A stretch of DNA of 64,000 nucleotides from a virus (Duplodnaviria; Caudoviricetes), in IMG/VR virus record IMGVR_UViG_3300017963_000281, positions 238-64,237 of that record. The stretch is one strand, 5' to 3'. The translations under genes and the position numbers were made by a program. Under the pieces are notes generated by a model. It did no database searches. It saw only the letters and a list, made by a program, of their open reading frames with translations, and was not told the origin of the DNA. This document shows positions 1 through 64,000 of this stretch, one piece after another (the stretch's first letter is position 1; every line of letters begins with the position of its first letter).

Positions 1-480
1 ATGGATCTGGTCACCAAGACGTTCACCTTCGATACGCCATACCAGGAGCTCAGCTGCGTGGCCAATGTCGAGGCCGCCTCCGGAGGCAAGGCCGTCATCC
101 AGGTCGGTGGTGGCATCGATGACGGCCAGGTGTATCAACTGAACTACGGGTCCGCGGATGTCACCGAGCCGATCGTATCGTCGGTCAATATGGAATTCAG
201 CGTTCAGGGCGCGATCCTGCAGCTCGACGAGTTTTTGTTGAGGGTGAAGGCGCAGAGCGCCGGATTCGTTCTGATGATCGTATACGACAACGGAGTAGAG
301 GTGGCCAGCGTTCCCTTGGACCTGAAAGCGGAAGCCGCCGGCAGGACCTTCCGGCGCCACCTTCAGGGCATAAATTTGACCACCGAGCACGCATCGATCA
401 AGCTCGAGTGCTCCAGCCTGGAGACAGAGCTATATCTGCTCGAGCGCGGGTTGTCATGTTGGAAATGGGACGAGGTGTAA
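1..480 (+). CDS. C-terminal part of tail nozzle/tail tubular protein B (5' truncated)
   Basis: Open from base 1; beta-rich sequence; logical continuation of the stop-less ORF at 62180-64000. Confidence 0.7.
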   Translation: MDLVTKTFTFDTPYQELSCVANVEAASGGKAVIQVGGGIDDGQVYQLNYGSADVTEPIVSSVNMEFSVQGAILQLDEFLLRVKAQSAGFVLMIVYDNGVEVASVPLDLKAEAAGRTFRRHLQGINLTTEHASIKLECSSLETELYLLERGLSCWKWDEV

Positions 481-481
481 G

Positions 482-712
482 ATGGACCGATCAAAACAGG
501 CCAGGCACGCCCTGGCAAAAGCTAAACTTAAAGAGGCTGCTCCCAGGCGCGACCTCACCGGAGATTTGACCAGGCCGCACCTGTCCAGGTTCCTGGACTG
601 CAAAGAGATCGATCGGCCGGCCAACATTGATGAGACGCCGGCCTGGTGGAAGCCGGCTAAACACGGCATGGAGGTGAAAAGTGGTAAGGCTAAGCAAGCT
701 CGCTCAAGATAA
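482..712 (+). CDS. Hypothetical protein (76 aa)
   Basis: Starts just after the previous stop; fills the operon gap. Confidence 0.55.
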   Translation: MDRSKQARHALAKAKLKEAAPRRDLTGDLTRPHLSRFLDCKEIDRPANIDETPAWWKPAKHGMEVKSGKAKQARSR

Positions 713-1019
713 AGGGACCTACATCATCCTGATCAACTTTAAGGATGAGACCGGGACCGCCAAGGCGCCCGACACGATGACCTACACCCTCCATGACAAG
801 GACGGAAACGTCATCAACTCCAAAGAAGACCAGACGGTGAGCTCACCATCCGCCCAGGAGCCCATTACCCTGAAGGGCGACGACCTGGCGAACAGCGAAA
901 ACGAGAATATCCCCAGGTACCTGACGGCCTGGGGCACCTATACGTCAGATACTTACGGGTCCGGGCTAAACTGGACCCAGGTTTTTGAGTTTTACATCGA
1001 GCCCGCGAGGATCCTGTAA
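681..1019 (+). CDS. Small beta-rich virion/tail accessory protein
   Basis: GGAGGTG RBS before GTG; TAATG coupling to next gene; tail module context. Confidence 0.65.
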   Translation: MVRLSKLAQDKGTYIILINFKDETGTAKAPDTMTYTLHDKDGNVINSKEDQTVSSPSAQEPITLKGDDLANSENENIPRYLTAWGTYTSDTYGSGLNWTQVFEFYIEPARIL

Positions 1020-4000
1020 TGTCCTGGTTGAGTGGATATAGATACCGTCGCAAGATCACGATCGACAATACGAAGATCGATGGGACTCTTACGGACTTTC
1101 CTGTCGCCCTGCTGATCAATTCGAGCGCCGGCCTGGGGGCTGATGACCTGACAGATATCTTTGGATCCGAGGGACGAGTCTACAAGGACGCCTGGCGCAA
1201 GCGGATCGCGGTGACCACCAGCGACGGCATGACCGAGTGCGCGGTGGAGATCGAGCTATGGGATACGGCAAACCAGACCGCGGTTTTGCATACCAAGGTC
1301 CCGTCTATATCGAGCTCAGCGGATACCGAGATCTATCTCTATTACGGTGCGACGGCGGACAATTCGAATGTCGGAGACCCTGGCGATGCTGCTGCCCAGG
1401 GTGTATGGGATAGCGACTTTGAGGCTGTTTACCACTTAAACGAGAGTCCGACCGGGGCTGCTGGAGACATCCTGGATAGCACCAGTAACGGAAACGATTT
1501 GACCTCAAGTAATATGGATTCCGGAGACCTGGTGGATACGGATGTCGGACAAGGCCTGCAGTTCGATTCAACTGAGGTCCTGGAGTCTGGGGTTGTAGCA
1601 GCCCTGCAAATTGACGGCGATCTATCGATAGAGTCATATCTAAAGAGAACGTCGTCTGGCCTTGCTCTCACGGCCTATATTGTCGAGTGCGCCTCCTCCG
1701 GTGAATCGCTGGCCACCAATTTAATGTACAGTCTTTATTTTTATCCGACGTCGGACCTGCTGTACTGCTTCTGGGAATACGGCGCTGGATCAAATGAAGT
1801 CGTTGGGAGCTCGCTGGCGCTGTCGGACACCTCGGATTACCATTATGTGGGCGTGACTCGAGACGTTAGCGGGAACACGCTCGATTTTTACCTTGACGCT
1901 ACGAGTGACACCGGCGTTAGCTACTCAAACGACCCAGCGAAAGATGCCGGCGGGAACACTCAGGAAATGCGTCTTGGCAACAACCAGAACGGAGACCGAC
2001 CGCTTACGGCAATCCTGTCCGAATACCGTATCAGCTCAATCGAGAGATCGGCTGCCTGGATGAAGGGAACGTATTATGCGCTTGCCGACAGTCTCGTCAC
2101 CTGGTCCGCGGAAGAAGAGCACGCCTGGCTGAGCGGCTACAAATTTCGTAGGAAAATCACCATCGATAATACAAAAATTGATGCTGATTTGACCGACTTC
2201 CCGGTGACCCTTCTCCTGGATGCGACGGCCGGCACCGGCAACGAGGACCTGTCAAAGGTCTTTACAGACATCGGCAAGGACAGCGATCGGAAAAAGATCG
2301 CGGTTACCCTGGCTGATGGTGAGACTGAGTGCTATGTCGAGATCGAGCGCTGGAATACGGTGGCCAAGGTGGCCGTCCTTCATACCAAGGTGGCGAGCGT
2401 CCTGTCAGGCCAGGACACCCATATTTATTTTTACTGGGGTACGACGTCGGACAACTCTACCTATGTCGGCGATACCGGAGATGCCGCAGCTCAAAATGTA
2501 TGGGACTCTAATTTTGTGGCGGTCTATCATATGGGAAGCGATCCGACTGGTGGGTCGGACTCTCTTAAAGATGCGACCGGGGATCTCGACGCGACACCCG
2601 GGAGCATGGAAGCTGCAGATATAATCGCTGGTCATGCCGGTGGCTCAAAGGCTTATACCTTTGATGGTTCTGCTGAATACTGTTCAGCAGGCCTTACTGG
2701 CATAAGTGGCTCTGCCGCCAGAACTGCCGAGCTCGTCGCTGAGGTTCCGTCAGGCTTTTCGGACATTGGCTCAGCGATGTATTTTGGCGACGGAGACACC
2801 GCCTATGCGAAATATGGGCTTAGGTGGGAACATACCGGTGGCGCCGATCAGGGCAAATTTCGTTGCGAATTCCAAAACGCCGCGGTCATGGGATCCGTAG
2901 GATATGACGACGACTCATGGCATCATTTTGTGTCGAGGAACGCGGCTGGAGAGAACACCCACGATACCGAGCTGATTGTCGATGGCGCCCTTGATGGAAG
3001 TGCGACAGGCGTAGGTACGGATACGGCGATAGTTACAGATGGCTCTACGCATGGCCTGCAGATTGCGAGACAGTACACCAGCAGTACCTGGGAGTATGCG
3101 ACTGTAAAGATCTCAGAGGTTCGTCTATCTGATGTCGAGCGGTCGACAGCTTGGATCAAGGCCACATACAATAGCCTGTTCGACACCCTGGTAGCCTGGG
3201 GCGACGAGGAGCGCTACCAGTGGCTGACCGGGTTCAGCTATCGAAGAAAATTCACCATCGATGCCGACGTCATCGATGCCACCCTGACCGATTTCCCGAT
3301 CGCCCTGCACCTGATCAGCTCGGCCGGCATCGGATCCGATGACCTCCGGAGGATATTTGCCGAGAACTCGGACGCCAACCGGAAAAAGATCGCGGTGACG
3401 GGATCTGATGGCCTGACCCAGCATTTTGTTGAGATCGAGGACTGGGATGAGACCAACATGAGAGCTGCGCTGCATGTAAAGGTGCCATCGATCTCGAGCT
3501 CGACGGATACGGACCTGTATTTTTATTTCGGCGGATCCGCGGCTAATACGGACTGGGTTGGGGATACCGGCGACACTCCAGGGACCGAGGTGTGGGACGA
3601 CGACTTCGTTGCTGTATGGCATCTCGCCCAGGACCCAAGCGGTGGCGCTGGCTGTATGCTGGACTCGACCTCTAACGGGAATGACGGGACGCCAAGCGGT
3701 GCCACGGCCTCTGGCGACCTTGTCGATGGGCTCAGCGGCGGGAAGGCCATAGAGTTCGACGAGACTGATGACTATATCAATTTTGGCAGCGCGGCGGTGC
3801 TTGACGACATAGAGACCATCACTATCGAGAGCATTGTAAAAGCTGACGACTGGGGAGAAAGTGGCTACGGTCGCATTGCTGGGAAGGCAGCGGTTAACGT
3901 CGGATGGCAATTTTATCTGATTGAAGACACAAATTACTCATTCCGGTTTTTGAAAGACGCTGGTACAGGCCTTGGGATATGGGAGTCAGACGGGACCGTC

Positions 4001-6292
4001 ACTGCCGATGGTTCGACCTGGCACAACCTCTCCGTAACTCACGATGGTGGAAGCCTAAGCAACGATGCGATTCTGTACCTTGACGGTGCAAACCCAGGCG
4101 TTACGGAGATAGGAACGCCCTCTGCATTGCCATGGGACAGCGAGGCCAGCCAGGACCTATGGGTCGGCGCCAGGAACAACTCGGGCCCGGATCGAGAGTT
4201 TGATGGCCTGATCGGTGAGGTAAGAATATCGGATGCGATCAGGTCGGCCGCCTGGATCAAAGCGACATACAATGCACTGTTCGATACCATGATCACCTGG
4301 TCCGAAGAAGAGGCCTTCACCTGGCTGGGCCAGTACCAATATCGCCGGCAGATCCTGACGGATCCGAGCAAGGTTGATTCCGATCTGTCCAATTTCCCGG
4401 TGATGCTGAACATCAGCTCCTCTTCCGGTACCGGTACCACCGACCTTTCCGCGATCTTTGATGTATCAAATGAATCGTTCACCCTGGACGACGCCTTTAC
4501 CGGCTTAGATGGCGATGCCCCTGACACCCAGCGCTGGCACTACGTTGATCAGGCTGGCAATGGGACAGATGACGCAGCGATCACCAGCGGTGCGATGAAA
4601 AAGACGGTTGGCGGAGGGGGCGTCGACGACAATCTTTACTATATGTTGCCGGTTTGGTTCGAGGGTGATTTCGATATCCAGGTCGATTTTTCAATAGACA
4701 GCGGGCCAGCGACAAACAACTGGTACATCCGGTTCAACATGCTTGAAAGTGCGACATTTACTGAGCCGAACAGTCGGACCTACTGCGGCATTCAATACGC
4801 CGGCGGCAAAGAATACTCTGCCAGGCAGTGGGAAGCAGGATCCAACGGTTCAGAAACAACCACCGCGACGTCAGACACAAGTGGAAAACTACGCATTACG
4901 CGGAGCTTAACAACCATAACTTGCTACTATTGGAACGGGTCCAGCTGGACCCAGATCCAACAATATACCAGCATTACCGTAGTGCCAGTGTTCCCGGCTC
5001 TTCAGTTTGCATCGATGACTGGCTGGCCAACACTGACCGCGAGCTATGATAACTTTACGGTCAATTCTGGAACTCCGACATACATGGATGAAAGGCACCT
5101 CGCGGTCACGACGTCGGACGGCTCAACCAAGACCTATGTCGAGGTCGAGCTCTGGGATCCGGATAACGATATGGCTGTCTTTCATTTTAAGGCGCCCACG
5201 ATAGACTCTGATTATCCAACGCCGTTTTATTTGTACTATGACTGCGACATCCCGGATCCGGATTATGTCGGGTTGGCAGGAGAGGCAGCGGTTGATAGCG
5301 TCTGGGATTCTGATTTTGTTGGAGTCTATCACCTTCATAGGGATCCGAGCTTGGGCTCCTATACCATTAAAGATTCTTCTCAATCCAACAACAATGCAAC
5401 TCCTTCCGGGGCAACGGCCTCAGGCGACCTGGTAGACGGCCTCAAGAGCGCCAAGGCGATAGATTTCGATGGGACTGATGACTATGTGAATTGTGGGAGT
5501 GACTCCTCGTTTGACGACATCTCCCTGCTGACAGCCGAGGCAATAATACAGCCCGACGACTGGGGCGAATCAGGCGCAGGTCGCGTCGTCCAGAAGGCCG
5601 TCGTAAATGAAGGGTGGTCTCTTTTCATTCATAATTCCTATGGTGGGATTGATTTTATCAAAGACGCCTCCGGTGGCCAGGGGCTATGGTACGGCGGGAC
5701 CTTGACCGTCGATGGTTCTACCTGGGCCCACATTGCGGTAACCCATGACGATACAAGCATCAACAACGATCCGCTATTATACATTAACGGCGCCTCGCAA
5801 ACCGTCAGCGAAAGTATGACCCCGAGCGGATCCTGGCTCTCCGACGCTTCTGCAGATGTGTACATCGGAGCTCGGGAAAATTCTGGGGCAGATCGCGAGT
5901 TTGACGGTAGAATCGGCGAGGTAAGGGTATCTAAGGCTATTAGGTCGACAGCTTGGCTGAAGGGCACCAAGAACTCTCTGTTTGATACCCTGATATCCTA
6001 CGGCGCCCAGAGCCAGGTCAACGTCGGAACCCTGAACGTCAACGTCGACCTGAACGCAGTCCAGGTGCAGTTCGGGGTGGGTGCTGCGAGCGTCACCCTG
6101 GCGGTCCCGTTCTTTGCGAACGCAATCGGAATCAATTTTACGCCTGGCGCTATCTCGGTCCAGGAGGGCAACATAATGACCGGGCGACACTTATATGTAA
6201 CAGGCCGAGGGATATCTCCCTTTGCCGAAGGAGAATCCCTGGCTCCGGACATCGACGGTGACGGAAAGCCGGTAAACATTGGAGGCGAATAA
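1019..6292 (+). CDS. 1757-aa tail fibre/adhesin with four DUF2341 + LamG (concanavalin-A-like) units
   Basis: Four repeats starting WLxGYxYRRKITID-like and containing DFPV, VEIExWD, VWDSDFxAVYHL and ExRIS..RSxAWIKxTY. Confidence 0.85.
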   Translation: MSWLSGYRYRRKITIDNTKIDGTLTDFPVALLINSSAGLGADDLTDIFGSEGRVYKDAWRKRIAVTTSDGMTECAVEIELWDTANQTAVLHTKVPSISSSADTEIYLYYGATADNSNVGDPGDAAAQGVWDSDFEAVYHLNESPTGAAGDILDSTSNGNDLTSSNMDSGDLVDTDVGQGLQFDSTEVLESGVVAALQIDGDLSIESYLKRTSSGLALTAYIVECASSGESLATNLMYSLYFYPTSDLLYCFWEYGAGSNEVVGSSLALSDTSDYHYVGVTRDVSGNTLDFYLDATSDTGVSYSNDPAKDAGGNTQEMRLGNNQNGDRPLTAILSEYRISSIERSAAWMKGTYYALADSLVTWSAEEEHAWLSGYKFRRKITIDNTKIDADLTDFPVTLLLDATAGTGNEDLSKVFTDIGKDSDRKKIAVTLADGETECYVEIERWNTVAKVAVLHTKVASVLSGQDTHIYFYWGTTSDNSTYVGDTGDAAAQNVWDSNFVAVYHMGSDPTGGSDSLKDATGDLDATPGSMEAADIIAGHAGGSKAYTFDGSAEYCSAGLTGISGSAARTAELVAEVPSGFSDIGSAMYFGDGDTAYAKYGLRWEHTGGADQGKFRCEFQNAAVMGSVGYDDDSWHHFVSRNAAGENTHDTELIVDGALDGSATGVGTDTAIVTDGSTHGLQIARQYTSSTWEYATVKISEVRLSDVERSTAWIKATYNSLFDTLVAWGDEERYQWLTGFSYRRKFTIDADVIDATLTDFPIALHLISSAGIGSDDLRRIFAENSDANRKKIAVTGSDGLTQHFVEIEDWDETNMRAALHVKVPSISSSTDTDLYFYFGGSAANTDWVGDTGDTPGTEVWDDDFVAVWHLAQDPSGGAGCMLDSTSNGNDGTPSGATASGDLVDGLSGGKAIEFDETDDYINFGSAAVLDDIETITIESIVKADDWGESGYGRIAGKAAVNVGWQFYLIEDTNYSFRFLKDAGTGLGIWESDGTVTADGSTWHNLSVTHDGGSLSNDAILYLDGANPGVTEIGTPSALPWDSEASQDLWVGARNNSGPDREFDGLIGEVRISDAIRSAAWIKATYNALFDTMITWSEEEAFTWLGQYQYRRQILTDPSKVDSDLSNFPVMLNISSSSGTGTTDLSAIFDVSNESFTLDDAFTGLDGDAPDTQRWHYVDQAGNGTDDAAITSGAMKKTVGGGGVDDNLYYMLPVWFEGDFDIQVDFSIDSGPATNNWYIRFNMLESATFTEPNSRTYCGIQYAGGKEYSARQWEAGSNGSETTTATSDTSGKLRITRSLTTITCYYWNGSSWTQIQQYTSITVVPVFPALQFASMTGWPTLTASYDNFTVNSGTPTYMDERHLAVTTSDGSTKTYVEVELWDPDNDMAVFHFKAPTIDSDYPTPFYLYYDCDIPDPDYVGLAGEAAVDSVWDSDFVGVYHLHRDPSLGSYTIKDSSQSNNNATPSGATASGDLVDGLKSAKAIDFDGTDDYVNCGSDSSFDDISLLTAEAIIQPDDWGESGAGRVVQKAVVNEGWSLFIHNSYGGIDFIKDASGGQGLWYGGTLTVDGSTWAHIAVTHDDTSINNDPLLYINGASQTVSESMTPSGSWLSDASADVYIGARENSGADREFDGRIGEVRVSKAIRSTAWLKGTKNSLFDTLISYGAQSQVNVGTLNVNVDLNAVQVQFGVGAASVTLAVPFFANAIGINFTPGAISVQEGNIMTGRHLYVTGRGISPFAEGESLAPDIDGDGKPVNIGGE

Positions 6293-6708
6293 TGCCAGAT
6301 ATTATCTATAACGATTACCTCGAGGAGCTGCATAAAGGGAACATTGACCTGGTCAACGACGTTTTTAAAGCGATCCTGGTAACAGACAGCTACACTCCGG
6401 ATGCAACCGATCACGATTACACGGATGTCAGCGGCGTCGAGGTGGCCGATGGCAGCGGATATACGACCGGCGGGAAAACGATAACCCAGTCATTTGCTGA
6501 GGTGGCCGGCGTGGCGACACTGGATGCTGTCGACCTGACCTGGGCCCTGGCGTCGTTTACTTGCCGGTATTGTATCATATTCGACGACACCCACGCCGAC
6601 GATCTGCTGGTTTGTTGCCTGGATATGTCGGAGAACAAGACCGGGCTGGGAGATGATTTCAACGTACGCTTTAACGCATCCGGGATCATATACGGACAAC
6701 AGGCATAA
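6292..6708 (+). CDS. Minor tail protein (138 aa)
   Basis: IDLVNDVFKAILVTDSYTP...EV..GSGYTTGG pattern common in phage tail proteins; GGAGG RBS. Confidence 0.75.
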   Translation: MPDIIYNDYLEELHKGNIDLVNDVFKAILVTDSYTPDATDHDYTDVSGVEVADGSGYTTGGKTITQSFAEVAGVATLDAVDLTWALASFTCRYCIIFDDTHADDLLVCCLDMSENKTGLGDDFNVRFNASGIIYGQQA

Positions 6709-6711
6709 TCG

Positions 6712-8061
6712 ATGAGGGACTACGGGCGCCGACATTACCTGAGCGATCGGGAATATCAGGAGCAGATGAGAGAGACGACGGACTTCGCTGTCGACTCGAG
6801 GATCAAGCTGCCGCACTCTGAGCACAAAAAGCCCTGGGCCGAGGATGATTACCCGACGATGGAATATGCCTGGGATCCGCCCGGGTTTACTCCTCCTGGT
6901 TTTCCGCCCTGGCCGGATGACATCCCGGATCCGTCAGATCCCGGGACCACTGTAATCCCAGGGGATCCCTGGAACCCTGGAGGCCCTGGGCTCGGCTGCT
7001 TGTTTTATGTTCCGCTGACACCCGGGTTGCTGGACCCAGGAGAGACCGCTTTTGCCAAGCTGGCCAGGCGCGACGATCCGATTGTGGATGTGAAGGTGAG
7101 CGGGCCGGCCGAGCTGGTTAGCGATGCAAAGCTGCTTCAGTTATGCACGGCTGCCGGCCAGGCCCAGGCCGAGAGCGTTTTAGGCAACAACAACCCGAGC
7201 TCGGCCGAATGCGTTATCGTTATTAAAGTCAATGACGAGCTGACAGAAGATGAGCAGGCCGAGACGATCCTTTTTGTCGACGTCACGGCTACGACCAGGT
7301 CCGGAGAGACCTGTCAAACCTCGGCGATTGTTAACCAGGAGAATTGCGACGATGCTGCCGCGGTAACCTATGACGATACAAACAGCCCGGAGACGATCAG
7401 CCGCGGGGAATCTAAGCTGGTCTATATAACCGATGGAGTCCCTCCGTTTAATTGGTCTGTCTCTGGGACCGGGTTTACAATATCATCGCAGACGACAAGC
7501 AGATATGCTCGACTGAGGGCAACCGATAGTGCTTGTGGTTTTGCAACGATCACGGTCACCGATAGCTGCGGTGACTCTGATACTGGCGAAGTCCGATGTC
7601 TGGACGGCAGTGATTGGGTCAACTATGGCGACACTTGCGTTTTAGATGGATACGATCCGGGCGGAGATTGGTATTGGAATGGGACCGCCGGCACTTCTTA
7701 TGTCTACTCGCAAATAACCACAATCTTTGGTGGCAGAAAGCAGTATGAGCGGATCCGCGGAGAATTCGGATGGATAGGATGCGACGGGGATACCGGCTGG
7801 TTAACAAAAGCGGAGTGCGATGCCTGCAAGGCTTCTTTGTGCGGAACGCTTGATGAAGACATATGTCTGGAACCTGACGCCTTCGTTGCTTGGCCTGCAT
7901 ATCCCAATGATGGCGACTACTATTATTGCGGCGGAATGTACTGGTTTGAAGAATGTTATTATGACCATGCGCGGTGGAAAGGACGGCGCATCATTATAAA
8001 CGGAGGGCCTTATGCGCCTGATCTTAATACTCTAATTGGTCAATTATGGGAGTGTACTTGA
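6712..8061 (+). CDS. Cys-rich putative tail/receptor-binding protein with Ig-like segment
   Basis: GVPPFNWSVSG...ATITVTDSCG Ig-like segment; Pro-rich linker; Cys/Tyr/Trp-rich C-terminus. Confidence 0.6.
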   Translation: MRDYGRRHYLSDREYQEQMRETTDFAVDSRIKLPHSEHKKPWAEDDYPTMEYAWDPPGFTPPGFPPWPDDIPDPSDPGTTVIPGDPWNPGGPGLGCLFYVPLTPGLLDPGETAFAKLARRDDPIVDVKVSGPAELVSDAKLLQLCTAAGQAQAESVLGNNNPSSAECVIVIKVNDELTEDEQAETILFVDVTATTRSGETCQTSAIVNQENCDDAAAVTYDDTNSPETISRGESKLVYITDGVPPFNWSVSGTGFTISSQTTSRYARLRATDSACGFATITVTDSCGDSDTGEVRCLDGSDWVNYGDTCVLDGYDPGGDWYWNGTAGTSYVYSQITTIFGGRKQYERIRGEFGWIGCDGDTGWLTKAECDACKASLCGTLDEDICLEPDAFVAWPAYPNDGDYYYCGGMYWFEECYYDHARWKGRRIIINGGPYAPDLNTLIGQLWECT

Positions 8062-8546
8062 TGATAGAAATTACTGACAAGAGATATTCAGAAATCGATC
8101 AGGCCCTGGTGGCTTTTCCGCATGGGCTGCTCCAGGACTTCTCCACCTTTCAGAAATACATTTTTAAGGTTGGGGTCGAGATCTATGAAGTCGACGCTTA
8201 TCTCAAAGAGCACGAGAGGCGCCTCATGGAGGGAGATCCAAGCGATCAAATAATCAAAAACGTGGCGCCAAAAAACTTCGCAAAGCTAATCCCTAAGTGC
8301 AAAGAATGTGGGCTGCCTCTGATGGTTGAGGCGATTAACAATAACCCTCGGCGAATGATTGGTGGAACAGCTAAGAGCTGGTGGGTTTGCCCAGACCGTG
8401 CGTGTGATAGCGATCCAATCCTGAGCGACAGGGGCCCCAGGGAAGAGCTCGAATCTAAGGGCGTTGTGTCTGTTAAACATCATATGAGGAAGGCAATGCG
8501 CCGAAAGACGGCAGCAGCGCAACGAAGGCAAAAGAGAGGTAAATAA
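8061..8546 (+). CDS. Zn-ribbon protein with basic C-terminus
   Basis: CKECG and CPDRAC; TGATG coupling to the upstream gene. Confidence 0.7.
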   Translation: MIEITDKRYSEIDQALVAFPHGLLQDFSTFQKYIFKVGVEIYEVDAYLKEHERRLMEGDPSDQIIKNVAPKNFAKLIPKCKECGLPLMVEAINNNPRRMIGGTAKSWWVCPDRACDSDPILSDRGPREELESKGVVSVKHHMRKAMRRKTAAAQRRQKRGK

Positions 8547-8547
8547 A

Positions 8548-9444
8548 ATGGCAGACAATCAAAGAGACTACTCGGACTTTTGGCAGCTAAAGGACTGGAC
8601 GCCACCGATGGATGACCGCGTGAAACCTTTCACCGGGATGAGTACGGTCCCGGTGCCCGACGTCCAGCTCAAATCGACGGTGCCTCCGTATGTCGCGCCG
8701 TCTCCTGAATCTGGGTATACACCGACAGCGCCGAAGCAAACGAACTACTCAACCGGGTATTATCCGTCCGCATACAACGCGCCGGCCGGCCAACAGTCCG
8801 GCGGCCAGGTGTCAGAGTATGGCGCCGGCATGGACACCTGGCGCTATGGTTCGCCGGCCGATATTCGGAAGGCCAAGTATGCTGCCTCCCAGGGTGGATC
8901 CGGAGGGAGCGGAGGGTCCTCGACGGACCCGAGGCGCACGGTATCCAAAACGACTTATACCCAGCCCAGGCCCCAGGCCCCCAAGCTGCCGACACTCAAG
9001 CTGCCCAAGGTCAACAAGCGGGCGATCGCGGCCCTGCAGCAGAAACATTCCGCGGGCGGTGTCCGCCGGCTACGCCAGGCCCTCCAGGAGTCCTTGGCCC
9101 AAGGGTCCGACAATCCGAACGTCAGGCGGATGACAATCCGAGAGGCCCTCCAGGGATATGGGACAGGCCTCGAGGGCGTCATGGCTGGCGCATATGGGAC
9201 CGCCAGGTCCGAGCATATGGCCGACGTCCAGCAGCAGAGCCAGGAGGCCCAGCTGAATTGGCAGGCCGAGGTCAACCGCCAGAACCAAATGTATCAGCAG
9301 GCGATCAACGAGTATATGGCCAGCGCTGCCAAGTCGACGACAACCGGCTTGGCCAGCGATGTCGGGGAGCCGGCGCCGGCTCAACCGCCCATGTATCTGA
9401 GAAACGCCTATTCCACGCTGCTGCCATACGGACAGCAGGCTTAA
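8548..9444 (+). CDS. Putative DNA ejection/internal virion protein 1
   Basis: P/S/G-rich N-half and Q/A-rich helical C-half; first of three genes of increasing size after the tail genes, as in podoviral ejection cassettes. Confidence 0.65.
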   Translation: MADNQRDYSDFWQLKDWTPPMDDRVKPFTGMSTVPVPDVQLKSTVPPYVAPSPESGYTPTAPKQTNYSTGYYPSAYNAPAGQQSGGQVSEYGAGMDTWRYGSPADIRKAKYAASQGGSGGSGGSSTDPRRTVSKTTYTQPRPQAPKLPTLKLPKVNKRAIAALQQKHSAGGVRRLRQALQESLAQGSDNPNVRRMTIREALQGYGTGLEGVMAGAYGTARSEHMADVQQQSQEAQLNWQAEVNRQNQMYQQAINEYMASAAKSTTTGLASDVGEPAPAQPPMYLRNAYSTLLPYGQQA

Positions 9445-9457
9445 TAGGAGGCCGTAA

Positions 9458-10429
9458 ATGCCGACACTAAGAGAAACGAAGAGCAGGGCGAATGCGACAC
9501 TGATTCCTGGATCGGGTGTCCCTCCGGAGGAGGTGGACCTTAAGAAGCTGGAGACGGACATCTCTCCGTACCTGGTGGATCCAACGCTGGCCCAGCAGGA
9601 GGCCGATGTCGTTAAAAACAGATACGGTGGCAAGGCTATCCAGGACTCGCCAGGCGGATCTCCGCCACTGTACCAGCCTCCGCCGGAAGGTCAGCAGCAA
9701 GGGCCCAAGATGGACTTTTCCAACCGGCCGGCATACGAGCAGATCGTATTCAAGCAGCTGGGTGGAAACCCTTTTGAGGTAGACCCTGTCAACGAACTTA
9801 ACAGGGTCACCCAAGCCGAAATGCCGAATATATTTAACCAGATATTCGCGGGCCAGGTTTCCTGGGAGGACCGCGGCCGGCTGGATCCGACCCAGGCAAA
9901 GCACTTCGAAAGCGAGGTCAAGAAGTTCCGGGCCCATGTCCATGATGGTATTATATCGGACGTCAACCAAAAGATCGCTATGTACAACCAGCTGATGAAT
10001 CGGTTTGACAATGAGCGGAAATATTACGAGGCTGCCACCAAGAAGGTAGAGGCCCAGGTCAAGGAGAGGTTGAACCAGAAGCGCCAGGAACAAAAGGACC
10101 GGGTGGCCAGGTACGATCGGCTGAGCTCCGATAAGCTGCAGGTCAACAAACAGCTTATGGAGATCATGCTTAAGTACCAGGAATATGCCCAGCTATCGCC
10201 TGGCGAGCAGACTCCGGAGATGCAGGCCGTGATCCAGCAATACGAGGCCCTGATGGCAGAAAAGGCCCGCCTGGATTCCGAGCTTAAGTCGCTCAAAGGC
10301 GAGCAGCCGGAAAAGGCGCCGGCGCGCAATGCGGCCGGCAAGGAGAGAAAGGTCGTAAAAAGGAAGGTATTCCCGGATGGACGAAAAGCTGTTGAATACG
10401 ACGACGGGACGCGGGAGTGGGTGCAGTAG
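9458..10429 (+). CDS. Putative DNA ejection/internal virion protein 2 (coiled coil)
   Basis: AGGAGG RBS; Q/E/K-rich helical protein; position before the giant ORF. Confidence 0.65.
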   Translation: MPTLRETKSRANATLIPGSGVPPEEVDLKKLETDISPYLVDPTLAQQEADVVKNRYGGKAIQDSPGGSPPLYQPPPEGQQQGPKMDFSNRPAYEQIVFKQLGGNPFEVDPVNELNRVTQAEMPNIFNQIFAGQVSWEDRGRLDPTQAKHFESEVKKFRAHVHDGIISDVNQKIAMYNQLMNRFDNERKYYEAATKKVEAQVKERLNQKRQEQKDRVARYDRLSSDKLQVNKQLMEIMLKYQEYAQLSPGEQTPEMQAVIQQYEALMAEKARLDSELKSLKGEQPEKAPARNAAGKERKVVKRKVFPDGRKAVEYDDGTREWVQ

Positions 10430-10464
10430 CGATTTGCTCTACAATATGGAGTTGGAGTCTGGGA

Positions 10465-10959
10465 ATGTTTCTGGGACACTATTTAGATGTTACGAGGCAT
10501 AAGACACTCGTGTTTTGGTATTCAGTAAAATTTTGTGGATATGTCCTTTACCGGGCGCTCGTCCATGATTTAAGCAAGTACCGGGATCCTGAGAAAAGCG
10601 GGTTTTCGCTAAATCGTGATCGCCTAAAAAAGATAGCTTACAATGACAAGCAGTATGCAACCGTTCGGGAAGAGAGCCTGAAGGAGGCGATTAGCCATCA
10701 TCACAAAGTAAACAGGCATCACCCAGAATATCATAAGCGTGGTATAAGAGACATGGGCCTGATCGACTGTACCGAGATGCTGCTTGACTGGCTTGCAACT
10801 GCCAGGGCATCAAAATTTGGGGATGTATTTGTATCTATCGATAAGGGTAAAGAGCGATTTGATTTGCCAGATGAGATGGCCACCATACTTAAAAACACCA
10901 CCAAAGAGGCCAAGAATGAACGAACTCGACAGAATGTGGGACGCAGGAACAGAGGTTGA
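10465..10959 (+). CDS. HD-superfamily hydrolase (DUF5662-like)
   Basis: H...HDLSK...HHHKVNRHHPEY...DCTEMLLDW motif series; GGAG RBS; AT-richer than neighbours. Confidence 0.8.
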   Translation: MFLGHYLDVTRHKTLVFWYSVKFCGYVLYRALVHDLSKYRDPEKSGFSLNRDRLKKIAYNDKQYATVREESLKEAISHHHKVNRHHPEYHKRGIRDMGLIDCTEMLLDWLATARASKFGDVFVSIDKGKERFDLPDEMATILKNTTKEAKNERTRQNVGRRNRG

Positions 10960-13900
10960 CCAGAACTGGGATCCAGTAGGAGGCGGAAACACGTTTGATG
11001 AGTCAGGCTTCCAGAACTGGTATCAGAATTGGGCCGACAAGACCGGCATCAATCCGGATCCGGATGACCCACTGCACAAATATGATTACCGGGCAGCCTA
11101 CTCTGCCGGCGCCGAGCCCCAGCTGGCCGACGATGGCGCATATCACTGGCCGAGCGAGCACAAGGCTGATGATCACCCGAATAGGTTTGTCGACGGAATG
11201 GATACCAAGACCGGCACGCCGGCGCCCATGGGCGGGGCAGGCCTGGTGCCTGACGACCTCTGGGAACAGGGGATAGATGCAGATCAAAGCTTCCAGCCGA
11301 CCGGGGCAGCCAAAGCCCAGCAGCTCGAGGAGATGGGCACGGCCGGCCGCCTCTGGGAAGCCGGAAAGGCTGCCGGCAGCCAGGCGATTACCCTATTTGC
11401 TGATATCCTCCCGGGCACGATCTACCGAGGCCTGCGTGGTGGCGATGACGAGCTCCATGAGACCTGGTTGGACCGCCAGATATCGCAGAACGAAGCCGAG
11501 CGCGAACGCCGGCGGAACCTGACGCCTGAGGAACGGGAGGTGACCGCCTTCCGGATTCCGTTTACCGATATCGATGTCAAATTTGGTGACTTCGAGGACA
11601 TCGCCGACAACCTTGGATATTCCCTGGGCAACGCGATCGCCATGGCCGGGACCAGGGCAGCCACGGGAGCGGTATTGAGCCAGATCCCGTACGTCGGCAA
11701 GGTCGGCCAGAAGATCATCGCCCCTACCGTTGGGGCCGTTGGGGCCACCGCTTTTACCGCTCGGGTCAGCAAGGACCAGTTCATCGATGACCTCAAAAAA
11801 GAGTGGATGAAGCAGCATCAGGGCAAGCTGTTGACTCCGGAGCTCCAGCAGCAATGGAAAGAATTCTACGAGCAGGCCGCCTCGGATGCGACGATATACG
11901 GTCTCTGGGAAGCGGTACCGGAGACAGTCAGCAATATGGTGGGCTGGGGCATCGTCAAGATGGGGTCCGGCAAGACCGCCCAAATGGCAGTGTCCGGTAT
12001 TAAGAAGAGGCTGACCAACAAGGTCGGCAAAATGATCGCCAAGAAGATGGGGATCCCGGTGGCCAAGTTGGGTGCTATGTGGACTGAGGAGCTGATCACC
12101 GAGATGATCACGACCAAAAAGCAGTCCGAAATTGAGCATGCCAGAGGCCTCCGGGATAAACCGCTGGGATGGATCGAAGCCCTCAAAGAGGTGGCGCCCG
12201 GTGTCCTGCTGGCCACTCCGTTGATGGCTGCCGGGTTCAAAGGCGCCCAGAAGGTGGCCGAAGGTGCCAGCAATCTCGGTGTAAAAGAGGTCAGCGAGGA
12301 CGAGCTCGTGGATCTTGATGACCAGCGAAAGCCGCCTCCATTGCCCACGGCCGGCGCCGAGGAGATCGCCGCGAGTCCGCTGGTGCAGAAATTAAAAGAG
12401 GACTATTCCGCCGGCATCGTCACCGATGAGGATATCGCCCAGATGCGTGAGGGCATGGACGCGAAACATCCGCTTTACCAGGCCCTGGATACGATCACCG
12501 GGGCCGAGGTGGCAGAGGGCGAGCTCCAGGAGGAGCAGCTCACCGAGGGCCAGGCCAAGGCCGAGGAGGCCCTGATATCGGCAATGAGGAAACAATTTCC
12601 TGAGGGCGAGATCGCTGCTCAGGTTGTAGGAATGCCCAGCAGCAAGGACCTGCAGTCAGTACAATCGGTTGGGGAAGCGCTCGGCGTTAACATCGTTGTC
12701 TTTCGGGGGGAAAGAGAGGCCGATGCCTTCAATGGTCTATACCATGAGGGCACGATCTTTATCAATGAGAACGCCGAGCGCCCCTACCTTACCACCCTGG
12801 GCCATGAGAGCTGGCACAAAATCGAGACCGAGCACCAGGACCTGGCCAAGCAGCTCATCGATTCGATGAAGGTCGAGGATCTCGGGTTTGAGAACTATCT
12901 AAACGAGCTGAACAAGTCCAGGGTCGACAAGGGTCTGGAGGAGATCGGCATCGATGACGCCCTTGGAATGGAGGAGCTCCGAGCTGATTTTGTTGGCGAA
13001 CAGTTTGTGAGGCCTGAGTTCTGGCAGAAGCTGTCCGAGAAAAATCCGGAGGCAGCCAAGAGTCTGGCCCAGGTCGTTAAGGATATCATCGATAAGATCC
13101 GGGCATACCTGCAGGGTCAGAAGGCGGTTCCGGCCTCAGCCTTTAAGGATCTCAACGGTGTCCAGGATGCCCTGGCCTCTGTCTATACCGAATTCGCCAG
13201 GCGGGAGAAGGGTGTCGTCGATGAGACGGTCCAGGAGGTTAAGACCAAGAAGCCCTCAAACGTAACAAAAGAGGCTCCATCCGTAACAAAAGAGCCCTCA
13301 AACGTAACAAAAGAGGCTCCATCCGTAACAAAAGAGGCCTCAAACGTAACAAAAGAGAAGCCCGAAACCAAGGGCCCGAAGCCAAGCCTGAAGGAAGGTG
13401 GTGTCAAAAAGGTCAGACCGGGGCTATACCGAGCGAAATCAGGTGGCGTCGAATATGTCGTCGAGAAGCGGCCATCGGATGAATACGAAAAATCTAAACC
13501 GTGGGTGCTCTCCGAGATTGTAGCCGGTAAAACGGAGCCCATAACTCGAGCTCGGACGGCTAAAGAGGCCATTGCCCAAATTGGCATGACTCCATTTCCT
13601 GAGAAGCCAGACAAGTCCAAGTTCAGCGTCAAGAGCCCGGAGTTCAAGAAGTGGTTCAAAGAATCAAAGGTCGTAGATGAGACGGGCAAGCCCCTGGTTG
13701 TTTACCATGGAACCAAAGATCCTTATGTGACCAGGTTTTCTCATGCAATGGGCGGGACTGGGGTGGTCGGGGCTGCTAAATCCGGCGCCTTCTTTTTTAC
13801 GTCAGAGCGCGATAATGCCGAATATTACGCTGACTATACTGACTTGCCAGACTTCTCGGAGTATAGTGAACAGGAAATAGATGACCTGCGCGAATCCATC

Positions 13901-16900
13901 CAGGTGTATGGAGAGGGAAACGAATGGTATAACCTCGTCCAAGATGAGAACGGAGCAGACATATTCAATCAAGGACCATTCGACACTTTAGATGCGGCGG
14001 AGGAAGCAGCGGAGAAAACGCTCGATGGCGCAGGGTTTACCGACCAAGACCCTTTTGTCAAAGAGGTATATCTTTCGATCCAGAATCCCTTTGAGACCGA
14101 TGACCTCAAGTACCGCCAGGCAGATGAGATCAAAAAGATAAAAGAGAAGGGCTACGACGGAATTATCATCCGCGACGTCGTAGACGGCCTATATGAATCT
14201 GATATTTATATCGCTTTCGAGCCCAACCAGATTAAGTCTTCAACCGGCAACGTAGGCACATGGGATGCCGGTAATGAAGACATCCGCTTTAGCCTCAAGG
14301 GCCCGGATGAGGATCCTGTCGTGATCCCGGAGGCCCTCGAGGAATTCGAGGACTATGAGGATGCGGAACCCACCTATCGTGGCGACGAGTTGGCCAGAGC
14401 GATCAAATACCTGCATGCCCTGGAGCTAAAATACAGCGCCTATGATTACGCGAATCCCAAGGATGAGCTCGTCGAGAAGTACCAGGCCGAGACAGAGGAC
14501 GAGATCAACGAAAAAGCCGACGAGGTCATCGATGTCCTGAACGAGGTATATGACCACTGGCTGGAGCGCCATGAAAGCGCTGAAGGCTGGTTCAATCAGT
14601 TCTTCGACCCGGACGAGGAACTGATGCTTTATTCTGAGCCCACCATGGCCTTTACGGATGGGGAGGTTGGATATATCAAGGCAGGCAATACATGGACGGT
14701 AGATGTCAGGGATGAGGTCCTGAAGGCTGTCGAAGAAGAGCACGGCATGCCCGGGATTCCGGAAGACATGGACGACGTTTTTGAAGAGCTCGAGGATTAC
14801 GGCGAAGACGTCGATGATATGCGCCAGCAGTATGAGGACGGAGAGATCGAGGAGTGGGACATCAAGGAGCGCCTGGAGCAATTCCGTTGGGAGGATTATT
14901 CCTATGCCGATAAAATCATTGAGCCCACCAGCCAGAGTATCGGGGAAGCGCTCGACGCCAATGGATGGTACAGCCCGATCGGCCAAACCATCAGACAGGT
15001 ACTTGAGACGAAAGGGTATGAGGCCTGGCGATCCAACTGGGGAAGCGAGCTCACCGACGCCGAGGAGCGAATTAGGGAGCAGCGCGACCGCCTGGAGGGG
15101 GCCGAGAGCGTCCGGGAAAAGATGTCCGCGATTACCTGGGCCCTGAATGAGAGCCATGTTTATGGGACCATGTCGGAGCATATGGACATCTGGGAAAAAG
15201 ATCTCAACGAGATCAACGAGTTGGGCGACAGGATCCAAAAATTTGAAGATATTCTCAAAGACGAATACAGGTTTAAGCCGAAACAAAAAGAGATGCCGCC
15301 CCTGGTGCAATCATCGATGTTCACCCGGTTAGGCATGACGCTGCCGAAGTTTAGCGTCAAACAGCGCAAAAAATTCCATGAGATCTCGAAGGCAATGAAC
15401 GCCGGCTTCGCTCCAATGCCGAAGCGCAAGAAGCTCACGGGGGGCAAGCGCCTGGGCGCCGTCCTGAAGCGGATTCCGGAGATGACCAGGGAACAGCGCC
15501 AGGAGGCAGCCCGGATTGTATATACCGATGAGTTCTCGGCCGACGAGAAAGCAAGCCTAATCGAAATGATAATGGAGGCAACCGATGCGATCCGGATGCC
15601 CTCGAGGGGGGCGCTGGTTGCATCAGTCAAACGCGCCAAGCCACGGAAGGTTGTCGCCGGCTTCAAGTCTCAGGCCCAGATCTCGAAAGAAAAGCTGGAA
15701 AAGCTGCAGGCCAAGGGCGACATCGACTTTGAGGACCAGGACGTTCTGAATGCCGTTATCGCGCTGTCTGATGATAAGGTTAGCGGATTCAAGGAAGCCC
15801 GGGTCGGCGATGCCCGGATGAATACGGTCGTCAGGGCAATCGAGTTTGTGGAGCAGAACGAAGGCGTTCCGGCCGTGTACGTCGAAATGGACCTGAAGAA
15901 CCTGGGCGGGATCAATTCCGCCTTTGGGCATAGTGAGGCGAATAAGGTATTCCGTACTCAGGCCGACATCGTCAAGAAGGCCATGGGCGCCCTGGACGCC
16001 GACGTCGACCTGTTCCGTCACGGTGGCGACGAGATGTCCGCCGTTGTTGTCGGGGCAGATCCGGCTACCGTGGACTCCGCCATGACGGAGGCGGTCGATG
16101 CGATACAGAGGTGGGCATCGAGGACCAAGGCGCCGGCCGGCAAGGCGCTGACCGACATACCTCACCCTAAATATAAGGGTGATAAGTCCAAGGCTGGGGT
16201 CGGAATTGTATTTTCAACAACCGAAATCCATCCCGGGGCCGTACCTGAGATCGTATTTCAGTCGGCCGACACGGTGTTGGAACAACGAAAGGTGGAGGGA
16301 GCTGATGAGTTCTTACAGCAGGTTAGGGAGGCTCGGACTGGTGCATCTGATAGACGACAAGGACCAGCTGAAAGACGCGCTAAAGAAGGCGCGAAAGAAG
16401 ATAGAGCGCGAGATGGAGCGAAGGCGCGTGGCGTTTCAGAAAAACAATCCAAGGATAAGGTAGGTCGATTTTCTGTCAAGAAAGAAGACAGGCCCATCAG
16501 AAACTATGCGCGGATTGGCAGAAGGCGCGATGACGGGAAACTTATGAAGGACGTCGAAGGCCGCAAAGCTCGCAAGATGACCAAAAAAGAATATCGGGAG
16601 ATCAAGGACAGGCTCAAACAAGAAGCTGAGACGGAAGCGTATTTCACCTCCAGGAATCATCCCGGCAACCTGGCCCAGCGGTATAGCCTTAAGCGGTCCA
16701 TGATCGACGACGCCGAGGACCGTGGACTGCTGAACGCGGATGGGCTTAGGGTAGCCGACTTGGCAGAGCGCTGGGCAGAGTTTGACCGGCTGATCAAGCT
16801 GGGAGGCGCCGGGAGGCCTCAGCACAACGCTTATAATATCAATCAGCAGATAAAGAAAATCAGGGGCCTCAGAAAAAAGATCGAGGCGCTGGAAAAAGAG

Positions 16901-19900
16901 TCCGGTGTCCAGATCCTAAACAACGGGAAGCTCCGTATGCACCCGATGGAACTAAAAATGGTTCCGTCCAATGTGGATACGAAGTTCATCAAAAAAGGCA
17001 CGCTAAAGCCACTATACAGTGGCTTCTTCCGGACGTTTATCAACGAATATTTCGATAACATGCCGAACGAGGAGCGAGAGAATTTTCGCAAGTCGATCGT
17101 CAAGGGTGTCGAGCGAACCTACAAGGCCGGCGCCCGCGGTCTTGTGATCAGCGGGGTGGGTAAATCCGATGACTATCGCATAAGCTCTGCATTGCGGAAG
17201 GCAAATAAGACAGTCGCCGCCCTAAACTTTAACCAGCAGTGTCCGATGTTCGTAATTGGCGGCCACGGGTGTTACCTGGACGGATGTTATGTCAGCGGTT
17301 TGGCGATGAACGGCCAGGGCGTCCAGTTCTACCGGTCTGCCATGTACCTGGGAGAGATCCTGCAGCTTCGCGAAGACCAGATCGCCATGCTCAATAATGT
17401 CGGTGGTCTCCGGATTAATGGTATGGGTGACACGCAAAAAGAGGACCTGGACCAATGGAGAGATGCCGTCAGGCATGCCCATATGCGAGGTCTCAAGCTG
17501 AAGATCATCACCAAGCAAGATGCGACCATGTGGATTATGGATAAGTTGGTCAAAGAAGGTGTCCCGGGCGCCAGGAAGATCGTCATTCAGCCGACAGTGG
17601 ATCCGTACTGGATCGAGGTCAAACACGATAATCTCCCGGGCAGCGCGGTTGACACTCTGCAGATCTACAAAGCGGCTGCCAGGGGCACGCAGGCCAGCCT
17701 GGAAGCCGCGGCTGATATGTACGCTGAAGCCGGCCGGGAGGCCAGGATATTCAACGGCAAGTTGTATCGCAAATATGGGTACTCCTGGGACCGGATTAAA
17801 GAGATCTCGAAGAAATACCCGCATCTCAAGATCCAGCCGCGCCTGGTGGTATCGACGCCTCTGGAGATCGCAGAGTCTGCTCTCAAAACGCCTAAGGCCA
17901 TTCAGACCTGGATGCATGCAGCCCTAAGGCCTGGGATGTATTCGGACATCGAGGGTGGAACCCTGGGTGAGGACGTCGAGGCGCTAAATTTTGACGGCCG
18001 GATCCGGGTGGACAAGATCAACGGAGAGTGGAGGCTGCTCGCCCAGGGGCCCAAGGGCGACATAATCGGTCACGAGGGTTATGCGTTCACCAAGACCGAA
18101 AAGTTTATCAAGGACAATTACACTCCCAGGCAGGCAGATAGAATCTTCCGTGTCCTCCAGGGGCAGCTCGAACAGACTCCCTCCGCGCTCTGCTGTCAGA
18201 TTGGAGCGTCCGCGGATGCGTGTAACGACTGTACATCTCACTGCCACCAGGGGTCCTGGCATACCGGCAAACGCCTGGCACGCATCGCCGAAGCTGGCGG
18301 GAAGATCATAACCAATGTCGTGAAGAACGCGACGATTTACAACCCAACCTGGAAGGCCTCGGTCAAAAGATCTAAATGGTACAGCCAGGCCGAACGGGTG
18401 CTCGACCAGAAGCTGCCGGGATCCGGTTCGCCGGCCAACATGCGTCAGGCGATCGAAGGCTACATCCGCAAGGGTGACGTCAAAGCCGAGGAGATTGAAT
18501 GGAGCGGTGTTCTGGACTGGATCGATGAATACCAGGAAATGAAGGAGCTCGAGTGGGCCGAAGCCCAAAAGGCCGAAGGTGAATTCTCCAAAGAGGAGGA
18601 CGAACTATACACCAAATACCTGGAGGGGATTCTCACCCATGAAGAGTCGACCAAGGCTATCGAGGACCTTAGGGCCCGAACCCGGAAAGAAGCCAAAAAG
18701 ATAAAGGCCAAAATCACCAAGGCCGAGGTCCTTGAATATTTCCGGCAGAACCAGACGGAGATCAAAGACGTTTTGTATGAAGAAGAGGCAGCCGGCGACG
18801 AGCGGATCCTGGTTGAGCCGGTCGACTTTCCGTCTCAAGGCGACTATATGGGTGTCGACGCGACCGAGGTCGAATACCAGCTGGAGGTCCTCAGGGACGA
18901 ATATCCGGATGAAGACGAGGATTACCTTGCCCAGCTGGCCCAGGAGAGAGCCGAGGAGAATGCCCAGTATGAATATACGGACAGTGAATATGGGTATCGG
19001 ATAATAGAGACGATGTTCATGGGCACCGGAGAGGATTATACGGTATATGATCCCGACCATAATATCATTGGCAACTTTGACAGTTGGGATGAGGCCGAAG
19101 ACCATGTCGAGAATCATGCTCTTGATAGGTTCGGTACCTGGGAAATTGAGGACGAGACCCATTACAGTCAATATAAGCTCGAGGGTGGCAAAAAATACGC
19201 CGAGCTGCTGATGGTGCTCCCAGACCAAAGAAAGGCCAAGATCGACAGGCTGATAAACCGAGTCAAAGAGCGGCTCGGCAAGCCTGATCTCTGGACAGAA
19301 TCCGTAATTCCTCAGATGACTCCAGCGGAGCTCAAGGAGTACGAGGCCCTGGTTGAGCAGCCGAGAAGAAAGGGCCGGTACGAAAGCAGCCATTGGCAAT
19401 CAGACCCCAACGTATTGGTCCATGTCAGGTACGACGATCGCGAAACATACGACGGCGAAAATATGCTTTTCATCGAGGAGATCCAGTCTGACTGGCACCA
19501 GGAAGGGCGCAAGGATGGGTACGCCAGCAAGCCTAAAATCCGGAGGGTTGGCAAGGTCAAGGTCTGGACCCAGAAGGATTTTAAAAAAGCTCATCGGTCG
19601 TGGCCTCTTGATAGTATGATGGACGTCCAGGACACTCCGATCGACTTGATGAAGGCTGCAACAGACGAGGAGCAGCAAAGGCTAACAGAGGCTATCGTTC
19701 ACAACCAGGGGAAGCTGTCCGATGACGCTCCGGTCTATACTGTCGTAGGCGATGACGGTAAAATTAAAATAGCGAACATGATCTCTCGGTCGCTGGCAGA
19801 GAAGGAGGCCAGAAAATATGAGATTGTTATCGATGAGGAAACCGGCGCCGTTGCCATCGGCAATATGGGCACCCATATCCGCTTTAAATCAAAAAAAGAA

Positions 19901-22900
19901 GCCAGGAATTGGTACTGGGATAAAGGCCCTGGGGCCCAGATGCTCCCGGATGCTCCGTTCAAGAAAGATTGGCCGCTGCTGGCCTTCAAGCGGATGATCC
20001 GACACGCCGTCGACAACAACTATGATTCGGTTGGGTGGACCACCGGGGGGCAGCAGGCGGATCGTTATAACCTCCGGAAATTTATATCGGCTTTGCACTG
20101 GAAAGTCGTAGGTAAAAACCCCGAGGACAATACATTCATCTATCAAATAAATGCCACGCGGGTTGACCAGGACGGCCGAGTGGAGGACTTTGGAACAAAA
20201 ACAGTCGACGAGCTCGTCGACCTGGTGGGTAAAGAGATGGCCGACCGGATCGTGCAGGCCTCCGGAAAGGGCCAGGTTACAAGGTATCACGGCCGGGTCA
20301 ACGAATACAAAGCCACATCAAATAAAGAGACCGAGGAACAGGCATGGGCGCAGCTCGAGAAGTGGAAGGTGAACAATAAATATACCCCTCACGATAAGTT
20401 TGATGTCAACACGGTCACGCTGCCGGCGCACGGGACGATCGATGGCGAAAATCTGGAGATCGGCGGAAGTGGCATGAAACAGTTCTATGACAAGATCCTG
20501 CCGAACGCCGTCAAAAGATACTTTGGCAAAAAGGCCTGGGGCAAGCCGAAGCTGAAGCCGGCAAAGATCTATACGGATCCCAATCCTCGATACCTGGTGG
20601 TAGGCCGCCGGTCCAGCGAGGACCCCTGGGGCGAATACTCGAGGTCCTATGCGACCGAGGGCACCGCCAAGGCCGAAATGACTTTCCTTAACAAATCCGA
20701 GGACGGATGGGAATTTAAGGTCATCCCGGATCCTGACCGGCTCGAAGAGATCTGGAGCATGGAGATCACTCCAGAAATGCGCGAAAAGGTGGCCAACGAA
20801 GGCCTCCCGCTGTTCTCCGTTAAGGCCGGCCCGATTTGGTACAGCCAGATGGCCGATGTTCTGGCCACCAAGCTGCCGAACAGGGGAACGCCTGAGCAGT
20901 TCGAGCGAACGATCAGGGCTTTCGCAGCCAAGGGCGAGTTCAAGGAAGAGGAGCTGCAGTGGTCAGGCCTGGAAGCCTGGCTCGATGAGCAGGATGCGAA
21001 GGCGAAGGTGTCCAGGCGGGACATCCTGACATACCTGAAGAGCAACAGCATCCGACTCCAGGAGACGCAGCACGCTGAGGCTGGTAAGATTTTTGGCTAT
21101 GGCATCAATGAGGTCGATAGGTCTGAAGAGTGGTATGTGGAACAGGGAGACGAGGAAGATGAGTGGTTTGTCATGGACGACGACGGCCAAATAATCACAA
21201 GGTTACCAAGCCTAAAAGAGGCAGAAGATTACATCGATGACGCTGAATTCGGGTACCAGGTCTATGATTTAGACTCCAGCGACGTAGTCCAAACCTTCGA
21301 AACCCGAGGTGGCGCCGAGTGGTTCATAGAGAATATGGGCGACGGTAGCCAGTGGTGGGATAGCGACAACCTACGAGAAGCGTCCGAAATCATAGAGCAG
21401 CTCGAGCATGATGGCTACGAGGTTCACGCAGAGCCCGACATCGAGACCGGAGAGCCGATCCCCAACAGGGTTACCTGGGATTCCGGATCGAAGGAGGTCG
21501 AATTCCCTATGATGTTGATCGAGGACGACGAGATCGACGCTCCGGATGAGGATATAGCTGCAATGCGCCGGCTGGATGAGTTGATCAGGATGGAGGGGTC
21601 TCGGGCGGCGTCATCGGCTAAATATCCAAGCTATGTCCAGCCTGGTGGTGAGAACTACCGTGAGCTGTTGCTGCAGATGCCTGAGATCATAACTCCCGAC
21701 ATGATGCGATCCATCATGCCGATGGAAAGCACGATGGTTGCTGATGGTACCGACGTCGAATTGATTGTCCGCGGCAAGGTGATGAACTGGCGCGATGCTA
21801 TCCGGGAATTCCTGGACGATTCTGAGATCAACGCAGACCTCCGCATCAAGACGCTTGAGAAACTCAGGGAGGATGTCGGCAACTGGCGCTGGAAACAGTT
21901 TATCAAGGACAACCTGGTTCCCCAGATCAGGGTGGCCGCCGGCGCCACAAGCGTTGGACCGGATCCTTTCCGAGTCAGCCACTGGGACGAGGACAATGTC
22001 CTGGCCCATGTACGCTTCGACGAGCGTCGTGATGCCGAGGGTGTCCGGACCCTGCATATCGCCGAGATCCAGAGCGACTGGCACCAGAAGGGGCGGAAGG
22101 AGGGATACAGGGACGAGTCCAATCAGGTCTTTAGAATAAAGTTTGCTAACGGTGACACCTACAATACGTTCGACACCAGAGAAGAGGCCGAAAAAGTTGT
22201 TGAATCCCTGAACAAGGATGAATCCTGGGAGCCGGGTCTGCGCGGCAGATTTTATGTCGACAAAGAGGCAGAGAATGCCAAAGGCGTCCCAGACGCTCCT
22301 TTCAAAAAGACCTGGCCCATCCTGGCCATCAAGCGCATGGTCCGTTTCGCAGCGGAGAACGGGTTCGATCAGATCACCTGGGATCCTGGCCAGGTCCAGG
22401 CCGACCGGTATGATCTATCAACAAGGATTTCGCGGATAGTCTGGCTCGAGCATGCCTCAACGCTCAAGGCCTATAATCATAGTGGCGAAGAGGTGATAAG
22501 CGAAATCTCCACGAGAGAGAAGCTGCCAGACTACATAGGGAAAGAGGCGGCCGACAAGTTGCTGTCGACAGAACCCAACGAGTTTAAATATGGCCCAACT
22601 CAGCGCAAGGGCGTTGAGTACATGCTCGAAGGCGAGGACATCAAGGTCGGGCACAAGGGAATGAAAGGCTTCTATGACAAGATCATGGTCAAAGAGGTCA
22701 ATAAATTCTTCAACAAACAGGCCTGGGGCAACGCCAAAGTCGCGGTCACCAAGATTGATACGACAACGACAAATCAGCTGACGGCGAAGCGGAGGTATGT
22801 CGGCCCTGAGTTGACGCCGGAGGAAATATTCGCCCTGGCCCGGACTGGTAATTTTAACGCGACGGTTACCGGGCAGCTGAATGGAATGGCCCACGACATC

Positions 22901-25900
22901 AACGCCGAGCTGACCTTCCAAGACGCTGCCGACAGAACGTCCGAGGCAACGGCCGAGGCCCTTGGCGGCCGGCTCGAGATGGTATCCTCTGAATCCGAGG
23001 TCTGGAGCCTGCCGATCACTCCGGAGATGAAAGCCCGGGCCCTACAGCAGGGTATGCCGATGTTCAGTGTCAAGAAAATGAACCCGGTTGCCCAGGACTA
23101 CCTGGAAGCGCTCCAGGCGGCATATCCGGCAGCGTTCGAGCCGGCGCCCTATGACATGGCTGAGGATCCGTTCGAGGACCTGGACGAGGAGATCCGGGAG
23201 CGCATGGAGGCGGCCAAGGGCATCCCGATGCCCAGGTTTGTCGATTGGCTCAAGACCCAGGGTAAGGAGATCTGGTGGTCAGCCCGCCGGCATCGTCCCT
23301 TCCTGGATCCCCAGGACCAGGCCGAGCTCGCCAACGTGCTCCGGATCCACCAGGAGGTCCCGGAAAATTCCAAACGCCGCGCTATGCAGGTCCTCCAGGC
23401 TCTGGTGGCCGGCATGAAGCCGAAACACTACGAGACCTTTACCATGGCCCTGGTGATGGACGACATGGTCAAGGATATCGATTCCGGACTGTTATCCGGC
23501 AAAGAGGAGCTGCCGTTCGGGTTCACCGAGCAGCAGGCCAGGGCCTATCGTCGCCGGATCAATGAGATGGTCAATTCCAGTCCGATTGTCAAGGACGCCC
23601 TCCGCCGGCGCCAGGCCTTTCAAAAGAAGCTGAAACAGGCCCTGGTGCGAGCGGATCTGCTTCCTGAAGCGGTCCTCGAGGATGATAGGTACTTCCACCA
23701 TCAGGTGCTCGAGTACAGGGCAGCTGAGGCGCTTGGTGAGGCCTACGGTGGCCTGGGAGTGTCCTCCAGAGACGTCAGGCTGAAACGGAAAGGGTGGCAG
23801 CGGGCCCGGACCGGATCCGTCAAAGACTATAATATCGATTATGCTGAGGCTGAATTCGAGGTCATCTCCCAGGGCCTGGCTCAGCTCGAGACCAAGGCGA
23901 CCATGGACCGGATCAAGGGCCTGGTCGACGAGACGCCCGGTCTTAAAATGCAGGCCAAGTCGCTGAATATCCAACATTTGTATGAGGAAGAGGCCAAGCG
24001 CCTTACCCAGACGGACCAGTCCGGCCACATCTGGACGGCTGCCGAGGTCCGGGAACAGCAGGACATCCTGTCACCGTTCAAACAGAAAATGGCCATGGGC
24101 CTCTCATGGCTCGGCCGGCTGGCCAGCAAGGGTGACCTGGGCGGCGGGTCTCAGGATTTCAGCGACGTGATCGAGACCCTCCAGGAATGGCAGCGCGAAA
24201 TCGCGATCGAAAAGCAGGAGGCCAAGGAGGACGGCCGCAAACCTTATCCGATACCTTTTCCGTTTGATGAGCTCGGGTCCAGATTCTGGGCCTTCCTGAA
24301 CCATGTTATGCGGGAGGACCTGGACGGGGCGCCGGCAGCCGGGACCATATTCAAGGCGATCCGGGAGCGCAACCAGTTCATTAAGGACTACCTGGGCGAT
24401 AAATTCCTTTCCGCGGTGGATCTCAAGCCGGCCGACCATGTACTCTGGAAGCCGGCGCCGGGATCCTCCTGGTACAAGGCCTGGACAATGACCGACAAGC
24501 TAATACAGGCCGTCCAGGAAGGTGAGCAGGTCATAGGCAAGGCCGAGCTTGAGAAGGCCCACCAGATCCTGGCCAGGGGTAAAGACGTCGAGTGGATCGT
24601 TCCGGCCGACGTCGCCAAAACCTTGGACGGCTATGACATAGTCCTCGAGGACCACAAGTTGAGCAAGGCCTCCAGGGCGATAATGACTGGGTGGAAACAA
24701 TGGATCTTGATCAATCCGTTTCGGGTGATCAAGTACAACCTTAACAATATGTCAGGCGACCTCGACATCGCGCTTGCCTATGATCCGAAGATTGCGCTTA
24801 AGTACATGCCGGCCGCAATTAAAGACCTCTGGTCTGACTTCCGGCTCAAAAAGCAGAGCCCGGAGCTCAAGGCCGAGATCGATCGGGCCTACACCCTGGG
24901 CGTCCTGGGGTCCGGATGGAGCGTCCAGGAGGTGGCCGATGTCAACAAGCAGCTGGCCTTCGACAAACAAATGGACGCTCTGCAGGGGATCAAGCCGAAT
25001 CTGATTAAGAGAGGGTGGCGGTCCCTATCGGCATACACCAGCTACCGCGAGAACATGCTGCGCCTGGCTTCTTACCGGTACTTTTTGGATGAGCTCAGGG
25101 CCGGGAAAGAGGTTTACGGCGCCAGCAATAAAAAAGAGGTAGACGGAATCGAGGACATCGAGGAGAAAGCCGCTAAGCTGTCCCGAGACCTGATCGGAGA
25201 TTATGGTAATATTACCCACGCCGGTCAGTGGCTGCGTCGGCATATGATTCCATTTTATGCCTGGATGGAGGTCAACGCGCCCAGGTACGTTCGCCTGATA
25301 CGAAACCTGCCTCACGAGGACAAGGGCCGCGGAAGGCTGGGCGGAGTGATAGCCGCAAAGGTCGCGTGGAAGGCTACTAAGCTGGGGCTTAAAATGAGCG
25401 CCATCTATGGCCTGGTAACGCTTTGGAACCATACCTTTTTCGGCGACGAGGAGGACGAGCTCGGCGAATCCCAGCGCCGGCAGCTGCACCTGATACTGGG
25501 CCGCCGGGATGATGGATCGATAATCACCCTAAGGGTCCAGGGCGCCCTGTCCGATGCCCTGGCCTGGTTCGGTGGCGAGGACCTGCCGAGCGACATCGGC
25601 GATGTCGTAAAAGGCAAGGTCTCGATATGGGAAAAGGCCAAAGAGGCCGCCCTGGCGCCGGTGATCAAGCTCATTGGCGGTGTCCGTCCCGACGTCAAGG
25701 CCTTTTCGGAGCTTCTGGGCGGTCGGACCTTTTATCCGGATCCGTTCAACCCAAGGCCTATCCGGGACAAACTTGAGCAGATCGCCAGGTCGTTTTCCCT
25801 CAATGGCGTTTATCGCTGGATCGCAGGGAAACCAAAGCGAGGTGACACCTGGAGCGCTCAGCTGGCCAACGATATTCTGGCACTCGGTACCTATACGTCC

Positions 25901-26380
25901 GATCCTGGCGAGTCGGCATATTACGACACGCTCGCGAGGGTTTATGATTTCATGGAAAAGAACGGCCGGGAGCGGGCCTCCGGAGTCCCAACGACCAGGT
26001 CCAACGCCCTGTATTATTACAAGCAGGCGCTAAAGTATGGCGATCTGAAGGCTGCCGAGAAATATCTCAAGAAATATTATGAGCTCGGTGGCATCGATAC
26101 CAACATCACCCAGAGCATCAAACGAGCCGCTCCCCTGGCGCCGTTGCCGGCGGATTGGCGAGGCCTGTTCCTCAGGTCCCTGACTCCGGATGAGCGGGCC
26201 CGGTATGACCTGGCCATGCGCTGGTATCGCCGCACCTATGTCCAGGGCCAGGGCAAGGTCAGCGTTGATCGATCCGAAATAAAACGGCCGCCGCGGATCC
26301 CGGTTATATCCCAGCCGGCCGGCGGAAAGAAACCTTTAACCCTGAGGCAAGCAGCCCAGCAAAAGAGAGGAGCTGAGTAA
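10916..26380 (+). CDS. Giant (5154 aa) polyvalent ejection protein: metallopeptidase, ART-like, acidic, GGDEF, Fe-S/GP88-like, 2x EIQSDW and LPD38-like domains
   Basis: Uninterrupted ORF; ATG at 10916 with GAGG RBS; domain motifs listed separately; last gene of the ejection cassette. Confidence 0.9.
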   Translation: MNELDRMWDAGTEVDQNWDPVGGGNTFDESGFQNWYQNWADKTGINPDPDDPLHKYDYRAAYSAGAEPQLADDGAYHWPSEHKADDHPNRFVDGMDTKTGTPAPMGGAGLVPDDLWEQGIDADQSFQPTGAAKAQQLEEMGTAGRLWEAGKAAGSQAITLFADILPGTIYRGLRGGDDELHETWLDRQISQNEAERERRRNLTPEEREVTAFRIPFTDIDVKFGDFEDIADNLGYSLGNAIAMAGTRAATGAVLSQIPYVGKVGQKIIAPTVGAVGATAFTARVSKDQFIDDLKKEWMKQHQGKLLTPELQQQWKEFYEQAASDATIYGLWEAVPETVSNMVGWGIVKMGSGKTAQMAVSGIKKRLTNKVGKMIAKKMGIPVAKLGAMWTEELITEMITTKKQSEIEHARGLRDKPLGWIEALKEVAPGVLLATPLMAAGFKGAQKVAEGASNLGVKEVSEDELVDLDDQRKPPPLPTAGAEEIAASPLVQKLKEDYSAGIVTDEDIAQMREGMDAKHPLYQALDTITGAEVAEGELQEEQLTEGQAKAEEALISAMRKQFPEGEIAAQVVGMPSSKDLQSVQSVGEALGVNIVVFRGEREADAFNGLYHEGTIFINENAERPYLTTLGHESWHKIETEHQDLAKQLIDSMKVEDLGFENYLNELNKSRVDKGLEEIGIDDALGMEELRADFVGEQFVRPEFWQKLSEKNPEAAKSLAQVVKDIIDKIRAYLQGQKAVPASAFKDLNGVQDALASVYTEFARREKGVVDETVQEVKTKKPSNVTKEAPSVTKEPSNVTKEAPSVTKEASNVTKEKPETKGPKPSLKEGGVKKVRPGLYRAKSGGVEYVVEKRPSDEYEKSKPWVLSEIVAGKTEPITRARTAKEAIAQIGMTPFPEKPDKSKFSVKSPEFKKWFKESKVVDETGKPLVVYHGTKDPYVTRFSHAMGGTGVVGAAKSGAFFFTSERDNAEYYADYTDLPDFSEYSEQEIDDLRESIQVYGEGNEWYNLVQDENGADIFNQGPFDTLDAAEEAAEKTLDGAGFTDQDPFVKEVYLSIQNPFETDDLKYRQADEIKKIKEKGYDGIIIRDVVDGLYESDIYIAFEPNQIKSSTGNVGTWDAGNEDIRFSLKGPDEDPVVIPEALEEFEDYEDAEPTYRGDELARAIKYLHALELKYSAYDYANPKDELVEKYQAETEDEINEKADEVIDVLNEVYDHWLERHESAEGWFNQFFDPDEELMLYSEPTMAFTDGEVGYIKAGNTWTVDVRDEVLKAVEEEHGMPGIPEDMDDVFEELEDYGEDVDDMRQQYEDGEIEEWDIKERLEQFRWEDYSYADKIIEPTSQSIGEALDANGWYSPIGQTIRQVLETKGYEAWRSNWGSELTDAEERIREQRDRLEGAESVREKMSAITWALNESHVYGTMSEHMDIWEKDLNEINELGDRIQKFEDILKDEYRFKPKQKEMPPLVQSSMFTRLGMTLPKFSVKQRKKFHEISKAMNAGFAPMPKRKKLTGGKRLGAVLKRIPEMTREQRQEAARIVYTDEFSADEKASLIEMIMEATDAIRMPSRGALVASVKRAKPRKVVAGFKSQAQISKEKLEKLQAKGDIDFEDQDVLNAVIALSDDKVSGFKEARVGDARMNTVVRAIEFVEQNEGVPAVYVEMDLKNLGGINSAFGHSEANKVFRTQADIVKKAMGALDADVDLFRHGGDEMSAVVVGADPATVDSAMTEAVDAIQRWASRTKAPAGKALTDIPHPKYKGDKSKAGVGIVFSTTEIHPGAVPEIVFQSADTVLEQRKVEGADEFLQQVREARTGASDRRQGPAERRAKEGAKEDRARDGAKARGVSEKQSKDKVGRFSVKKEDRPIRNYARIGRRRDDGKLMKDVEGRKARKMTKKEYREIKDRLKQEAETEAYFTSRNHPGNLAQRYSLKRSMIDDAEDRGLLNADGLRVADLAERWAEFDRLIKLGGAGRPQHNAYNINQQIKKIRGLRKKIEALEKESGVQILNNGKLRMHPMELKMVPSNVDTKFIKKGTLKPLYSGFFRTFINEYFDNMPNEERENFRKSIVKGVERTYKAGARGLVISGVGKSDDYRISSALRKANKTVAALNFNQQCPMFVIGGHGCYLDGCYVSGLAMNGQGVQFYRSAMYLGEILQLREDQIAMLNNVGGLRINGMGDTQKEDLDQWRDAVRHAHMRGLKLKIITKQDATMWIMDKLVKEGVPGARKIVIQPTVDPYWIEVKHDNLPGSAVDTLQIYKAAARGTQASLEAAADMYAEAGREARIFNGKLYRKYGYSWDRIKEISKKYPHLKIQPRLVVSTPLEIAESALKTPKAIQTWMHAALRPGMYSDIEGGTLGEDVEALNFDGRIRVDKINGEWRLLAQGPKGDIIGHEGYAFTKTEKFIKDNYTPRQADRIFRVLQGQLEQTPSALCCQIGASADACNDCTSHCHQGSWHTGKRLARIAEAGGKIITNVVKNATIYNPTWKASVKRSKWYSQAERVLDQKLPGSGSPANMRQAIEGYIRKGDVKAEEIEWSGVLDWIDEYQEMKELEWAEAQKAEGEFSKEEDELYTKYLEGILTHEESTKAIEDLRARTRKEAKKIKAKITKAEVLEYFRQNQTEIKDVLYEEEAAGDERILVEPVDFPSQGDYMGVDATEVEYQLEVLRDEYPDEDEDYLAQLAQERAEENAQYEYTDSEYGYRIIETMFMGTGEDYTVYDPDHNIIGNFDSWDEAEDHVENHALDRFGTWEIEDETHYSQYKLEGGKKYAELLMVLPDQRKAKIDRLINRVKERLGKPDLWTESVIPQMTPAELKEYEALVEQPRRKGRYESSHWQSDPNVLVHVRYDDRETYDGENMLFIEEIQSDWHQEGRKDGYASKPKIRRVGKVKVWTQKDFKKAHRSWPLDSMMDVQDTPIDLMKAATDEEQQRLTEAIVHNQGKLSDDAPVYTVVGDDGKIKIANMISRSLAEKEARKYEIVIDEETGAVAIGNMGTHIRFKSKKEARNWYWDKGPGAQMLPDAPFKKDWPLLAFKRMIRHAVDNNYDSVGWTTGGQQADRYNLRKFISALHWKVVGKNPEDNTFIYQINATRVDQDGRVEDFGTKTVDELVDLVGKEMADRIVQASGKGQVTRYHGRVNEYKATSNKETEEQAWAQLEKWKVNNKYTPHDKFDVNTVTLPAHGTIDGENLEIGGSGMKQFYDKILPNAVKRYFGKKAWGKPKLKPAKIYTDPNPRYLVVGRRSSEDPWGEYSRSYATEGTAKAEMTFLNKSEDGWEFKVIPDPDRLEEIWSMEITPEMREKVANEGLPLFSVKAGPIWYSQMADVLATKLPNRGTPEQFERTIRAFAAKGEFKEEELQWSGLEAWLDEQDAKAKVSRRDILTYLKSNSIRLQETQHAEAGKIFGYGINEVDRSEEWYVEQGDEEDEWFVMDDDGQIITRLPSLKEAEDYIDDAEFGYQVYDLDSSDVVQTFETRGGAEWFIENMGDGSQWWDSDNLREASEIIEQLEHDGYEVHAEPDIETGEPIPNRVTWDSGSKEVEFPMMLIEDDEIDAPDEDIAAMRRLDELIRMEGSRAASSAKYPSYVQPGGENYRELLLQMPEIITPDMMRSIMPMESTMVADGTDVELIVRGKVMNWRDAIREFLDDSEINADLRIKTLEKLREDVGNWRWKQFIKDNLVPQIRVAAGATSVGPDPFRVSHWDEDNVLAHVRFDERRDAEGVRTLHIAEIQSDWHQKGRKEGYRDESNQVFRIKFANGDTYNTFDTREEAEKVVESLNKDESWEPGLRGRFYVDKEAENAKGVPDAPFKKTWPILAIKRMVRFAAENGFDQITWDPGQVQADRYDLSTRISRIVWLEHASTLKAYNHSGEEVISEISTREKLPDYIGKEAADKLLSTEPNEFKYGPTQRKGVEYMLEGEDIKVGHKGMKGFYDKIMVKEVNKFFNKQAWGNAKVAVTKIDTTTTNQLTAKRRYVGPELTPEEIFALARTGNFNATVTGQLNGMAHDINAELTFQDAADRTSEATAEALGGRLEMVSSESEVWSLPITPEMKARALQQGMPMFSVKKMNPVAQDYLEALQAAYPAAFEPAPYDMAEDPFEDLDEEIRERMEAAKGIPMPRFVDWLKTQGKEIWWSARRHRPFLDPQDQAELANVLRIHQEVPENSKRRAMQVLQALVAGMKPKHYETFTMALVMDDMVKDIDSGLLSGKEELPFGFTEQQARAYRRRINEMVNSSPIVKDALRRRQAFQKKLKQALVRADLLPEAVLEDDRYFHHQVLEYRAAEALGEAYGGLGVSSRDVRLKRKGWQRARTGSVKDYNIDYAEAEFEVISQGLAQLETKATMDRIKGLVDETPGLKMQAKSLNIQHLYEEEAKRLTQTDQSGHIWTAAEVREQQDILSPFKQKMAMGLSWLGRLASKGDLGGGSQDFSDVIETLQEWQREIAIEKQEAKEDGRKPYPIPFPFDELGSRFWAFLNHVMREDLDGAPAAGTIFKAIRERNQFIKDYLGDKFLSAVDLKPADHVLWKPAPGSSWYKAWTMTDKLIQAVQEGEQVIGKAELEKAHQILARGKDVEWIVPADVAKTLDGYDIVLEDHKLSKASRAIMTGWKQWILINPFRVIKYNLNNMSGDLDIALAYDPKIALKYMPAAIKDLWSDFRLKKQSPELKAEIDRAYTLGVLGSGWSVQEVADVNKQLAFDKQMDALQGIKPNLIKRGWRSLSAYTSYRENMLRLASYRYFLDELRAGKEVYGASNKKEVDGIEDIEEKAAKLSRDLIGDYGNITHAGQWLRRHMIPFYAWMEVNAPRYVRLIRNLPHEDKGRGRLGGVIAAKVAWKATKLGLKMSAIYGLVTLWNHTFFGDEEDELGESQRRQLHLILGRRDDGSIITLRVQGALSDALAWFGGEDLPSDIGDVVKGKVSIWEKAKEAALAPVIKLIGGVRPDVKAFSELLGGRTFYPDPFNPRPIRDKLEQIARSFSLNGVYRWIAGKPKRGDTWSAQLANDILALGTYTSDPGESAYYDTLARVYDFMEKNGRERASGVPTTRSNALYYYKQALKYGDLKAAEKYLKKYYELGGIDTNITQSIKRAAPLAPLPADWRGLFLRSLTPDERARYDLAMRWYRRTYVQGQGKVSVDRSEIKRPPRIPVISQPAGGKKPLTLRQAAQQKRGAE
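12600..13200 (+). other. Zincin metallopeptidase (MPTase-like) domain of the giant protein
   Basis: NGLY...IFIN...TTLGHESWH (HExxH at 12803-12817) and downstream EELRAD; boundaries approximate. Confidence 0.8.
13253..13357 (+). repeat. Five tandem 21-bp coding repeats (PSNVTKE/APSVTKE linker)
   Basis: CCCTCAAACGTAACAAAAGAG alternating with GCTCCATCCGTAACAAAAGAG. Confidence 0.95.
13634..14287 (+). other. ADP-ribosyltransferase-like module (ART-PolyVal type)
   Basis: FKKWFKESKVVDETGKPLVVYHGT...FFFTS...AEYYA...VYLSIQNP...GYDGII...IAFEPNQIKS...GTWD..NEDIRFS. Confidence 0.85.
15632..16468 (+). other. GGDEF-type nucleotide cyclase module (GGDEM variant)
   Basis: EMDLKNLGGINSAFGHSEANKVF...LFRHGGDEMSAVV (GGDEM at 16022-16036)...GVGIVFS...VFQSADTVL. 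Confidence 0.85.
16305..16463 (+). CDS. Overprinted 52-aa basic helical protein in the +1 frame inside the giant ORF
   Basis: GGAGG 6 nt before ATG; hand-counted GC3 about 36/52 in the nested frame versus 18/53 in the giant frame; TAG just before the FSVK boundary. Confidence 0.6.
   Translation: MSSYSRLGRLGLVHLIDDKDQLKDALKKARKKIEREMERRRVAFQKNNPRIR
16694..18355 (+). other. Fe-S / radical-SAM-like (GP88-like) module
   Basis: Cx9Cx4C (CPMFVIGGHGCYLDGCY), LRINGMGD, KIITK and C-terminal CC...CNDCTSHC. Confidence 0.55.
18368..20812 (+). other. EIQSDW domain, copy 1
   Basis: WYSQ...EEIEWSG...YAELL...SHW...NVLVHVRYDDR...EEIQSDWHQ...PDAPFKK.W...QADRY...GMKQFYDKI...ITPEM. Confidence 0.8.
20825..23062 (+). 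other. EIQSDW domain, copy 2
   Basis: Same ordered motif blocks as copy 1 with different insertions. Confidence 0.8.
23075..26380 (+). other. C-terminal helical ejection core (LPD38-like)
   Basis: ENMLRLASY...AAKLSRDLIGDYG...MIPFYAW pattern typical of C-termini of large phage ejection proteins. Confidence 0.6.
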
Positions 26381-26382
26381 CC

Positions 26383-26733
26383 ATGCAAGGAGCACGAAAA
26401 GTAACAACTATGAAGTTGTGGACGGCCCAGGCGATTTCTAAGAATGCAAGCAAGACTTCGCCGGCGATCGACCTGAGGCAGCTTATTAACAATCACAAGT
26501 TCTCGTGTCACGCGATTATCGCCGGGACCGGGCAAGTCGATATTGCGGTTCAGTACTGCAGCACCGTGGACGGAACCTATATCGAGGATAGCACCCTGAT
26601 AGCCGACGATCAGGCTGCCGGGTCGATCTTTGTCAGTTTCGACCCGGTGTTGGCGCCGTTCATCAAGATCAAAGTGACGGAGAACAATACTAACCCGATA
26701 ACATCGTTGGATCTCTGGCTGAACATCGGATAA
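26383..26733 (+). CDS. Small beta-sandwich protein, possibly virion-associated
   Basis: Last gene before the terminator; beta-rich. Confidence 0.6.
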   Translation: MQGARKVTTMKLWTAQAISKNASKTSPAIDLRQLINNHKFSCHAIIAGTGQVDIAVQYCSTVDGTYIEDSTLIADDQAAGSIFVSFDPVLAPFIKIKVTENNTNPITSLDLWLNIG

Positions 26734-26737
26734 AAAA

Positions 26738-26765
26738 ACGCCCCTGGGTGATCACCCAGGGGCGT
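26738..26765. terminator. Terminator hairpin between convergent transcription units
   Basis: Perfect 28-bp palindrome ACGCCCCTGGGTGATCACCCAGGGGCGT; flanking A-run gives a U-tract on the - strand. Confidence 0.85.
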
Positions 26766-26842
26766 AAGTTATTGATTCTGTCGAAGATCCCACGAAGGTC
26801 CCAGGGGTGGGATCTTCGCAGTTTGAGGCGGGAAAGGCAGGC

Positions 26843-27178
26843 TTATTCGTATTTGGCAGCCACAGCATCGACGGACTTGACTACCGCGTAGGTGTCTATC
26901 AATATGTCGACGGGACCAACCCGCTTGCATGACGAGATCCTTTCCTTCCAATACCCAATGGATTGCGCGTGCTCTGCAGCTTCCTTGCGGCCCAATCCGG
27001 CAGCCTCCAGGAACATAGCAGCCTTAGCTTTGTAGAGGGTATCGATCGAGTAAAAAGATTTTGTCCCTAAGCCATTGGCCGGAATGTCCGCCTCAATGAA
27101 ACCTCTTTCCATCCGATCTCGAAACGCGGTGAACTTCATCCCCAATATATCGGCTGCCTGAAAACTCGAGTACATCAT
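26843..27178 (-). CDS. MerR-like HTH DNA-binding protein
   Basis: YSSFQAADILGM...DRMERGFI...GTKSFYSIDTL. Confidence 0.75.
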   Translation of the reverse strand: MMYSSFQAADILGMKFTAFRDRMERGFIEADIPANGLGTKSFYSIDTLYKAKAAMFLEAAGLGRKEAAEHAQSIGYWKERISSCKRVGPVDILIDTYAVVKSVDAVAAKYE

Positions 27179-27582
27179 GGCAACAACTCCTTAGGGTATT
27201 GAGGTGCCCAATGGTTCGCCGGCCGCCTCTGGTTGTAGTCGATTATCCTGGTGGGCTCATTGTTGTAATAGTTAGCGCCCGGATTAATGACGTTGTTATT
27301 GATGATGATTTGAGCCGGCTGCCGCTGAGTATATCTATACAGCTCAGGGCTGCCGGCTCGGAAGGCGATGTCCATCCAGGTGGCCAGGGCATGATTATTG
27401 CCGCATCTGGCGGCTCGGAGGCCAGCCTGGCGGACATCGTTCGGAGATCCATAACGCCAGGTCGACAGGTCGCCGGCGCTGGCGTCATGGGTAAAGAGAA
27501 AGAATGCTATAGACGCGATCAGGACGAGCTCCAAAATCGCGATCAAAAAAGCACCTCTAATACAGTTTTTGATTCTCATCAC
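27175..27582 (-). CDS. Exported or membrane-anchored protein carrying the TWRYGSP motif
   Basis: Basic N-terminus, hydrophobic core, A-S-A cleavage-like site; GGAGGTG RBS. Confidence 0.75.
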   Translation of the reverse strand: MMRIKNCIRGAFLIAILELVLIASIAFFLFTHDASAGDLSTWRYGSPNDVRQAGLRAARCGNNHALATWMDIAFRAGSPELYRYTQRQPAQIIINNNVINPGANYYNNEPTRIIDYNQRRPANHWAPQYPKELLP

Positions 27583-27824
27583 TCACCTCCATTGTAAAAG
27601 TCAATAGCTTGTTGGATGGATCCGAAAAACTTACCACCGATGCACCCGCCTCCAAACTTGTAGTCGTCCTCGTCGATGTAGTGGCCGACGCAGACCTTTT
27701 GGGGGCCGTCCCTATTCTCGAGGTCGAGGCCATCCGCCGATGTCATCAGCAAAAACTCCCCATCGTCACCGGCAGCGCATAGGCCCCAGGTCCCGGGCTC
27801 TACTAAAATGTCATGCCAATCCAT
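27579..27824 (-). CDS. Hypothetical acidic protein (81 aa)
   Basis: GAGGAGGTG RBS before ATG at 27824. Confidence 0.7.
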   Translation of the reverse strand: MDWHDILVEPGTWGLCAAGDDGEFLLMTSADGLDLENRDGPQKVCVGHYIDEDDYKFGGGCIGGKFFGSIQQAIDFYNGGE

Positions 27825-27829
27825 GATAT

Positions 27830-28003
27830 TCACCTCCTCTTTGGCCGGCCTGGCTTCCGGTCCCGGACCAGGTCGAGGTCCTTTTCCCGGATCCATAGAT
27901 CTCGGCCGTGGCGTTTCGCCGGCAGTCGCTTTTCCAGGATCAGCTGCCGCACCCTCGATGCGGAGATCCCCAGGAGCTTCCCGGCCTCTTTTGTTGTCAG
28001 CAC
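27830..28003 (-). CDS. Excisionase-family (HTH_17) DNA-binding protein, 57 aa (not in ORF track)
   Basis: Hand translation (V)LTTKEAGKLLGISASRVRQLILEKRLPAKRHGRDLWIREKDLDLVRDRKPGRPKRR; GTG start with upstream AAGGAGG. Confidence 0.8.
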   Translation of the reverse strand: MLTTKEAGKLLGISASRVRQLILEKRLPAKRHGRDLWIREKDLDLVRDRKPGRPKRR

Positions 28004-28275
28004 TTTTCATTCGCCTCCTTTCTACTTGGAAACGGGTGGCCTTCGTACTCTTCAAGAAGGTATCCGTTTTTGATCATAGCCCGGGCGAACATCTCGCAAC
28101 AATGATTGGTGCAAAAATTCCACTGTCCTTCAACATACCCATAGGTCCGGCCACGATTCTTGCCATTTTCGTCCTGGCCGATACCAACCACAGTTGCTGT
28201 CGCCCTGCCGCACCACTTACAGGTATTATCTTTATTTGTCCTCCGCAAGTACTTGTGAGGGCTCGTTCTCGGCAT
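27997..28275 (-). CDS. Hypothetical Zn-binding protein
   Basis: CKWC and FCTNHC; GGAGGT RBS. Confidence 0.65.
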   Translation of the reverse strand: MPRTSPHKYLRRTNKDNTCKWCGRATATVVGIGQDENGKNRGRTYGYVEGQWNFCTNHCCEMFARAMIKNGYLLEEYEGHPFPSRKEANEKC

Positions 28276-28279
28276 GTTA

Positions 28280-28492
28280 TCACCTCCCTTCTTTGTTGGC
28301 CCTGCCGATCTCCACGAGGGCCCTGAATGGACTTGGGTCCACCATTCCAGGGGGCAGCAGCTGGTTGTATTTAACCCAGGCGGCTGCCCAATATCCGAAC
28401 ATATAAAATTTGTAGCCGGCCAGGGCTTTCCAGGCCCTCTGCTCGGCGAGCTTGCGCTCAGTTAACACCTTAGCCAGTATGTCGTCGCTCAT
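28280..28492 (-). CDS. Hypothetical protein (70 aa)
   Basis: AGGAGG RBS before MSDDIL. Confidence 0.65.
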   Translation of the reverse strand: MSDDILAKVLTERKLAEQRAWKALAGYKFYMFGYWAAAWVKYNQLLPPGMVDPSPFRALVEIGRANKEGR

Positions 28493-28796
28493 GGATCCTC
28501 CTGAAAAGGTTGTGGGCCACCTGGCGCTTGAGGAACGGCGGCAGGCTCGCGAAATCATACTCGACGCCGTCCTTGTAGCATCGAGCCTTCATACAGCAGC
28601 CCTGGCCGATCCCCAGGATAGCCTTGGTTGCCCTGGTTGTAGCCAGCTTACACGTTGCCTCGGTCCCGTCATAGCCCAGAGCCTCGCAGGAACCTCCGGT
28701 TGAGCCCATGCCCATCTCTTTCGAGATGGGGCAGGGTTCATTGATGCAGCAGAAGCCGCATCGGCAACAGCTGTTAGGATACTCAGCTTTTTTCAT
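28470..28796 (-). CDS. CxxCxxCC (YkgJ-like) Zn/Fe-S cluster protein
   Basis: CCRCGFCC...PC...C...CKL...GCC. Confidence 0.7.
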   Translation of the reverse strand: MKKAEYPNSCCRCGFCCINEPCPISKEMGMGSTGGSCEALGYDGTEATCKLATTRATKAILGIGQGCCMKARCYKDGVEYDFASLPPFLKRQVAHNLFRRIHERRHTG

Positions 28797-29070
28797 GTTT
28801 GTCCCTCAATTCTATCAATTCTTCCTCTCGCTTGGCCACCTGTCCGGGAAGGTCGACCAAAGACCGGTAGATTTTTTCTGCCAGATAGGCGCTTTCACCG
28901 CAATCGAACTCCATAAAATTGTGCATGTCCTCGACGGTGACACTGAAGACAGCAGATCCGCCAAAGAGCGATTCCTTCCAGACCTTGATCTGCATGTCGT
29001 CGTCGATATCGCCCTTCTTTATCATAACGCACTGAATGGCCATCTCGTGGACTTGTTTGTACTGGGGCAT
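28783..29070 (-). CDS. Hypothetical protein
   Basis: AGGAGGTG RBS before MPQYKQ. Confidence 0.65.
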   Translation of the reverse strand: MPQYKQVHEMAIQCVMIKKGDIDDDMQIKVWKESLFGGSAVFSVTVEDMHNFMEFDCGESAYLAEKIYRSLVDLPGQVAKREEELIELRDKHEKS

Positions 29071-29146
29071 AGGTTTCACCTCCTTTCTTATTGGCCACGC
29101 CGGCGCCGAAGCGCCGGCCGCACAGGGCTTAAGGCCACCCTGCCGG

Positions 29147-29653
29147 TTAAATCTCGTCATACGGGACCGCGTGATCCGGATAGCCGCCATCCGTCCTGGC
29201 CGTGATGACGTGGCATGTTACCAGGCCGGAAAAGCCAGTGCCATGGCCAGCGATCTTGGCCTTGGCCGGCGCCCGCTCGTCGCGTTCCATGAAGCCCAGC
29301 TTGTACAATTTCGACAGCTTCTGGCGCGTCTTGAGCGCCGGCAGCCATAGGACAGCCTTGTCGTTGCTATCCAGGACCATCCATTTGGGCTCGTGGGAGT
29401 AGCTGAATCTGTTATAAACTGAGACGAGCTTAGCCTTGACCCTGACGCCTGACCCGCGGTGAAATAGGCCCGGGAAGGTGGACTTGCCACCGTTCTCGAG
29501 GATTTTGGCCTGCAGGTGATCTTGCTGGCCGCTGAGGTTATGACACCACTGGGACACAAACCCGTCGGTGTCGCACCGATCAAAACTCTCGCGCTCCTTC
29601 TCGAAGCTCTTGTCGCCGCGTTCGCGGTAATCGTTGGCCGTCATTTTGTCCAT
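29147..29653 (-). CDS. Hypothetical early protein (168 aa)
   Basis: GGAGG RBS; operon context. Confidence 0.7.
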   Translation of the reverse strand: MDKMTANDYRERGDKSFEKERESFDRCDTDGFVSQWCHNLSGQQDHLQAKILENGGKSTFPGLFHRGSGVRVKAKLVSVYNRFSYSHEPKWMVLDSNDKAVLWLPALKTRQKLSKLYKLGFMERDERAPAKAKIAGHGTGFSGLVTCHVITARTDGGYPDHAVPYDEI

Positions 29654-29665
29654 TTGGAACCCTCC

Positions 29666-29797
29666 CTAATAAATGATGATGTAAAAACCATTAGCGTCGG
29701 TCTCGGACTGGAACCGTTGCCCGTTGAACCTCAGCTCGATAACGAACTGAGCCATCTCCGTCATTTGATCCGTTCTAAAGAAAATTGCACCCTCCAT
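29666..29797 (-). CDS. Small early protein, 43 aa (not in ORF track)
   Basis: AAGGAGGT RBS; MEGAIFFRTDQMTEMAQFVIELRFNGQRFQSETDANGFYIIIY. Confidence 0.65.
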   Translation of the reverse strand: MEGAIFFRTDQMTEMAQFVIELRFNGQRFQSETDANGFYIIIY

Positions 29798-29808
29798 AGT
29801 TGACCTCC

Positions 29809-30267
29809 TTAGTTGGCGCCTAAGCACCAGGCTTTTTTGGTTTTGTCCCAGAGATAAGTGGCCCAGGCGTCGACGACATGCTCTTGTTCGCCGTCAAAAT
29901 AGGCTTTGATGACACTATTGTGGGCGCCGACAGTGATCTGGTGAGAGAATCTGTCAACGAATTGCCCGTCATAAGGGGCGACCTCTTTGACGATCCGGAT
30001 CTCAGGGCCGAAATGTTCGTTATCCGCTCGGACCAGATCATCCGCTGGCGGATCCGGAGGAGTCGTGGCCCAGACGATGGAGTCGACCGGCCGGCCCTCG
30101 CCGAAGGTTCTGCAGGGGATGGCATCCTGACCGAGCTGGGCGGCTATTTTTATGGCTGCCGTGACGGTGGACTCGGCTTCGTGCAGGGCGTATCCACAAA
30201 CGAATACATGGACGCGGTCATCCTTGAGGGGCCGGGTGTAAACATTAACTTTCACGAAATCTTTCAT
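29809..30267 (-). CDS. Hypothetical protein, first gene after a strong promoter
   Basis: AAGGAG RBS before MKDFVK. Confidence 0.7.
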   Translation of the reverse strand: MKDFVKVNVYTRPLKDDRVHVFVCGYALHEAESTVTAAIKIAAQLGQDAIPCRTFGEGRPVDSIVWATTPPDPPADDLVRADNEHFGPEIRIVKEVAPYDGQFVDRFSHQITVGAHNSVIKAYFDGEQEHVVDAWATYLWDKTKKAWCLGAN

Positions 30268-30315
30268 GGCATCTCCTTTCAGGCTCGAGTTAACAGATGA
30301 ATCAATATGGCCTAA

Positions 30316-30344
30316 ACTATAACCCATGGGTTAGCGTTTGTCAA
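30316..30344 (-). promoter_or_regulatory. Near-consensus sigma70 promoter with a palindrome in the spacer
   Basis: TTGACA-17 nt-TATAGT with an upstream T-tract; TAACCCATGGGTTA palindrome at 30320-30333. Confidence 0.85.
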
Positions 30345-30422
30345 CAAAAAAAAATATGGTGGTGTAAAATTGATACAGCGCCTGCCGCGCCAGACCGAAC
30401 GCGACAGGCATGCTTGTAAAAC

Positions 30423-31163
30423 TCAGACAGTTACGACAACTCCGAGCGCTTTGAGAGCGGACTCTACGTCGCCGCTCTCACCTTCGCCCTTCTTTACCAG
30501 ATGGCACTTGTGCTTTATTTTATTGGGGAGCTTCGAGAAACAGGCTAAGCAGACGACATCACCGGATTTCTTTTTCGCCCCACAAGCGCATCTTGTTCCC
30601 GACAAAAGCTCGATGTAATTCAGGTTCGTATTCTGCGTGCTAATCTCCTTGACTGAACGCACAACCGACTCGGCCCATTTCTTTTTGTCGGAATTATATT
30701 TCGCTATATAATTAACCTTCTCTCGCAGCAGCTCTCCGATTTTGCTCTCGAGCTCACCCACTTCATCTTTGAGGCTCGCGATCTGCTTCACATGCCGCTT
30801 ACACTCATCGCATCCCTTCTTGGTGGTCAGGCCCTTTCCGTCGAACAAACTGGGTTGTGGAGGCTTCTCACGCTTACCTGTCTTGATCTCGATTGCCTCT
30901 GACACCGTATCGTACAACGTGACGAACACGCCTGCGCTGCCTGGTCCTTTCTGCGATTTTAGCAGCCCGCATTTAACCATGTCGTTAAGAGTGCCCAGTA
31001 TCGAACTCATTTTTTTTTCATCCAAGACTTCGTTGTAGTCAGAAGCAAAGCGTTTGGGAACAAGCTGCCAGTGGAAAGAGTATCCTTTCCGACCAGCGAG
31101 AGCCTCTATACACTTTTGGATCTGAGACTTTTTACCTCTGTATCTGCGTAATTTTGCTGTCAT
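30423..31163 (-). CDS. Putative DNA-binding protein with coiled coil and C-terminal Zn finger
   Basis: wHTH-like N-terminus; CDEC; CACG...CLAC. Confidence 0.65.
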   Translation of the reverse strand: MTAKLRRYRGKKSQIQKCIEALAGRKGYSFHWQLVPKRFASDYNEVLDEKKMSSILGTLNDMVKCGLLKSQKGPGSAGVFVTLYDTVSEAIEIKTGKREKPPQPSLFDGKGLTTKKGCDECKRHVKQIASLKDEVGELESKIGELLREKVNYIAKYNSDKKKWAESVVRSVKEISTQNTNLNYIELLSGTRCACGAKKKSGDVVCLACFSKLPNKIKHKCHLVKKGEGESGDVESALKALGVVVTV

Positions 31164-31195
31164 GATGGATCTCCTTATTAACTAACGATTAGGGT

Positions 31196-31627
31196 TTAAA
31201 ACGGAATGTCATCGTCTGGACCACCTGGTGGCTGGAATCCGCTGTCGTCGTACTCGCTTCTTTGCTGCCGGCCACCAGACGATCCTCCTCCTGGGGCCGA
31301 ACCAAGGAACCGGATGTCCGATGCGATGATCTTGGTGGTCCACCGGTCGTTACCGTTGTTGTCTTGCCACTTATCGGTCTGCAGCTTTCCCTCGACGTAA
31401 ACCTGTCGGCCCTTGGTCAGGTATTCGCCGCAAATCTCAGCCAGCCGGCGCCAGGCCGTAACCCGATGCCACTCGGTTCGCTCTTTTTTTTCTCCGGTGT
31501 TTTTGTCTTTCCACTGCTCTGAGGTTGCGATGCTTAAGCTGGCGACCGCATCTCCTCCCGGGGTGTAGCGCATCTCGGGGTCCGCTCCCAGGTTACCGAT
31601 AATTATCACTTTGTTAATGCTTGCCAT
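31196..31627 (-). CDS. ssb: Single-stranded DNA-binding protein
   Basis: [19 protein letters not shown]...TEWHRV...VYVEGKLQT; acidic DDDIPF tail. Confidence 0.97.
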
Positions 31628-31702
31628 TGTTTTTTCACCTTCCTTTCTTTTAAGATTTTTGGATAACGTGATGATGAGCGGCGGCGTTAGCCGTCCGACT
31701 CC

Positions 31703-32230
31703 TTATAGACCCTTACTTTCGAGCATCATCTTGAGGATCTGTTCTTTTGACAGCATCTGCAGGGTGTCGACATACTTACGCTGCCATTTTTTGATATCAT
31801 CCTCAAGGGACCTGATTTTGCTTTCCAGAGATCTGGATTTTTCAATCTCCTTGTCGAGCTCGCCCTCCAGGTCCTTAACCTCTGCACGCAACCGCTCCTT
31901 TTCGCCCCAGCCGCGGCGATCGGTTGCATTAAGGTGGACGACGTTTGTTTTCTCGTGGCGGGGCTTATTGAACGGCTTAGCCTTGGAGCGGTCTTTGGTA
32001 TAGGAGATCTTGTTGCTTCCTGGGTCCAGGCGCCCCATGCGCCAAATCAGATCTTCTTTGGCAAGTTCCTTAAGCGCCATTCTGACGTACTGCTTTGAGT
32101 AGTCGACCTTTTCGGCCACGTCGTCGATATCAAAGATGTCATTGGGTAGCGATTCCAAAACCTCCCAAACTCTTTCTTTGAAGTTCATCGCAGCCTGCTC
32201 TTTTGTCATAGTTCTCTGCGAGTCTGTCAT
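31703..32230 (-). CDS. Winged-HTH plus coiled-coil protein
   Basis: IDDVAEKVDYSKQYVRMALKEL; GGAGG RBS before MTDSQ. Confidence 0.65.
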   Translation of the reverse strand: MTDSQRTMTKEQAAMNFKERVWEVLESLPNDIFDIDDVAEKVDYSKQYVRMALKELAKEDLIWRMGRLDPGSNKISYTKDRSKAKPFNKPRHEKTNVVHLNATDRRGWGEKERLRAEVKDLEGELDKEIEKSRSLESKIRSLEDDIKKWQRKYVDTLQMLSKEQILKMMLESKGL

Positions 32231-33918
32231 GATGCCTCCTTCCATGTTTTTACCTTTGTGGATACCCTCTGCCGGTGGGTCCTCGGACCGCTTATGCCGT
32301 CGATTTTAGTATACTGCCTGGTTGTTAGTGGATAATTCGCCCGGATGTACTGGAAACACTGGTTAAGCTCGCTCAGTGTCATATCAGCCCTGGGCTTGCC
32401 CATGGCCCTTCTTATCTCTCCATTTATGCGCCCGTTGCGATACCGATGCATAAAACTATAGGCCCTAACGTGGGCCTCAACCTTCTCCCGGATACTGGTC
32501 TCGAGTTCGCTGGGCGTCGGATCTGCGACCGGCATTGACGGAGCTATAGCCATTTTGGGATCCGGCCCGAGGAAGGCCTCTCGGTTGCCGAGCAGGGATG
32601 ATGCCAGCGGAATGATGCCGCGCCGGCCAGGTTCCTCTCCGCCGCCCTCATCGCCAAATAGCTCCATCTGCTCGCCCTGGCGATAGTCCGTAATGTGCCC
32701 GACCTGCTCAGCTTCGATCTGGTCGACGATCTTTCGCATTATCGGATCATCTGGGCACCATACATAGGCACGCTGGTCCTCCCAGGCGCCGGCCAGGTGG
32801 TCAACCCGGACCGCCCGGGCGAGCATCTGCTCGATCCAGGGCTTGGATCGGATATGCGTCAAGCTGACCAGGTGGGTGACCGAAGGGACGTCCAGGCCTT
32901 CATATGCCATGGCGATCGTCACCAGGATATCGAACCCACCCTTTTTGAATCGTTTTATGGCATCGTGAGCCGCCTTGGACTCATGACTGGTGGCGATCTC
33001 CGCCCGGTAACATTTCTTTTTGAGGTATGCGACCGCTCGCCTGGCCGTCTCGATGCCTGACGTCACGACCAGCATTTTAGATCGACGATTGAGCGTTTTG
33101 TAGTCTGACCAGTGGAATAGAGCCTGGTCCAGCAGCTGCTCTGCGTAATCTGTCGTCAGGGCGGTATAGACAGCTGCAGAGGCGTCATCCATCTTGACTT
33201 TGGCCATCGAGTCGTATTCGATCGTATCACCAATCTCTGTCATCCATTTTACGCTTGCATCGGCGAAACTAAACACCAGCGGAATGATGGCTTTCTCGGA
33301 CAGGGCGTCGGTCCTGGTGTATCGTATAACGCGGAGTCCGATCTGGTCGTTGGATTGGATGACCGGCATTTTCTTGCCATGCTGGGTGAGGTATGGCAAA
33401 AAGGCGATCTGCGTCCCATCCCCGCGCTCCAGGGTCCCTGTCATCAGAACGACATAGGCTGCTCGCTTCACGAGCTTGGCCAGGGCATCATGCCATGGCG
33501 TGCCTTCGCCGGCATGGTGGAACTCATCCAGAACCAGGACGTACCGCCGCTTCTTGAAGTCCTTTAACAGGGTCTGCTGCTCATCGATGCCGATGGCCTG
33601 GTACGTTGTGATGCAACCTTCGAGGCCGCGGCAGGGATCTTTATCGTTTGTGCTGGATCGGATCCTCTTTTTGTGACCGAACATATCCCGGAAGAAGGGA
33701 TCCATGAAGTTTCCCTCGCCCTGGGATTGCAGCGACTTCCGAGGGACAACCCAGCAAAGTTTATTTGCCTGGCCGGCATCCAGCAGCCGGCTGGCGATAA
33801 TGGGCAGCGCCGATTTGCCACCGCCCGGGGTAACCGACGCCAGAATATATTCGATGGGACGGCCGGCGATGATATCGTCGACGGCGCGTTCCATATGTAC
33901 TTGGTGCTTACGTTTCAT
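32227..33918 (-). CDS. Superfamily 2 (DExH, ResIII-like) helicase
   Basis: TPGGGKS, LDEFHH, MTGT, EGLDVP, QMLARAVR. Confidence 0.9.
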   Translation of the reverse strand: MKRKHQVHMERAVDDIIAGRPIEYILASVTPGGGKSALPIIASRLLDAGQANKLCWVVPRKSLQSQGEGNFMDPFFRDMFGHKKRIRSSTNDKDPCRGLEGCITTYQAIGIDEQQTLLKDFKKRRYVLVLDEFHHAGEGTPWHDALAKLVKRAAYVVLMTGTLERGDGTQIAFLPYLTQHGKKMPVIQSNDQIGLRVIRYTRTDALSEKAIIPLVFSFADASVKWMTEIGDTIEYDSMAKVKMDDASAAVYTALTTDYAEQLLDQALFHWSDYKTLNRRSKMLVVTSGIETARRAVAYLKKKCYRAEIATSHESKAAHDAIKRFKKGGFDILVTIAMAYEGLDVPSVTHLVSLTHIRSKPWIEQMLARAVRVDHLAGAWEDQRAYVWCPDDPIMRKIVDQIEAEQVGHITDYRQGEQMELFGDEGGGEEPGRRGIIPLASSLLGNREAFLGPDPKMAIAPSMPVADPTPSELETSIREKVEAHVRAYSFMHRYRNGRINGEIRRAMGKPRADMTLSELNQCFQYIRANYPLTTRQYTKIDGISGPRTHRQRVSTKVKTWKEAS

Positions 33919-33922
33919 ATTT

Positions 33923-34105
33923 TTAACCCTCTACGACTTCAACGCGCTCTTGGCTCGTGTCCTCTTCGCACTCGACCATTCCAAAGCCGACCCATTCGTA
34001 TAGTTGGCCTTCGATAACAAACTGCTTATTCAACAGCTGGTCCGAGTTGCAGAACGTAAGCCTTTTTAATTCGGAGAGCCTCATCGATTTGTGTTTAGCT
34101 TTCAT
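33923..34105 (-). CDS. Hypothetical protein (60 aa)
   Basis: Fits the operon packing. Confidence 0.55.
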   Translation of the reverse strand: MKAKHKSMRLSELKRLTFCNSDQLLNKQFVIEGQLYEWVGFGMVECEEDTSQERVEVVEG

Positions 34106-34277
34106 GTCTCAGGTCCTTATATAGCCTGGCGACCTTGACCTTCCGGATCCGGCTGCCATGCCGATATGTCACCTCCAGCTTTCCCTTCTGGCGCCCACGC
34201 CTGATCTCCCGGATCGAGAACACCGGGCGGAACCCATTGCCTATCCATGCGATACCTGCTGCCTGTACTTTAGCCAT
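34095..34277 (-). CDS. Small basic hypothetical protein (60 aa)
   Basis: TAAGGAGGT RBS before MAKVQ. Confidence 0.7.
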   Translation of the reverse strand: MAKVQAAGIAWIGNGFRPVFSIREIRRGRQKGKLEVTYRHGSRIRKVKVARLYKDLRHES

Positions 34278-34310
34278 GATAACCTCCTTATTTGATTGGA
34301 TTTCATGGCT

Positions 34311-34319
34311 ATTATACCA
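34311..34319 (-). promoter_or_regulatory. Extended -10 promoter element
   Basis: TGGTATAAT about 35 nt upstream of the ATG at 34277; no consensus -35. Confidence 0.6.
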
Positions 34320-34475
34320 AACGGGGTTTACGAAAACCCGCGGTTGGCGGCGATTTAGGCGGTTTTGCTGGCGTAACTTGTTGATATTATTGTTGTGCAT
34401 TTTTTCCTTGACATAGAACCCATGCGGGTTGACGAGGACGATTTTGGACCATTGGCCTCCGTGAATCCTTTATCC

Positions 34476-34529
34476 AAAGGTGCCACCAACCCTTAAAATA
34501 AATTATCTATAAGGGTTGGTGGCACCTTT
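34476..34529. repeat. Perfect 20-bp inverted repeat with 14-nt AT-rich spacer
   Basis: AAAGGTGCCACCAACCCTTA ... TAAGGGTTGGTGGCACCTTT. Confidence 0.9.
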
Positions 34530-34877
34530 TGGTTCCAGTTTAGGCTCGAATCCGGTTAGGTCCCAGTAATCGTGCAGGTCGTCGTCGATTCGCCCTCCCA
34601 GCTGGTGGCAATAACCCAGGGCTTCGAGGTTCAGGAACATCTCCCCGCACCACTCGCACATATACCAGTCAGCCATTTGGACCTCATCGCCCCAGATCCG
34701 CTCCTCGATGTCGTTGCACGGATCCCGGATTCGGGTGAACTGCAAGCATGGTGTCTCCCAGTCGATTAGCTTCCCGCAGCTGCAGCACCGCTTCCGCCTG
34801 GTTGTATTGAGGACTGTAAAGTCCTCGGGCGGGATATAGTACCATTCTCCGTCGTCGAAACATCCACAACTAAGCAT
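34503..34877 (-). CDS. Cys-rich Zn-finger phage protein
   Basis: LSCGC, RKRCCSCG, MCEWC; GGAGG RBS. Confidence 0.7.
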   Translation of the reverse strand: MLSCGCFDDGEWYYIPPEDFTVLNTTRRKRCCSCGKLIDWETPCLQFTRIRDPCNDIEERIWGDEVQMADWYMCEWCGEMFLNLEALGYCHQLGGRIDDDLHDYWDLTGFEPKLEPKGATNPYR

Positions 34878-34887
34878 ATGATCCTCC

Positions 34888-35106
34888 CTAATCCGACAGA
34901 TATTTGATGGCTGCGTCCAGGGCGTCGCCGTACCCGGCGCCGATCCCCTGGTACAAGTCCGCCTGCATTTCGTCGGGCAGGCGCCTATAGCAGCTGTAAC
35001 ACAACGATTTGAGCCGCTTCTTGGGCCGTCCACAGAAGCACTCCTCAGATTTCAGTTGCTCAATTAACTCTTTAACTGTTGCGCGGTTTTTGGTTTCGCT
35101 GGGCAT
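34888..35106 (-). CDS. Small Zn-finger protein
   Basis: CFCG...LCYSCYRRLP. Confidence 0.7.
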   Translation of the reverse strand: MPSETKNRATVKELIEQLKSEECFCGRPKKRLKSLCYSCYRRLPDEMQADLYQGIGAGYGDALDAAIKYLSD

Positions 35107-35253
35107 AGCTCACCTTTCCGAGGGCCGGAAACATAATAGTCCCGGCCCTCTATGTATCTGCCGACCAGGTTGCCGGTCCGGACTTCCTCTATGGCCACCG
35201 TAAATGACCCATGCATCCGGATCCGAGCGATCACCCGGTCGACATTGCCTGGT

Positions 35254-37782
35254 TCATCTCTCAATGTAGATCCCACCTCCGTTAACTCTGATGACATGAT
35301 CGGCCAAGGCTACGCATTCCGGTTTGTGGCTAATAAACAGACACTTCTCGAAGCCGCCAGTCGGCATGAACACCTTATACAGCTTGGTGTAGGCCTGGGC
35401 CGTCTCAACATCCAGTCCGGCGTCATCCTCATCAGCATAGGCCGTCAGATAGTTCTTGCCGGAATTCTCTTTGCTGATGAGCGTCATAGCCAGTCTGAGA
35501 GCCTTTAAGGCCCAGACCTGCTGGCCACCGGATCGGTTCGCGATCAGGACGCTATCGCCGTCCGGATCGATCACCCTGGGCTCCAGAACCTCTCGGCCCT
35601 CCTCGTCCACAGTATTGAAATCGACCATGGCCCAGGATCCCAAGGCCTGCTCAAGCAGCTTGTTCGCGTCGGCAGCGATCGCCGGCGCCACGCTATTGAT
35701 CTCGAGGGCTCGGAGGCCGTTGGCGCCACAAGCGTCCTTGATATATTTCCAGTTGGAAATCTCATTGACGATGGTCCTGGACTGTTCCTGGTAGGTGTCG
35801 TAGGTGTCTTTTGATTCCTTGAGGCTGGCTATCTTTTGCTCCAGGTTGGCCTGCAGGGCTTTTTCGATGGCCAGTTTCTCTGCTATTTTGGCCCTGGTCG
35901 AGCTGGCAGATTCATATTCATCCTTGGCCGAAACGACTTTGCCGTCCAGGAGCTCGTCATACAGGATCTGATCACATTTGAGCTGCAGCTTGAACGCGGC
36001 ATCCTTCTTCTCGTCGAGGGCGGCCTGGGCCTCAGAGACCTTGACGTCGCGCTCTTTCCTGATGCGCTCCAGGTCCTCGGTCTGGATCTTGACCTCGTTT
36101 TTGACGATCGCGATTTTAACCGCCTGGCCGGCCTTGTCCTTATCCTCGGCAATGCCCTTTCTCCGCGCTTCTATCTCATCCTCAATCGCCCTGACATCGG
36201 TCTCGGCCTTGGCTATAGTGCTCCTGGTGTCCTTAATTTTTGCCTCTATCCCCATCTGTTCTGATTCGATCGCATCGAGCAGAACGGACGCATTATCGAT
36301 GTCCGCGGCATTTGCGCCCAGCCGGGAGTTCAGCTTGAACCTCAGATCTGCGAGGGCCTTCTCGTCGAGCTCTATTTTGTTGTCGCGGTCCTTCTCGAGC
36401 TTATTTTTTTTCTCATTCAAAGCATTCCAGTTTGACCTCGCGACCAGCGCGGATTGAATGAATTCGCAGTTCTGGGAGTTGCAGTCGAAAGTCTCACCGC
36501 AGCTGCAGCTCAGGTCCGTCCCTCTCTTATCTAACAGCTTCATTTGTTGGGCCGCTGACTCGATCTTGGCCCGGAGGGTGGCGATGGAAGGGCTTTCGAT
36601 CATCAGCCTTATATGGGACTCGAGGTCCGATATCTCTACCTCCAGGCGCCTTATCTCAGCCTGGCGTTCGGCGGCACTCGTATCCCTATCGCTCTTTGTC
36701 TTCGCTTCCGCCTTTCTGGACTCATCCAGGGCGCCCTCGAGAGACTCCAACTTTTTTCTGAGCGCTGGAATGTCGTTTGATTGCAGGGAGATCCTTTTCT
36801 CCTCCAGGCCAGTTATGGCCTGCTCATGGTTTCTTATCCGGTGCTCGGCCGACTCGATATCCCCAGCGTTTGCGTCCAGGAATTGTTTGTTCGAGTCGAT
36901 TTTATTCTCGAGAAAAGAAACCTTCCGGATAAAATCGGATCGGACACTCTCGAGACGTTTTTGGAGATCATTTTTTTCGGTATTCGCGGATCGCAACTTC
37001 TCGAGGCAGGCTTCTTTTTCGATCTTCGCCCTGTTATTAGCCTCTACCAGCGAGTCGAGATGCTTCATTTTTTCTTTCGCCTCGGCTATTACTTTGTCCC
37101 AGTGGGCGAGCTCCAGCTTTAAAACCTGGGCCTTCTTTTTCGATGCCACAACATTACCTGTCGCCTGCTCGAGCTCGGCCGGAATATTGCTGAGGGCCTG
37201 CAGCCTGCCGGCTATGGTATTTTGCTGGACTGTCCAATGCGTTATGGCGGACTTGGCCCCATTTTCATAGCGGACCAGCTGAGCCAGGCGATCACCCAAA
37301 AACTCAGTGAACAACGCCTTGAGCTCCGCCGGCCTTAGGCTCGAAATCTTAGCCGAGTTCTGGGCCGCGAAGGCTGAGTTGAAAAACAGGTTGGGTGACC
37401 CAAAGGTGTTGTTCACCCAGTTGTTATATTCGCTGATCTTTCCGTTCACCAGCGACTGGTCCTGGACGTAGACGTATCCTTCTGACCGGCCACTCTGGGC
37501 GTCGATCTTGACGACCGTTCGATAAAAATTACCCTCATGCTCGAAATCGAGCTCTTTAATCGAATCGCGCAGAAAAACATGGTTCTTGAGCGCGACTTGC
37601 GGCCGGCTGACCAGCTGGGCATACGGCTGCAGGTTCTCAATCAGCGTCGTCTTGCCGGCGCCGGTCTTGCCGCTGATGGCGATCAGGCCGGCGAGGTCGG
37701 AGATGTCGAGCTCGACCTCGTCCAGGCCCAGGCCTTTTTTGATTCCAAGAAATCCTCTGAGTTTAACTCTGTTAATATTCAT
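35254..37782 (-). CDS. sbcC: SbcC/Rad50-like SMC ATPase
   Basis: Walker A GKTGAGKTT, long coiled coil, RSGGQ signature, ADEDDAGLD, ISH. Confidence 0.92.
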   Translation of the reverse strand: MNINRVKLRGFLGIKKGLGLDEVELDISDLAGLIAISGKTGAGKTTLIENLQPYAQLVSRPQVALKNHVFLRDSIKELDFEHEGNFYRTVVKIDAQSGRSEGYVYVQDQSLVNGKISEYNNWVNNTFGSPNLFFNSAFAAQNSAKISSLRPAELKALFTEFLGDRLAQLVRYENGAKSAITHWTVQQNTIAGRLQALSNIPAELEQATGNVVASKKKAQVLKLELAHWDKVIAEAKEKMKHLDSLVEANNRAKIEKEACLEKLRSANTEKNDLQKRLESVRSDFIRKVSFLENKIDSNKQFLDANAGDIESAEHRIRNHEQAITGLEEKRISLQSNDIPALRKKLESLEGALDESRKAEAKTKSDRDTSAAERQAEIRRLEVEISDLESHIRLMIESPSIATLRAKIESAAQQMKLLDKRGTDLSCSCGETFDCNSQNCEFIQSALVARSNWNALNEKKNKLEKDRDNKIELDEKALADLRFKLNSRLGANAADIDNASVLLDAIESEQMGIEAKIKDTRSTIAKAETDVRAIEDEIEARRKGIAEDKDKAGQAVKIAIVKNEVKIQTEDLERIRKERDVKVSEAQAALDEKKDAAFKLQLKCDQILYDELLDGKVVSAKDEYESASSTRAKIAEKLAIEKALQANLEQKIASLKESKDTYDTYQEQSRTIVNEISNWKYIKDACGANGLRALEINSVAPAIAADANKLLEQALGSWAMVDFNTVDEEGREVLEPRVIDPDGDSVLIANRSGGQQVWALKALRLAMTLISKENSGKNYLTAYADEDDAGLDVETAQAYTKLYKVFMPTGGFEKCLFISHKPECVALADHVIRVNGGGIYIER

Positions 37783-38279
37783 TCGTTACCCTCCCGTTCG
37801 CTTTCAAACAGCCTGTTTAAAACCCACCTCTTGGCCGTCTTATAGTCGATGAACCCACCCTCTTCCGGCATTTTGCCAACAAACTCACGCGTAAAAGAGA
37901 CTCGCAAAAAATGTGACAGCGAGTAGGCCGTGCCTTTGTGGGCCTTTGATCTCTGCCCGCGATACTGCATGCCCCGTAGGATGTTCTCGATGATGTTAAG
38001 AGACAGATCGTTCGGTCCACTTCCGTTGTATCCCCACTCATACCCGTCTGGCGACCCTTCTATGACAACCCATGGCACATTGGTAGAAACCCCATTCTCC
38101 CGTCGCATGAGGATGATTCCCTCTGACATCGGAACGTCGAGGAACGACATATGCTCTGAGTCCTTTACGTCTGGCCCCTTGGCATGAATGTCGCTGCCCC
38201 AGCAAGTTGGCCCCATATTGCGCTTGATGCTTACTGGATCGGTGAGCGTCTTGCCGCATTTGATGCAACTATTTTGCAT
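37779..38279 (-). CDS. DUF6011-like Zn finger fused to a DUF6166-like domain
   Basis: CIKCGKTLTDPVSIKRNMGPTC; SPDGYEWGYNGSGP. Confidence 0.7.
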   Translation of the reverse strand: MQNSCIKCGKTLTDPVSIKRNMGPTCWGSDIHAKGPDVKDSEHMSFLDVPMSEGIILMRRENGVSTNVPWVVIEGSPDGYEWGYNGSGPNDLSLNIIENILRGMQYRGQRSKAHKGTAYSLSHFLRVSFTREFVGKMPEEGGFIDYKTAKRWVLNRLFESEREGNE

Positions 38280-39489
38280 GGCGACCTCCTCCCTCCAGAT
38301 ACTCGCTGATGTTATCGGGATGGGCTTCGAGCAGCTTGGCTTTTTCCAGGACACCTGGGTCGATGCAATCTCCGATGATCTTGGCGCGTTCAGCGATACG
38401 GTCCCGGAGGCTTTCCATCTGGACCAGCCTGGATGCCCTGACGTTCACCCTGGGCACCCGGATGCGGATAACGTCGCAGCTCTTCGCGCCAGCGGACATA
38501 AAGAAATCTTTTATGGAGTCGGCGTCCAGGGCGTCGGCCTCATCGACAAAAATCTTCGCCTCAAATCTCACCTTGGCTCCATTGACAGTCTCTGCGTCCT
38601 CAGAGTACAGCGCGAGGTCCAATTCCTTCAGGCCGGCGCCGTCCGTCAGGTCCGCCGAGACCCTGACGCGCTTAACGGATGGAGTGGGAATGAATTCCGA
38701 GCTGGTAAAGAACCCGTCGTCGTCCTGGCCGATGATATGCAGGTAAAAACCTTTCTCATCGAGCTCGCCCCAGTTCAGAGATTGAGTGGATCCGGAATAA
38801 AACATAGCCGGCTGAGGATAGACCTCCTGGGCCTTGTGGATATGACCGAGGCATACGAGATCCGGCTGGGCGCACAATATGGAGTCGATGTCGACTTCGA
38901 TGTCGACTCCGGTCAGGATCTGGGTCTCAGAAACCTTGGATCCGCGTACCTGGAAGTGGCCAACCACTATATGTGGAATATGCGAAAACCTGGTCACGGT
39001 GGTCCCGAATCCCATCATCATGCCGGCTACCAGCTTGGCCGCCTGATGGTCGGATCCTTCGACGCCCTGATCGGTCTCGAGATACTGCTTGGTGAAGGCC
39101 GGGATGCAAGTCACCAGGGCAGCGGGCCCAGATTTACCGCGTATTTTCGCCACGGTTTGATCTGGCTGCGTTGCGACGTAAACCGGGTGCTCTCCACTGA
39201 TCTTACTGAATACCTCGGTTGCCGATCCCTCGTGGCTTGGCGTACCGGAGATTATGAAGGTGGGCGCGATATTTGACAGGCGCTCGAACAAATCGAACGC
39301 ATATTTGGCCGACTGGCTGTCCAGTCGAACGTACTGGCTGTCGAAAACATCGCCGGCGCATACAATGATGCCTGGCAGCTCGTCCTTGGCATAATCAGCC
39401 AGGAAGTCCAGGCAGTTAATTTTTTCAGGCAGCTGATCGTCATCCCTCAGATGACAATCGGCGAAGTGCAAAACTCTTAATTTTTCCAT
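38269..39489 (-). CDS. sbcD: SbcD/Mre11-like metallophosphoesterase nuclease
   Basis: ADCH, AGDVFD, GTPSHE, LGHIH, YSGS. Confidence 0.92.
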   Translation of the reverse strand: MEKLRVLHFADCHLRDDDQLPEKINCLDFLADYAKDELPGIIVCAGDVFDSQYVRLDSQSAKYAFDLFERLSNIAPTFIISGTPSHEGSATEVFSKISGEHPVYVATQPDQTVAKIRGKSGPAALVTCIPAFTKQYLETDQGVEGSDHQAAKLVAGMMMGFGTTVTRFSHIPHIVVGHFQVRGSKVSETQILTGVDIEVDIDSILCAQPDLVCLGHIHKAQEVYPQPAMFYSGSTQSLNWGELDEKGFYLHIIGQDDDGFFTSSEFIPTPSVKRVRVSADLTDGAGLKELDLALYSEDAETVNGAKVRFEAKIFVDEADALDADSIKDFFMSAGAKSCDVIRIRVPRVNVRASRLVQMESLRDRIAERAKIIGDCIDPGVLEKAKLLEAHPDNISEYLEGGGRHAK

Positions 39490-39655
39490 AGACTTTGTTC
39501 CTTAATGGTTTTGGTTTAGATTTGATTTTGCCCTGGCAGTTACGACAAAACGGACGCCCGTCGCGCCACGATAAAGAATCGCAGCAGCGAGGGCAGAGCC
39601 TGACGTCGGAGCTCAGGGCGACCTTGCCTGATGGGTGCAGTCGTAGGTCAACCAT
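39440..39655 (-). CDS. Small Zn-ribbon protein
   Basis: CPRC...CRNC; GAGGAGG RBS. Confidence 0.55.
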   Translation of the reverse strand: MVDLRLHPSGKVALSSDVRLCPRCCDSLSWRDGRPFCRNCQGKIKSKPKPLRNKVYGKIKSFALRRLSSEG

Positions 39656-39664
39656 TGAGCCTCC

Positions 39665-40669
39665 TCAGTACGGGACATCGTCGTCTTTCATGGCCTCCAG
39701 ATTGTCGTAAAAACCGAGCAGGTGATCGTCAGCCCATTGATCCATTGGCTTTTTAAGCTGCCTAAGGTCGTAACCTTTCCGGCCGGCCAGAATTTTCAGG
39801 GTCTTGATCTTCCCGGCCAGGTCATCGTCGATGAAATCCTGGCGCAGACTGGCGCCCTCGATGACATCCTCTTCGATCGGCAGATCCGGATCCATGATAT
39901 CATCATCAGGGGCTTCTTCAGGCTCCAGGTGGTCATCGACGGACGGCGATGTCGGTTGTCCAGACGACGACGGACCATAGAGGCCAGTCATCGACTGAAT
40001 ATGAGCTTCGAGGACCGCCTTCTTGACGTCCGGATCATCATAGTCGGGCTGGAATACGATGCGTGGGCATACGAAAGGCTTCGCGAGTTCGCCCTGGGTG
40101 TAGGTGGATTTGATGCCGAGGAGCTTACGAATGACGCGGTTCTTGGCGCCGGTTTCGCATAGCTTGAGTTTGTGTGTGAGTTTTTGGTTCCAGTCGCGGC
40201 TGGTGCAGTAGTCCGCCCAGGCCTGGTCCTTGTTCTTTTGTTTGGCCAGAGCGGCGTATTTTTCCTGGAGCTGGTCCCAGAGGACATCGAAGTCGATGTC
40301 ATAGCTGGCATCCGCCCAGACGACGGCGCCGTCAGGCTTCCGAAGGCCTCCGACAGCCCGGAACGCGCAATAGTTTTTGTCGCGACGGTCATCGATGCGC
40401 CGGCAGCGGTTGAAATCCCAGATGATGCCGGCAGTGGTGGCCAGCTTGGCCAGGCCTTTGCCGGTGATTACCATGCCGCGAGCGTTATTGTCGTTGTAGA
40501 CATCGCCCTGCTTCTCGTCCGGCGACAAGGTGACCTTGTCGACCACCGGCTTGTGGAAAACCGATAGCCCCCCGATGGCGATGTCCGGGATTAACAAGTT
40601 GCAATTTTGCTGACGGTACTGGTCCAGCTCGTAGACCACTCCGTCGTCCTTACGACGATCTTGGTTCAT
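39665..40669 (-). CDS. Putative single-strand annealing recombinase
   Basis: GLAKLA..AGI, ETGAKNRVIR..LGIKSTY; acidic tail; precedes sbcD/sbcC; function inferred from context. Confidence 0.55.
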   Translation of the reverse strand: MNQDRRKDDGVVYELDQYRQQNCNLLIPDIAIGGLSVFHKPVVDKVTLSPDEKQGDVYNDNNARGMVITGKGLAKLATTAGIIWDFNRCRRIDDRRDKNYCAFRAVGGLRKPDGAVVWADASYDIDFDVLWDQLQEKYAALAKQKNKDQAWADYCTSRDWNQKLTHKLKLCETGAKNRVIRKLLGIKSTYTQGELAKPFVCPRIVFQPDYDDPDVKKAVLEAHIQSMTGLYGPSSSGQPTSPSVDDHLEPEEAPDDDIMDPDLPIEEDVIEGASLRQDFIDDDLAGKIKTLKILAGRKGYDLRQLKKPMDQWADDHLLGFYDNLEAMKDDDVPY

Positions 40670-40812
40670 AGCGACTCCTTTGGTTGACAAAATTAACGAA
40701 ATTGGTTATTGCCTGTAGCTTCCGACCCATCGCTATCAGCTGTCGGTCGGCCGCTGTTAAATCCGCCCTGGCGATTCGCCGATGAAGGAGCGCACAAGTG
40801 CAGATTTAACCA

Positions 40813-40842
40813 AAAATAGCTTAAAGGGGCGCCACTTGTCAA
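40813..40842 (-). promoter_or_regulatory. Leftward promoter of the recombination operon
   Basis: TTGACA-18 nt-TATTTT in the divergent intergenic region. Confidence 0.55.
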
Positions 40843-40959
40843 GCAAAAATTGCAAGTTTAAGTGATTATTCTGGGCAAATGTCTAAGTCATTTTTTTTGC
40901 CTTGCGACAACAATCTTCTGTTGACATCTAAGTGTTATTTGTGCAAAAATTGCCTCATT

Positions 40960-41175
40960 ATGAGTAAAAGCCAACAAATACTAAAAGACTATCGTAAGTC
41001 GAGTGGCATGTCACGCAAACAGCTTGCCGAACACCTCTCACGACATGGCCAGAAAATCACGCCCCAACAGGTCGCCAACTGGGAATTAAGCCGCACGCGG
41101 GTACCAGGTGATGTGATCTTGGAAATTATCAAGGCGCCTCGATCCAAGTTCAATTCAAAACGAGCAAATTCCTAA
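40960..41175 (+). CDS. Cro/XRE-family HTH regulator
   Basis: LKDYRKSSGMSRKQLAEHL...TPQQVANWE...P; first gene of the rightward arm. Confidence 0.85.
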   Translation: MSKSQQILKDYRKSSGMSRKQLAEHLSRHGQKITPQQVANWELSRTRVPGDVILEIIKAPRSKFNSKRANS

Positions 41176-41195
41176 AGAGCCCTTTTTTTGTTAGT

Positions 41196-41723
41196 GTGGA
41201 GTGGAGCGATTATATGGTAAGCCCTTGCAGAACGAACAGGTGCGGTCTGCGTGACCATGACAAAAACAACTATACATGCCTAAACTGTCGAGCCAGGGCG
41301 GCGATAGCCCTCGACGAGGAGTGGACGGAGGCCGACATCCCATCAGAGCTGATCCCAGAGCCACCACCAACCAGCCCATACCGCAAGAAGAAGAAAAGGG
41401 TTATCAAGAGCAAGTCCACTTGCAAGGCAGAGGGCTGCAGCCGGCCGGCCGGAATAAAAGGTCTCTGCAGAGCCTGCTACCAGCGTAATCGGTACTGGAG
41501 CAAAAAGGGTCAAAAATCTCCAAGCCGCCCAAAAATTAAGCCCGCCAGCAAAAAGCCCATCAGAAATCAACCAGCACTCAAAGTAAACCTAATCAACAAT
41601 CCGTATTTGTCGGAGGCCGATATATTGAGGGCCGTTTTCGCTATTATGAGAATCGCCAGTCACAAAATCGACAGGCTGGCCGACATCATTACAGAAGAGG
41701 CCATGAAAAGGAGTGGGAACTAA
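41196..41723 (+). CDS. Cys-rich, basic nucleic-acid-binding protein
   Basis: CLNC; CKAEGCSRP...GLCRACYQR. Confidence 0.65.
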   Translation: MEWSDYMVSPCRTNRCGLRDHDKNNYTCLNCRARAAIALDEEWTEADIPSELIPEPPPTSPYRKKKKRVIKSKSTCKAEGCSRPAGIKGLCRACYQRNRYWSKKGQKSPSRPKIKPASKKPIRNQPALKVNLINNPYLSEADILRAVFAIMRIASHKIDRLADIITEEAMKRSGN

Positions 41724-42658
41724 TGCGTAATTTCGGCGTCATACACGCAAGATATTGGACATGGGCCCTGGAGCACGAGCTGTCAGACGATGCCAAGATA
41801 ATCGGAGCCTATTATCTTTCATGCGAACATAGCAACTCGGCAGGCTGCTATCGGATCCCAATGGAGTACGTTGCTGCAGACTTAGGATACCCTATCGATA
41901 GGGTATCGAAAGGGTATTTTGAACTCGAATCGCTTGGCTTCATAGCCTATTGTGAGAGGTCTAAATGGGCATTAATCCCCAAATATCTAAAGTGGAACCC
42001 GCTGCAGAACGCTAAGCACGCCATCGGCACAAAACGGCTACTCTCCCAGATACCATCATCGTTCACGCTTTTCGATAAGTTAGAGAGATCATTGAGAAAA
42101 TTTGGTGGACGTTATTTTACCGAAGAGATGGTCGACAGTCTTATCGATACCCTATGTGATAGGGTATCCGATAGCGTATCGAAAGAGTATCGATACACAG
42201 ACCAAGACCAAGACCAAGATAAAGACCAAGATAATACCCCCCCAAACCCCCCCAAGGGGGGAGGGTCAGATCCCCCCGATCCTCCCCCCGACCCTCCTAA
42301 GCCGTTTAAGGTCCCAACTGGAGAAGAGTTGTCTGTCTCCAACCCATGGGTAAACCAAACCGCCTGGGATGAATTTGTCAACCATCGGGTCAGTATCAGG
42401 CAGAAGCTGAGTGAGGACGCTGTCAAAAAGAACCTCGGCATACTCAAGCAATATGACGCTAACACCCAGCAAGAGATTGTCGACGAAACAATCCGGAACA
42501 ACTGGCGAGGGTTGTTTCATCCCAAAAATAACGGCCGGCGGCCAAAGGGCCAAGACTTGCAGCAGAGGATCGTGGCCAAATACGAGAGGAAATATGGCAG
42601 AGATGGACAGGGAGAAACAAATCGACAAAATGCTGCTCATGATGGAACTTTATTTTGA
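41723..42658 (+). CDS. Phage replication initiator (lambda O-like)
   Basis: wHTH-like N-terminus, DQDQD linker, PPNPP, WDEFVNHR...NNWRGLF C-domain; internal iterons. Confidence 0.85.
   Translation: MRNFGVIHARYWTWALEHELSDDAKIIGAYYLSCEHSNSAGCYRIPMEYVAADLGYPIDRVSKGYFELESLGFIAYCERSKWALIPKYLKWNPLQNAKHAIGTKRLLSQIPSSFTLFDKLERSLRKFGGRYFTEEMVDSLIDTLCDRVSDSVSKEYRYTDQDQDQDKDQDNTPPNPPKGGGSDPPDPPPDPPKPFKVPTGEELSVSNPWVNQTAWDEFVNHRVSIRQKLSEDAVKKNLGILKQYDANTQQEIVDETIRNNWRGLFHPKNNGRRPKGQDLQQRIVAKYERKYGRDGQGETNRQNAAHDGTLF
42134..42232. other. Probable replication origin iterons
   Basis: Tandem 11-12 bp GATAGGGTATC-like units; related perfect palindrome GATACCCTATCGATAGGGTATC at 41886-41907. Confidence 0.65.
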
Positions 42659-43121
42659 GCAGGAAAAGGGCGACCAGGTCCTAAAGCTCTATCACAAGCT
42701 ATGGGATGGCGTCCCGGTTGACGACCTGGCAGAGGCCTGCCGGCGATACATGAGCACTGGCAACAAGTGGTTCCCGAGGGCCGGCGAGATCCTGGACCTG
42801 GTCCGGAGCATACACCAGCCGGCGAGCATCGAGTCATCCGCCCAGCATCAGTGGCGCCTTGTCATGACGGCCGTCAGGCAGCGAGGTCTGATGCGGGGGG
42901 CGCCGGTATTCGAGGACCCGATAACCAATACGGTTATCAGGACCCAGTTCACCTGGGAGTATCTATGCAACATGCAGGCGGACAAGTCCAACTGGGAGGA
43001 GAAGCGGTTTGTCGAGGCGTACCAGCTGGCATCCGAGATCGATCCCGACAAGCTGATGATCGAAGCCAGGATGCCTGAAATCAAAAAACTTATTTCTCGT
43101 ATCGGGAAGATTGATGAATAA
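42594..43121 (+). CDS. Helicase loader-like protein (DUF6475-like)
   Basis: WFPRAGEI...W..V...FEDPI...W..LC...KRFVEAY; follows the initiator. Confidence 0.75.
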   Translation: MAEMDREKQIDKMLLMMELYFEQEKGDQVLKLYHKLWDGVPVDDLAEACRRYMSTGNKWFPRAGEILDLVRSIHQPASIESSAQHQWRLVMTAVRQRGLMRGAPVFEDPITNTVIRTQFTWEYLCNMQADKSNWEEKRFVEAYQLASEIDPDKLMIEARMPEIKKLISRIGKIDE

Positions 43122-43133
43122 CAGGAGGCATTT

Positions 43134-43445
43134 ATGTACGACGACGGTAATTTAGAGATGCAGGACCTACGGAACCGCGGCGCGGCATTCGCGGCTACAG
43201 TAATTAACCAGCTAAGCCGCGACCCGACAGAGGAGCCCGAGATCGACTCGGTCACGCATTACCTTTTGACCGAGCGATGGGACTGGCAGAAGCTGCCGGA
43301 CGAGCTGACGCTCAGGAATATCAACGGGTGGGTGCATGAGTTCGCGGCGGCCTATGCTGATCTGCAAAAGGGAAATGAGGACCAGGATGTCATCCTTTTC
43401 CTGCCTAAAAATTTCGACGTCCCGGATCCGGAGGACATGCACTGA
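43134..43445 (+). CDS. Hypothetical protein
   Basis: AGGAGG RBS. Confidence 0.7.
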   Translation: MYDDGNLEMQDLRNRGAAFAATVINQLSRDPTEEPEIDSVTHYLLTERWDWQKLPDELTLRNINGWVHEFAAAYADLQKGNEDQDVILFLPKNFDVPDPEDMH

Positions 43446-43945
43446 TGCGGCGACCTCGGAAACGAAATAAATATGTCGGCGTGGTCGTACCGTCCGAGCA
43501 CCAAGAGCAGGCTGTCCTGTTCGCAGAGCTCGAGCGACGCCTCGTCGACTGTCCAGAGCTTGGGTTGGCCTATGCGATCCCGAACGGGACCAGGGCTACT
43601 ATGCGGACCGCGAAAAAGATGAAAGCGGAAGGTGTCAAGAAGGGCATCCCGGATATTCATCTGCCAGTCGGCCGTGATGGTTATCTTGGTCTATATGTGG
43701 AGCTCAAGGCCAGGCCATATACCAACGAAAAGGGTCGCTTGGTGCGGCAGCGCCCCTCCAGAGAGCAGCTTTCTTGGATGAGGCTGCTTGAGGAGCAAGG
43801 ATACAAGGCTGAGATCTGCGAAGGGTGGGAGCAGGCGCTGGGAGCTATCCTGCGCTACGTCAGGTCAAAGCCGACAAAGGTTTGTTGTACCAGCCGGCGA
43901 CAAAAGGGAGGTGATAGCGATAGTGGTTCTCTAACACATAATTGA
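43445..43945 (+). CDS. VRR-NUC nuclease (resolvase-like)
   Basis: EHQEQ...AIPNG...EGVKKGIPDI...VELK...SREQ..W. Confidence 0.88.
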   Translation: MRRPRKRNKYVGVVVPSEHQEQAVLFAELERRLVDCPELGLAYAIPNGTRATMRTAKKMKAEGVKKGIPDIHLPVGRDGYLGLYVELKARPYTNEKGRLVRQRPSREQLSWMRLLEEQGYKAEICEGWEQALGAILRYVRSKPTKVCCTSRRQKGGDSDSGSLTHN

Positions 43946-44037
43946 CTTGAAACTAATGGCCGGAAGGCCAATTTTGATGATATGGACCTGGCGGGCGTTC
44001 CCTGCCGCCCGCCAGCCAACTTAGGAGGTTTGAAAAA

Positions 44038-44361
44038 ATGGGTAAGGCAAACATACCATGGTGGAAGGTTATGGCAGTCGGCGGCTTCGTTGCCGGGTGG
44101 CTTGCCAGGGCGTTATCGGATGGAAGGGTAACCCGGGAAGAGGTAGAGGAGCTTTTTTTCGGTGTTCTGGATGTCGCTGGCCTAACCGGGGCGATCGACA
44201 TTATCGACGAGGCCGGGAAGTTTGAGGACCAGGGCCTGACACCGGGGCCGGTCCCGATCCCAGGACCGCTTGATCCGCCAGGGCCAAACATAGGAGAATC
44301 GTCGGCTATGCCAGAGCAGTCCGCACATTACAGACACTACAGCAACTCAAAAAACAAATAA
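44038..44361 (+). CDS. Putative membrane-associated protein
   Basis: AGGAGG RBS; hydrophobic N-terminal helix. Confidence 0.6.
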   Translation: MGKANIPWWKVMAVGGFVAGWLARALSDGRVTREEVEELFFGVLDVAGLTGAIDIIDEAGKFEDQGLTPGPVPIPGPLDPPGPNIGESSAMPEQSAHYRHYSNSKNK

Positions 44362-44378
44362 AATAAAGGATTTGTGTC

Positions 44379-44588
44379 ATGACACCAGAGGAAATCGAGA
44401 ACATTTTTACCTATCATCCCCCCCATCAGGGCCAGGTCATCAGCTACACTTCCATCCGGGACTCTGGAAAAGAGCTGGCTATGACCATACTGCGGAACTG
44501 CCCAGTATCGGCCGAGCGAACCCTGGCCATCCGTAAGATCCAGGAGGCGGTTATGTGGGCGAACGCGTCGATAGCAATAAACGAGTAA
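44379..44588 (+). CDS. Acb2/Tad1-like nucleotide-signal sponge (anti-defence)
   Basis: FTYHPP...Y..IR...CP.SAERTLAIRKIQEAVMWANASIA helical-hairpin signature. Confidence 0.78.
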   Translation: MTPEEIENIFTYHPPHQGQVISYTSIRDSGKELAMTILRNCPVSAERTLAIRKIQEAVMWANASIAINE

Positions 44589-44600
44589 GGAGGTGCCACG

Positions 44601-44957
44601 TTGATAGATAAAAGTCTCAGTGATGAGCAGGAAGAAGCCAGGGCGTTAGAAGAGCTGGGGGATAAGATGGCTGCCTGGGAGAAACGTATCGAGGCCCGCC
44701 CGGATCCAGAGCCAGAGAAAGGGCTTCCTACGGAACTACCCCCAAAACCGGAGAAAAAAAAGGCGCTTGTCAGGTGGGCCGAAAAGCTGCATAAAGACCA
44801 GGTCGTTTATCTGTTTTTGGGCTCCGACCCGGATAAGAACTGTCCGGTCCTGTTCGCCCAGCCATATCGTGTATCCGGCAGCCGGGAGAATGGTAAGTTG
44901 ATACTCAAGCCGGCCAAAATCGAGCCCGTTCAGGAGCCCGCAAATCAGCGGAGATAA
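44601..44957 (+). CDS. Hypothetical protein
   Basis: TAAGGAGGT RBS before TTG. Confidence 0.65.
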   Translation: MIDKSLSDEQEEARALEELGDKMAAWEKRIEARPDPEPEKGLPTELPPKPEKKKALVRWAEKLHKDQVVYLFLGSDPDKNCPVLFAQPYRVSGSRENGKLILKPAKIEPVQEPANQRR

Positions 44958-45062
44958 TTTTTTTTGTTGTTTTTAGCCCACAAGTGTTGGTATAGTATGC
45001 TTATCACCTCTTTTCCCCCCGAAAGAGAACACTACAAATGTTTTTTGACAGGGGGCCTTTCA

Positions 45063-45614
45063 ATGTCGGATCCTAAAATTTTTGAGTCAGTCGCTCACAA
45101 CGTCGGGTGGATAGCCGCAATATTCGGACTCGGGATGGGTATATCCGGACTGCTGGTTGCCCTGGGCGTTCTTAAGAACAAGATAGCTACAGCGGCAAGC
45201 AATGCGGAAAGGTTTAAGCGCGAGCTCTATGCGGATGATGGCGTAACCAACTACATGCCGAGGGCTGAGCTGATACCTCGTCTCGAGCGGATTGAGAGCA
45301 GCATCGGCATGCTAAGGACAGAAATCTTAGACGGTTGTCACCTAAACCGCAACGAATGCCGAGATGCTATCGCCCACCAGGTGAACGGATTATGTGAAGC
45401 GATAAAAAGGCTTGACCAGAAATATCACGATCAAAGCCTTGGTATCGTTGCGATGTCGACTCAGCTGAGTCTGTTGTTAAAGAAAGCCGGTGTTGACACG
45501 CCAACCAGCGTCACGGATCTTGAGCGTCGTCTCAGAAGTTCAGCTGGTGAGTGCATGAGGCGCTATGGGGATACAGCTGTCTATGATCTTGATAAGAAAA
45601 ACGAAGGGAGGTGA
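45063..45614 (+). CDS. Single-TM coiled-coil protein (possible lysis accessory)
   Basis: TM segment WIAAIFGLGMGISGLLVALGVL; upstream TGGTATAGT extended -10. Confidence 0.65.
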   Translation: MSDPKIFESVAHNVGWIAAIFGLGMGISGLLVALGVLKNKIATAASNAERFKRELYADDGVTNYMPRAELIPRLERIESSIGMLRTEILDGCHLNRNECRDAIAHQVNGLCEAIKRLDQKYHDQSLGIVAMSTQLSLLLKKAGVDTPTSVTDLERRLRSSAGECMRRYGDTAVYDLDKKNEGR

Positions 45615-45618
45615 TGAG

Positions 45619-45792
45619 GTGCCTAATTTGCGTAGTGTTTTCGATAGTCTAAGGGATGCTGCTGGACGGGTCCAGGATGATATCAAGGGAAAAAAGCGGA
45701 AGAAAAAAAAGAAATCAACCAAGCTCGGCAGCTACAATAAGTACAAGCGACGCGGATACGAAAAAATGCTCGAGGGGGCTGACGATTACTGA
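45619..45792 (+). CDS. Small Lys-rich protein
   Basis: GGAGGT RBS before GTG. Confidence 0.55.
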   Translation: MPNLRSVFDSLRDAAGRVQDDIKGKKRKKKKKSTKLGSYNKYKRRGYEKMLEGADDY

Positions 45793-46007
45793 TGATCGAA
45801 CCGGATCACGGCAAAAACTTGAAGGAATATCTGCTGGTGGCCATCAGCCGCGGCGGCAACATGAAATATTCGCGAGACCCAGATACGCGAATGATGCTGC
45901 TCAAGGCTGTATTTGATTTTAACAACTGCATGGCTGCCATGGGAAAGACGAATTTTATCGACCAGGAAGAGGTCGCCCGGGCTGCCTCAGAAAACAGTGA
46001 ACATTAG
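45792..46007 (+). CDS. Hypothetical protein
   Basis: TGATG coupling to the upstream gene. Confidence 0.6.
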   Translation: MIEPDHGKNLKEYLLVAISRGGNMKYSRDPDTRMMLLKAVFDFNNCMAAMGKTNFIDQEEVARAASENSEH

Positions 46008-46036
46008 CCGTTAACTCAACCAAGGAGGTAAGACTT

Positions 46037-46522
46037 ATGCGTAAGCAGTCGTTTTATTTATCAATCACGTTTCTCTTAATGGCGCTGGCCCTGTTATTAG
46101 CTCCGGTTCTCGTGATGCAGGCCGGCGCCATGGAAATCGTGACGGCCAACCAGATGACGGTTGGATGGGACGCGGTGACGTCGAATGATGATGGCACTAC
46201 CATTGGTCCCGACCAGGTTGTTGAGTACCAGGTCTGGGTCCAAAAATTCCAAGCTGCAGGTGCAACGCCGACTCTGGTGGGCACTACCGATGAGCTGCAA
46301 TACACCATCACGTTTCCAGACGAGGGTGTTTGGCAGATCGGATTCTCAGCTAAAAAATACCAAATCACAACCGACCCGGACGGAGGTCCGGACGTCAAAA
46401 GCTACTCTGGGGAGTCTGTCATAGCCTGGAGCGTTGACGCCACAGTCTGCCTCGACGGGCAAACCTTTGCAGGAGTGTATCTCAAGATCCCTGGAAAAGG
46501 CGGCGGCCTTAATACGCAATGA
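46037..46522 (+). CDS. Secreted fibronectin-type-III-like protein
   Basis: Signal peptide ending A-G-A; TVGWD...YQVW...YTITF..EGVW.IG.SA. Confidence 0.7.
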   Translation: MRKQSFYLSITFLLMALALLLAPVLVMQAGAMEIVTANQMTVGWDAVTSNDDGTTIGPDQVVEYQVWVQKFQAAGATPTLVGTTDELQYTITFPDEGVWQIGFSAKKYQITTDPDGGPDVKSYSGESVIAWSVDATVCLDGQTFAGVYLKIPGKGGGLNTQ

Positions 46523-46663
46523 CGTGGGCACCCTTGGGTGTATCTGACTGACGATAAATCCCCACGGTGAGGGAGAGCTGGTGGGAGCGGGTGAGCTAAG
46601 GGAATGCGAGGCCACAGTAACCGTGTAGCGGATTGCATGCAGTGCAGGCGCCCTAAAAAAAAC

Positions 46664-46686
46664 GGAGCCGGGTAGGGTCCGGCTCC
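46664..46686. terminator. GC-rich hairpin upstream of terS
   Basis: GGAGCCGG/CCGGCTCC stem with an upstream A-run (U-tract on the - strand). Confidence 0.5.
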
Positions 46687-46715
46687 AAAACCTAATAATA
46701 TGGAGCTGTTACACG

Positions 46716-47357
46716 ATGAGTTCAAAAAAGCAGTGCGATAAACTTACCAGGCAACAGCGCGAGTTCTGTCATTTACATTTTGACAACCCAAATCTGTCGG
46801 GTGTTGAGTGCATATATCGTGCGTATCCCGGCCAGTTTAGTACTCCGGCATCAGCTGCAGCGTTCGCCAGCCGGCTGTTAAGATCGGATAAGGTCGTGCG
46901 CTATATGAATGAGCTGAGCAAACGAGTGCAGGCCAGGGTCGGCGCATCGATCGGCCGCGTGCTCAAAGAGGAGGCCAGGCTGGCCTTCTGGGATCCCGAG
47001 GAGATCATAGACCCTGCCACCAGGGAGATGAGGGCCCTGGACAAGATCCCGGAGCATCTTAGGCGGGCGATCGCCAAGCTGAAGATCATCAAGACCCAGA
47101 GCCTCCGGGATCCGGATATGGAGCGGACCGAGTATCGCTACACGTTCGTTGACAAAGGCGCTGCCCTGGGCCGTCTGGAGCGCATCCTGGGCATGTACGA
47201 AAAGGACAATGAGCAGAACAAACCAGCGCCGGCCAATGACAAGTGGGTCCTGGTCCCGACAGATCGCGAGCTAACCCTCAAAGAGTGGAGCGAGCAGGTC
47301 GAGGAGCTCAATAAGCATGAGGCCGCGAAGAAGGCGAAGGAGACCGAAGATGCTTGA
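46716..47357 (+). CDS. terS: Terminase small subunit
   Basis: LTRQQREFC...AY...ASRLL...V...RVLKEEARLAF...DKGAALGRL..ILGMY. Confidence 0.9.
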   Translation: MSSKKQCDKLTRQQREFCHLHFDNPNLSGVECIYRAYPGQFSTPASAAAFASRLLRSDKVVRYMNELSKRVQARVGASIGRVLKEEARLAFWDPEEIIDPATREMRALDKIPEHLRRAIAKLKIIKTQSLRDPDMERTEYRYTFVDKGAALGRLERILGMYEKDNEQNKPAPANDKWVLVPTDRELTLKEWSEQVEELNKHEAAKKAKETEDA

Positions 47358-47559
47358 ATTATTCAGTAAGATCACCGAGAACCCGATGGTCTGGTTCATA
47401 CTAACACTACTAACAATCGCCCTGGGTATCTGGATGTTCGCGTCCGCGGATACGGACAATAAATATATGGCCTCCATGGCGACGCTGTTTGTTTCCCTGG
47501 GAACGGCCGGAATCATGCGCGTCAGGACACCCAGGCAACCGAAAAAGGAGGAGCTTTGA
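47350..47559 (+). CDS. Two-TM small membrane protein (holin candidate)
   Basis: Two hydrophobic helices and a basic C-tail. Confidence 0.55.
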   Translation: MLELFSKITENPMVWFILTLLTIALGIWMFASADTDNKYMASMATLFVSLGTAGIMRVRTPRQPKKEEL

Positions 47560-47876
47560 TTATTAGCCATCAGACAGTCGAGAGGGTCCAAAGAGCGGCA
47601 AACATCCAGGAGCTCATCGAGGAGCTCGGCGTCGAGCTCAAGCCGGTCGGTAAAATCTTTGTGGGGAAGTGCCCTTTCCATACCGAGGCCACCGGCTCTT
47701 TTACGGTCAGTCCGAAGCACCAGGTGTATTATTGTTTCGGCTGCCGGGATGGCGGTGATGCAATCAAGGTAATGATGAAAACACAGAGGCTCAGCTTTCA
47801 TGAGGCCGTGATGTATCTGGCGGACCGATACGGCGTCGAGGTCCCGGGAGGCGTAAATGACAAAGATAGAAGCTGA
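47556..47876 (+). CDS. Stand-alone DnaG-type CHC2 zinc-finger protein
   Basis: CPFHTEATGSFTV...YYCFGC...GDAI...SFHEAV..LA. Confidence 0.9.
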   Translation: MIISHQTVERVQRAANIQELIEELGVELKPVGKIFVGKCPFHTEATGSFTVSPKHQVYYCFGCRDGGDAIKVMMKTQRLSFHEAVMYLADRYGVEVPGGVNDKDRS

Positions 47877-48054
47877 GGCCAAAGGGTACTGTCGCATGTG
47901 CGCCGGGTTCGTTAATAAGAAACAGCTTTGCGGTATCATCCGCGGAGACATGGTCAACTGCCAGCTGCCGGACGATGTCAGGGCCCGTTGGGACGATGAC
48001 ATCAACCAGGCCGAGCTGGTAAAAAGGATGGTGAAATTTGGGAAACGTAAGTGA
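47857..48054 (+). CDS. Hypothetical Cys-containing protein
   Basis: GGAGG RBS; CRMC. Confidence 0.55.
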   Translation: MTKIEAEAKGYCRMCAGFVNKKQLCGIIRGDMVNCQLPDDVRARWDDDINQAELVKRMVKFGKRK

Positions 48055-48073
48055 TATCGGCGGGCCGGCCAGG

Positions 48074-48238
48074 ATGCCGGCGAAAAGAACGCTGGTGGCC
48101 TTTGATTCCGGCCACTACAAAGAGGTTAAGGGCAACTGGACCGGCGACAGCGTCTGGATGCATTTCAAAAAAGAAAATGGCGGCACGGTCCACGTCAACA
48201 AGGACAAGGTTGAGTATGTTGAAACCTTCGACGACTAA
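48074..48238 (+). CDS. Small hypothetical protein
   Basis: Protein-like composition; operon packing. Confidence 0.5.
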   Translation: MPAKRTLVAFDSGHYKEVKGNWTGDSVWMHFKKENGGTVHVNKDKVEYVETFDD

Positions 48239-48491
48239 GGATATGACAGACGCCGATAGGCGGCAAGATCGCAGATATGAGCTCGGATACGAGGTCTATA
48301 AGATGCTGGAGGGTGAAGACCTTGAACTTATGTCAGAGGTCCTGCGGGATGTTGGCCGCACCCTTTCCTGTAGGATGAACGGTATTCGGCTTGCCAACCT
48401 TGAGGTCTATCGGCATGTAGCGTTCACCCTAAGAGTCTGCGGAGGACAATATTTTGTCAACCTCGACGGGAAGGTAGCCTATGTGTCCTAA
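48216..48491 (+). CDS. Hypothetical protein
   Basis: Operon packing; start uncertain. Confidence 0.5.
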   Translation: MLKPSTTKDMTDADRRQDRRYELGYEVYKMLEGEDLELMSEVLRDVGRTLSCRMNGIRLANLEVYRHVAFTLRVCGGQYFVNLDGKVAYVS

Positions 48492-48711
48492 GGGCAACAA
48501 ACCCGAGCACTGTAAACACGGCATGGTTTATTCCTGGTGCTCTTATTGCCAGGGTCTTGTCAAGAAGGTACAACATCAGGGATCGTGGGCAGGGCCGCAT
48601 TATTGCGTTGAGACCAGCATTTTGTCCGACTTCTCGGTGTATCAGCGGCCCAGGTATATACCATACAAAGAGCACGTTACCCGCATACCGTATTGCCAGA
48701 AGGACGATTGA
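48481..48711 (+). CDS. Hypothetical protein with CKHG..WCSYC motif
   Basis: Cys/His motif; operon packing. Confidence 0.5.
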   Translation: MCPKGNKPEHCKHGMVYSWCSYCQGLVKKVQHQGSWAGPHYCVETSILSDFSVYQRPRYIPYKEHVTRIPYCQKDD

Positions 48712-48727
48712 TGGGAGTGAGAATAAT

Positions 48728-49039
48728 ATGACACTAACCGAGCTGGCGGAAAAAATGAGACTGACGCCGCGGAAACTTGCGTACTATCGGGATCAGGGAT
48801 TATTCCGGAGCGGCAAAAAAGCTGGACGAGGTTCCCGACCGAAATATGACGGATATGACATATCGAGGGTTATAACCATCGAGCTGATGATAGACTCAAA
48901 GTTCGACATCAAGACGATCAAAAAGTATGTCAAGAAGTACGGCAAAGACGAGCTCGAGCTGCAAAACGCCTGCATTGTCGCGTCCCACATAATGAAGAAG
49001 CTACTCCAGGCGGAGCTGCCTGGGTTCGACGGGAGCTAA
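48728..49039 (+). CDS. MerR-family HTH protein
   Basis: MTLTELAEKMRLTPRKLAYYRDQGLF...Y...DI. Confidence 0.8.
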   Translation: MTLTELAEKMRLTPRKLAYYRDQGLFRSGKKAGRGSRPKYDGYDISRVITIELMIDSKFDIKTIKKYVKKYGKDELELQNACIVASHIMKKLLQAELPGFDGS

Positions 49040-49041
49040 TT

Positions 49042-49233
49042 GTGGATCTATCAACAGATGTTATCACTATAGCATTCGAGACCATCCGCCCTGGCGATCT
49101 GATCGATGTATGTGGTCAGGCGGTCAAGGTAGATGAGATCGTCGAACGCTGGGGCCAGACGTTTGTGAGGTGCAGGTTTGGTGAATTCGACCTCTCATGC
49201 TGCAGGCTATATAGGGCGACGGAGGCTCAATGA
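49042..49233 (+). CDS. Small hypothetical protein
   Basis: GGAG RBS; ATGA overlap with terL. Confidence 0.55.
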   Translation: MDLSTDVITIAFETIRPGDLIDVCGQAVKVDEIVERWGQTFVRCRFGEFDLSCCRLYRATEAQ

Positions 49234-50783
49234 TATGGGTACCCCAACCAGGCCCTCAGAGCAAGGCAATCTCGTGCCCAGCCAAAGAGATCTTTTTTGG
49301 CGGCAGCCGCGGTGGTGGCAAAAGCGATTGCACGATCGGCCGGCATGTCCTCGGGGCGCAACGTCACGAATCAGCCTGGAACGGGATGATAGTTCGCCGA
49401 AAATACAAAGAGTTCAAGGAGATGCGCCGTCGCTGGGATCAGTTGAAGGCGAGCGGTTTACCCATCGAGCGGACGGGTGGCGATACTGGTGTCAATACGA
49501 TCAAATTCGAAAACGGCGCCCAGACTATCATGGTGGCGATAGGCAGCCTGAGCGAGGCCCGCGACTGGATTGGACATCAGTTCACCGAGATATCGATCGA
49601 GGAGTGTACGACCTTCGCGTTCTATTCGGAGATGATCGATATCCTGAAGGGCTCCCTACGGTCTCCGGAGGGCGTCCCGACCCATGTATTCAACACTGGC
49701 AACCCAGGGGGCCCTGGTCACAACGCGGTCAAAGAATATTTCCGCCTTGGGCGGCACTGGCAGCAGCAAGGGTTCTTGCCGGACTTGCCATGGATCCCGC
49801 CGGCCGAGGGCGACAAGAAGGTCCATCCCAGGGTGTTCATCCCATCGTTCCTGCAGGACAATCTGATACTCTGCCAGAACGATCCAGACTATGTCGAGGT
49901 ACTGACCTCGATCTCGGACCCTATGCTGAGGAAAGCGTGGCTCGATGGCGACTGGGACGTATTCATCGGACAGGCTTTCAGCTGGTTTCCACAATATCAC
50001 GAGATCGATCCGGTCTGGCCAATCCCGGCATGGGCTCCGCTTTATATGACGTTCGACTGGGGCTACTCGGCCCCATTCAGTATCGGGTGGTGGTTCATCG
50101 ACAACGATGGGAGAGCGATACGGTTTGGCGAGTGGTATGGTTGGGACGGTACCCCGAACCATGGGCTCCGGATGGAGGACAGCGAGATCGCCCGCGGGAT
50201 ACTGGCGAAAGAGAGGGAGATGAAGATCCCCTCTGGCCGTATTACCCGGCTATGCGATCCAACTTGTTTCAACAAAAAACCGAATTATCAGGGCGGCGGG
50301 CAAGGACCATCTACGGCGGAGGTTTTCCGGAATGTCAGCTCAGACCTGACGATGAGGCCAGGGGATCCGGACCGCCGGCTGAAGATCAGGCAGTTCAGGG
50401 AGCGCCTGAAGCTGCCAAGGGACAGCGAAGATGGACCTGTTACTGGCTCGCCCATGATGCAAGTTTACAAGACGTGTCGTCACTTTATCCGGACGATACC
50501 GACGCTGGCCATTGATGAGGACAATGTCGAGGATATTGACACCGATCAGGAGGACCATGTTTATGACGAGGTGTGTCATATTGCCATGGCCAGACCTCTG
50601 ATTGTGGACGAAGAAGAACTCAAAAAACAAGCGGCCGAGCGAAGGACGGCGGAGGCCCGGGCCCACATACCAAAAGAGCAGGTTGCAATATGGGAAGAGC
50701 TGGACGAGATAAAGCGGCAGATGGAGGAAGCGGCGACCCAGGGTGGCGACTGGGAGGGCCGGGTAGGCGGACGGGTGATATGA
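49230..50783 (+). CDS. terL: Terminase large subunit
   Basis: GGSRGGGKS Walker A, ISIEE Walker B, TGNPGGPGH, FDWG and EDHVYD nuclease motifs. Confidence 0.95.
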   Translation: MIWVPQPGPQSKAISCPAKEIFFGGSRGGGKSDCTIGRHVLGAQRHESAWNGMIVRRKYKEFKEMRRRWDQLKASGLPIERTGGDTGVNTIKFENGAQTIMVAIGSLSEARDWIGHQFTEISIEECTTFAFYSEMIDILKGSLRSPEGVPTHVFNTGNPGGPGHNAVKEYFRLGRHWQQQGFLPDLPWIPPAEGDKKVHPRVFIPSFLQDNLILCQNDPDYVEVLTSISDPMLRKAWLDGDWDVFIGQAFSWFPQYHEIDPVWPIPAWAPLYMTFDWGYSAPFSIGWWFIDNDGRAIRFGEWYGWDGTPNHGLRMEDSEIARGILAKEREMKIPSGRITRLCDPTCFNKKPNYQGGGQGPSTAEVFRNVSSDLTMRPGDPDRRLKIRQFRERLKLPRDSEDGPVTGSPMMQVYKTCRHFIRTIPTLAIDEDNVEDIDTDQEDHVYDEVCHIAMARPLIVDEEELKKQAAERRTAEARAHIPKEQVAIWEELDEIKRQMEEAATQGGDWEGRVGGRVI

Positions 50784-50986
50784 CTGACTGGAGGTACCCT
50801 GACCACCTGGTATATTCATACTACAAAACAAAGGGCGGATGGTATCCACATTACCTGGGTGGCTGGACGAGGGGCCCGAGTTGTATCAAGATATATCTTG
50901 ACAGGGATGATGCTATTGTGGCCTGCCCACCAGACTGCAAAGTGGTCCTTATGGAAATCCAGTTTAGGTATTGGAGAGACATATGA
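50780..50986 (+). CDS. Hypothetical protein
   Basis: ATGA overlaps at both ends. Confidence 0.5.
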   Translation: MTDWRYPDHLVYSYYKTKGGWYPHYLGGWTRGPSCIKIYLDRDDAIVACPPDCKVVLMEIQFRYWRDI

Positions 50987-51264
50987 CCCATTATTGGTAC
51001 TGGAAGAAATGGCTTGGAGAAAGGCGCGGGCAGCTTTGTCGGATCCTGGCAACCGGGAAAATGAACTCGGCTTTGGTTGAGTTCTCAGATGGATTCCGCG
51101 TCATAACACTACGATATGCGGTACGCAAAGTTAGGAGGAACAATGATAAGCGCGGTACACTTTTGGATGTTTTTAGGGGCTATGGCCTTCTTGATGATAT
51201 GGCAACAGATATATTTCAGCCTGGAGATCCGGCGCCAGGTGAAGGCGAACCAGGACCTGCTTAA
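50983..51264 (+). CDS. Hypothetical protein
   Basis: GGAG RBS; 3' end overlaps the next gene. Confidence 0.5.
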   Translation: MTHYWYWKKWLGERRGQLCRILATGKMNSALVEFSDGFRVITLRYAVRKVRRNNDKRGTLLDVFRGYGLLDDMATDIFQPGDPAPGEGEPGPA

Positions 51265-51406
51265 CCGGCTGCAGGCCAGGGATCTGCAGGAGTATGCTGG
51301 GGCAACCCGGGCGATCAACCCGGTTGGATCAATCCAGGCCGACAATACCGAGGAATGGACCGATGCCGAAAAAGAGCAGGCCTTGGACAGGATACCAATT
51401 AACTGA
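51143..51406 (+). CDS. Single-TM protein (DLLNRLQARDLQEY motif)
   Basis: AGGAGG RBS; N-terminal TM helix. Confidence 0.7.
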   Translation: MISAVHFWMFLGAMAFLMIWQQIYFSLEIRRQVKANQDLLNRLQARDLQEYAGATRAINPVGSIQADNTEEWTDAEKEQALDRIPIN

Positions 51407-51690
51407 TGATCGAATTATATGAGAAAATACTGGGAAGAAGGCTCCAGGACCTCGAGGGCCGGGAAAAAAACATCAGGCAGATATTTTTCCGGGAGGTTCT
51501 CAAGAAAATTGACCCCAGGGAGGCGATTGTTTTGGTCCTGAGATACGACCAGAGACTGACTTACAATCAGATTGGCGAGACCATTGGAACCACGGGCTCG
51601 AGGGCCAAGCAGCTCTGCGTAAAAGGCACCGGAAAACTCAGGCATCCAGTACGGCGGCTTAAACTTGAAAAGATTATACCTGTTAACTAA
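51406..51690 (+). CDS. Stand-alone sigma70 region-4-like HTH protein
   Basis: IDPREAIVLVLRY...TYNQIG...KLRHPVRRLKL, resembling the RpoD C-terminus. Confidence 0.8.
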   Translation: MIELYEKILGRRLQDLEGREKNIRQIFFREVLKKIDPREAIVLVLRYDQRLTYNQIGETIGTTGSRAKQLCVKGTGKLRHPVRRLKLEKIIPVN

Positions 51691-51707
51691 TTGGAGGCGG
51701 CATCAAG

Positions 51708-52076
51708 ATGAACAGGCGGCCATGGTGGGTAGGGAATGTAGATCGAATAGCGAAAGATTTAACTCGTAAGCGGAATAGTTATGTTCCGGCGGCGGCTCTC
51801 CAGCATCCTCTGACTTTCGGTTTGGCAGAGTTTGACTGGTTTTATGAGGATTGTGACAAGTGCTCATCATTCCGGAACGCATCGGCTGACCGCGGTCAGC
51901 ACGAGGAGATAAACCGACCCGACATATACGGATATTATGAGTACGCTGCTGACGAGGGGCGGGTTGGTCGATTCACATACGATGAGATCTCAAAACACAT
52001 TTGGTCCGAAATGCGGCAGGATTATGACACCGGGCTGGATGAAACCTATAGAGAGTGGATCATCAAGTATGTATGA
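51708..52076 (+). CDS. Hypothetical protein
   Basis: GGAGG RBS. Confidence 0.65.
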   Translation: MNRRPWWVGNVDRIAKDLTRKRNSYVPAAALQHPLTFGLAEFDWFYEDCDKCSSFRNASADRGQHEEINRPDIYGYYEYAADEGRVGRFTYDEISKHIWSEMRQDYDTGLDETYREWIIKYV

Positions 52077-52128
52077 CAGCACGGTAACAAGGGCACCAAC
52101 CCTAAAGAACGTATATGGAGGCCGAAAT

Positions 52129-52284
52129 ATGCCAGCTCGTAAGAGAAAGACCAAGCGTGGCTACACGGTTTATACACCAGGTGGAGTTAAGGGTCGCGGC
52201 ATGACCTTGAGAAACGCAAAAAAACAAATCCGGCTACTCAACGCCATCGATCACGGCTGGAAACCCGACAAGAGGAGAAAGTGA
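52129..52284 (+). CDS. Small basic protein
   Basis: GGAGG RBS; directly precedes the portal gene. Confidence 0.65.
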   Translation: MPARKRKTKRGYTVYTPGGVKGRGMTLRNAKKQIRLLNAIDHGWKPDKRRK

Positions 52285-52285
52285 T

Positions 52286-54478
52286 ATGGCTAAGATGACG
52301 GATGAGAAAACCCTTGAGATCATTGACAACCTGTTCAACGATCAAAAGAACGTGACCCAGCAGATCATGGAGCGCACCTGGTTCCGTAACATCCTGTATT
52401 ACATGGGTGAGCAGTGGTTCGAGTGGGCCCGGACCGAGGGCACGTTCAAGAAGCTGATGCCCCAGAACTATACGCCGACACCCGTCGATAACATCATCCG
52501 GGACTTTGTCCGGTCGATCAAGGCCCTGATCCTGAATAAGGATTACAGCGTCCGGGTATGGCCGAACAGCAACGACCAGGAAGACCGGGATGCCGCCAGG
52601 CTGGGCGAGCAGTTTCTCCGCTGGATGGAAACCCGGCGGGATGAGGACGAGATGGACGAGAAGGAGCTCGTGGCGATCTGGATGACTTTATGCGGTGTCG
52701 GATACGACCGGGTATTCCCGGATATGGACAGCGACAGCTGGGTCCTGGATGCCAAAGGGGCGCCGATAATGGCCGGCGACGTCGCGATCGAGGCCATGTC
52801 ACCCTTTATGATTAGAGTTGACGGGTATGGCCGCAAGCTCCGCCAGAAGCGTTGGGTCGGCATCAAAAGCCTCAAGCCTAAGGAGTGGGTCGAGGATACG
52901 TTCCAAACACTCATATCGGGCACAAAGGATGATCCGAGCGCTGTCAACTACGAGCGCCGGCTGGCCCACCTGGTAGCCAATGTTAGCCCCTGGAAGGGCG
53001 AGGGCATCGAGATGCCGATCGAATCCCTGACGGACGAGGACCTGGTGATATTCAAGGAGGTCGAGTTCAAACCGACAAAAGATTATCCCCGGGGCCGCTA
53101 TGTGATCGTATGCGATGACAAAATCATCAAGCAATACGATCGTATGCCGGTTCAGGTCATCAAGGATTCCAAGCTCTGGTACTACAGCTTGACGGATTAC
53201 CACTATAACTTTGTGCCTGGTCGCTTCTATTCCGATGCCGCGGTCAATGACCTGATCAGCCCCCAGAATACGATAAACCAGATTGACCAGGACCTGGAGG
53301 TCAACCGCCGGGGTATTGGGACACCTCGGGTGCTCGTAGGCTCCGACGTAAACGTCCAAAAAGTATCAAAATATGGACAGAAGCTATTGGTGCTCAAATA
53401 CGACAGTTTTCTGTCCGCCGGCCAGAAGCCCGAGATCCAGGAGGGCACTCCACTACCCCAGCAGGTCCTCGAGGAGCGGGCGATCCATCGAGCAGCCGCC
53501 CAGGATTCCGCCGGCGATCCAAAGAATGTGCTGCGCGGAAACGCGCCGAGCTCGCAGGCCTCTGGTATTATGGTGGATATCCTGAGGGACGCTGCCGAGC
53601 AGGGGCATCTGCCTGATATCAATCGGTTCTATCGTTCTCTGAAGCGTCGCAAGCGCAAGCAGCTGATAATGGCCATGGAGGTTTATTCCGAAGAACGCAT
53701 GATTAAAATACCGGACAGGAGCCAGAGGGCGAAGGTCGTCAAGTTCCGAGGGACGGACCTCCGGGAGAACACCGACGTGCGCCTGGAGCTGTCATCCGGC
53801 CTGGCCAGCACCAAAACAGGCCAGACCCAGCTGCTAATGAAGCTGACCGAGACCGGGTTCTTCAACGCAGATAGTCCGCTTGATCCGGAGCACCGCGCAG
53901 AACTCATGCGCCGGCTTGGGCTGACATCCTTTCGGGATAAGCGCAATGTGGATGTCGAGCGTGCATCATCTGAGAACAGCCTGGTGGCCACCTTCAGTCC
54001 TGATGAACTGGAGATCACCGAGATACAGATTGGCGAGGATGATGCCGGCCAGCCTATTATGATCGAGATCCCGGTCATACCAGGGCTGTTCCTGACCATG
54101 GGAGACCCAGCCGCCCAGGACGAGGATGGTGTTCAGAACCCGATGGAGGGTATCATCCTATCTGAGGATCCGTTGTTTAAATATGACGATCATCAGGTCC
54201 ACTTCGAGACGCATCGCCGCTATATCCTCAGCGACGACTTCCGGGCCCTGGAACCTGGATTGCAGGACTACCTTATAGGCCATACCGACGTACACAAGCA
54301 GATGATCGATGTCCAAATGGCCGAGGAAGCCATGCGCCAGGGCGCCGTCTCGATGATCTCCGGAGGTCCTCCGGAAGCCGGCGCTCCCGGCCCGGGTGGA
54401 AATGGTACCGGCCGGCCTCCCCAGGGTCTACCAGATGTGGTGCCTGCCGCGCCAGGTGGTACACCAAGTCTTGTGTAG
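52286..54478 (+). CDS. Portal protein (podoviral type)
   Basis: 730 aa after terL; YYMGEQW, DLISPQ..IN, SG...L, DDHQVH...H motifs. Confidence 0.88.
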   Translation: MAKMTDEKTLEIIDNLFNDQKNVTQQIMERTWFRNILYYMGEQWFEWARTEGTFKKLMPQNYTPTPVDNIIRDFVRSIKALILNKDYSVRVWPNSNDQEDRDAARLGEQFLRWMETRRDEDEMDEKELVAIWMTLCGVGYDRVFPDMDSDSWVLDAKGAPIMAGDVAIEAMSPFMIRVDGYGRKLRQKRWVGIKSLKPKEWVEDTFQTLISGTKDDPSAVNYERRLAHLVANVSPWKGEGIEMPIESLTDEDLVIFKEVEFKPTKDYPRGRYVIVCDDKIIKQYDRMPVQVIKDSKLWYYSLTDYHYNFVPGRFYSDAAVNDLISPQNTINQIDQDLEVNRRGIGTPRVLVGSDVNVQKVSKYGQKLLVLKYDSFLSAGQKPEIQEGTPLPQQVLEERAIHRAAAQDSAGDPKNVLRGNAPSSQASGIMVDILRDAAEQGHLPDINRFYRSLKRRKRKQLIMAMEVYSEERMIKIPDRSQRAKVVKFRGTDLRENTDVRLELSSGLASTKTGQTQLLMKLTETGFFNADSPLDPEHRAELMRRLGLTSFRDKRNVDVERASSENSLVATFSPDELEITEIQIGEDDAGQPIMIEIPVIPGLFLTMGDPAAQDEDGVQNPMEGIILSEDPLFKYDDHQVHFETHRRYILSDDFRALEPGLQDYLIGHTDVHKQMIDVQMAEEAMRQGAVSMISGGPPEAGAPGPGGNGTGRPPQGLPDVVPAAPGGTPSLV

Positions 54479-54542
54479 TACCTCACAAATTTGTTGACAC
54501 AATCGTTTAAGATTTGCAACAATTAACTAAGTCGAGGAATCT

Positions 54543-54833
54543 ATGAAGATGAAATCGTTAAAAATGTCGAAACCAAAAAAGGTTCTCAGGGAAAAGATGG
54601 CCGTCCAAGCGGCCGAGCAGCCGGAATATCCATGGGGCCTGGAGCTCGATCTCGACAGCGATACGATCAAAAAGCTGGGGATTGACTTTAAAAACCAAAC
54701 GGTTGGAGATTCCGTGCATTTTACCGCGAAAGCCAAGATCACCCGGATGTCCGAGAACCAGGACATCGTTGGCGGTGGAAACCGAAGCCTCGGCCTGCAG
54801 ATAACATCTATGGGCTGGGGAAAAGAGAAGTAA
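54543..54833 (+). CDS. Capsid staple-like head protein
   Basis: YPWGLELDLD...KKLGI...VG...A.AKI...SLGLQIT. Confidence 0.65.
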   Translation: MKMKSLKMSKPKKVLREKMAVQAAEQPEYPWGLELDLDSDTIKKLGIDFKNQTVGDSVHFTAKAKITRMSENQDIVGGGNRSLGLQITSMGWGKEK

Positions 54834-54890
54834 CCGAACCAGGCACCGGCTTTCCCGGTCGGCCAACCGGGTGAGACGGACTATATAGTT

Positions 54891-54942
54891 ATAAAAAAGG
54901 GCAATCGAGGGCGCCCTCGCCACCTCGTTGCCCTTTTTTTAT
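54891..54942 (+). terminator. Long hairpin with U-tract before the scaffold gene
   Basis: ATAAAAAAGGGCAA...TTGCCCTTTTTTTAT. Confidence 0.6.
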
Positions 54943-55049
54943 GCCTGGGCGTTGCACCATACAAAAACCAAGCGAATGGGAAACCGGGGCTTCATATAGA
55001 TGGCAATGCCGCCATTTAAGTGTGGCCAACAAACGGAAGGAGAAACACG

Positions 55050-55835
55050 ATGCCAGACGTAGACGACAAAACACAAGTGGATCTAAGCAGCAGGACCGAC
55101 GACAACCCTCCTGAGGATGATGGTAACAAGGATACCCCACCCTCCGGGGATAAAGAGACGCCGCCGGCAGATGGCAAGATCAATGTCGACTCAATCCTGG
55201 ACGAGTACGGCCTGGAAAGCCCGGAAGAGCTGAAAGAATGGCTCGCCAACCACCGGGAGCTCAAGGGCCGGATCGGCGATCATGATTTTGATGAGATCGT
55301 CGAAGGGTACGAGACCCTGCAAAAGTACCAAAGGGACTGGGCCAAGCAGGAGTACGACAAGCTCAAGGAAAACGAGACACCCGAGGAGACAATCGCCAGG
55401 CTCGAGAAGGAAAAAGCGGACCTGGAGAAAACCCGGAAGGCCGAGCGCGACCGGATCAAGAACGCCGAAAGCGCAAAGATGGCGATCGATAGTTTTAACA
55501 AAACGGTCAACTCCGTAATTGAGGCGAGCAAGGACGTCCCTAAAGAGTGGCGCCCGTTTGTGGCCGAATTCATGGGAGTGGACAATCCGATCAACGAAGT
55601 CGACATCGAGGACCGGGCCGCCGTTCGCAAGGCAGCCAAGTCTGGAGTCGACAAGATGGTCAGGTTCGCCAGGCTGATCATCGATGGATACGCCAAGGGC
55701 AAACATGACATTCCAAGGGTGACCGAGACCGAGACACCGGCAACTCCGACAGCAAAGCCCAAACAAGCTAAAAATCTGAATGAAGCCCGGAAGATTCTGC
55801 ACGAGTCGCTTGCCGGAATCCTCGGCAAAAGCTGA
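55050..55835 (+). CDS. Capsid scaffolding protein
   Basis: Acidic disordered N-terminus and coiled coil; immediately upstream of the capsid gene. Confidence 0.8.
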   Translation: MPDVDDKTQVDLSSRTDDNPPEDDGNKDTPPSGDKETPPADGKINVDSILDEYGLESPEELKEWLANHRELKGRIGDHDFDEIVEGYETLQKYQRDWAKQEYDKLKENETPEETIARLEKEKADLEKTRKAERDRIKNAESAKMAIDSFNKTVNSVIEASKDVPKEWRPFVAEFMGVDNPINEVDIEDRAAVRKAAKSGVDKMVRFARLIIDGYAKGKHDIPRVTETETPATPTAKPKQAKNLNEARKILHESLAGILGKS

Positions 55836-55878
55836 CGAGGCAGGAGCCGGCCGGGATCAATATAGGAGGTAACCTAAA

Positions 55879-57201
55879 ATGGCTATCGATTATCACGACC
55901 TAACCGCAATCCAAGACACGCTTAAAAACGTGTATGGTTCCGGTCTGCAGAATCAGTTCGCTGATGAGCAGTTAACCTATCACCAATTCCCGAAATCAGA
56001 GCGCAAGCCGCGAGGCCTGGGCTATGTTTTCGGCGTACGCTATGCGCGTGCCCAGGGCGTCGGCGCCAGGGGTGAGAGCGAGATCTTACCCGATCCGCTG
56101 GCGGGGAAATACGATCAGGCCAAGATCGTCCCGAAGTACATCTATGGTGTACTGCGGATGACCGGCCCCTCGATCGAAGCCGCCAAAGGCGATGTCGCCG
56201 CTTTCGTTGACGGCCTGTCCGACAGCGTCAACGACATCTATGAATCCCTGGTCAACGACATGAACCGTCAGGCCGTCAGCGACGGGTTCGGCCTCCTGGC
56301 CACCCTGAGCGAGGCCTCCGACACCGTCACCACCTCGGGTTCCACCACCTGGACCATTACCTGCGACAACGCCATGGGCGTCTCGCGTCTGGTCCCGGGT
56401 ATGGTTGTCGACTTCTTCGACAGCACTGCAATCGATCAATCCACTGTTGCATCGCGGATTTCATCGGTTAACTACAGTGCGAAGACCGCCGAGATGGAGC
56501 CCAATGACGGCACCTACAAAACCAACCACCCGATCGTGGCCGCCAGGTCCTATACGATCGACACGCCGGCTGTTCCTTCCGGCGCATACGTCGTGCGGAT
56601 CGGGGCCCGGGCCGCGTCCCATGCGACGTCCAACACGCCCAAGGAGATCACCGGTCTCGAGGGCATCTACGACGACGGTACCCTGCTGGCGTCCTTCGAG
56701 GATATCACCGTCGCCAGTTACCCGGACTGGAAAGCCAACATCCTGTCCAACTCCAGCGTTGATCGCGAGCTCACTGTCGATCTGATGCTGCAGTCCTTGG
56801 ATGTCATCCGCACCCGCTCTGGCAAACAGGGCAAAATCATGCGTATGGGCCTCGGCCAGCGCCGTAAATACGCCAACCTGTTGCTGCCCGACGTGCGCTT
56901 CCAACCCGGAAAGCTCGAGGGTGGCTACGAAACCCTGACCTTCTCCGCCGGCGACGGCAGCGTCAAGATCGTCGTTGATCCGGTCCTGCCTCCGGGCAAG
57001 ATATTTGTCGAGCCCATGGGCGTCATCCAGAAGTACGAGATGACCGGCCTGGGCTGGGGCAACCTGGATCAGCAGATGCACTGGAGACAGGGCTACGATG
57101 AGTGGGACCAGTTCCTGCGTCTGTACACCAACCTCGGTTGTGAGCAGCGTAACTGCCTCTGCCTCATCTCAGATTTGGTCGAACCGAATCTGTACAGTTA
57201 A
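55879..57201 (+). CDS. Major capsid protein
   Basis: 440 aa; TAGGAGGT RBS; biased codons; GARGE...LP, DMNRQ..SDG.G, GLEGI motifs. Confidence 0.88.
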   Translation: MAIDYHDLTAIQDTLKNVYGSGLQNQFADEQLTYHQFPKSERKPRGLGYVFGVRYARAQGVGARGESEILPDPLAGKYDQAKIVPKYIYGVLRMTGPSIEAAKGDVAAFVDGLSDSVNDIYESLVNDMNRQAVSDGFGLLATLSEASDTVTTSGSTTWTITCDNAMGVSRLVPGMVVDFFDSTAIDQSTVASRISSVNYSAKTAEMEPNDGTYKTNHPIVAARSYTIDTPAVPSGAYVVRIGARAASHATSNTPKEITGLEGIYDDGTLLASFEDITVASYPDWKANILSNSSVDRELTVDLMLQSLDVIRTRSGKQGKIMRMGLGQRRKYANLLLPDVRFQPGKLEGGYETLTFSAGDGSVKIVVDPVLPPGKIFVEPMGVIQKYEMTGLGWGNLDQQMHWRQGYDEWDQFLRLYTNLGCEQRNCLCLISDLVEPNLYS

Positions 57202-57214
57202 GAACCCTCCCGTA

Positions 57215-57289
57215 GCCCCTGGGAGGTGATGGCCCCAGGGGCATTAAACGGGCCGCCAGGAGGGGCGCCGTAGCCGCCGGCGCCCCTCT
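57215..57289 (+). other. Two GC-rich hairpins downstream of the capsid gene
   Basis: GCCCCTGGG/CCCAGGGGC and AGGGGCGCCG/CGGCGCCCCT stems. Confidence 0.6.
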
Positions 57290-57349
57290 AACCACTTTAG
57301 TCCTTAGTATCCCAGAAATGGGGGCAAACTATGATCAAGGAGAAATATC

Positions 57350-58330
57350 ATGATTAAGGAACGTAACTTAGATCCAAGCCTGAAGTCGTCAATCCAGGGC
57401 ATCTCGATGCCCGGAGCAGCCAAAAAGTTGTATGTTTGCAAGGATGGGGCGCAGCCCTACACCTACTGGAGAGACCGGGTTCCGGAGGCGAATATTTTCG
57501 CCAGTCCGTCCTCAGGTGCAAGCACCGCTATCGCAGCCGCCCACTCAGCCGCCACCAGCGGTCGGAATGATGTCGTCCACTTGTCTCCGGACAGCCATAC
57601 CCTGGGTGCAGCGGTGACATGGTCCAAGAACATGACCCACCTGATCGGCATGTATCCCGAGAGCATGATGAACCAGCGCTCCCGGATTGGGCATAATGCC
57701 AACCTGGCCACCATGATGACCGTTTCCGGGTATGGAAACCTGTTCGCCAATCTGTATTTCATGTATGGCCGGGATGACAGCTCGAACCTGAACCTGCTCA
57801 CCGTGTCCGGTGATCGCAACTCTTTCCATAACTGCCATTTCGGTGGACCGTTCCATGCGACCGTAGGCGACCAGGCAGGGTTCGACTTGGTCCGTCTGAA
57901 TTGCGGCGAAGTCTACTTCAAGAACTGCACTTTTGGAGCCGAGACGATCGCCTGGACCAACGGCGACATGATCCGGGCCTACGGTGGATCCGATCGAAGC
58001 CTCCGGGCGATATTCGAAAACTGCATCTTCCTGATGCGGGCGGACAATAACCAGGTCAACTTCTTTGAGACCATTGCCGGGACCGGCAACTCCTTTGTGA
58101 TCTTGAAGAATTGCATGCTGCTGAACCTGGGCACCGCCCTCACCGTCGGGATTGACAATACCGGTGTAGGGACCGCTGTCGATTTTATCCAAGACGTCAA
58201 CACGATGTGGCATGGCGTTACCGACATCATCGCAGCCGCCAGTGAGGCCGCCGTTATCCTGGGCCATGGCAACTATGTCGCTGCCGCGACAGCCAATGGC
58301 ATCGCAACGACCTTTGACCATACTGCCTAA
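57350..58330 (+). CDS. Beta-helix (pectin-lyase-like) virion protein, possibly head fibre
   Basis: Repeating F.NC.F motifs; follows the capsid gene. Confidence 0.7.
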   Translation: MIKERNLDPSLKSSIQGISMPGAAKKLYVCKDGAQPYTYWRDRVPEANIFASPSSGASTAIAAAHSAATSGRNDVVHLSPDSHTLGAAVTWSKNMTHLIGMYPESMMNQRSRIGHNANLATMMTVSGYGNLFANLYFMYGRDDSSNLNLLTVSGDRNSFHNCHFGGPFHATVGDQAGFDLVRLNCGEVYFKNCTFGAETIAWTNGDMIRAYGGSDRSLRAIFENCIFLMRADNNQVNFFETIAGTGNSFVILKNCMLLNLGTALTVGIDNTGVGTAVDFIQDVNTMWHGVTDIIAAASEAAVILGHGNYVAAATANGIATTFDHTA

Positions 58331-58399
58331 CATCTAAACCCTATGCAACAACGGCGAGGGGCCTCGTGCCTCTCGCCGATTATCAAAGGAGGTGGAGAC

Positions 58400-58723
58400 A
58401 TGGCAGGCATTAGGATCGTTTGCCCTAACTGCAACCGCAATTTTTATCACGACCAGTACCAGTTGTGCCCGAATTGTGGGTGGGATCGGTTTGATGTCGA
58501 TGGGAACCTAAAATTTTTTGAACAGGCCCTGGAAAATGCTAAGGCCAGAATCGATGATCTCGAGTCACGACTTGAGATGGTCCCGGGCCCAGCCTTTGAG
58601 GATCTCTCAAGCCTCAATGTGGGCCAGCTGAGGCCGATGGCAAGAGACCTTGGGGTCGACAGATGGTATCAGCTCAATAAAAACAATCTGGTCAAGGCAA
58701 TACAGGAGCAGCTCGTTGCTTAG
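58400..58723 (+). CDS. Zn-ribbon plus Rho-N-like domain protein
   Basis: CPNC twice; LSSLNVGQLRPMARDLGV.....NKNNLVKAI. Confidence 0.75.
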   Translation: MAGIRIVCPNCNRNFYHDQYQLCPNCGWDRFDVDGNLKFFEQALENAKARIDDLESRLEMVPGPAFEDLSSLNVGQLRPMARDLGVDRWYQLNKNNLVKAIQEQLVA

Positions 58724-58727
58724 CCGG

Positions 58728-59420
58728 ATGATATTTGCGCTGGGTACTGGACGATGCGGGACCTACACGGCCTTCCGGATCCTCGAGGCACAAAAGGATG
58801 TGGCTGCCTCTCATGAGGGATTCCCGCTTCCATGGAAGAGGGACCTGCCCATGCTCTGGTATCTGTTTGTAAACGCCCAGGCCAGGTGCGAGGCCAAGAT
58901 CCTGGCCAACAGTTCTTTTGTTTGGCTGAACTATACCGGGGCAATCATGGGCCATATCCCGGATCCCAAGTTCATCTGTCTGAAAAGGCCTCGCGAGCAG
59001 GTCGTCAATAGCTTTTGCAAGCATACTCCGAACCTTAACCACTGGACCGATCCCGAATCATTGCACTGGGATCCAAACCAGGACACTCACGCGGTGACCG
59101 CGGCGAAGTGGCCAAAATACGATTTACCAAAGGCGGAAGCCATCGGTGCCTATTGGGATGAGTACTATGCCAAGGCCGAGTACCTGCAGAGCAGGTATCC
59201 CGGAAACTTCCGGATATACAATATGCTCGACGTTCTTAACACCGAAGCCGGCCAGAGGGACATGCTCTCTTTCGCCGGTTTCGCTGAAAAGGACCAGCGC
59301 CTATACCTGAATCGCAAACTCAACGCCCTGGGCAAACCCAAGGGGCACCTAAACCCGGAGGACGATTATGTATACCCCAAGCCGATCATTCTTGAGGGAG
59401 CTCAAACACCTGGACCGTAA
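58728..59420 (+). CDS. Sulfotransferase-family protein
   Basis: LGTGRCGT (5'-PSB-like), SHE, FICLKRPREQVVNS (3'-PB-like). Confidence 0.8.
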   Translation: MIFALGTGRCGTYTAFRILEAQKDVAASHEGFPLPWKRDLPMLWYLFVNAQARCEAKILANSSFVWLNYTGAIMGHIPDPKFICLKRPREQVVNSFCKHTPNLNHWTDPESLHWDPNQDTHAVTAAKWPKYDLPKAEAIGAYWDEYYAKAEYLQSRYPGNFRIYNMLDVLNTEAGQRDMLSFAGFAEKDQRLYLNRKLNALGKPKGHLNPEDDYVYPKPIILEGAQTPGP

Positions 59421-59817
59421 CCTTGGCTGTAAGTATGAGCCCGGGCACGAGCACTTTGTCATAACCTACAACCGGCCGCATGGCGGAGACGTTCCAATCA
59501 TGCTGATAGAGGGCATGGAGGGAGAGTTCAGATATCCCAACATGCGGGACATCCAAACCCTGCAGCAGGCCGATACCCATCGGGTACCGCTGAAGGAGCG
59601 GATGCAAAAGAACGCCTTCTATTTTGAGGAGACCAGGCGCAAGCAGCGCGAGCGGTCCCGGGATGAGTTCCGGCAGCGCACCCTCGAGGACCGCCGGCAG
59701 CTGATGCCAAGGTTTGCCAAGATGGCCAACGAGGCCGGTAAACACAATTCGACTTTCCGGCGGGTGGAGCTGAAGCAGCGAGGAAAGACGATAGAGCAGA
59801 TCCAGAGAGGTGCATGA
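59368..59817 (+). CDS. Hypothetical protein
   Basis: GGAGG RBS. Confidence 0.7.
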   Translation: MYTPSRSFLRELKHLDRNLGCKYEPGHEHFVITYNRPHGGDVPIMLIEGMEGEFRYPNMRDIQTLQQADTHRVPLKERMQKNAFYFEETRRKQRERSRDEFRQRTLEDRRQLMPRFAKMANEAGKHNSTFRRVELKQRGKTIEQIQRGA

Positions 59818-60377
59818 TGAAGGTTAGCCTATATGCATTGATGGAGAATGTCATAAAGCCGGTCATTGGAGACTTTCTGACCAAGGCCCTAACCACAATG
59901 GACTTCTTCCATCATGAGACCCACGAGGGGAGAGCATTCAATCTCACCGGTACCATAACTCTGCCGGCCGGCGGAGTATACGAAATCTTGATAATAACGC
60001 CTGACACGACCAGGTGGATTCATCTCGATAGCTTGTCCGCGGAAAGCGATGCCTCGCTGACGGCCACCTTATACGTTGACAGCTCGAGGACAGATGCCTC
60101 TGGGAACAGGCTGACACCATCGAACCGAGATTTTAATAGTGCCAACACGACGGTGGCCACTTTATGTCATACACCAGGCGGATCCGGAGACGGAACTCAG
60201 AAGTGGTCAAAAACGGTGGCTGCTGATCACCCTCTTTCTGACGGTGCATCAGTACAGGGCTCAGCTCGCAAGGAATGGATATTAAAACAGAATTCAGCTC
60301 ATCTAATCAAGTTCGAGGGCGCCGAAAACGACGTCATTAATTACGAATTGGACTGGTACGAGCACCAGCCAGACTAA
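59814..60377 (+). CDS. Putative virion structural protein
   Basis: HHETHEG...EWILKQN...WYE; beta-rich; structural module context. Confidence 0.6.
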   Translation: MMKVSLYALMENVIKPVIGDFLTKALTTMDFFHHETHEGRAFNLTGTITLPAGGVYEILIITPDTTRWIHLDSLSAESDASLTATLYVDSSRTDASGNRLTPSNRDFNSANTTVATLCHTPGGSGDGTQKWSKTVAADHPLSDGASVQGSARKEWILKQNSAHLIKFEGAENDVINYELDWYEHQPD

Positions 60378-60491
60378 TGCCAAGCGGGCCGGCCACCCGA
60401 GATAACATAAACTAAAGGCGAGCGAGGGTCGTCGATGAGATCAAATCTGGTTTAATCAATTTAATCCAAACTTGATTGCTAAGAAGGGAGA

Positions 60492-61274
60492 GTGACACCG
60501 ATGGCTATCGTACTTTACAACCCAACAAACGAAGATCTCAGAACCCAGTATGTAGGTGAAGACGTGATCGTCGAAGGCGAGCTCGGAGACTATTACGACG
60601 CGGAAGGCAAGCGAAGGCCTGCCAAATGCAAAGTCCGGGTAGATGACGCCCGCGGCCGGCATGTCCTTAACGTCCTGGGCCCCAGGGGCCTGGTAACCCT
60701 CGAGTACGGTGACGAGGGCGGCGGAGAGGAAAAGAAGGCCGAGCAGGGGCGCCAGCGCAACCATGACTTCAAGTACAAACAGGTTATCGATTTTAACACG
60801 CTCAACGAACAGAGGTTCCAGTCCCGGCTGGCCTATCTCAAACCGAGCGCACAAATCAAGCAATACGCTGCAGAGCTTGGAGTCGAGCTGCGTCAGCCGT
60901 ATGCGGTCGAAGATGCCGCCAAGCGCGATGTCGCCGAGGCCATGACACGGCAAAATGAGCTCCGCGAAGAGCTCAGGGAAAAAGACGCCCAACTCGAAGA
61001 GATGCGCGATCAGATGATGGATTTAACGAACCAGGTCAAGTCTTTGTTGACCGCGGTCGGAAAGCAGACACAAAAGCAGGATGCTAAGGACTCGATCGCC
61101 GGCAAGTGGGCTACGCTGGGCGCCAAGGTCCTTATACCCTGGGCACAAAAACACTGGGAGCAGATCCAGCTGCTGCCCGATGACGACTTCAAAGACCTCA
61201 ACGATCGCTTTGTGAAGGTGTACGGCAAGGGCCTTCCAGGCACCGTCGAGGAGCTGGAGGCCGTCGCGGCATAG
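60492..61274 (+). CDS. Hypothetical coiled-coil protein (head-tail region)
   Basis: 260-aa ORF; alternative ATG at 60501. Confidence 0.7.
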   Translation: MTPMAIVLYNPTNEDLRTQYVGEDVIVEGELGDYYDAEGKRRPAKCKVRVDDARGRHVLNVLGPRGLVTLEYGDEGGGEEKKAEQGRQRNHDFKYKQVIDFNTLNEQRFQSRLAYLKPSAQIKQYAAELGVELRQPYAVEDAAKRDVAEAMTRQNELREELREKDAQLEEMRDQMMDLTNQVKSLLTAVGKQTQKQDAKDSIAGKWATLGAKVLIPWAQKHWEQIQLLPDDDFKDLNDRFVKVYGKGLPGTVEELEAVAA

Positions 61275-61299
61275 GATCGCTCCATAAAAGGAGCGCGAA

Positions 61300-62175
61300 A
61301 TGTCAACATATATTAACGCTCACCAGATCCTGAGCGAGGTTCGAATCGGCCTGGGCGAGTTTAACGAGTCGTTTATGACAGCGGCCGAGAAGCTCAACAA
61401 ACATCGAAACGATGAACTGTTGAGGCAAATCAACCGAGCTCAGGATTTTTTGTATGCGTTTATCGCAAAACGGCAACCGTCCCTGTTTACCAGCAATACG
61501 AGTCTGACGGGAGTCAACTCTGTATTCACCCTTCCGTCTGATTTCGGTAAGGTCAAGCTGTTCCGGGACGATAATGCCCGCAAGGTTTTTAATATCTCAG
61601 AAGATGAGCGCCGGCGATCAGCAGATACCGGAAGCGAGAGACTATACTATCGTCGCGGAAATACGCTGGTGCTCGACAAGTCTGGGGTCACCAAGACCTA
61701 TGACCTGATCTACATCACCAAGCCTCGCCCGATCCATGCCGGGGTGGCCAGCGCCGGCGCTGCCACCTCGATAACCCTTGATTCCAATTACGCCAGGAAG
61801 ATCGCGGACACCTACAACGGGATGACCATCGAGAACATCACCCAGGACTGGGTGGACACTATCGATGATTACACCGCCGCCAGGGTGGCCACGATCTCTG
61901 AGACGGCCGCCAAAAGCGACATCTATGGCCTGGTCTCCGAGCTGCCGGAATGGAGCCACCACCTGATAGCGCCCAGGGCAATCCTGCAGGCCAAGGCCTC
62001 CAGCCCTATCGCCAAAGCGAAGCCAACCAAGGCCGAGATCGACCTGTTTAATGAGGACCTGATCACGACCATGCGCGAGTGGTTGATTCCGGATGAGACC
62101 GAGGTCGACTGGGCCGATATGTTCACCCAGTTTGAGCCTGCTACGGCGCCAGGCGGGATGATAGTAGCGGAGTGA
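61300..62175 (+). CDS. Head-tail adaptor / tail tubular protein A
   Basis: ILSEVR...ELLRQINRAQ...FTLPSDF...ELPEWSHHLI; precedes the nozzle gene. Confidence 0.75.
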   Translation: MSTYINAHQILSEVRIGLGEFNESFMTAAEKLNKHRNDELLRQINRAQDFLYAFIAKRQPSLFTSNTSLTGVNSVFTLPSDFGKVKLFRDDNARKVFNISEDERRRSADTGSERLYYRRGNTLVLDKSGVTKTYDLIYITKPRPIHAGVASAGAATSITLDSNYARKIADTYNGMTIENITQDWVDTIDDYTAARVATISETAAKSDIYGLVSELPEWSHHLIAPRAILQAKASSPIAKAKPTKAEIDLFNEDLITTMREWLIPDETEVDWADMFTQFEPATAPGGMIVAE

Positions 62176-62179
62176 TGCC

Positions 62180-64000
62180 ATGTTAGAGCAGATAACCGAC
62201 GAGAGATCCCAGCCATTTGTTGGGGGCGCGATAACATCGATCGAAAAGGCCCTGCTTCCATTTGGCTCCTTTTCCGACGCCAAGAACATGCGGAACAAGC
62301 ACCCGGGAATGACGCAACGCCCTGGCCAGCGCAAGCTGCATACGACCGCAGATGGGTCCAACCAGGTCCTTAGCCTTTACCAGTGGATTAAGCAGCGGAC
62401 CACCGAACAGCACTTCTATGCCCAAATGAGCGACGGAGATGTGCTCGAGGCCACCAGCAATCCTCCTACGGTGACCACTGGCGCCTTTGGATCCGAGGTA
62501 CATGACGGCAGTAGCGGTCAGGTCCCTGGAAGCTGGGGCAACCTCGATGACATCCTGATATATTCCAATGGCGCCGATGACCACCAGATCATGGGTGGAT
62601 CCACCAGCTACGTCTCTGGATGCGTAGTGTTCAAAGGATCCTCTCTCGTCGCCACGCCGGATGAGGGCTATGATTACAGCGATGAGGTGGGCAATACCAA
62701 TGCCAACAAATATGCCGACCTGGGAAGCCTGGACACCTATGCCAATAGCAACTGTCTGTATGTCCGCACGCCGGTCCCGGTCAAATCCCTTACCTTCACC
62801 CTGTCCCAGCTCAACGTCAACGCGTCGGTGGCCACCGTCTATTATCACAACACGAGCTCGGTATGGGGCGCCGTGTCCGGACAAAGCGACGGGACGGCCT
62901 CCGGAGGCGCGGCCCTGGGCCAGAATGGGACCATATCCTTTACGGCGCCGACTGACATCCAGGAAACATTTGCGTTCGGTGCGTGCGGCTTCTGGTATCG
63001 CATAGGGTTCTCTGCAGCCCTGGATGCGACCGTTAAGATCACTTCAATTACATTTGATTCAGATTTTCAGGCGATCACCAACCTATGGTCCGGGATCGCC
63101 GACTATGCTGTCGAGTGCCGGGTTGAGGGCACCAGCCAGTGGTACGTTTATTCGGCCGGCGCCGTCGATCTGGATGCGATCGAATCCGGGAAAAAGATCC
63201 GGATTGCATCGACGGATCCCCTGGAGGGGATCTATATCGATCCCGGGGCCACGCCAAATGACACCGGGACCTCCCTGGCAACACTCAAGTATCACGACGG
63301 CAGCCAGTTCCAGACGATCGCCCTGGGTGGCGTAGAGGACGGTACCAGCGGCATGAGCCAGGCCGGCTGGATACGATTCCCGCGCCAGGCGGCCAAACCG
63401 GTCCAGCTTGATGCCGGCCTGTACTATGCGTACTGGTACGAGATCACCTGGGACAGCGCGATCGCGGCTGACACCGTCGTGTCAATCCAAGTGATGCCCT
63501 ATTACAGCATCGATGATTTTGGCAACGCCGGCCTGGCAAACTGCATCTGGAAGGACCGGGCCCTGTATGTTTTCGACCGATATTCGAGCTATATCTATGT
63601 CAGCCAGCGACATGGGCATCAGGTGCTCAACGGATCCGACTATGGGATCCTCCAGGCCGGCGACGGTCGGTCTAATAAGATCGTGGCGATGCGTCGGTTC
63701 CACAATGAGCTGATGGTCTGGCAGAGAGAGCTGGGTGTCGAGGGTGGCTGCGTCACCCTGTTTGAGGGCTACTCTCCGGCGACGTTCGGCAAGCTGCTGC
63801 TTTCCAGCCGGCTGGGGGCGATGAACAACAAGTCCGTCGTCGTCATCGATGGCATCAAGGTTGCCACGGCCACCGATGAGACGATCAAGACCCTGGCCTT
63901 CTGGATCTCCCGGGAGGGCATCTGCATGTCGGATGGGCGGACCTGCACGATCATATCCGACGACATTAAAAACTATTTTGACAGCTCCGAAGACGAGTGC
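62180..64000 (+). CDS. Tail nozzle / tail tubular protein B, N-terminal part (runs off window; not in ORF track)
   Basis: Hand translation MLEQITDERSQPFVGG...FSDAKNMR...TQRPG...IISDDIKNYFD with no stop to 64000; propeller-like, follows the adaptor. Confidence 0.8.
   Translation, partial: MLEQITDERSQPFVGGAITSIEKALLPFGSFSDAKNMRNKHPGMTQRPGQRKLHTTADGSNQVLSLYQWIKQRTTEQHFYAQMSDGDVLEATSNPPTVTTGAFGSEVHDGSSGQVPGSWGNLDDILIYSNGADDHQIMGGSTSYVSGCVVFKGSSLVATPDEGYDYSDEVGNTNANKYADLGSLDTYANSNCLYVRTPVPVKSLTFTLSQLNVNASVATVYYHNTSSVWGAVSGQSDGTASGGAALGQNGTISFTAPTDIQETFAFGACGFWYRIGFSAALDATVKITSITFDSDFQAITNLWSGIADYAVECRVEGTSQWYVYSAGAVDLDAIESGKKIRIASTDPLEGIYIDPGATPNDTGTSLATLKYHDGSQFQTIALGGVEDGTSGMSQAGWIRFPRQAAKPVQLDAGLYYAYWYEITWDSAIAADTVVSIQVMPYYSIDDFGNAGLANCIWKDRALYVFDRYSSYIYVSQRHGHQVLNGSDYGILQAGDGRSNKIVAMRRFHNELMVWQRELGVEGGCVTLFEGYSPATFGKLLLSSRLGAMNNKSVVVIDGIKVATATDETIKTLAFWISREGICMSDGRTCTIISDDIKNYFDSSEDEC

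Follow-up and report, generated by a model that had tools for sequence, protein, structure and literature searches.

A four-residue peptide, [F/Y/A]S[V/L]K, recurs along a giant phage protein and is, with high confidence, a real and selected junction peptide that stands at nearly every joint between the protein's modules. Comparison with relatives leads us to take this tag as a marker of the places where modules are exchanged, as specific to one clade of such proteins, and as travelling with one type of zincin-like domain, which either forms part of the giant protein or has a 'carrier' gene of its own. We put at about 0.4 the probability that the tags are cut, most likely by the carrier's putative metallopeptidase, which would free the cargo enzymes.

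Autoprocessing of polyvalent proteins by their MPTase domains was proposed in 2017 (Iyer, Burroughs, Anand, de Souza and Aravind, PMC5512222), and such cutting has since stood as a proposal without defined sites. The sequence-only reading of this DNA knew of no cleavage code for these proteins, and our literature search, which took in the available text of Iyer et al., likewise found none published; whereas that text yielded no junction or cleavage motif, the protein described here has a four-residue tag at its joints. For a family that counts at least 93 giants (191 relatives in IMG/VR), the tag offers exact, testable places: nine joints that bear it, a candidate enzyme and its putative catalytic Glu, natural variants in which enzyme and giant are separate genes, and natural dialects in which K becomes R. 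Tags that are cut would define the mature injected products, explain the free exchange of cargo and give a rule for annotating ORFs of this kind; uncut, they would be a new handling signal, repeated along the largest virion proteins known. In both cases the tag serves in practice to mark module borders where domain databases are blind.

The giant protein and its nine tags

The window analysed here is a stretch of 64,000 nucleotides from the record of a complete virus, an uncultured phage (64,237 bp with terminal repeats). Positions 10916-26380 of the plus strand translate as a single open frame of 5,154 aa, with an ATG start at 10916 and AAGAGG just before it. The gene lies on the same strand, downstream of large ORFs of unknown family, and the same phage encodes a portal, a major head protein and a large terminase. 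Its product is a phage-type polyvalent protein in the sense of Iyer et al. (2017), in which unrelated effector domains (ART-PolyVal, GGDEF, two GNAT-like modules and a zincin-like domain) share one chain. As with the polyvalent proteins in the available text of Iyer et al. (PMC5512222), unrelated effectors (ART, GGDEF and a putative LPD-type domain) are joined to an HExxH domain in one giant chain that is encoded among the late or virion genes of a portal-terminase phage. By megablast the ORF matched none of 50,697 phage records, and a cluster look-up returned no informative names. The earlier label of 'giant ejection protein' is plausible by gene position and by the virion-proteomics precedent of phi24B gp47; in the accessible part of its preprint this 2,811-aa polyvalent protein combines LPD5, LPD1 and LPD38 with a metallopeptidase domain, and its authors, who detected it by virion proteomics, propose that it acts as an ejection protein (bioRxiv 10.64898/2026.04.10.717836).

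The architecture is that of a carrier, formed by a constant N-terminal part and a constant C-terminal domain, with eight exchangeable cargo segments between them: ART, GGDEF-like, Cys-rich, two GNAT-like EIQSDW modules and three segments without a family. A very widespread domain of about 80 aa (aa 23-105; 10982..11230, + strand, as for all features below) lies at the N-terminus; among the 150 homologue matches listed, many cover only query residues 23-105 or so, at 55-74% identity and in proteins of 78 to 4,213 aa. This domain had no Pfam match, and an Atlas search with the N-terminal 96 aa gave nothing usable. It is followed by a Gly/Ala-rich hydrophobic segment (aa 135-500; 11318..12415) that is kept in relatives and from which, by tblastn, aa 140-427 matched a 'DarB-like / PLxRFG domain' protein of Klebsiella phage LASTA.

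At the other end, the constant C-terminal domain (about 1,100 aa; 23075..26377) is common to 93 giants at 28-83% identity. The 191 IMG/VR relatives came from an alignment-based search; a single-sequence scan of IMG/VR with the same domain found no confirmed relative, so an alignment was required. With an Atlas language-model feature score of 0.97 to PF18857 clusters and no Pfam match at E <= 1, the domain is LPD38-like by language-model features only, a putative likeness to phi24B gp47 with its LPD38.

A regular-expression search of the 5,154-aa protein found exactly nine tags, with the residues and at the positions previously claimed. This compares with 0.39 expected from composition; FSVK alone was observed five times against 0.035 expected, and [FY]S[VLI][KR] seven times against 0.42 (Poisson p = 3e-7). 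An unbiased scan for 3-of-4 patterns across four giants (P0002, P0152, P0039 and P0157) ranked SVK, FS.K and FSV at the top. The conservation is at the protein level, as had been proposed: codons differ from site to site, all four codon strings quoted earlier are present, and none of the 20 largest of at least 60 direct-repeat families covers a tag. Just before the tag there is often Pro-Leu or a basic residue, and just after it a basic one. Scanning all six frames of the window (stop-to-stop frames of at least 80 aa) gave 14 matches, nine of them in the giant ORF; those outside were four A-type matches and a single F/Y-type match, YSVK in the upstream DUF5662 ORF (10417-10959). The same scan found no F/Y-type tag in the capsid, the portal or any other structural ORF of the window, and both constant ends of the giant protein are free of internal tags.

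Module borders and module exchange

Along the chain, the first tag, FSVK at aa 903 (13622..13633), precedes the ART-PolyVal ADP-ribosyltransferase module (aa 921-1115; 13676..14260; Pfam PF18760, E = 2e-17). ART alignments elsewhere begin at aa 902-910, and the equivalent stretch in the relative P0152 reads 'FSLK SPEFKKWF'. The second, FSLK at aa 1125 (14288..14299), lies in the conserved ART tail ...DIRFSLK and has eleven HSP ends within -10/+13 aa; the DIR[FY]S tail also occurs behind ART in unrelated giants. The third, FSVK at aa 1479 (15350..15361), is matched by FSVK at the corresponding place in P0152. The fourth, ASVK at aa 1569 (15620..15631), comes from the regular expression and is the least certain site: it falls inside a block co-inherited by P0152 and P0013, and P0152 there has ASIK. 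A-type variants of the tag are real elsewhere.

Between aa 1569 and the fifth tag, FSVK at aa 1852 (16469..16480), sits a GGDEF-like nucleotide cyclase module (aa 1650-1795; 15863..16300) with a Pfam PF00990 match above cut-off (E = 8e-6) and an NCBIfam match below its cut-off; P0152 homology stops at aa 1849. At the sixth, YSLK at aa 1923 (16682..16693), homology to P0157 and P0159 starts at aa 1918/1919, which is 4-5 aa before their own FSVR/FSLR. The Cys-rich module that follows (aa 1927-2480; 16694..18355) is common to P0152, P0157 and P0159 and has no Pfam family at E <= 1. The last three tags bound the two EIQSDW modules, which have a putative GNAT-like fold with inserts: ASVK at aa 2481 (18356..18367), with ten HSP ends nearby, opens copy 1 (18368..20812); FSVK at aa 3300 (20813..20824), with twenty-four, separates it from its paralogue, copy 2 (20825..23062); and FSVK at aa 4050 (23063..23074), placed by the regular expression and by comparison of relatives' junctions, precedes the C-terminal domain. 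ASVK-2481 occupies the position equivalent to that of FSVK-3300 in the paralogous copy.

The view that tags flank every recognisable cargo domain thus holds for ART, GGDEF and both EIQSDW modules, but some sub-domain borders (about aa 2537, 2870, 3010, 3685 and 3950) have no tag, and ASVK-1569 lies within its co-inherited block. The GGDEF-to-RadC border of P0152 is also tagless.

Module swapping at the tags, another earlier suggestion, was borne out by homology breakpoints that pile up there. For BLAST HSPs within aa 850-4110, 54 of 293 end-points fell within 5 aa of a tag, compared to 11.0 for random positions (p about 0.009); with site 4050 excluded the count was 50 of 214 against 7.4, and none of 20,000 random sets reached as high. 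Homology with P0157, P0159 and P0152 opens 1-5 aa ahead of the tag in each of the two proteins compared, behind upstream modules that are not related to each other, and at the junction before the C-terminal domain the tag is retained behind differing upstream modules. In P0152 and P0154, tandem tags lie 10-13 aa apart, which indicates that the tag stands alone in linkers. A composition-based disorder proxy around the nine sites, using TOP-IDP values, was not significant (p = 0.16).

Polymorphic toxins carry demarcation motifs (VENN, DPXGL and similar) that separate the delivery part from the toxin modules. The tag resembles these in being a short peptide at a boundary between constant and exchangeable parts that coincides with recombination break-points. 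In a polymorphic toxin, however, the motif occurs once, ahead of the only C-terminal toxin module, whereas up to nine tags run along the array of the phage protein.

Homology between the two EIQSDW copies runs over their full length, and each copy starts just after one tag and ends on the next, as the sequence-only reading had observed. These paralogues are only 29% identical, and the tag is nevertheless kept exactly. The AF2 model of copy 2 has a mean pLDDT of only 62, and with this low-confidence model the wide VIA-align list was filled by GNAT-fold acetyltransferases (best 8g8k_A with Z 10.0, rmsd 3.4 and 152 aligned; further Elp3 with Z 9.7, NatD with Z 9.1 and TacT3 with Z 9.1), the alignments extending to model residues 750-770; Foldseek returned nothing at E <= 0.001. 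Both flanking tags lie at a drop in confidence, with residues 1-22 and 767-776 below a pLDDT of 50. Moderate confidence ends with the Phe of FSVK-4050, and from SVK onward pLDDT is below 50.

Stand-alone homologues number 564; among the 120 listed, 106 are closed by G-x-P-L-F-[S/A] with nothing downstream to release, and in 77 of these the tail after it is at most 40 aa. After the Phe they continue with A/S/Q/T and then A/G, not with [VL]K. As Phe-Ser/Ala ends most of these listed homologues, the Phe-Ser part of the tag is also a fold terminus. This bears on an explanation in which the tag has no function of its own and is a terminal cap handed down within a few module families (with DIRFS as the ART tail and PLFS as the GNAT-like tail), spread together with modules and linkers by duplication and shuffling. 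The EIQSDW copies would, as paralogues, carry the tag along; the ART and EIQSDW tails are conserved far beyond the near clade; and the site logo shows mostly a G-[ML]-P-L context, with Pro at position -2 in 26 of 60 sites. We nevertheless regard a functionless tag as very improbable: at least five of the nine window sites (903, 1479, 1852, 1923 and 2481) do not stand behind an ART or EIQSDW module, the stand-alone proteins lack the [VL]K half, divergent paralogues keep the tag intact, and the full four-residue form is clade-specific and shifts in step.

Clade, dialect and the zincin-like domain

The nearest clade keeps the tag at borders although the neighbouring modules differ. Giants of this clade have 4-7 F/Y-type sites each, compared to 0.3-0.5 expected, and in IMG/VR loci nine near-clade proteins have 21 sites against 2.4 expected, whereas 55 distant proteins have 5 against 12.7. 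The giants of Pseudoalteromonas phage Y7 (4,675 aa) and Shewanella phage Y11 (3,372 aa) share only ART and have no FS[VL]K, so the tag is not universal. Of the 67 distant proteins that were usable, 23 have a looser form, [FY][SA]..[KR], ahead of the C-terminal domain (9.0 expected). A search of the distant clade for another multi-site tag found none, and k-mer enrichment pooled over homologues returned only conserved domain motifs. Candidate tags DIL, D.LR and D.IR in the distant giants turned out to be ordinary helices.

The fourth position of the tag changes in concert within a protein. It is K at all nine window sites, R at four of four sites in P0158 (Fisher p = 0.0014) and R at five of six in L011 (p = 0.002), and the overall K/R usage of L011 equals that of the window. 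We count this shift in step across sites as a sign of one common reader.

The HExxH...E domain (12575..13237), described from its invariant residues and an AF2 model as gluzincin-like or MPTase-type, lies in the same protein as the tags, as had been noted. The description of its HExxH as just upstream of the first tag does not hold, since HESWH (12803-12817; aa 630-634) ends 269 residues before site 903. The two are separated in part by a low-complexity spacer, a tandem 21-nt repeat (13244..13369; direct-repeat family D1) encoding (P/A)S(N/V)VTKE units. The copy number of this repeat differs between the window and the near-identical database copy P0002, which has an identical N-terminus and a 14-aa difference in the repeat region, between aa 800 and 815.

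In an alignment of ten sequences the putative ligands and catalytic residue H101, E102, H105 and E158 are all invariant. The AF2 model (pLDDT 77) has a β-sheet followed by an HExxH helix (residues 94-110), with E158 in a second helix (157-167). The top ten Foldseek rows were M48 zinc peptidases, all weak matches with none reaching E <= 0.001 (best 3c37_B, E = 0.025, prob 0.54; ZMPSTE24, E = 0.04-0.13), and one of the ten alignment members matched Peptidase_M91 (E = 5e-4). Pfam gave nothing at E <= 1 for the window domain, a PDB profile search with the alignment returned no peptidase and only chance matches to designed proteins, and VIA-align matched only a helical hairpin (rows covering residues 168-243). 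These weak matches suggest a putative zincin fold and peptidase identity, not confirmed at significance.

All seven near-clade phages have a zincin of the window type. It is in cis in the window and in G005, and in the other five of the seven near relatives (G001-G004 and G006) it is a separate ORF of 806-1,378 aa; here, compared to the polyvalent proteins of Iyer et al., carrier and cargo can be told apart. Among ten distant phage records the window-type zincin was present in two, at 27-28% identity, and was not found in the other eight; this contrast between near and far relatives is confounded with descent. We also considered whether the giants P0157, P0159 and P0156, which have no HExxH, refute a link to the peptidase, and rejected this objection, as the phage of P0157 has the zincin in a separate 1,337-aa ORF. 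The same split of zincin and giant occurs in four further records.

Cleavage and its alternatives

In the reading that we favor, at the probability of about 0.4 given above, one common factor would read all tags, most likely the carrier's putative metallopeptidase. Acting in cis or in trans, either once the protein is packaged or once it has reached the host, this peptidase would sever the chain at the tags and so release the cargo enzymes from both constant ends. Zincins tend to favor a hydrophobic residue following the scissile bond, which would fit cutting before the Phe or before Val/Leu. Co-prediction of the zincin (residues 25-245) with a 40-residue FSVK-1852 peptide, run without controls, gave no answer (score 0.00) and is neutral on binding. 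Of the earlier interpretation as a whole, the protein-level tag, the module borders, the swapping and the HExxH domain in cis stood, and cleavage is a candidate only. A simple cleavage code is weakened because Phe-Ser/Ala also ends stand-alone homologues, because distant relatives have a looser motif and the zincin in only two of ten cases, and because the peptidase fold comes from weak matches.

We tentatively consider a broader version, somewhat less probable, in which the giants are true polyproteins with lineage-private cleavage codes that co-evolve with their own peptidase, a phage counterpart of MARTX toxins. The carrier, consisting of the N-terminal zincin part and the LPD38-like C-terminal domain, would bring its own metallopeptidase, which after delivery would cut at [F/Y/A]S[V/L][K/R] tags and so set free within the host an ADP-ribosyltransferase, a nucleotide cyclase, a pair of GNAT-like acyltransferases and other enzymes. 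With the code co-evolving with the peptidase, any tag-flanked module could plug in. MARTX toxins hold effector arrays between conserved ends, and a built-in cysteine protease frees the effectors by cutting the linkers. Constant delivery ends, an exchangeable effector array and a putative protease in the same chain make the two alike in logic; unlike the phage protein, MARTX is a bacterial secreted toxin with a cysteine protease that is activated by a host small molecule and with sites known from experiment.

The tag could instead be cut by another protease, of head maturation or of the host, with the zincin acting on host targets or the cell wall; we judge this improbable. Known head-maturation codes include L/I-x-E in T4 and S/A/G-x-E in phiKZ-like phages, and like these trim sites of packaged or ejected proteins in large phages, the tag is a short peptide code, although cutting here is only inferred. 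Such head-maturation codes serve a dedicated prohead protease and occur in capsid proteins as well; in the window, capsid and portal are tagless, the other structural ORFs have no F/Y-type tag, and the only F/Y-type tag outside the giant is the YSVK of the DUF5662 ORF. No head protease was recognised among the ORFs scanned, and the ORF between portal and capsid had no PHROG match and only sub-threshold Pfam matches. In favor of such a protease, some distant relatives that lack the window-type zincin still have the aromatic motif, and head proteases with short site codes are known in other phages (SPN3US; available text of PMC10052503). The phi24B authors, in the accessible part of their preprint, assign the gp47 metallopeptidase to cell-wall degradation, suggesting that it attacks peptidoglycan, and report no processing or junction tag there (bioRxiv 10.64898/2026.04.10.717836).

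It is also conceivable, though unlikely, that the tag is an uncut short linear motif, a docking or handling signal in head packing or tail threading that leaves the chain whole, with the capsid interior, the portal, a chaperone or the constant C-terminal domain as possible partners, of phage or host origin. No less well than cleavage, such a motif would explain the enrichment, the junction positions and the concerted shifts from K to R; it would also account for the Phe-Ser/Ala cap in stand-alone homologues that have nothing to release. MPTase-bearing proteins that are transferred uncut are described in the available text of Iyer et al. (2017, PMC5512222), namely N4 virion RNA polymerase, ArdC and TraC1, and phi24B gp47 was detected in virions at no reported processing in what is accessible of its preprint (2,811 aa; bioRxiv 10.64898/2026.04.10.717836). 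Against an uncut motif, the tag is missing from both constant ends and from the portal and capsid proteins, and no partner was identified. For the tandem tags, and for the association of the tag with one zincin type, a protease is at least as good an explanation.

Carrier, cargo and junction tag

The virus record is complete in IMG/VR (64,237 bp, direct terminal repeats), and the genome encodes a large terminase, a portal and a major head protein. The giant ORF (window 10916-26380, + strand) is a single open frame of 5,154 aa occupying about a quarter of the genome. Upstream on the same strand is a run of large ORFs without an assigned family, the replication genes are encoded on the other strand, and a DUF5662 ORF (window 10417-10959; Pfam E = 6e-28) overlaps the start of the giant gene.

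The nine [F/Y/A]S[V/L]K tags described in the sequence-only reading (aa 903, 1125, 1479, 1569, 1852, 1923, 2481, 3300 and 4050) were recovered with exactly the coordinates and residues it had given, and the codons differ among sites as it had said. Its view that the tag is not a DNA repeat also held, as the sites lie outside all repeat families examined (the 20 largest listed of at least 60), and a check for enrichment gave nine sites against 0.39 predicted from composition. FSVK alone occurs five times against 0.035 expected from composition, and [FY]S[VLI][KR] seven times against 0.42 (Poisson probability 3e-7). Scanning the window in all six frames, we found seven F/Y-form tags in the giant ORF and a single one elsewhere, a YSVK in the DUF5662 ORF that overlaps its start; none occurred in the capsid, portal or remaining ORFs.

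Searched exhaustively with HMMER, aa 1-906 returned 1,706 proteins at E <= 0.001, and the matches divide this region into three pieces: an N-terminal domain of ~80 aa (aa 23-105, window 10982-11230), a hydrophobic Gly/Ala-rich segment (aa 135-500) and an HExxH domain (aa ~545-800), all on the + strand. Among the matches listed, considerably more than 100 proteins, from 78 to 4,213 aa long, contain the ~80-aa domain at 55-74% identity, at the N-terminus, in the interior or close to the C-terminus; searches of Pfam, PHROG and Atlas gave no match to it. H-E-x-x-H is invariant across ten aligned HExxH-domain sequences, as is a Glu 53 residues downstream, and one member matches Peptidase_M91. An AF2 model (pLDDT 77) places four strands before the HExxH helix, and its ten best Foldseek rows are M48 zinc peptidases, at E = 0.025-0.13 only. 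Because VIA-align, a PDB profile search and Pfam did not confirm a zincin fold, we name this candidate peptidase, its fold unconfirmed, gluzincin-like by motif only. Directly after it lies a tandem 21-nt repeat (window 13244-13369) encoding five 7-aa units, (P/A)S(N/V)VTKE. P0002, a near-identical database copy of the giant protein, has two units (14 aa) fewer, and the copy number is therefore polymorphic.

The C-terminal ~1,100 aa are common to 93 giants (3,027-7,521 aa) at 28-83% identity and have 191 relatives in IMG/VR; a language model scored this domain 0.97 for LPD38-like, while Pfam gave no LPD38 match. The cargo of those 93 giants is diverse, including RadC/JAB, ART, GGDEF, methylase-helicase, strawberry-notch, zeta toxin, radical SAM, 2H and GNAT domains. 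Given such constant ends around widely differing cargo, the protein is a carrier whose tag-free N- and C-terminal parts enclose eight cargo segments.

Tags at module joints

We compared the giant protein by BLAST with 238 other proteins and counted the end-points of HSPs in the region aa 850-4110. Of 293 end-points, 54 fell within 5 aa of a tag, where random site sets gave 11.0 (p about 0.009); without the pile at the C-terminal domain the count was 50 of 214 versus 7.4, and none of 20,000 random sets was as high. Seven of the nine tags have at least one end-point inside 5 aa, with one apiece at sites 1479 and 1852 and none near site 1569. Pairwise maps placed the start of homology to the giants P0157 and P0159 at aa 1918/1919, 4-5 residues ahead of YSLK-1923 and of their own FSVR/FSLR, and that to P0152 at aa 902, one residue ahead of FSVK-903 and of its own FSLK-1310. 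The modules upstream of these joints were unrelated to the window's in every case.

The claim that tags flank the recognisable cargo domains stood for ART-PolyVal (aa 921-1115; Pfam E = 2e-17) and GGDEF (aa 1650-1795; E = 8e-6), each with a tag on either side, and for EIQSDW; it did not extend to several sub-domain borders, which lack a tag, as does the GGDEF-to-RadC border of P0152. A Cys-rich module of 554 aa (window 16694-18355, aa 1927-2480), for which Pfam gave no family even at E <= 1, is shared with P0152, P0157 and P0159, with tags flanking it in every case. Both EIQSDW copies, which are paralogues 29% identical, are bounded by tags as reported, each starting after one and ending '...ITPEM...G-[LM]-P-[LM]-FSVK'.

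Composition and dialects of the tag

EIQSDW copy 2 with both flanks was modeled with AF2 from a 14-sequence alignment (mean pLDDT 62). Confidence is below 50 at residues 1-22 (upstream tag and linker), high in the strand-helix 735-760, moderate in G-M-P-M-F (762-766) and again below 50 from S767 to 776. The VIA-align list is full of GNAT-fold acetyltransferases (best Z 10.0, rmsd 3.4, 152 aligned), including NatD, Elp3 and TacT/AtaT toxins, with AcrVA5 at Z 7.5, and the alignments extend to model residues 750-770. In the model, the EIQSDW module (window 18368-23062, aa 2485-4049, two copies; no Pfam family) thus resembles an acyltransferase of the GNAT fold that carries large inserts, and the confidence drop together with the reach of the GNAT alignments suggests that Phe ends the fold and S-V-K opens the linker.

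The module has 564 homologous proteins of 414-1,320 aa, many on 40-66-kb contigs. Among 120 listed homologues, 106 keep the '...G-x-P-L-F' cap, 77 with at most 40 residues beyond it; directly behind Phe comes A (31), S (28), Q (20) or T (15), and then A/G instead of [VL]K. Because these stand-alone proteins keep the Phe cap without [VL]K, the tag is a composite of an aromatic-small cap, which some modules possess in any case, and a [VL]-[KR] extension. That the tag is merely an inherited cap is hardly likely. The full four-residue tag also stands alone in linkers at sites 903, 1479, 1852 and 1923, and relatives carry tandem full tags 10-13 aa apart. Short C-terminal tails of the stand-alone EIQSDW proteins (P0241-P0360) often contain another linear motif, P-[VI]-[DE]-x-[DN]-P-[FY], which is in the last 40 aa of 21 of 120 and the first 60 aa of two, is duplicated at times, and could be a targeting peptide.

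Across the 93 giants, [FY]S[VLI][KR] occurs 77 times against 35.5 expected, with 59 giants having none and the excess falling in the nearest clade (4-7 sites each in P0002, P0152, P0003, P0157, P0005, P0039, P0154, P0155 and P0159). Nine proteins from near-clade IMG/VR loci hold 21 sites versus 2.4 expected, whereas in 55 distant relatives (L010-L089) [FY]S[VLIM][KR] is rarer than chance upstream of the C-terminal domain (5 versus 12.7). When all 3-of-4 residue patterns were scanned without bias, SVK, FS.K or FSV came top in four near-clade proteins, and nothing comparable emerged in distant ones. Beyond the near clade there is a looser aromatic-small form: DIR[FY]S follows ART in unrelated giants. 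It also does so in Dolichospermum phage Dfl-JY45, where F[SA]R[ST] surrounds the EIQSDW modules. Of 67 usable distant proteins, 23 have [FY][SA]..[KR] ahead of the C-terminal domain where 9.0 are expected, a test inflated by kinship.

Ahead of its ART, the carrier of G001 (the phage of P0157) reads '...MK-ASVK-TDTPEFKKWFGKS', where the window has '...SK-FSVK-SPEFKKWFKES'; on this comparison Ala at position 1 is a genuine variant. Position 4 is K at 9/9 sites in the window, R at 4/4 in the homologue P0158 and R at 5/6 in L011, an IMG/VR relative (p = 0.0014 and 0.002), with overall K/R usage equal to the window's in L011 and R-rich in P0158. By this sequence evidence, position 4 changes in step across the sites of a protein. 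Together, the data establish that the junction peptide is selected, clade-specific and read alike at every joint of a protein.

A candidate reader of the tag

Neither polyvalent proteins nor the idea of their autoprocessing is new, MPTase autoprocessing having been proposed in general terms in the main text of Iyer et al. (PMC5512222). For this known class, the literature searched, including the main texts of PMC5512222 and the phi24B preprint, gave no junction code. The most economical reader would be the carrier's putative metallopeptidase, to which we assign a probability of about 0.4. It would recognise the tags at all joints, and the giant ORF would then be a polyprotein cut at them. A docking or handling motif that is never cut, possible if somewhat doubtful, can explain most of these facts as well; it agrees with the precedents in the main text of PMC5512222, in which MPTase-bearing proteins travel whole, and with the cap kept in stand-alone EIQSDW proteins. 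Cutting by some other protease is quite unlikely.

Several near-clade giants have tags and no HExxH. A window-type zincin is found in 7/7 near-clade phages, counting the window and G001; of the five further records, one has it in cis and four have it on an ORF of its own (806-1,378 aa; L091-L094). Distant records yielded a copy, 27-28% identical, in two of ten and none in eight, seven of which are at least 86% complete (CheckV). This co-occurrence, confounded with descent, favours a link between tag and peptidase. G001 encodes the entire N-terminal carrier together with its zincin as a 1,337-aa ORF of its own (L009 941-4954, - strand), which lies ~6.6 kb upstream of the giant and itself bears tags. 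Overall, the N-terminal carrier (80-aa domain, hydrophobic segment and zincin) is its own gene, not fused to the giant, in five of the seven near-clade phages. For cleavage by the carrier's peptidase, this split gene offers a candidate natural setting for action in trans.

Follow-up and report, generated by a model that had tools for sequence, protein, structure and literature searches.

The proteins known to block phage entry work as folded membrane proteins, lipoproteins or DNA binders. The small phage proteins that stop the entry of related phages include Sp and Imm of bacteriophage T4, and the lipoprotein Ltp of Streptococcus phage TP-J34 reportedly targets the tape measure protein; we know of no entry-blocking protein that copies a linear motif of a protein of the incoming phage. 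On the side of the invader, the TolB boxes of colicins are of the DGSGW type and compete with Pal.

SieA of phage P22 is described as an inner-membrane exclusion protein whose target, as indicated by escape mutations in gp16 and gp20, is the ejection conduit (PMC10883804). Ltp (PMC3952083) and Llp of phage T5 (PMC9586334) have been described among the small exported or surface proteins by which phages stop related phages from entering. The HXS effector HxsA is reported as a periplasmic protein of bacteria that undergoes processing and stops phage DNA from entering; it needs two rSAM maturases, contains a peptidoglycan-binding domain and HxS repeats, and has been proposed to bind DNA electrostatically (PMC13128918). 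Periplasmic gatekeeping thus constitutes a real defence mode, chromosome-encoded proteins included. For colicin A, a disordered N-terminal arm with a short TolB-binding peptide has been characterized (PMC2821528). The ejection (internal virion) proteins of podoviruses have been reviewed (PMC8954989), and for polyvalent proteins, packaging and injection together with the phage DNA have been predicted (PMC5512222).

The case considered here comes from an uncultured sediment phage in which a small protein with an export signal shares a 13-residue motif with a larger, putative ejection protein (P0002). The window, i.e., the whole stretch of DNA that was analysed (64,000 nucleotides), corresponds to bases 238-64237 of an IMG/VR record with direct terminal repeats (DTR), a length of 64,237 bp and an estimated completeness of 100%. 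In window coordinates, its general layout is:

1019-6292, plus strand: gene for a 1757-aa protein with four Laminin_G_3 stretches and DUF2341
6292-10429, plus strand: run of unannotatable genes
10417-10959, plus strand: DUF5662 gene
26738..26765, minus strand: intrinsic terminator (12-bp stem with nine G-C pairs, then T7) that closes the minus-strand unit
40690-26843, minus strand: block with SbcCD-like genes, a helicase and SSB
49230-50783, plus strand: terminase
52286-54478, plus strand: portal
55879-57201, plus strand: major head protein

The minus-strand block ends at the strong terminator at 26765-26738. No lysogeny genes were seen in this phage, and both tyrosine and serine recombinases (PF00589, PF00239) are absent from the complete, DTR-bounded record in a search whose controls were positive, which renders doubtful the "resident phage" of the preliminary description. 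The small protein is encoded at the downstream end of the minus-strand unit:

27579..27824, minus strand: 81-aa gene directly upstream of the small-protein gene and translationally coupled to it
27175..27579, minus strand: small-protein gene, 134 aa, with its ATG start at 27579 (P0001 denotes the 135-aa reading from a GTG at 27582)
27475..27579, minus strand: N-terminal export signal, cleavable or a signal anchor, composed of MRIKNCIR, about 21 hydrophobic residues and THDASA
27424..27462, minus strand: first motif copy, TWRYGSPNDVRQA, close to or at the N-terminus of the mature small protein
27325..27378, minus strand: second block, WMDIAFRAGSPELYRYTQ, the most conserved of the small protein in the family alignment
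26843..27178, minus strand: 111-aa gene, the last of the minus-strand unit, whose start overlaps the small-protein stop by 4 nt

The span first given for the gene, 27175-27582(-), translates as VMRIKNCIRGAFLIAILELVLIASIAFFLFTHDASA-GDLSTWRYGSPNDVRQAGLRAA. The open reading frame stands, and its start has to be moved to the ATG at 27579 (134 aa), which is preceded by a GGAGG Shine-Dalgarno sequence with a 6-nt spacer and overlaps the preceding stop codon as TGATG. A 158-aa frame listed upstream overlaps an HTH_17 gene at 27830-28003(-) (E 5.3e-10), so that an internal ATG at 27824 is the likely start of the 81-aa gene. The 111-aa gene at 26843..27178(-) matches no family in Pfam, PHROG or PADLOC. 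Spanin, antiholin and lysis roles were set aside for the small protein, which has neither a lipobox nor a coiled coil and whose gene adjoins no recognised lysis genes.

The N-terminus of the small protein belongs to a family-wide pattern. By inspection, a Sec-type layout (basic n-region, hydrophobic run, small-x-small) is present in 17 of 18 aligned members, and in those 17 the small-x-small or AxA-type signal-peptidase site lies 1-4 residues ahead of the motif; five further members show the same signal layout and motif by sequence reading. Many of these signals are textbook-like, the typical arrangement being MKRSALIFLMILITGIAYA followed by DTWRYGSP. The hydrophobic segment of the window copy is long (about 21 residues) and includes one Glu, so that it may be a signal anchor rather than a cleaved signal peptide. 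In its two closest relatives, too, the h-region is long, and in P0005 it is preceded by a CxxC..CxxC extension. The window copy and these two relatives may thus be anchored in the membrane, with their outward orientation unchanged. The Sec-type N-terminus implied by the "signal peptide" of the preliminary description is supported, and in the window copy the signal may be either cleaved or an anchor. None of the 17 signal-bearing members has a lipobox cysteine at the cleavage region. The position of the motif directly behind the export signal predicts its display on the periplasmic side, within about 4 residues of the processed N-terminus. In the AF2 model of the small protein, residues 2-34 form one helix and a second helix, of low confidence, extends from the Ser-Pro of the motif (residues 47-60); with short helices at two Ser-Pro sites, the remainder disordered and a mean pLDDT of 57, the model is too poor for a fold search.

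The family is tiny: a search of 5.8 billion proteins turned up 17 homologues. When 1.84 billion representatives were searched exhaustively with a profile, 10 clusters at 50% identity emerged, all of 94-190 aa, which indicates that fused forms of the protein do not occur among them; the sole non-family match of that search, a repetitive 3084-aa glycosyltransferase-like protein (E 9.8e-4), was judged spurious. Three longer proteins were considered as candidates for sharing words with the motif region, and none matched at E<=10. The pattern TW[RA][YF]GSP[GNS]D[VIF]R is carried by 22 of the 23 small-family clusters, the exception being P0020, which has a different N-terminus. Within the motif, T, G, D and R are invariant and W, R, S and P are at least 90% conserved (18 sequences); all motif-bearing members have TWR[YF]GSP except P0077 (TWAYGSP). 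Conservation is strongest outside the shared motif, in the WMDIAFRAGSPELYRYTQ block (invariant at M70, R75, A76, G77, S78, P79, L81, Y82, R83, Y84 and T85) and in a C-terminal YPxALVP, which argues that the protein does more than show a decoy peptide. By eye, the WMDIAFRAGSPELYRYTQ block resembles a diverged second motif copy ([WF]RxGSPxxxR). The small protein has no match in Pfam, PHROGs, the PADLOC models or PDB sequences, known exclusion and defence families included, and the ESM Atlas returned nothing usable (best score 0.79).

The second copy of the motif resides on the plus strand, in the following gene module:

6712..8546, plus strand: 449-aa and 166-aa genes upstream of P0002, conserved module members by synteny
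8548..9444, plus strand: P0002, 298 aa, putative ejection or internal virion protein, in conserved synteny upstream of the giant ORF
8836..8874, plus strand: motif copy 2, TWRYGSPADIRKA, within the disordered N-terminal arm of P0002
8932..9351, plus strand: C-terminal domain of P0002, residues 129-268, AF2 pLDDT 91-98
9458..10429, plus strand: 323-aa gene between P0002 and the giant ORF, a conserved module member (synteny in 31 loci)
10784..26380, plus strand: giant ORF, 5198 aa as listed, which ends the module and encodes a polyvalent protein two genes downstream of P0002

Translation of 8548-9444(+), which includes ...GAGMDTWRYGSPADIRKAKYAA, and of the small-protein gene substantiates the 13-residue motif that the preliminary description had placed in both proteins. 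TWRYGSPNDVRQA and TWRYGSPADIRKA have 10 of their 13 residues and 29 of their 39 nucleotides in common, and 5 of the identical residues are encoded by different synonymous codons, in keeping with the several reported before; such a degree of divergence points to purifying selection on the peptide rather than to a recent DNA copy. Elsewhere the two proteins are dissimilar, as had been stated: BLASTP finds a single significant HSP (29.6 bits, E 1e-5 in one pairwise comparison), the remaining HSPs having E > 5. When all six frames of the complete 64,237-bp record were searched with the small protein, only the protein itself and the P0002 site were recovered (E 1.1e-4), and a profile-profile comparison of both families aligned 21 columns (57% identity, E 3e-4, probability 40%). 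The similarity covers about 21 columns, among them an AG-x-D that precedes the motif and an A..AA that follows it, which points to homology and not to convergence. Across deep divergence, T, W, [YF], G, S, P, [DN] and [RK] are nearly invariant in both families while the flanks decay, as an unchanged binding specificity predicts. A helix begins at the Ser-Pro of the motif in both AF2 models; the shared module consists of T-W-R-Y-G followed by a helix starting at S-P-x-D-[IV]-R, and we infer that it is a short linear interaction motif.

P0002 has 55 homologues, and the conserved core of its family is ENPNVRRMTLREALQGYGTGLE, located inside a confidently modelled helical hairpin. The C-terminal domain adopts, in the AF2 model, a beta strand, a helical hairpin with a long helix, and a further beta strand. 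No sequence match to P0002 was found in Pfam, PHROG, PADLOC or PDB, and fold searches gave nothing at E<=0.001 with Foldseek against PDB and BFVD and Z<=8.0, to generic helical hairpins, with VIA. Residues 1-100, in contrast to the confident C-terminal domain, are modelled at pLDDT 48-64, a helix (residues 103-114) starts at Ser-Pro, and the N-terminal ~100 residues vary in length and composition across the family. The motif occurs in 23 of 56 larger-family clusters (24 of 57 when the prophage copy P0076, described below, is counted), the more distant half of the family being without it. Among the 24 motif-bearing members, its core is at least 90% conserved compared with 20-50% for the flanks; an island of this kind in a disordered arm is the signature of a short linear motif. 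Two motif types are distinguished, G[AS]GMD-TWRYGSP-x-[DN]-[IVL]-[RK], to which this phage belongs, and ND[WY]-TW[AQE]YGSP-S-D-F. The TWR[YF]GSP form of the small family is that of the GMDTWRYGSP subclade holding the P0002 of this phage. The motif is thus conserved among the homologues of both proteins (22/23 and 23/56 clusters), and neither an unconserved motif nor a missing export signal, the two sequence-checkable outcomes named beforehand as fatal to the proposed interpretation, was encountered.

The assignment of P0002 derives from its surroundings. A gene order of ~450 aa, ~170 aa, P0002 family, ~320-460 aa and giant ORF is kept across 31 IMG/VR loci. In 17 of them the locus breaks off within a long ORF (at least 800 aa) that lies one gene downstream of the P0002 homologue. 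The 449-aa, 166-aa and 323-aa genes of the module match no family. The giant ORF contains ART-PolyVal (Pfam, aa 965-1159, E 2.2e-17), GGDEF (aa 1694-1839, E 3.8e-6) and, in its second half, a region matching the endolysin-type phrog_7348. Its true start is probably downstream of the listed one, which the DUF5662 gene at 10417-10959 overlaps. With several disparate enzymatic domains on one large polypeptide among virion genes, it is a polyvalent protein, and the conserved five-gene run that it closes is similar in layout to podoviral runs of internal virion proteins, the context expected of ejection proteins. Members of the P0002 family show no Pfam match to the T7 gp14-16 or P22 gp7/16/20 families at E<=1, with a single exception among 56 (E 0.042 to Inj_translocase), and the ESM Atlas offers weak leads, namely clusters in which 22% of the members carry P22_gp7 or 13% carry T7_gp14. 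The "putative ejection protein" of the preliminary description is thus sustained by the conserved synteny and the polyvalent giant ORF, and is not backed by homology to T7 or P22 ejection proteins; on gene context the label appears reasonable.

The co-occurrence check proposed in the preliminary description shows no coupling of the two motif copies in related phages. In a profile search of 30 related IMG/VR records (10 with a completeness of 90% or more), no small-protein homologue was detected, the only match being the motif inside the larger protein of G001; scans of IMG/VR with single proteins and with the small-family alignment likewise gave no relative of the small protein. In the complete genomes G001 and G006, the larger protein has TWAYGSP, and both a small protein and a second motif copy are missing. 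None of five complete relatives (G001, G002, G005, G006, G011) has a second ORF that shares any motif with its P0002 homologue; the search yielded Gly-rich low-complexity matches only, with a positive control in this genome at E 0.001. This genome is therefore the only one so far that holds both copies. At the DNA level, a strict back-translated motif pattern has no match in IMG/VR and two in GTDB genomes, one in the MAG contig that carries the small gene and the other a chance match in Streptomyces (TWRYGWPADVR) whose frame has stops nearby. A looser W-x-[YF]-G-x-P pattern gave 11 matches in 31 phage records. Four are the genuine motif (two in this genome, one each in G001 and G006), and the other seven include ones spelling other residues, such as WNFGSP in G018, outside its P0002 homologue. 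The reversed pattern, used as a control, has no match in this genome. No paper containing the motif string emerged from a full-text literature search.

When metagenome and GTDB contigs were scanned, the small protein turned up on four of them (L035-L038), one of which belongs to a Desulfobacterales MAG. The genomic contexts covered for the small family are those of this phage and of these four contigs, with about 17 other clusters outside this coverage. On the contigs the small gene lies downstream of a DUF192 gene and upstream of genes for a carbamoyltransferase, a small membrane protein and a GDSL lipase, and no phage genes were found near it. The preliminary description had not foreseen such homologues of the exported protein in a chromosome without nearby phage genes. 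The carrier genome, G031, is the only one among 23 GTDB genomes of its family, 301 of its order and 401 of its phylum. The DUF192 gene is kept in 12 of the 23 family genomes, the small gene lies beside DUF192 in none of 8 loci examined, and three relatives keep the carbamoyltransferase pair without it; in bacteria, the small gene is a chromosomal insertion specific to a single lineage of Desulfobacterales MAGs. With 0.55, the gene has the G+C content of its DUF192 flank and of the phage; composition did not mark it as foreign, and the transfer may have gone in either direction. The repeats around it, a 23-nt AT-rich inverted pair with 78% complementarity and a 19-nt tandem, are unconvincing as element ends. 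The gene may also be native to bacteria and serve a purpose that has nothing to do with phages. No P0002-type gene is present in G031.

A relative of P0002, P0076, with a motif of the ND-W-TWAYGSP type, was found in a 138-kb contig of a Desulfatibacillum MAG. The contig encodes, at ~23-24.5 kb, a terminase that is 53% identical to that of the window and, at ~43 kb, an integrase-family match of 26.8 bits, just under the cut-off of 27.1; cellular genes, aconitase among them, lie beyond ~43 kb. This region is probably a prophage distantly related to the present phage. Another P0002 relative sits in a Desulfobacterales MAG, and these sediment phages probably infect Desulfobacterota. In four MAGs, including the probable prophage host, the pattern T-W-x-[YF]-G-S-P-x-[DN] was confined to the small gene and the prophage copy, which makes it unlikely that the phage motif imitates a conserved host protein. 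The small protein is absent from G332, probable prophage host and host of a motif-bearing relative.

The best reading of the shared motif, held tentatively, is that of a competitive periplasmic decoy. Ejected P0002 would use its motif to engage an envelope partner during DNA entry, be it a periplasmic or membrane factor of the host or another ejected protein. The exported small protein would present the same motif in the periplasm and compete for that partner; for an incoming phage of the same motif type, the entry conduit would then fail. Encoded by the phage, the small protein would confer superinfection exclusion during infection; encoded on the chromosome, it would represent a captured anti-phage defence gene. 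That ejection-protein mimicry of this kind, by a phage and by a bacterial lineage that acquired the gene, is a new mode of exclusion or defence, in which a processed N-terminus would copy the arm motif, saturate the envelope partner and so keep out the DNA of phages with this motif type, seems doubtful at present; the P0002 arm would then be a colicin-like translocation epitope on a phage protein. Taken as a whole, the earlier interpretation is partly supported.

Such a protein would differ from each of the systems named at the outset. SieA is likewise a phage-encoded envelope protein that blocks DNA delivery, as is proposed here. However, it is an integral inner-membrane protein expressed from a prophage, with no reported motif in common with its targets, whereas the small protein would be exported or single-pass, carries a copy of the P0002 motif and belongs to a phage without a detected integrase. 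Ltp and Llp are both lipoproteins and bind their target or receptor as folded domains; in contrast, the small family has no lipobox and carries a linear motif. Maturase partners, domains and repeats like those of HxsA are missing from the small protein. Colicin translocation domains resemble the P0002 arm in that an invader's disordered arm bears a conserved peptide of ~12 residues, yet the sequences are unlike each other and the invader here is a phage virion-module protein rather than a toxin. With gp14/15/16 of T7 and gp7/20/16 of P22, P0002 has in common that it is small, helical and part of a gene run ending in a very large protein, although it has no sequence match or significant fold match to them.

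Several observations count in favour of the decoy: the patchy distribution of the small protein as an accessory gene (0/30 phages; 1/23, 1/301 and 1/401 genomes), which is typical of conflict genes and, together with the chromosomal capture, fits such a gene; the matching TWR type of the small family and the P0002 subclade of this phage; the export signal with the motif 1-4 residues after the small-x-small site; the disordered arm with a Ser-Pro helix in both models; and the conserved module ending in a polyvalent giant ORF, i.e., a virion or injection context. The two complete relatives with the motif and no small protein count against it, as does the lack of a PADLOC or PHROG match. Our confidence is further held down by the extra conserved blocks of the small family and by the fact that packaging and ejection of P0002 are deduced from gene order, with no T7 or P22 homology. 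Those blocks agree with an unlikely reading in which the two proteins use the same module and envelope partner without any exclusion, docking, e.g., on peptidoglycan, a membrane complex or a chaperone. The small protein would then do a job of its own for phage or bacterium, such as envelope remodelling, control of lysis timing or protection of progeny from debris, and competition with incoming phages would be incidental or absent. The envelope and polysaccharide genes (DUF192, carbamoyltransferase, GDSL lipase), rather than phage genes, that adjoin the chromosomal copy and the absence of a match to any defence or exclusion family favour this reading. However, a housekeeping role is ill-suited to a gene present in 1/23, 1/301 and 1/401 genomes and in 0/30 related phages, and a lipobox or coiled coil of the spanin kind is absent from the protein.

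Common descent of the peptide module with no shared partner, through recombination of an arm fragment onto a signal peptide or the reverse, is quite unlikely; P0002 might in this case have an assembly or structural role and never enter the periplasm. The extension of the similarity over ~21 columns, AG-x-D and A..AA flanks included, and the deduction of P0002's role from gene order only speak for this explanation; the near-invariance of the same residues in both families, with decaying flanks, speaks against it. The direction of mimicry might also be reversed, with the small protein originally a bacterial periplasmic protein whose epitope the phage arm imitates and whose gene the phage has captured as well. 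Chromosomal copies with flank-like G+C (0.55 vs 0.51-0.53) in a non-phage context would fit, and the TolB boxes of colicins, as described for colicin A, are an earlier case in which the disordered arm of an invader binds a periplasmic protein (PMC2821528). Such a course of events is nevertheless very unlikely: the motif is commoner in the phage family (23/56 clusters) than the small protein is in bacteria, G332 and the four pattern-searched MAGs, as hosts of motif-bearing relatives, are counted as lacking the small protein, and the orthologous loci in relatives are likewise without the gene. A direct poisoning, in which the motif-helix self-associates and the small protein joins incoming P0002 as a dominant-negative subunit, is highly improbable; the amphipathic helix right behind the motif in both AF2 models would suit it and is the only point in its favour. 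Chance resemblance of two short peptides has hardly any probability left. By a rough estimate, a shared 7-mer is not very rare in a proteome of ~20,000 residues, but three tests gave E values of 1e-5, 1.1e-4 and 3e-4, the reversed-pattern control was zero, and near-invariance in both families effectively refutes it.

If the decoy is real, an exported small protein with a linear motif of a virion protein would be a signature by which exclusion and defence genes can be read from sequence, a functional epitope would have been identified on an otherwise opaque class of ejection-module proteins, and a handle would be gained on the envelope factor that serves DNA entry of these sediment phages. If it is not, the shared and strongly conserved module would still mark a common envelope interaction. 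Among INPHARED phages, this phage has no close relative, neither by DNA nor by protein. In a look-up of sequencing runs, no RNA run was listed, and two DNA runs, from sediment and seawater metagenomes from which the record may stem, matched.

The small exported protein contains, besides the motif shared with the putative ejection protein P0002 (TWRYGSPNDVRQ, 27424-27462, minus strand), a second conserved block (AFRAGSPELYRY, 27325-27378, minus strand). Inspection of the small-family alignment by eye reveals a pattern common to both, aromatic-R-x-G-S-P-x-x-x-R, and on this sequence likeness the second block resembles a degenerate further copy of that motif.

The region upstream of the small gene holds a further coding sequence:

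27830-28003, minus strand: HTH_17 (excisionase-type) DNA-binding gene, 57 aa, concealed within a listed 158-aa ORF (27579-28055)

Because the listed ORF conceals this gene, what actually adjoins the small gene on its upstream side is an 81-aa ORF at 27579-27824. On contig L038, a 19-nt tandem duplication (1974-2011) lies upstream of the small gene's bacterial copy, and an imperfect AT-rich inverted pair of 23 nt (1884-1906 and 3064-3086) flanks this copy on both sides; these arrangements may be due to chance.

The conserved module containing P0002 ends in a giant ORF whose listed TTG start falls inside another gene:

10417-10959, plus strand: DUF5662 gene (E 6.3e-28)
10784-26380, plus strand: polyvalent protein, 5198 aa, with ART-PolyVal, GGDEF and an endolysin-type PHROG region

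Owing to this overlap, the true start of the giant gene is probably an internal ATG near 10916-10934. Its product, presumably an injected phage protein, carries ART-PolyVal at residues 965-1159, a diguanylate-cyclase-type GGDEF domain at residues 1694-1839, which is unusual in a protein of this presumed kind, and the endolysin-type region in its second half.

Elsewhere in the window, a long protein that is probably a host-recognition fibre or adhesin and a minus-strand block of replication and recombination genes (31196-39489) were identified:

1019-6292, plus strand: 1757-aa protein with four Laminin_G_3 stretches and DUF2341
31196-31627, minus strand: SSB
32227-33918, minus strand: helicase
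35254-37782, minus strand: SbcC-like gene
38269-39489, minus strand: SbcD-like gene

A related IMG/VR phage record, G011 (67,682 bp), harbors the P0002-family gene twice (2-778 and 66654-67499, both minus strand). The two copies are 83% identical and occupy opposite ends of a single 'linear' record, which could reflect a diverged terminal redundancy or two strains assembled together.

A relative of the window's phage appears to be integrated in the 138-kb contig G332:C3 of a Desulfatibacillum MAG (loci L042, L052 and L053), thereby offering a clue to the host as well as to a relative that is temperate. Phage genes begin at the end of the contig and extend as far as ~43 kb. At that point an integrase-family match scores 26.8 bits against a cut-off of 27.1, and cellular genes, e.g., aconitase, lie beyond.
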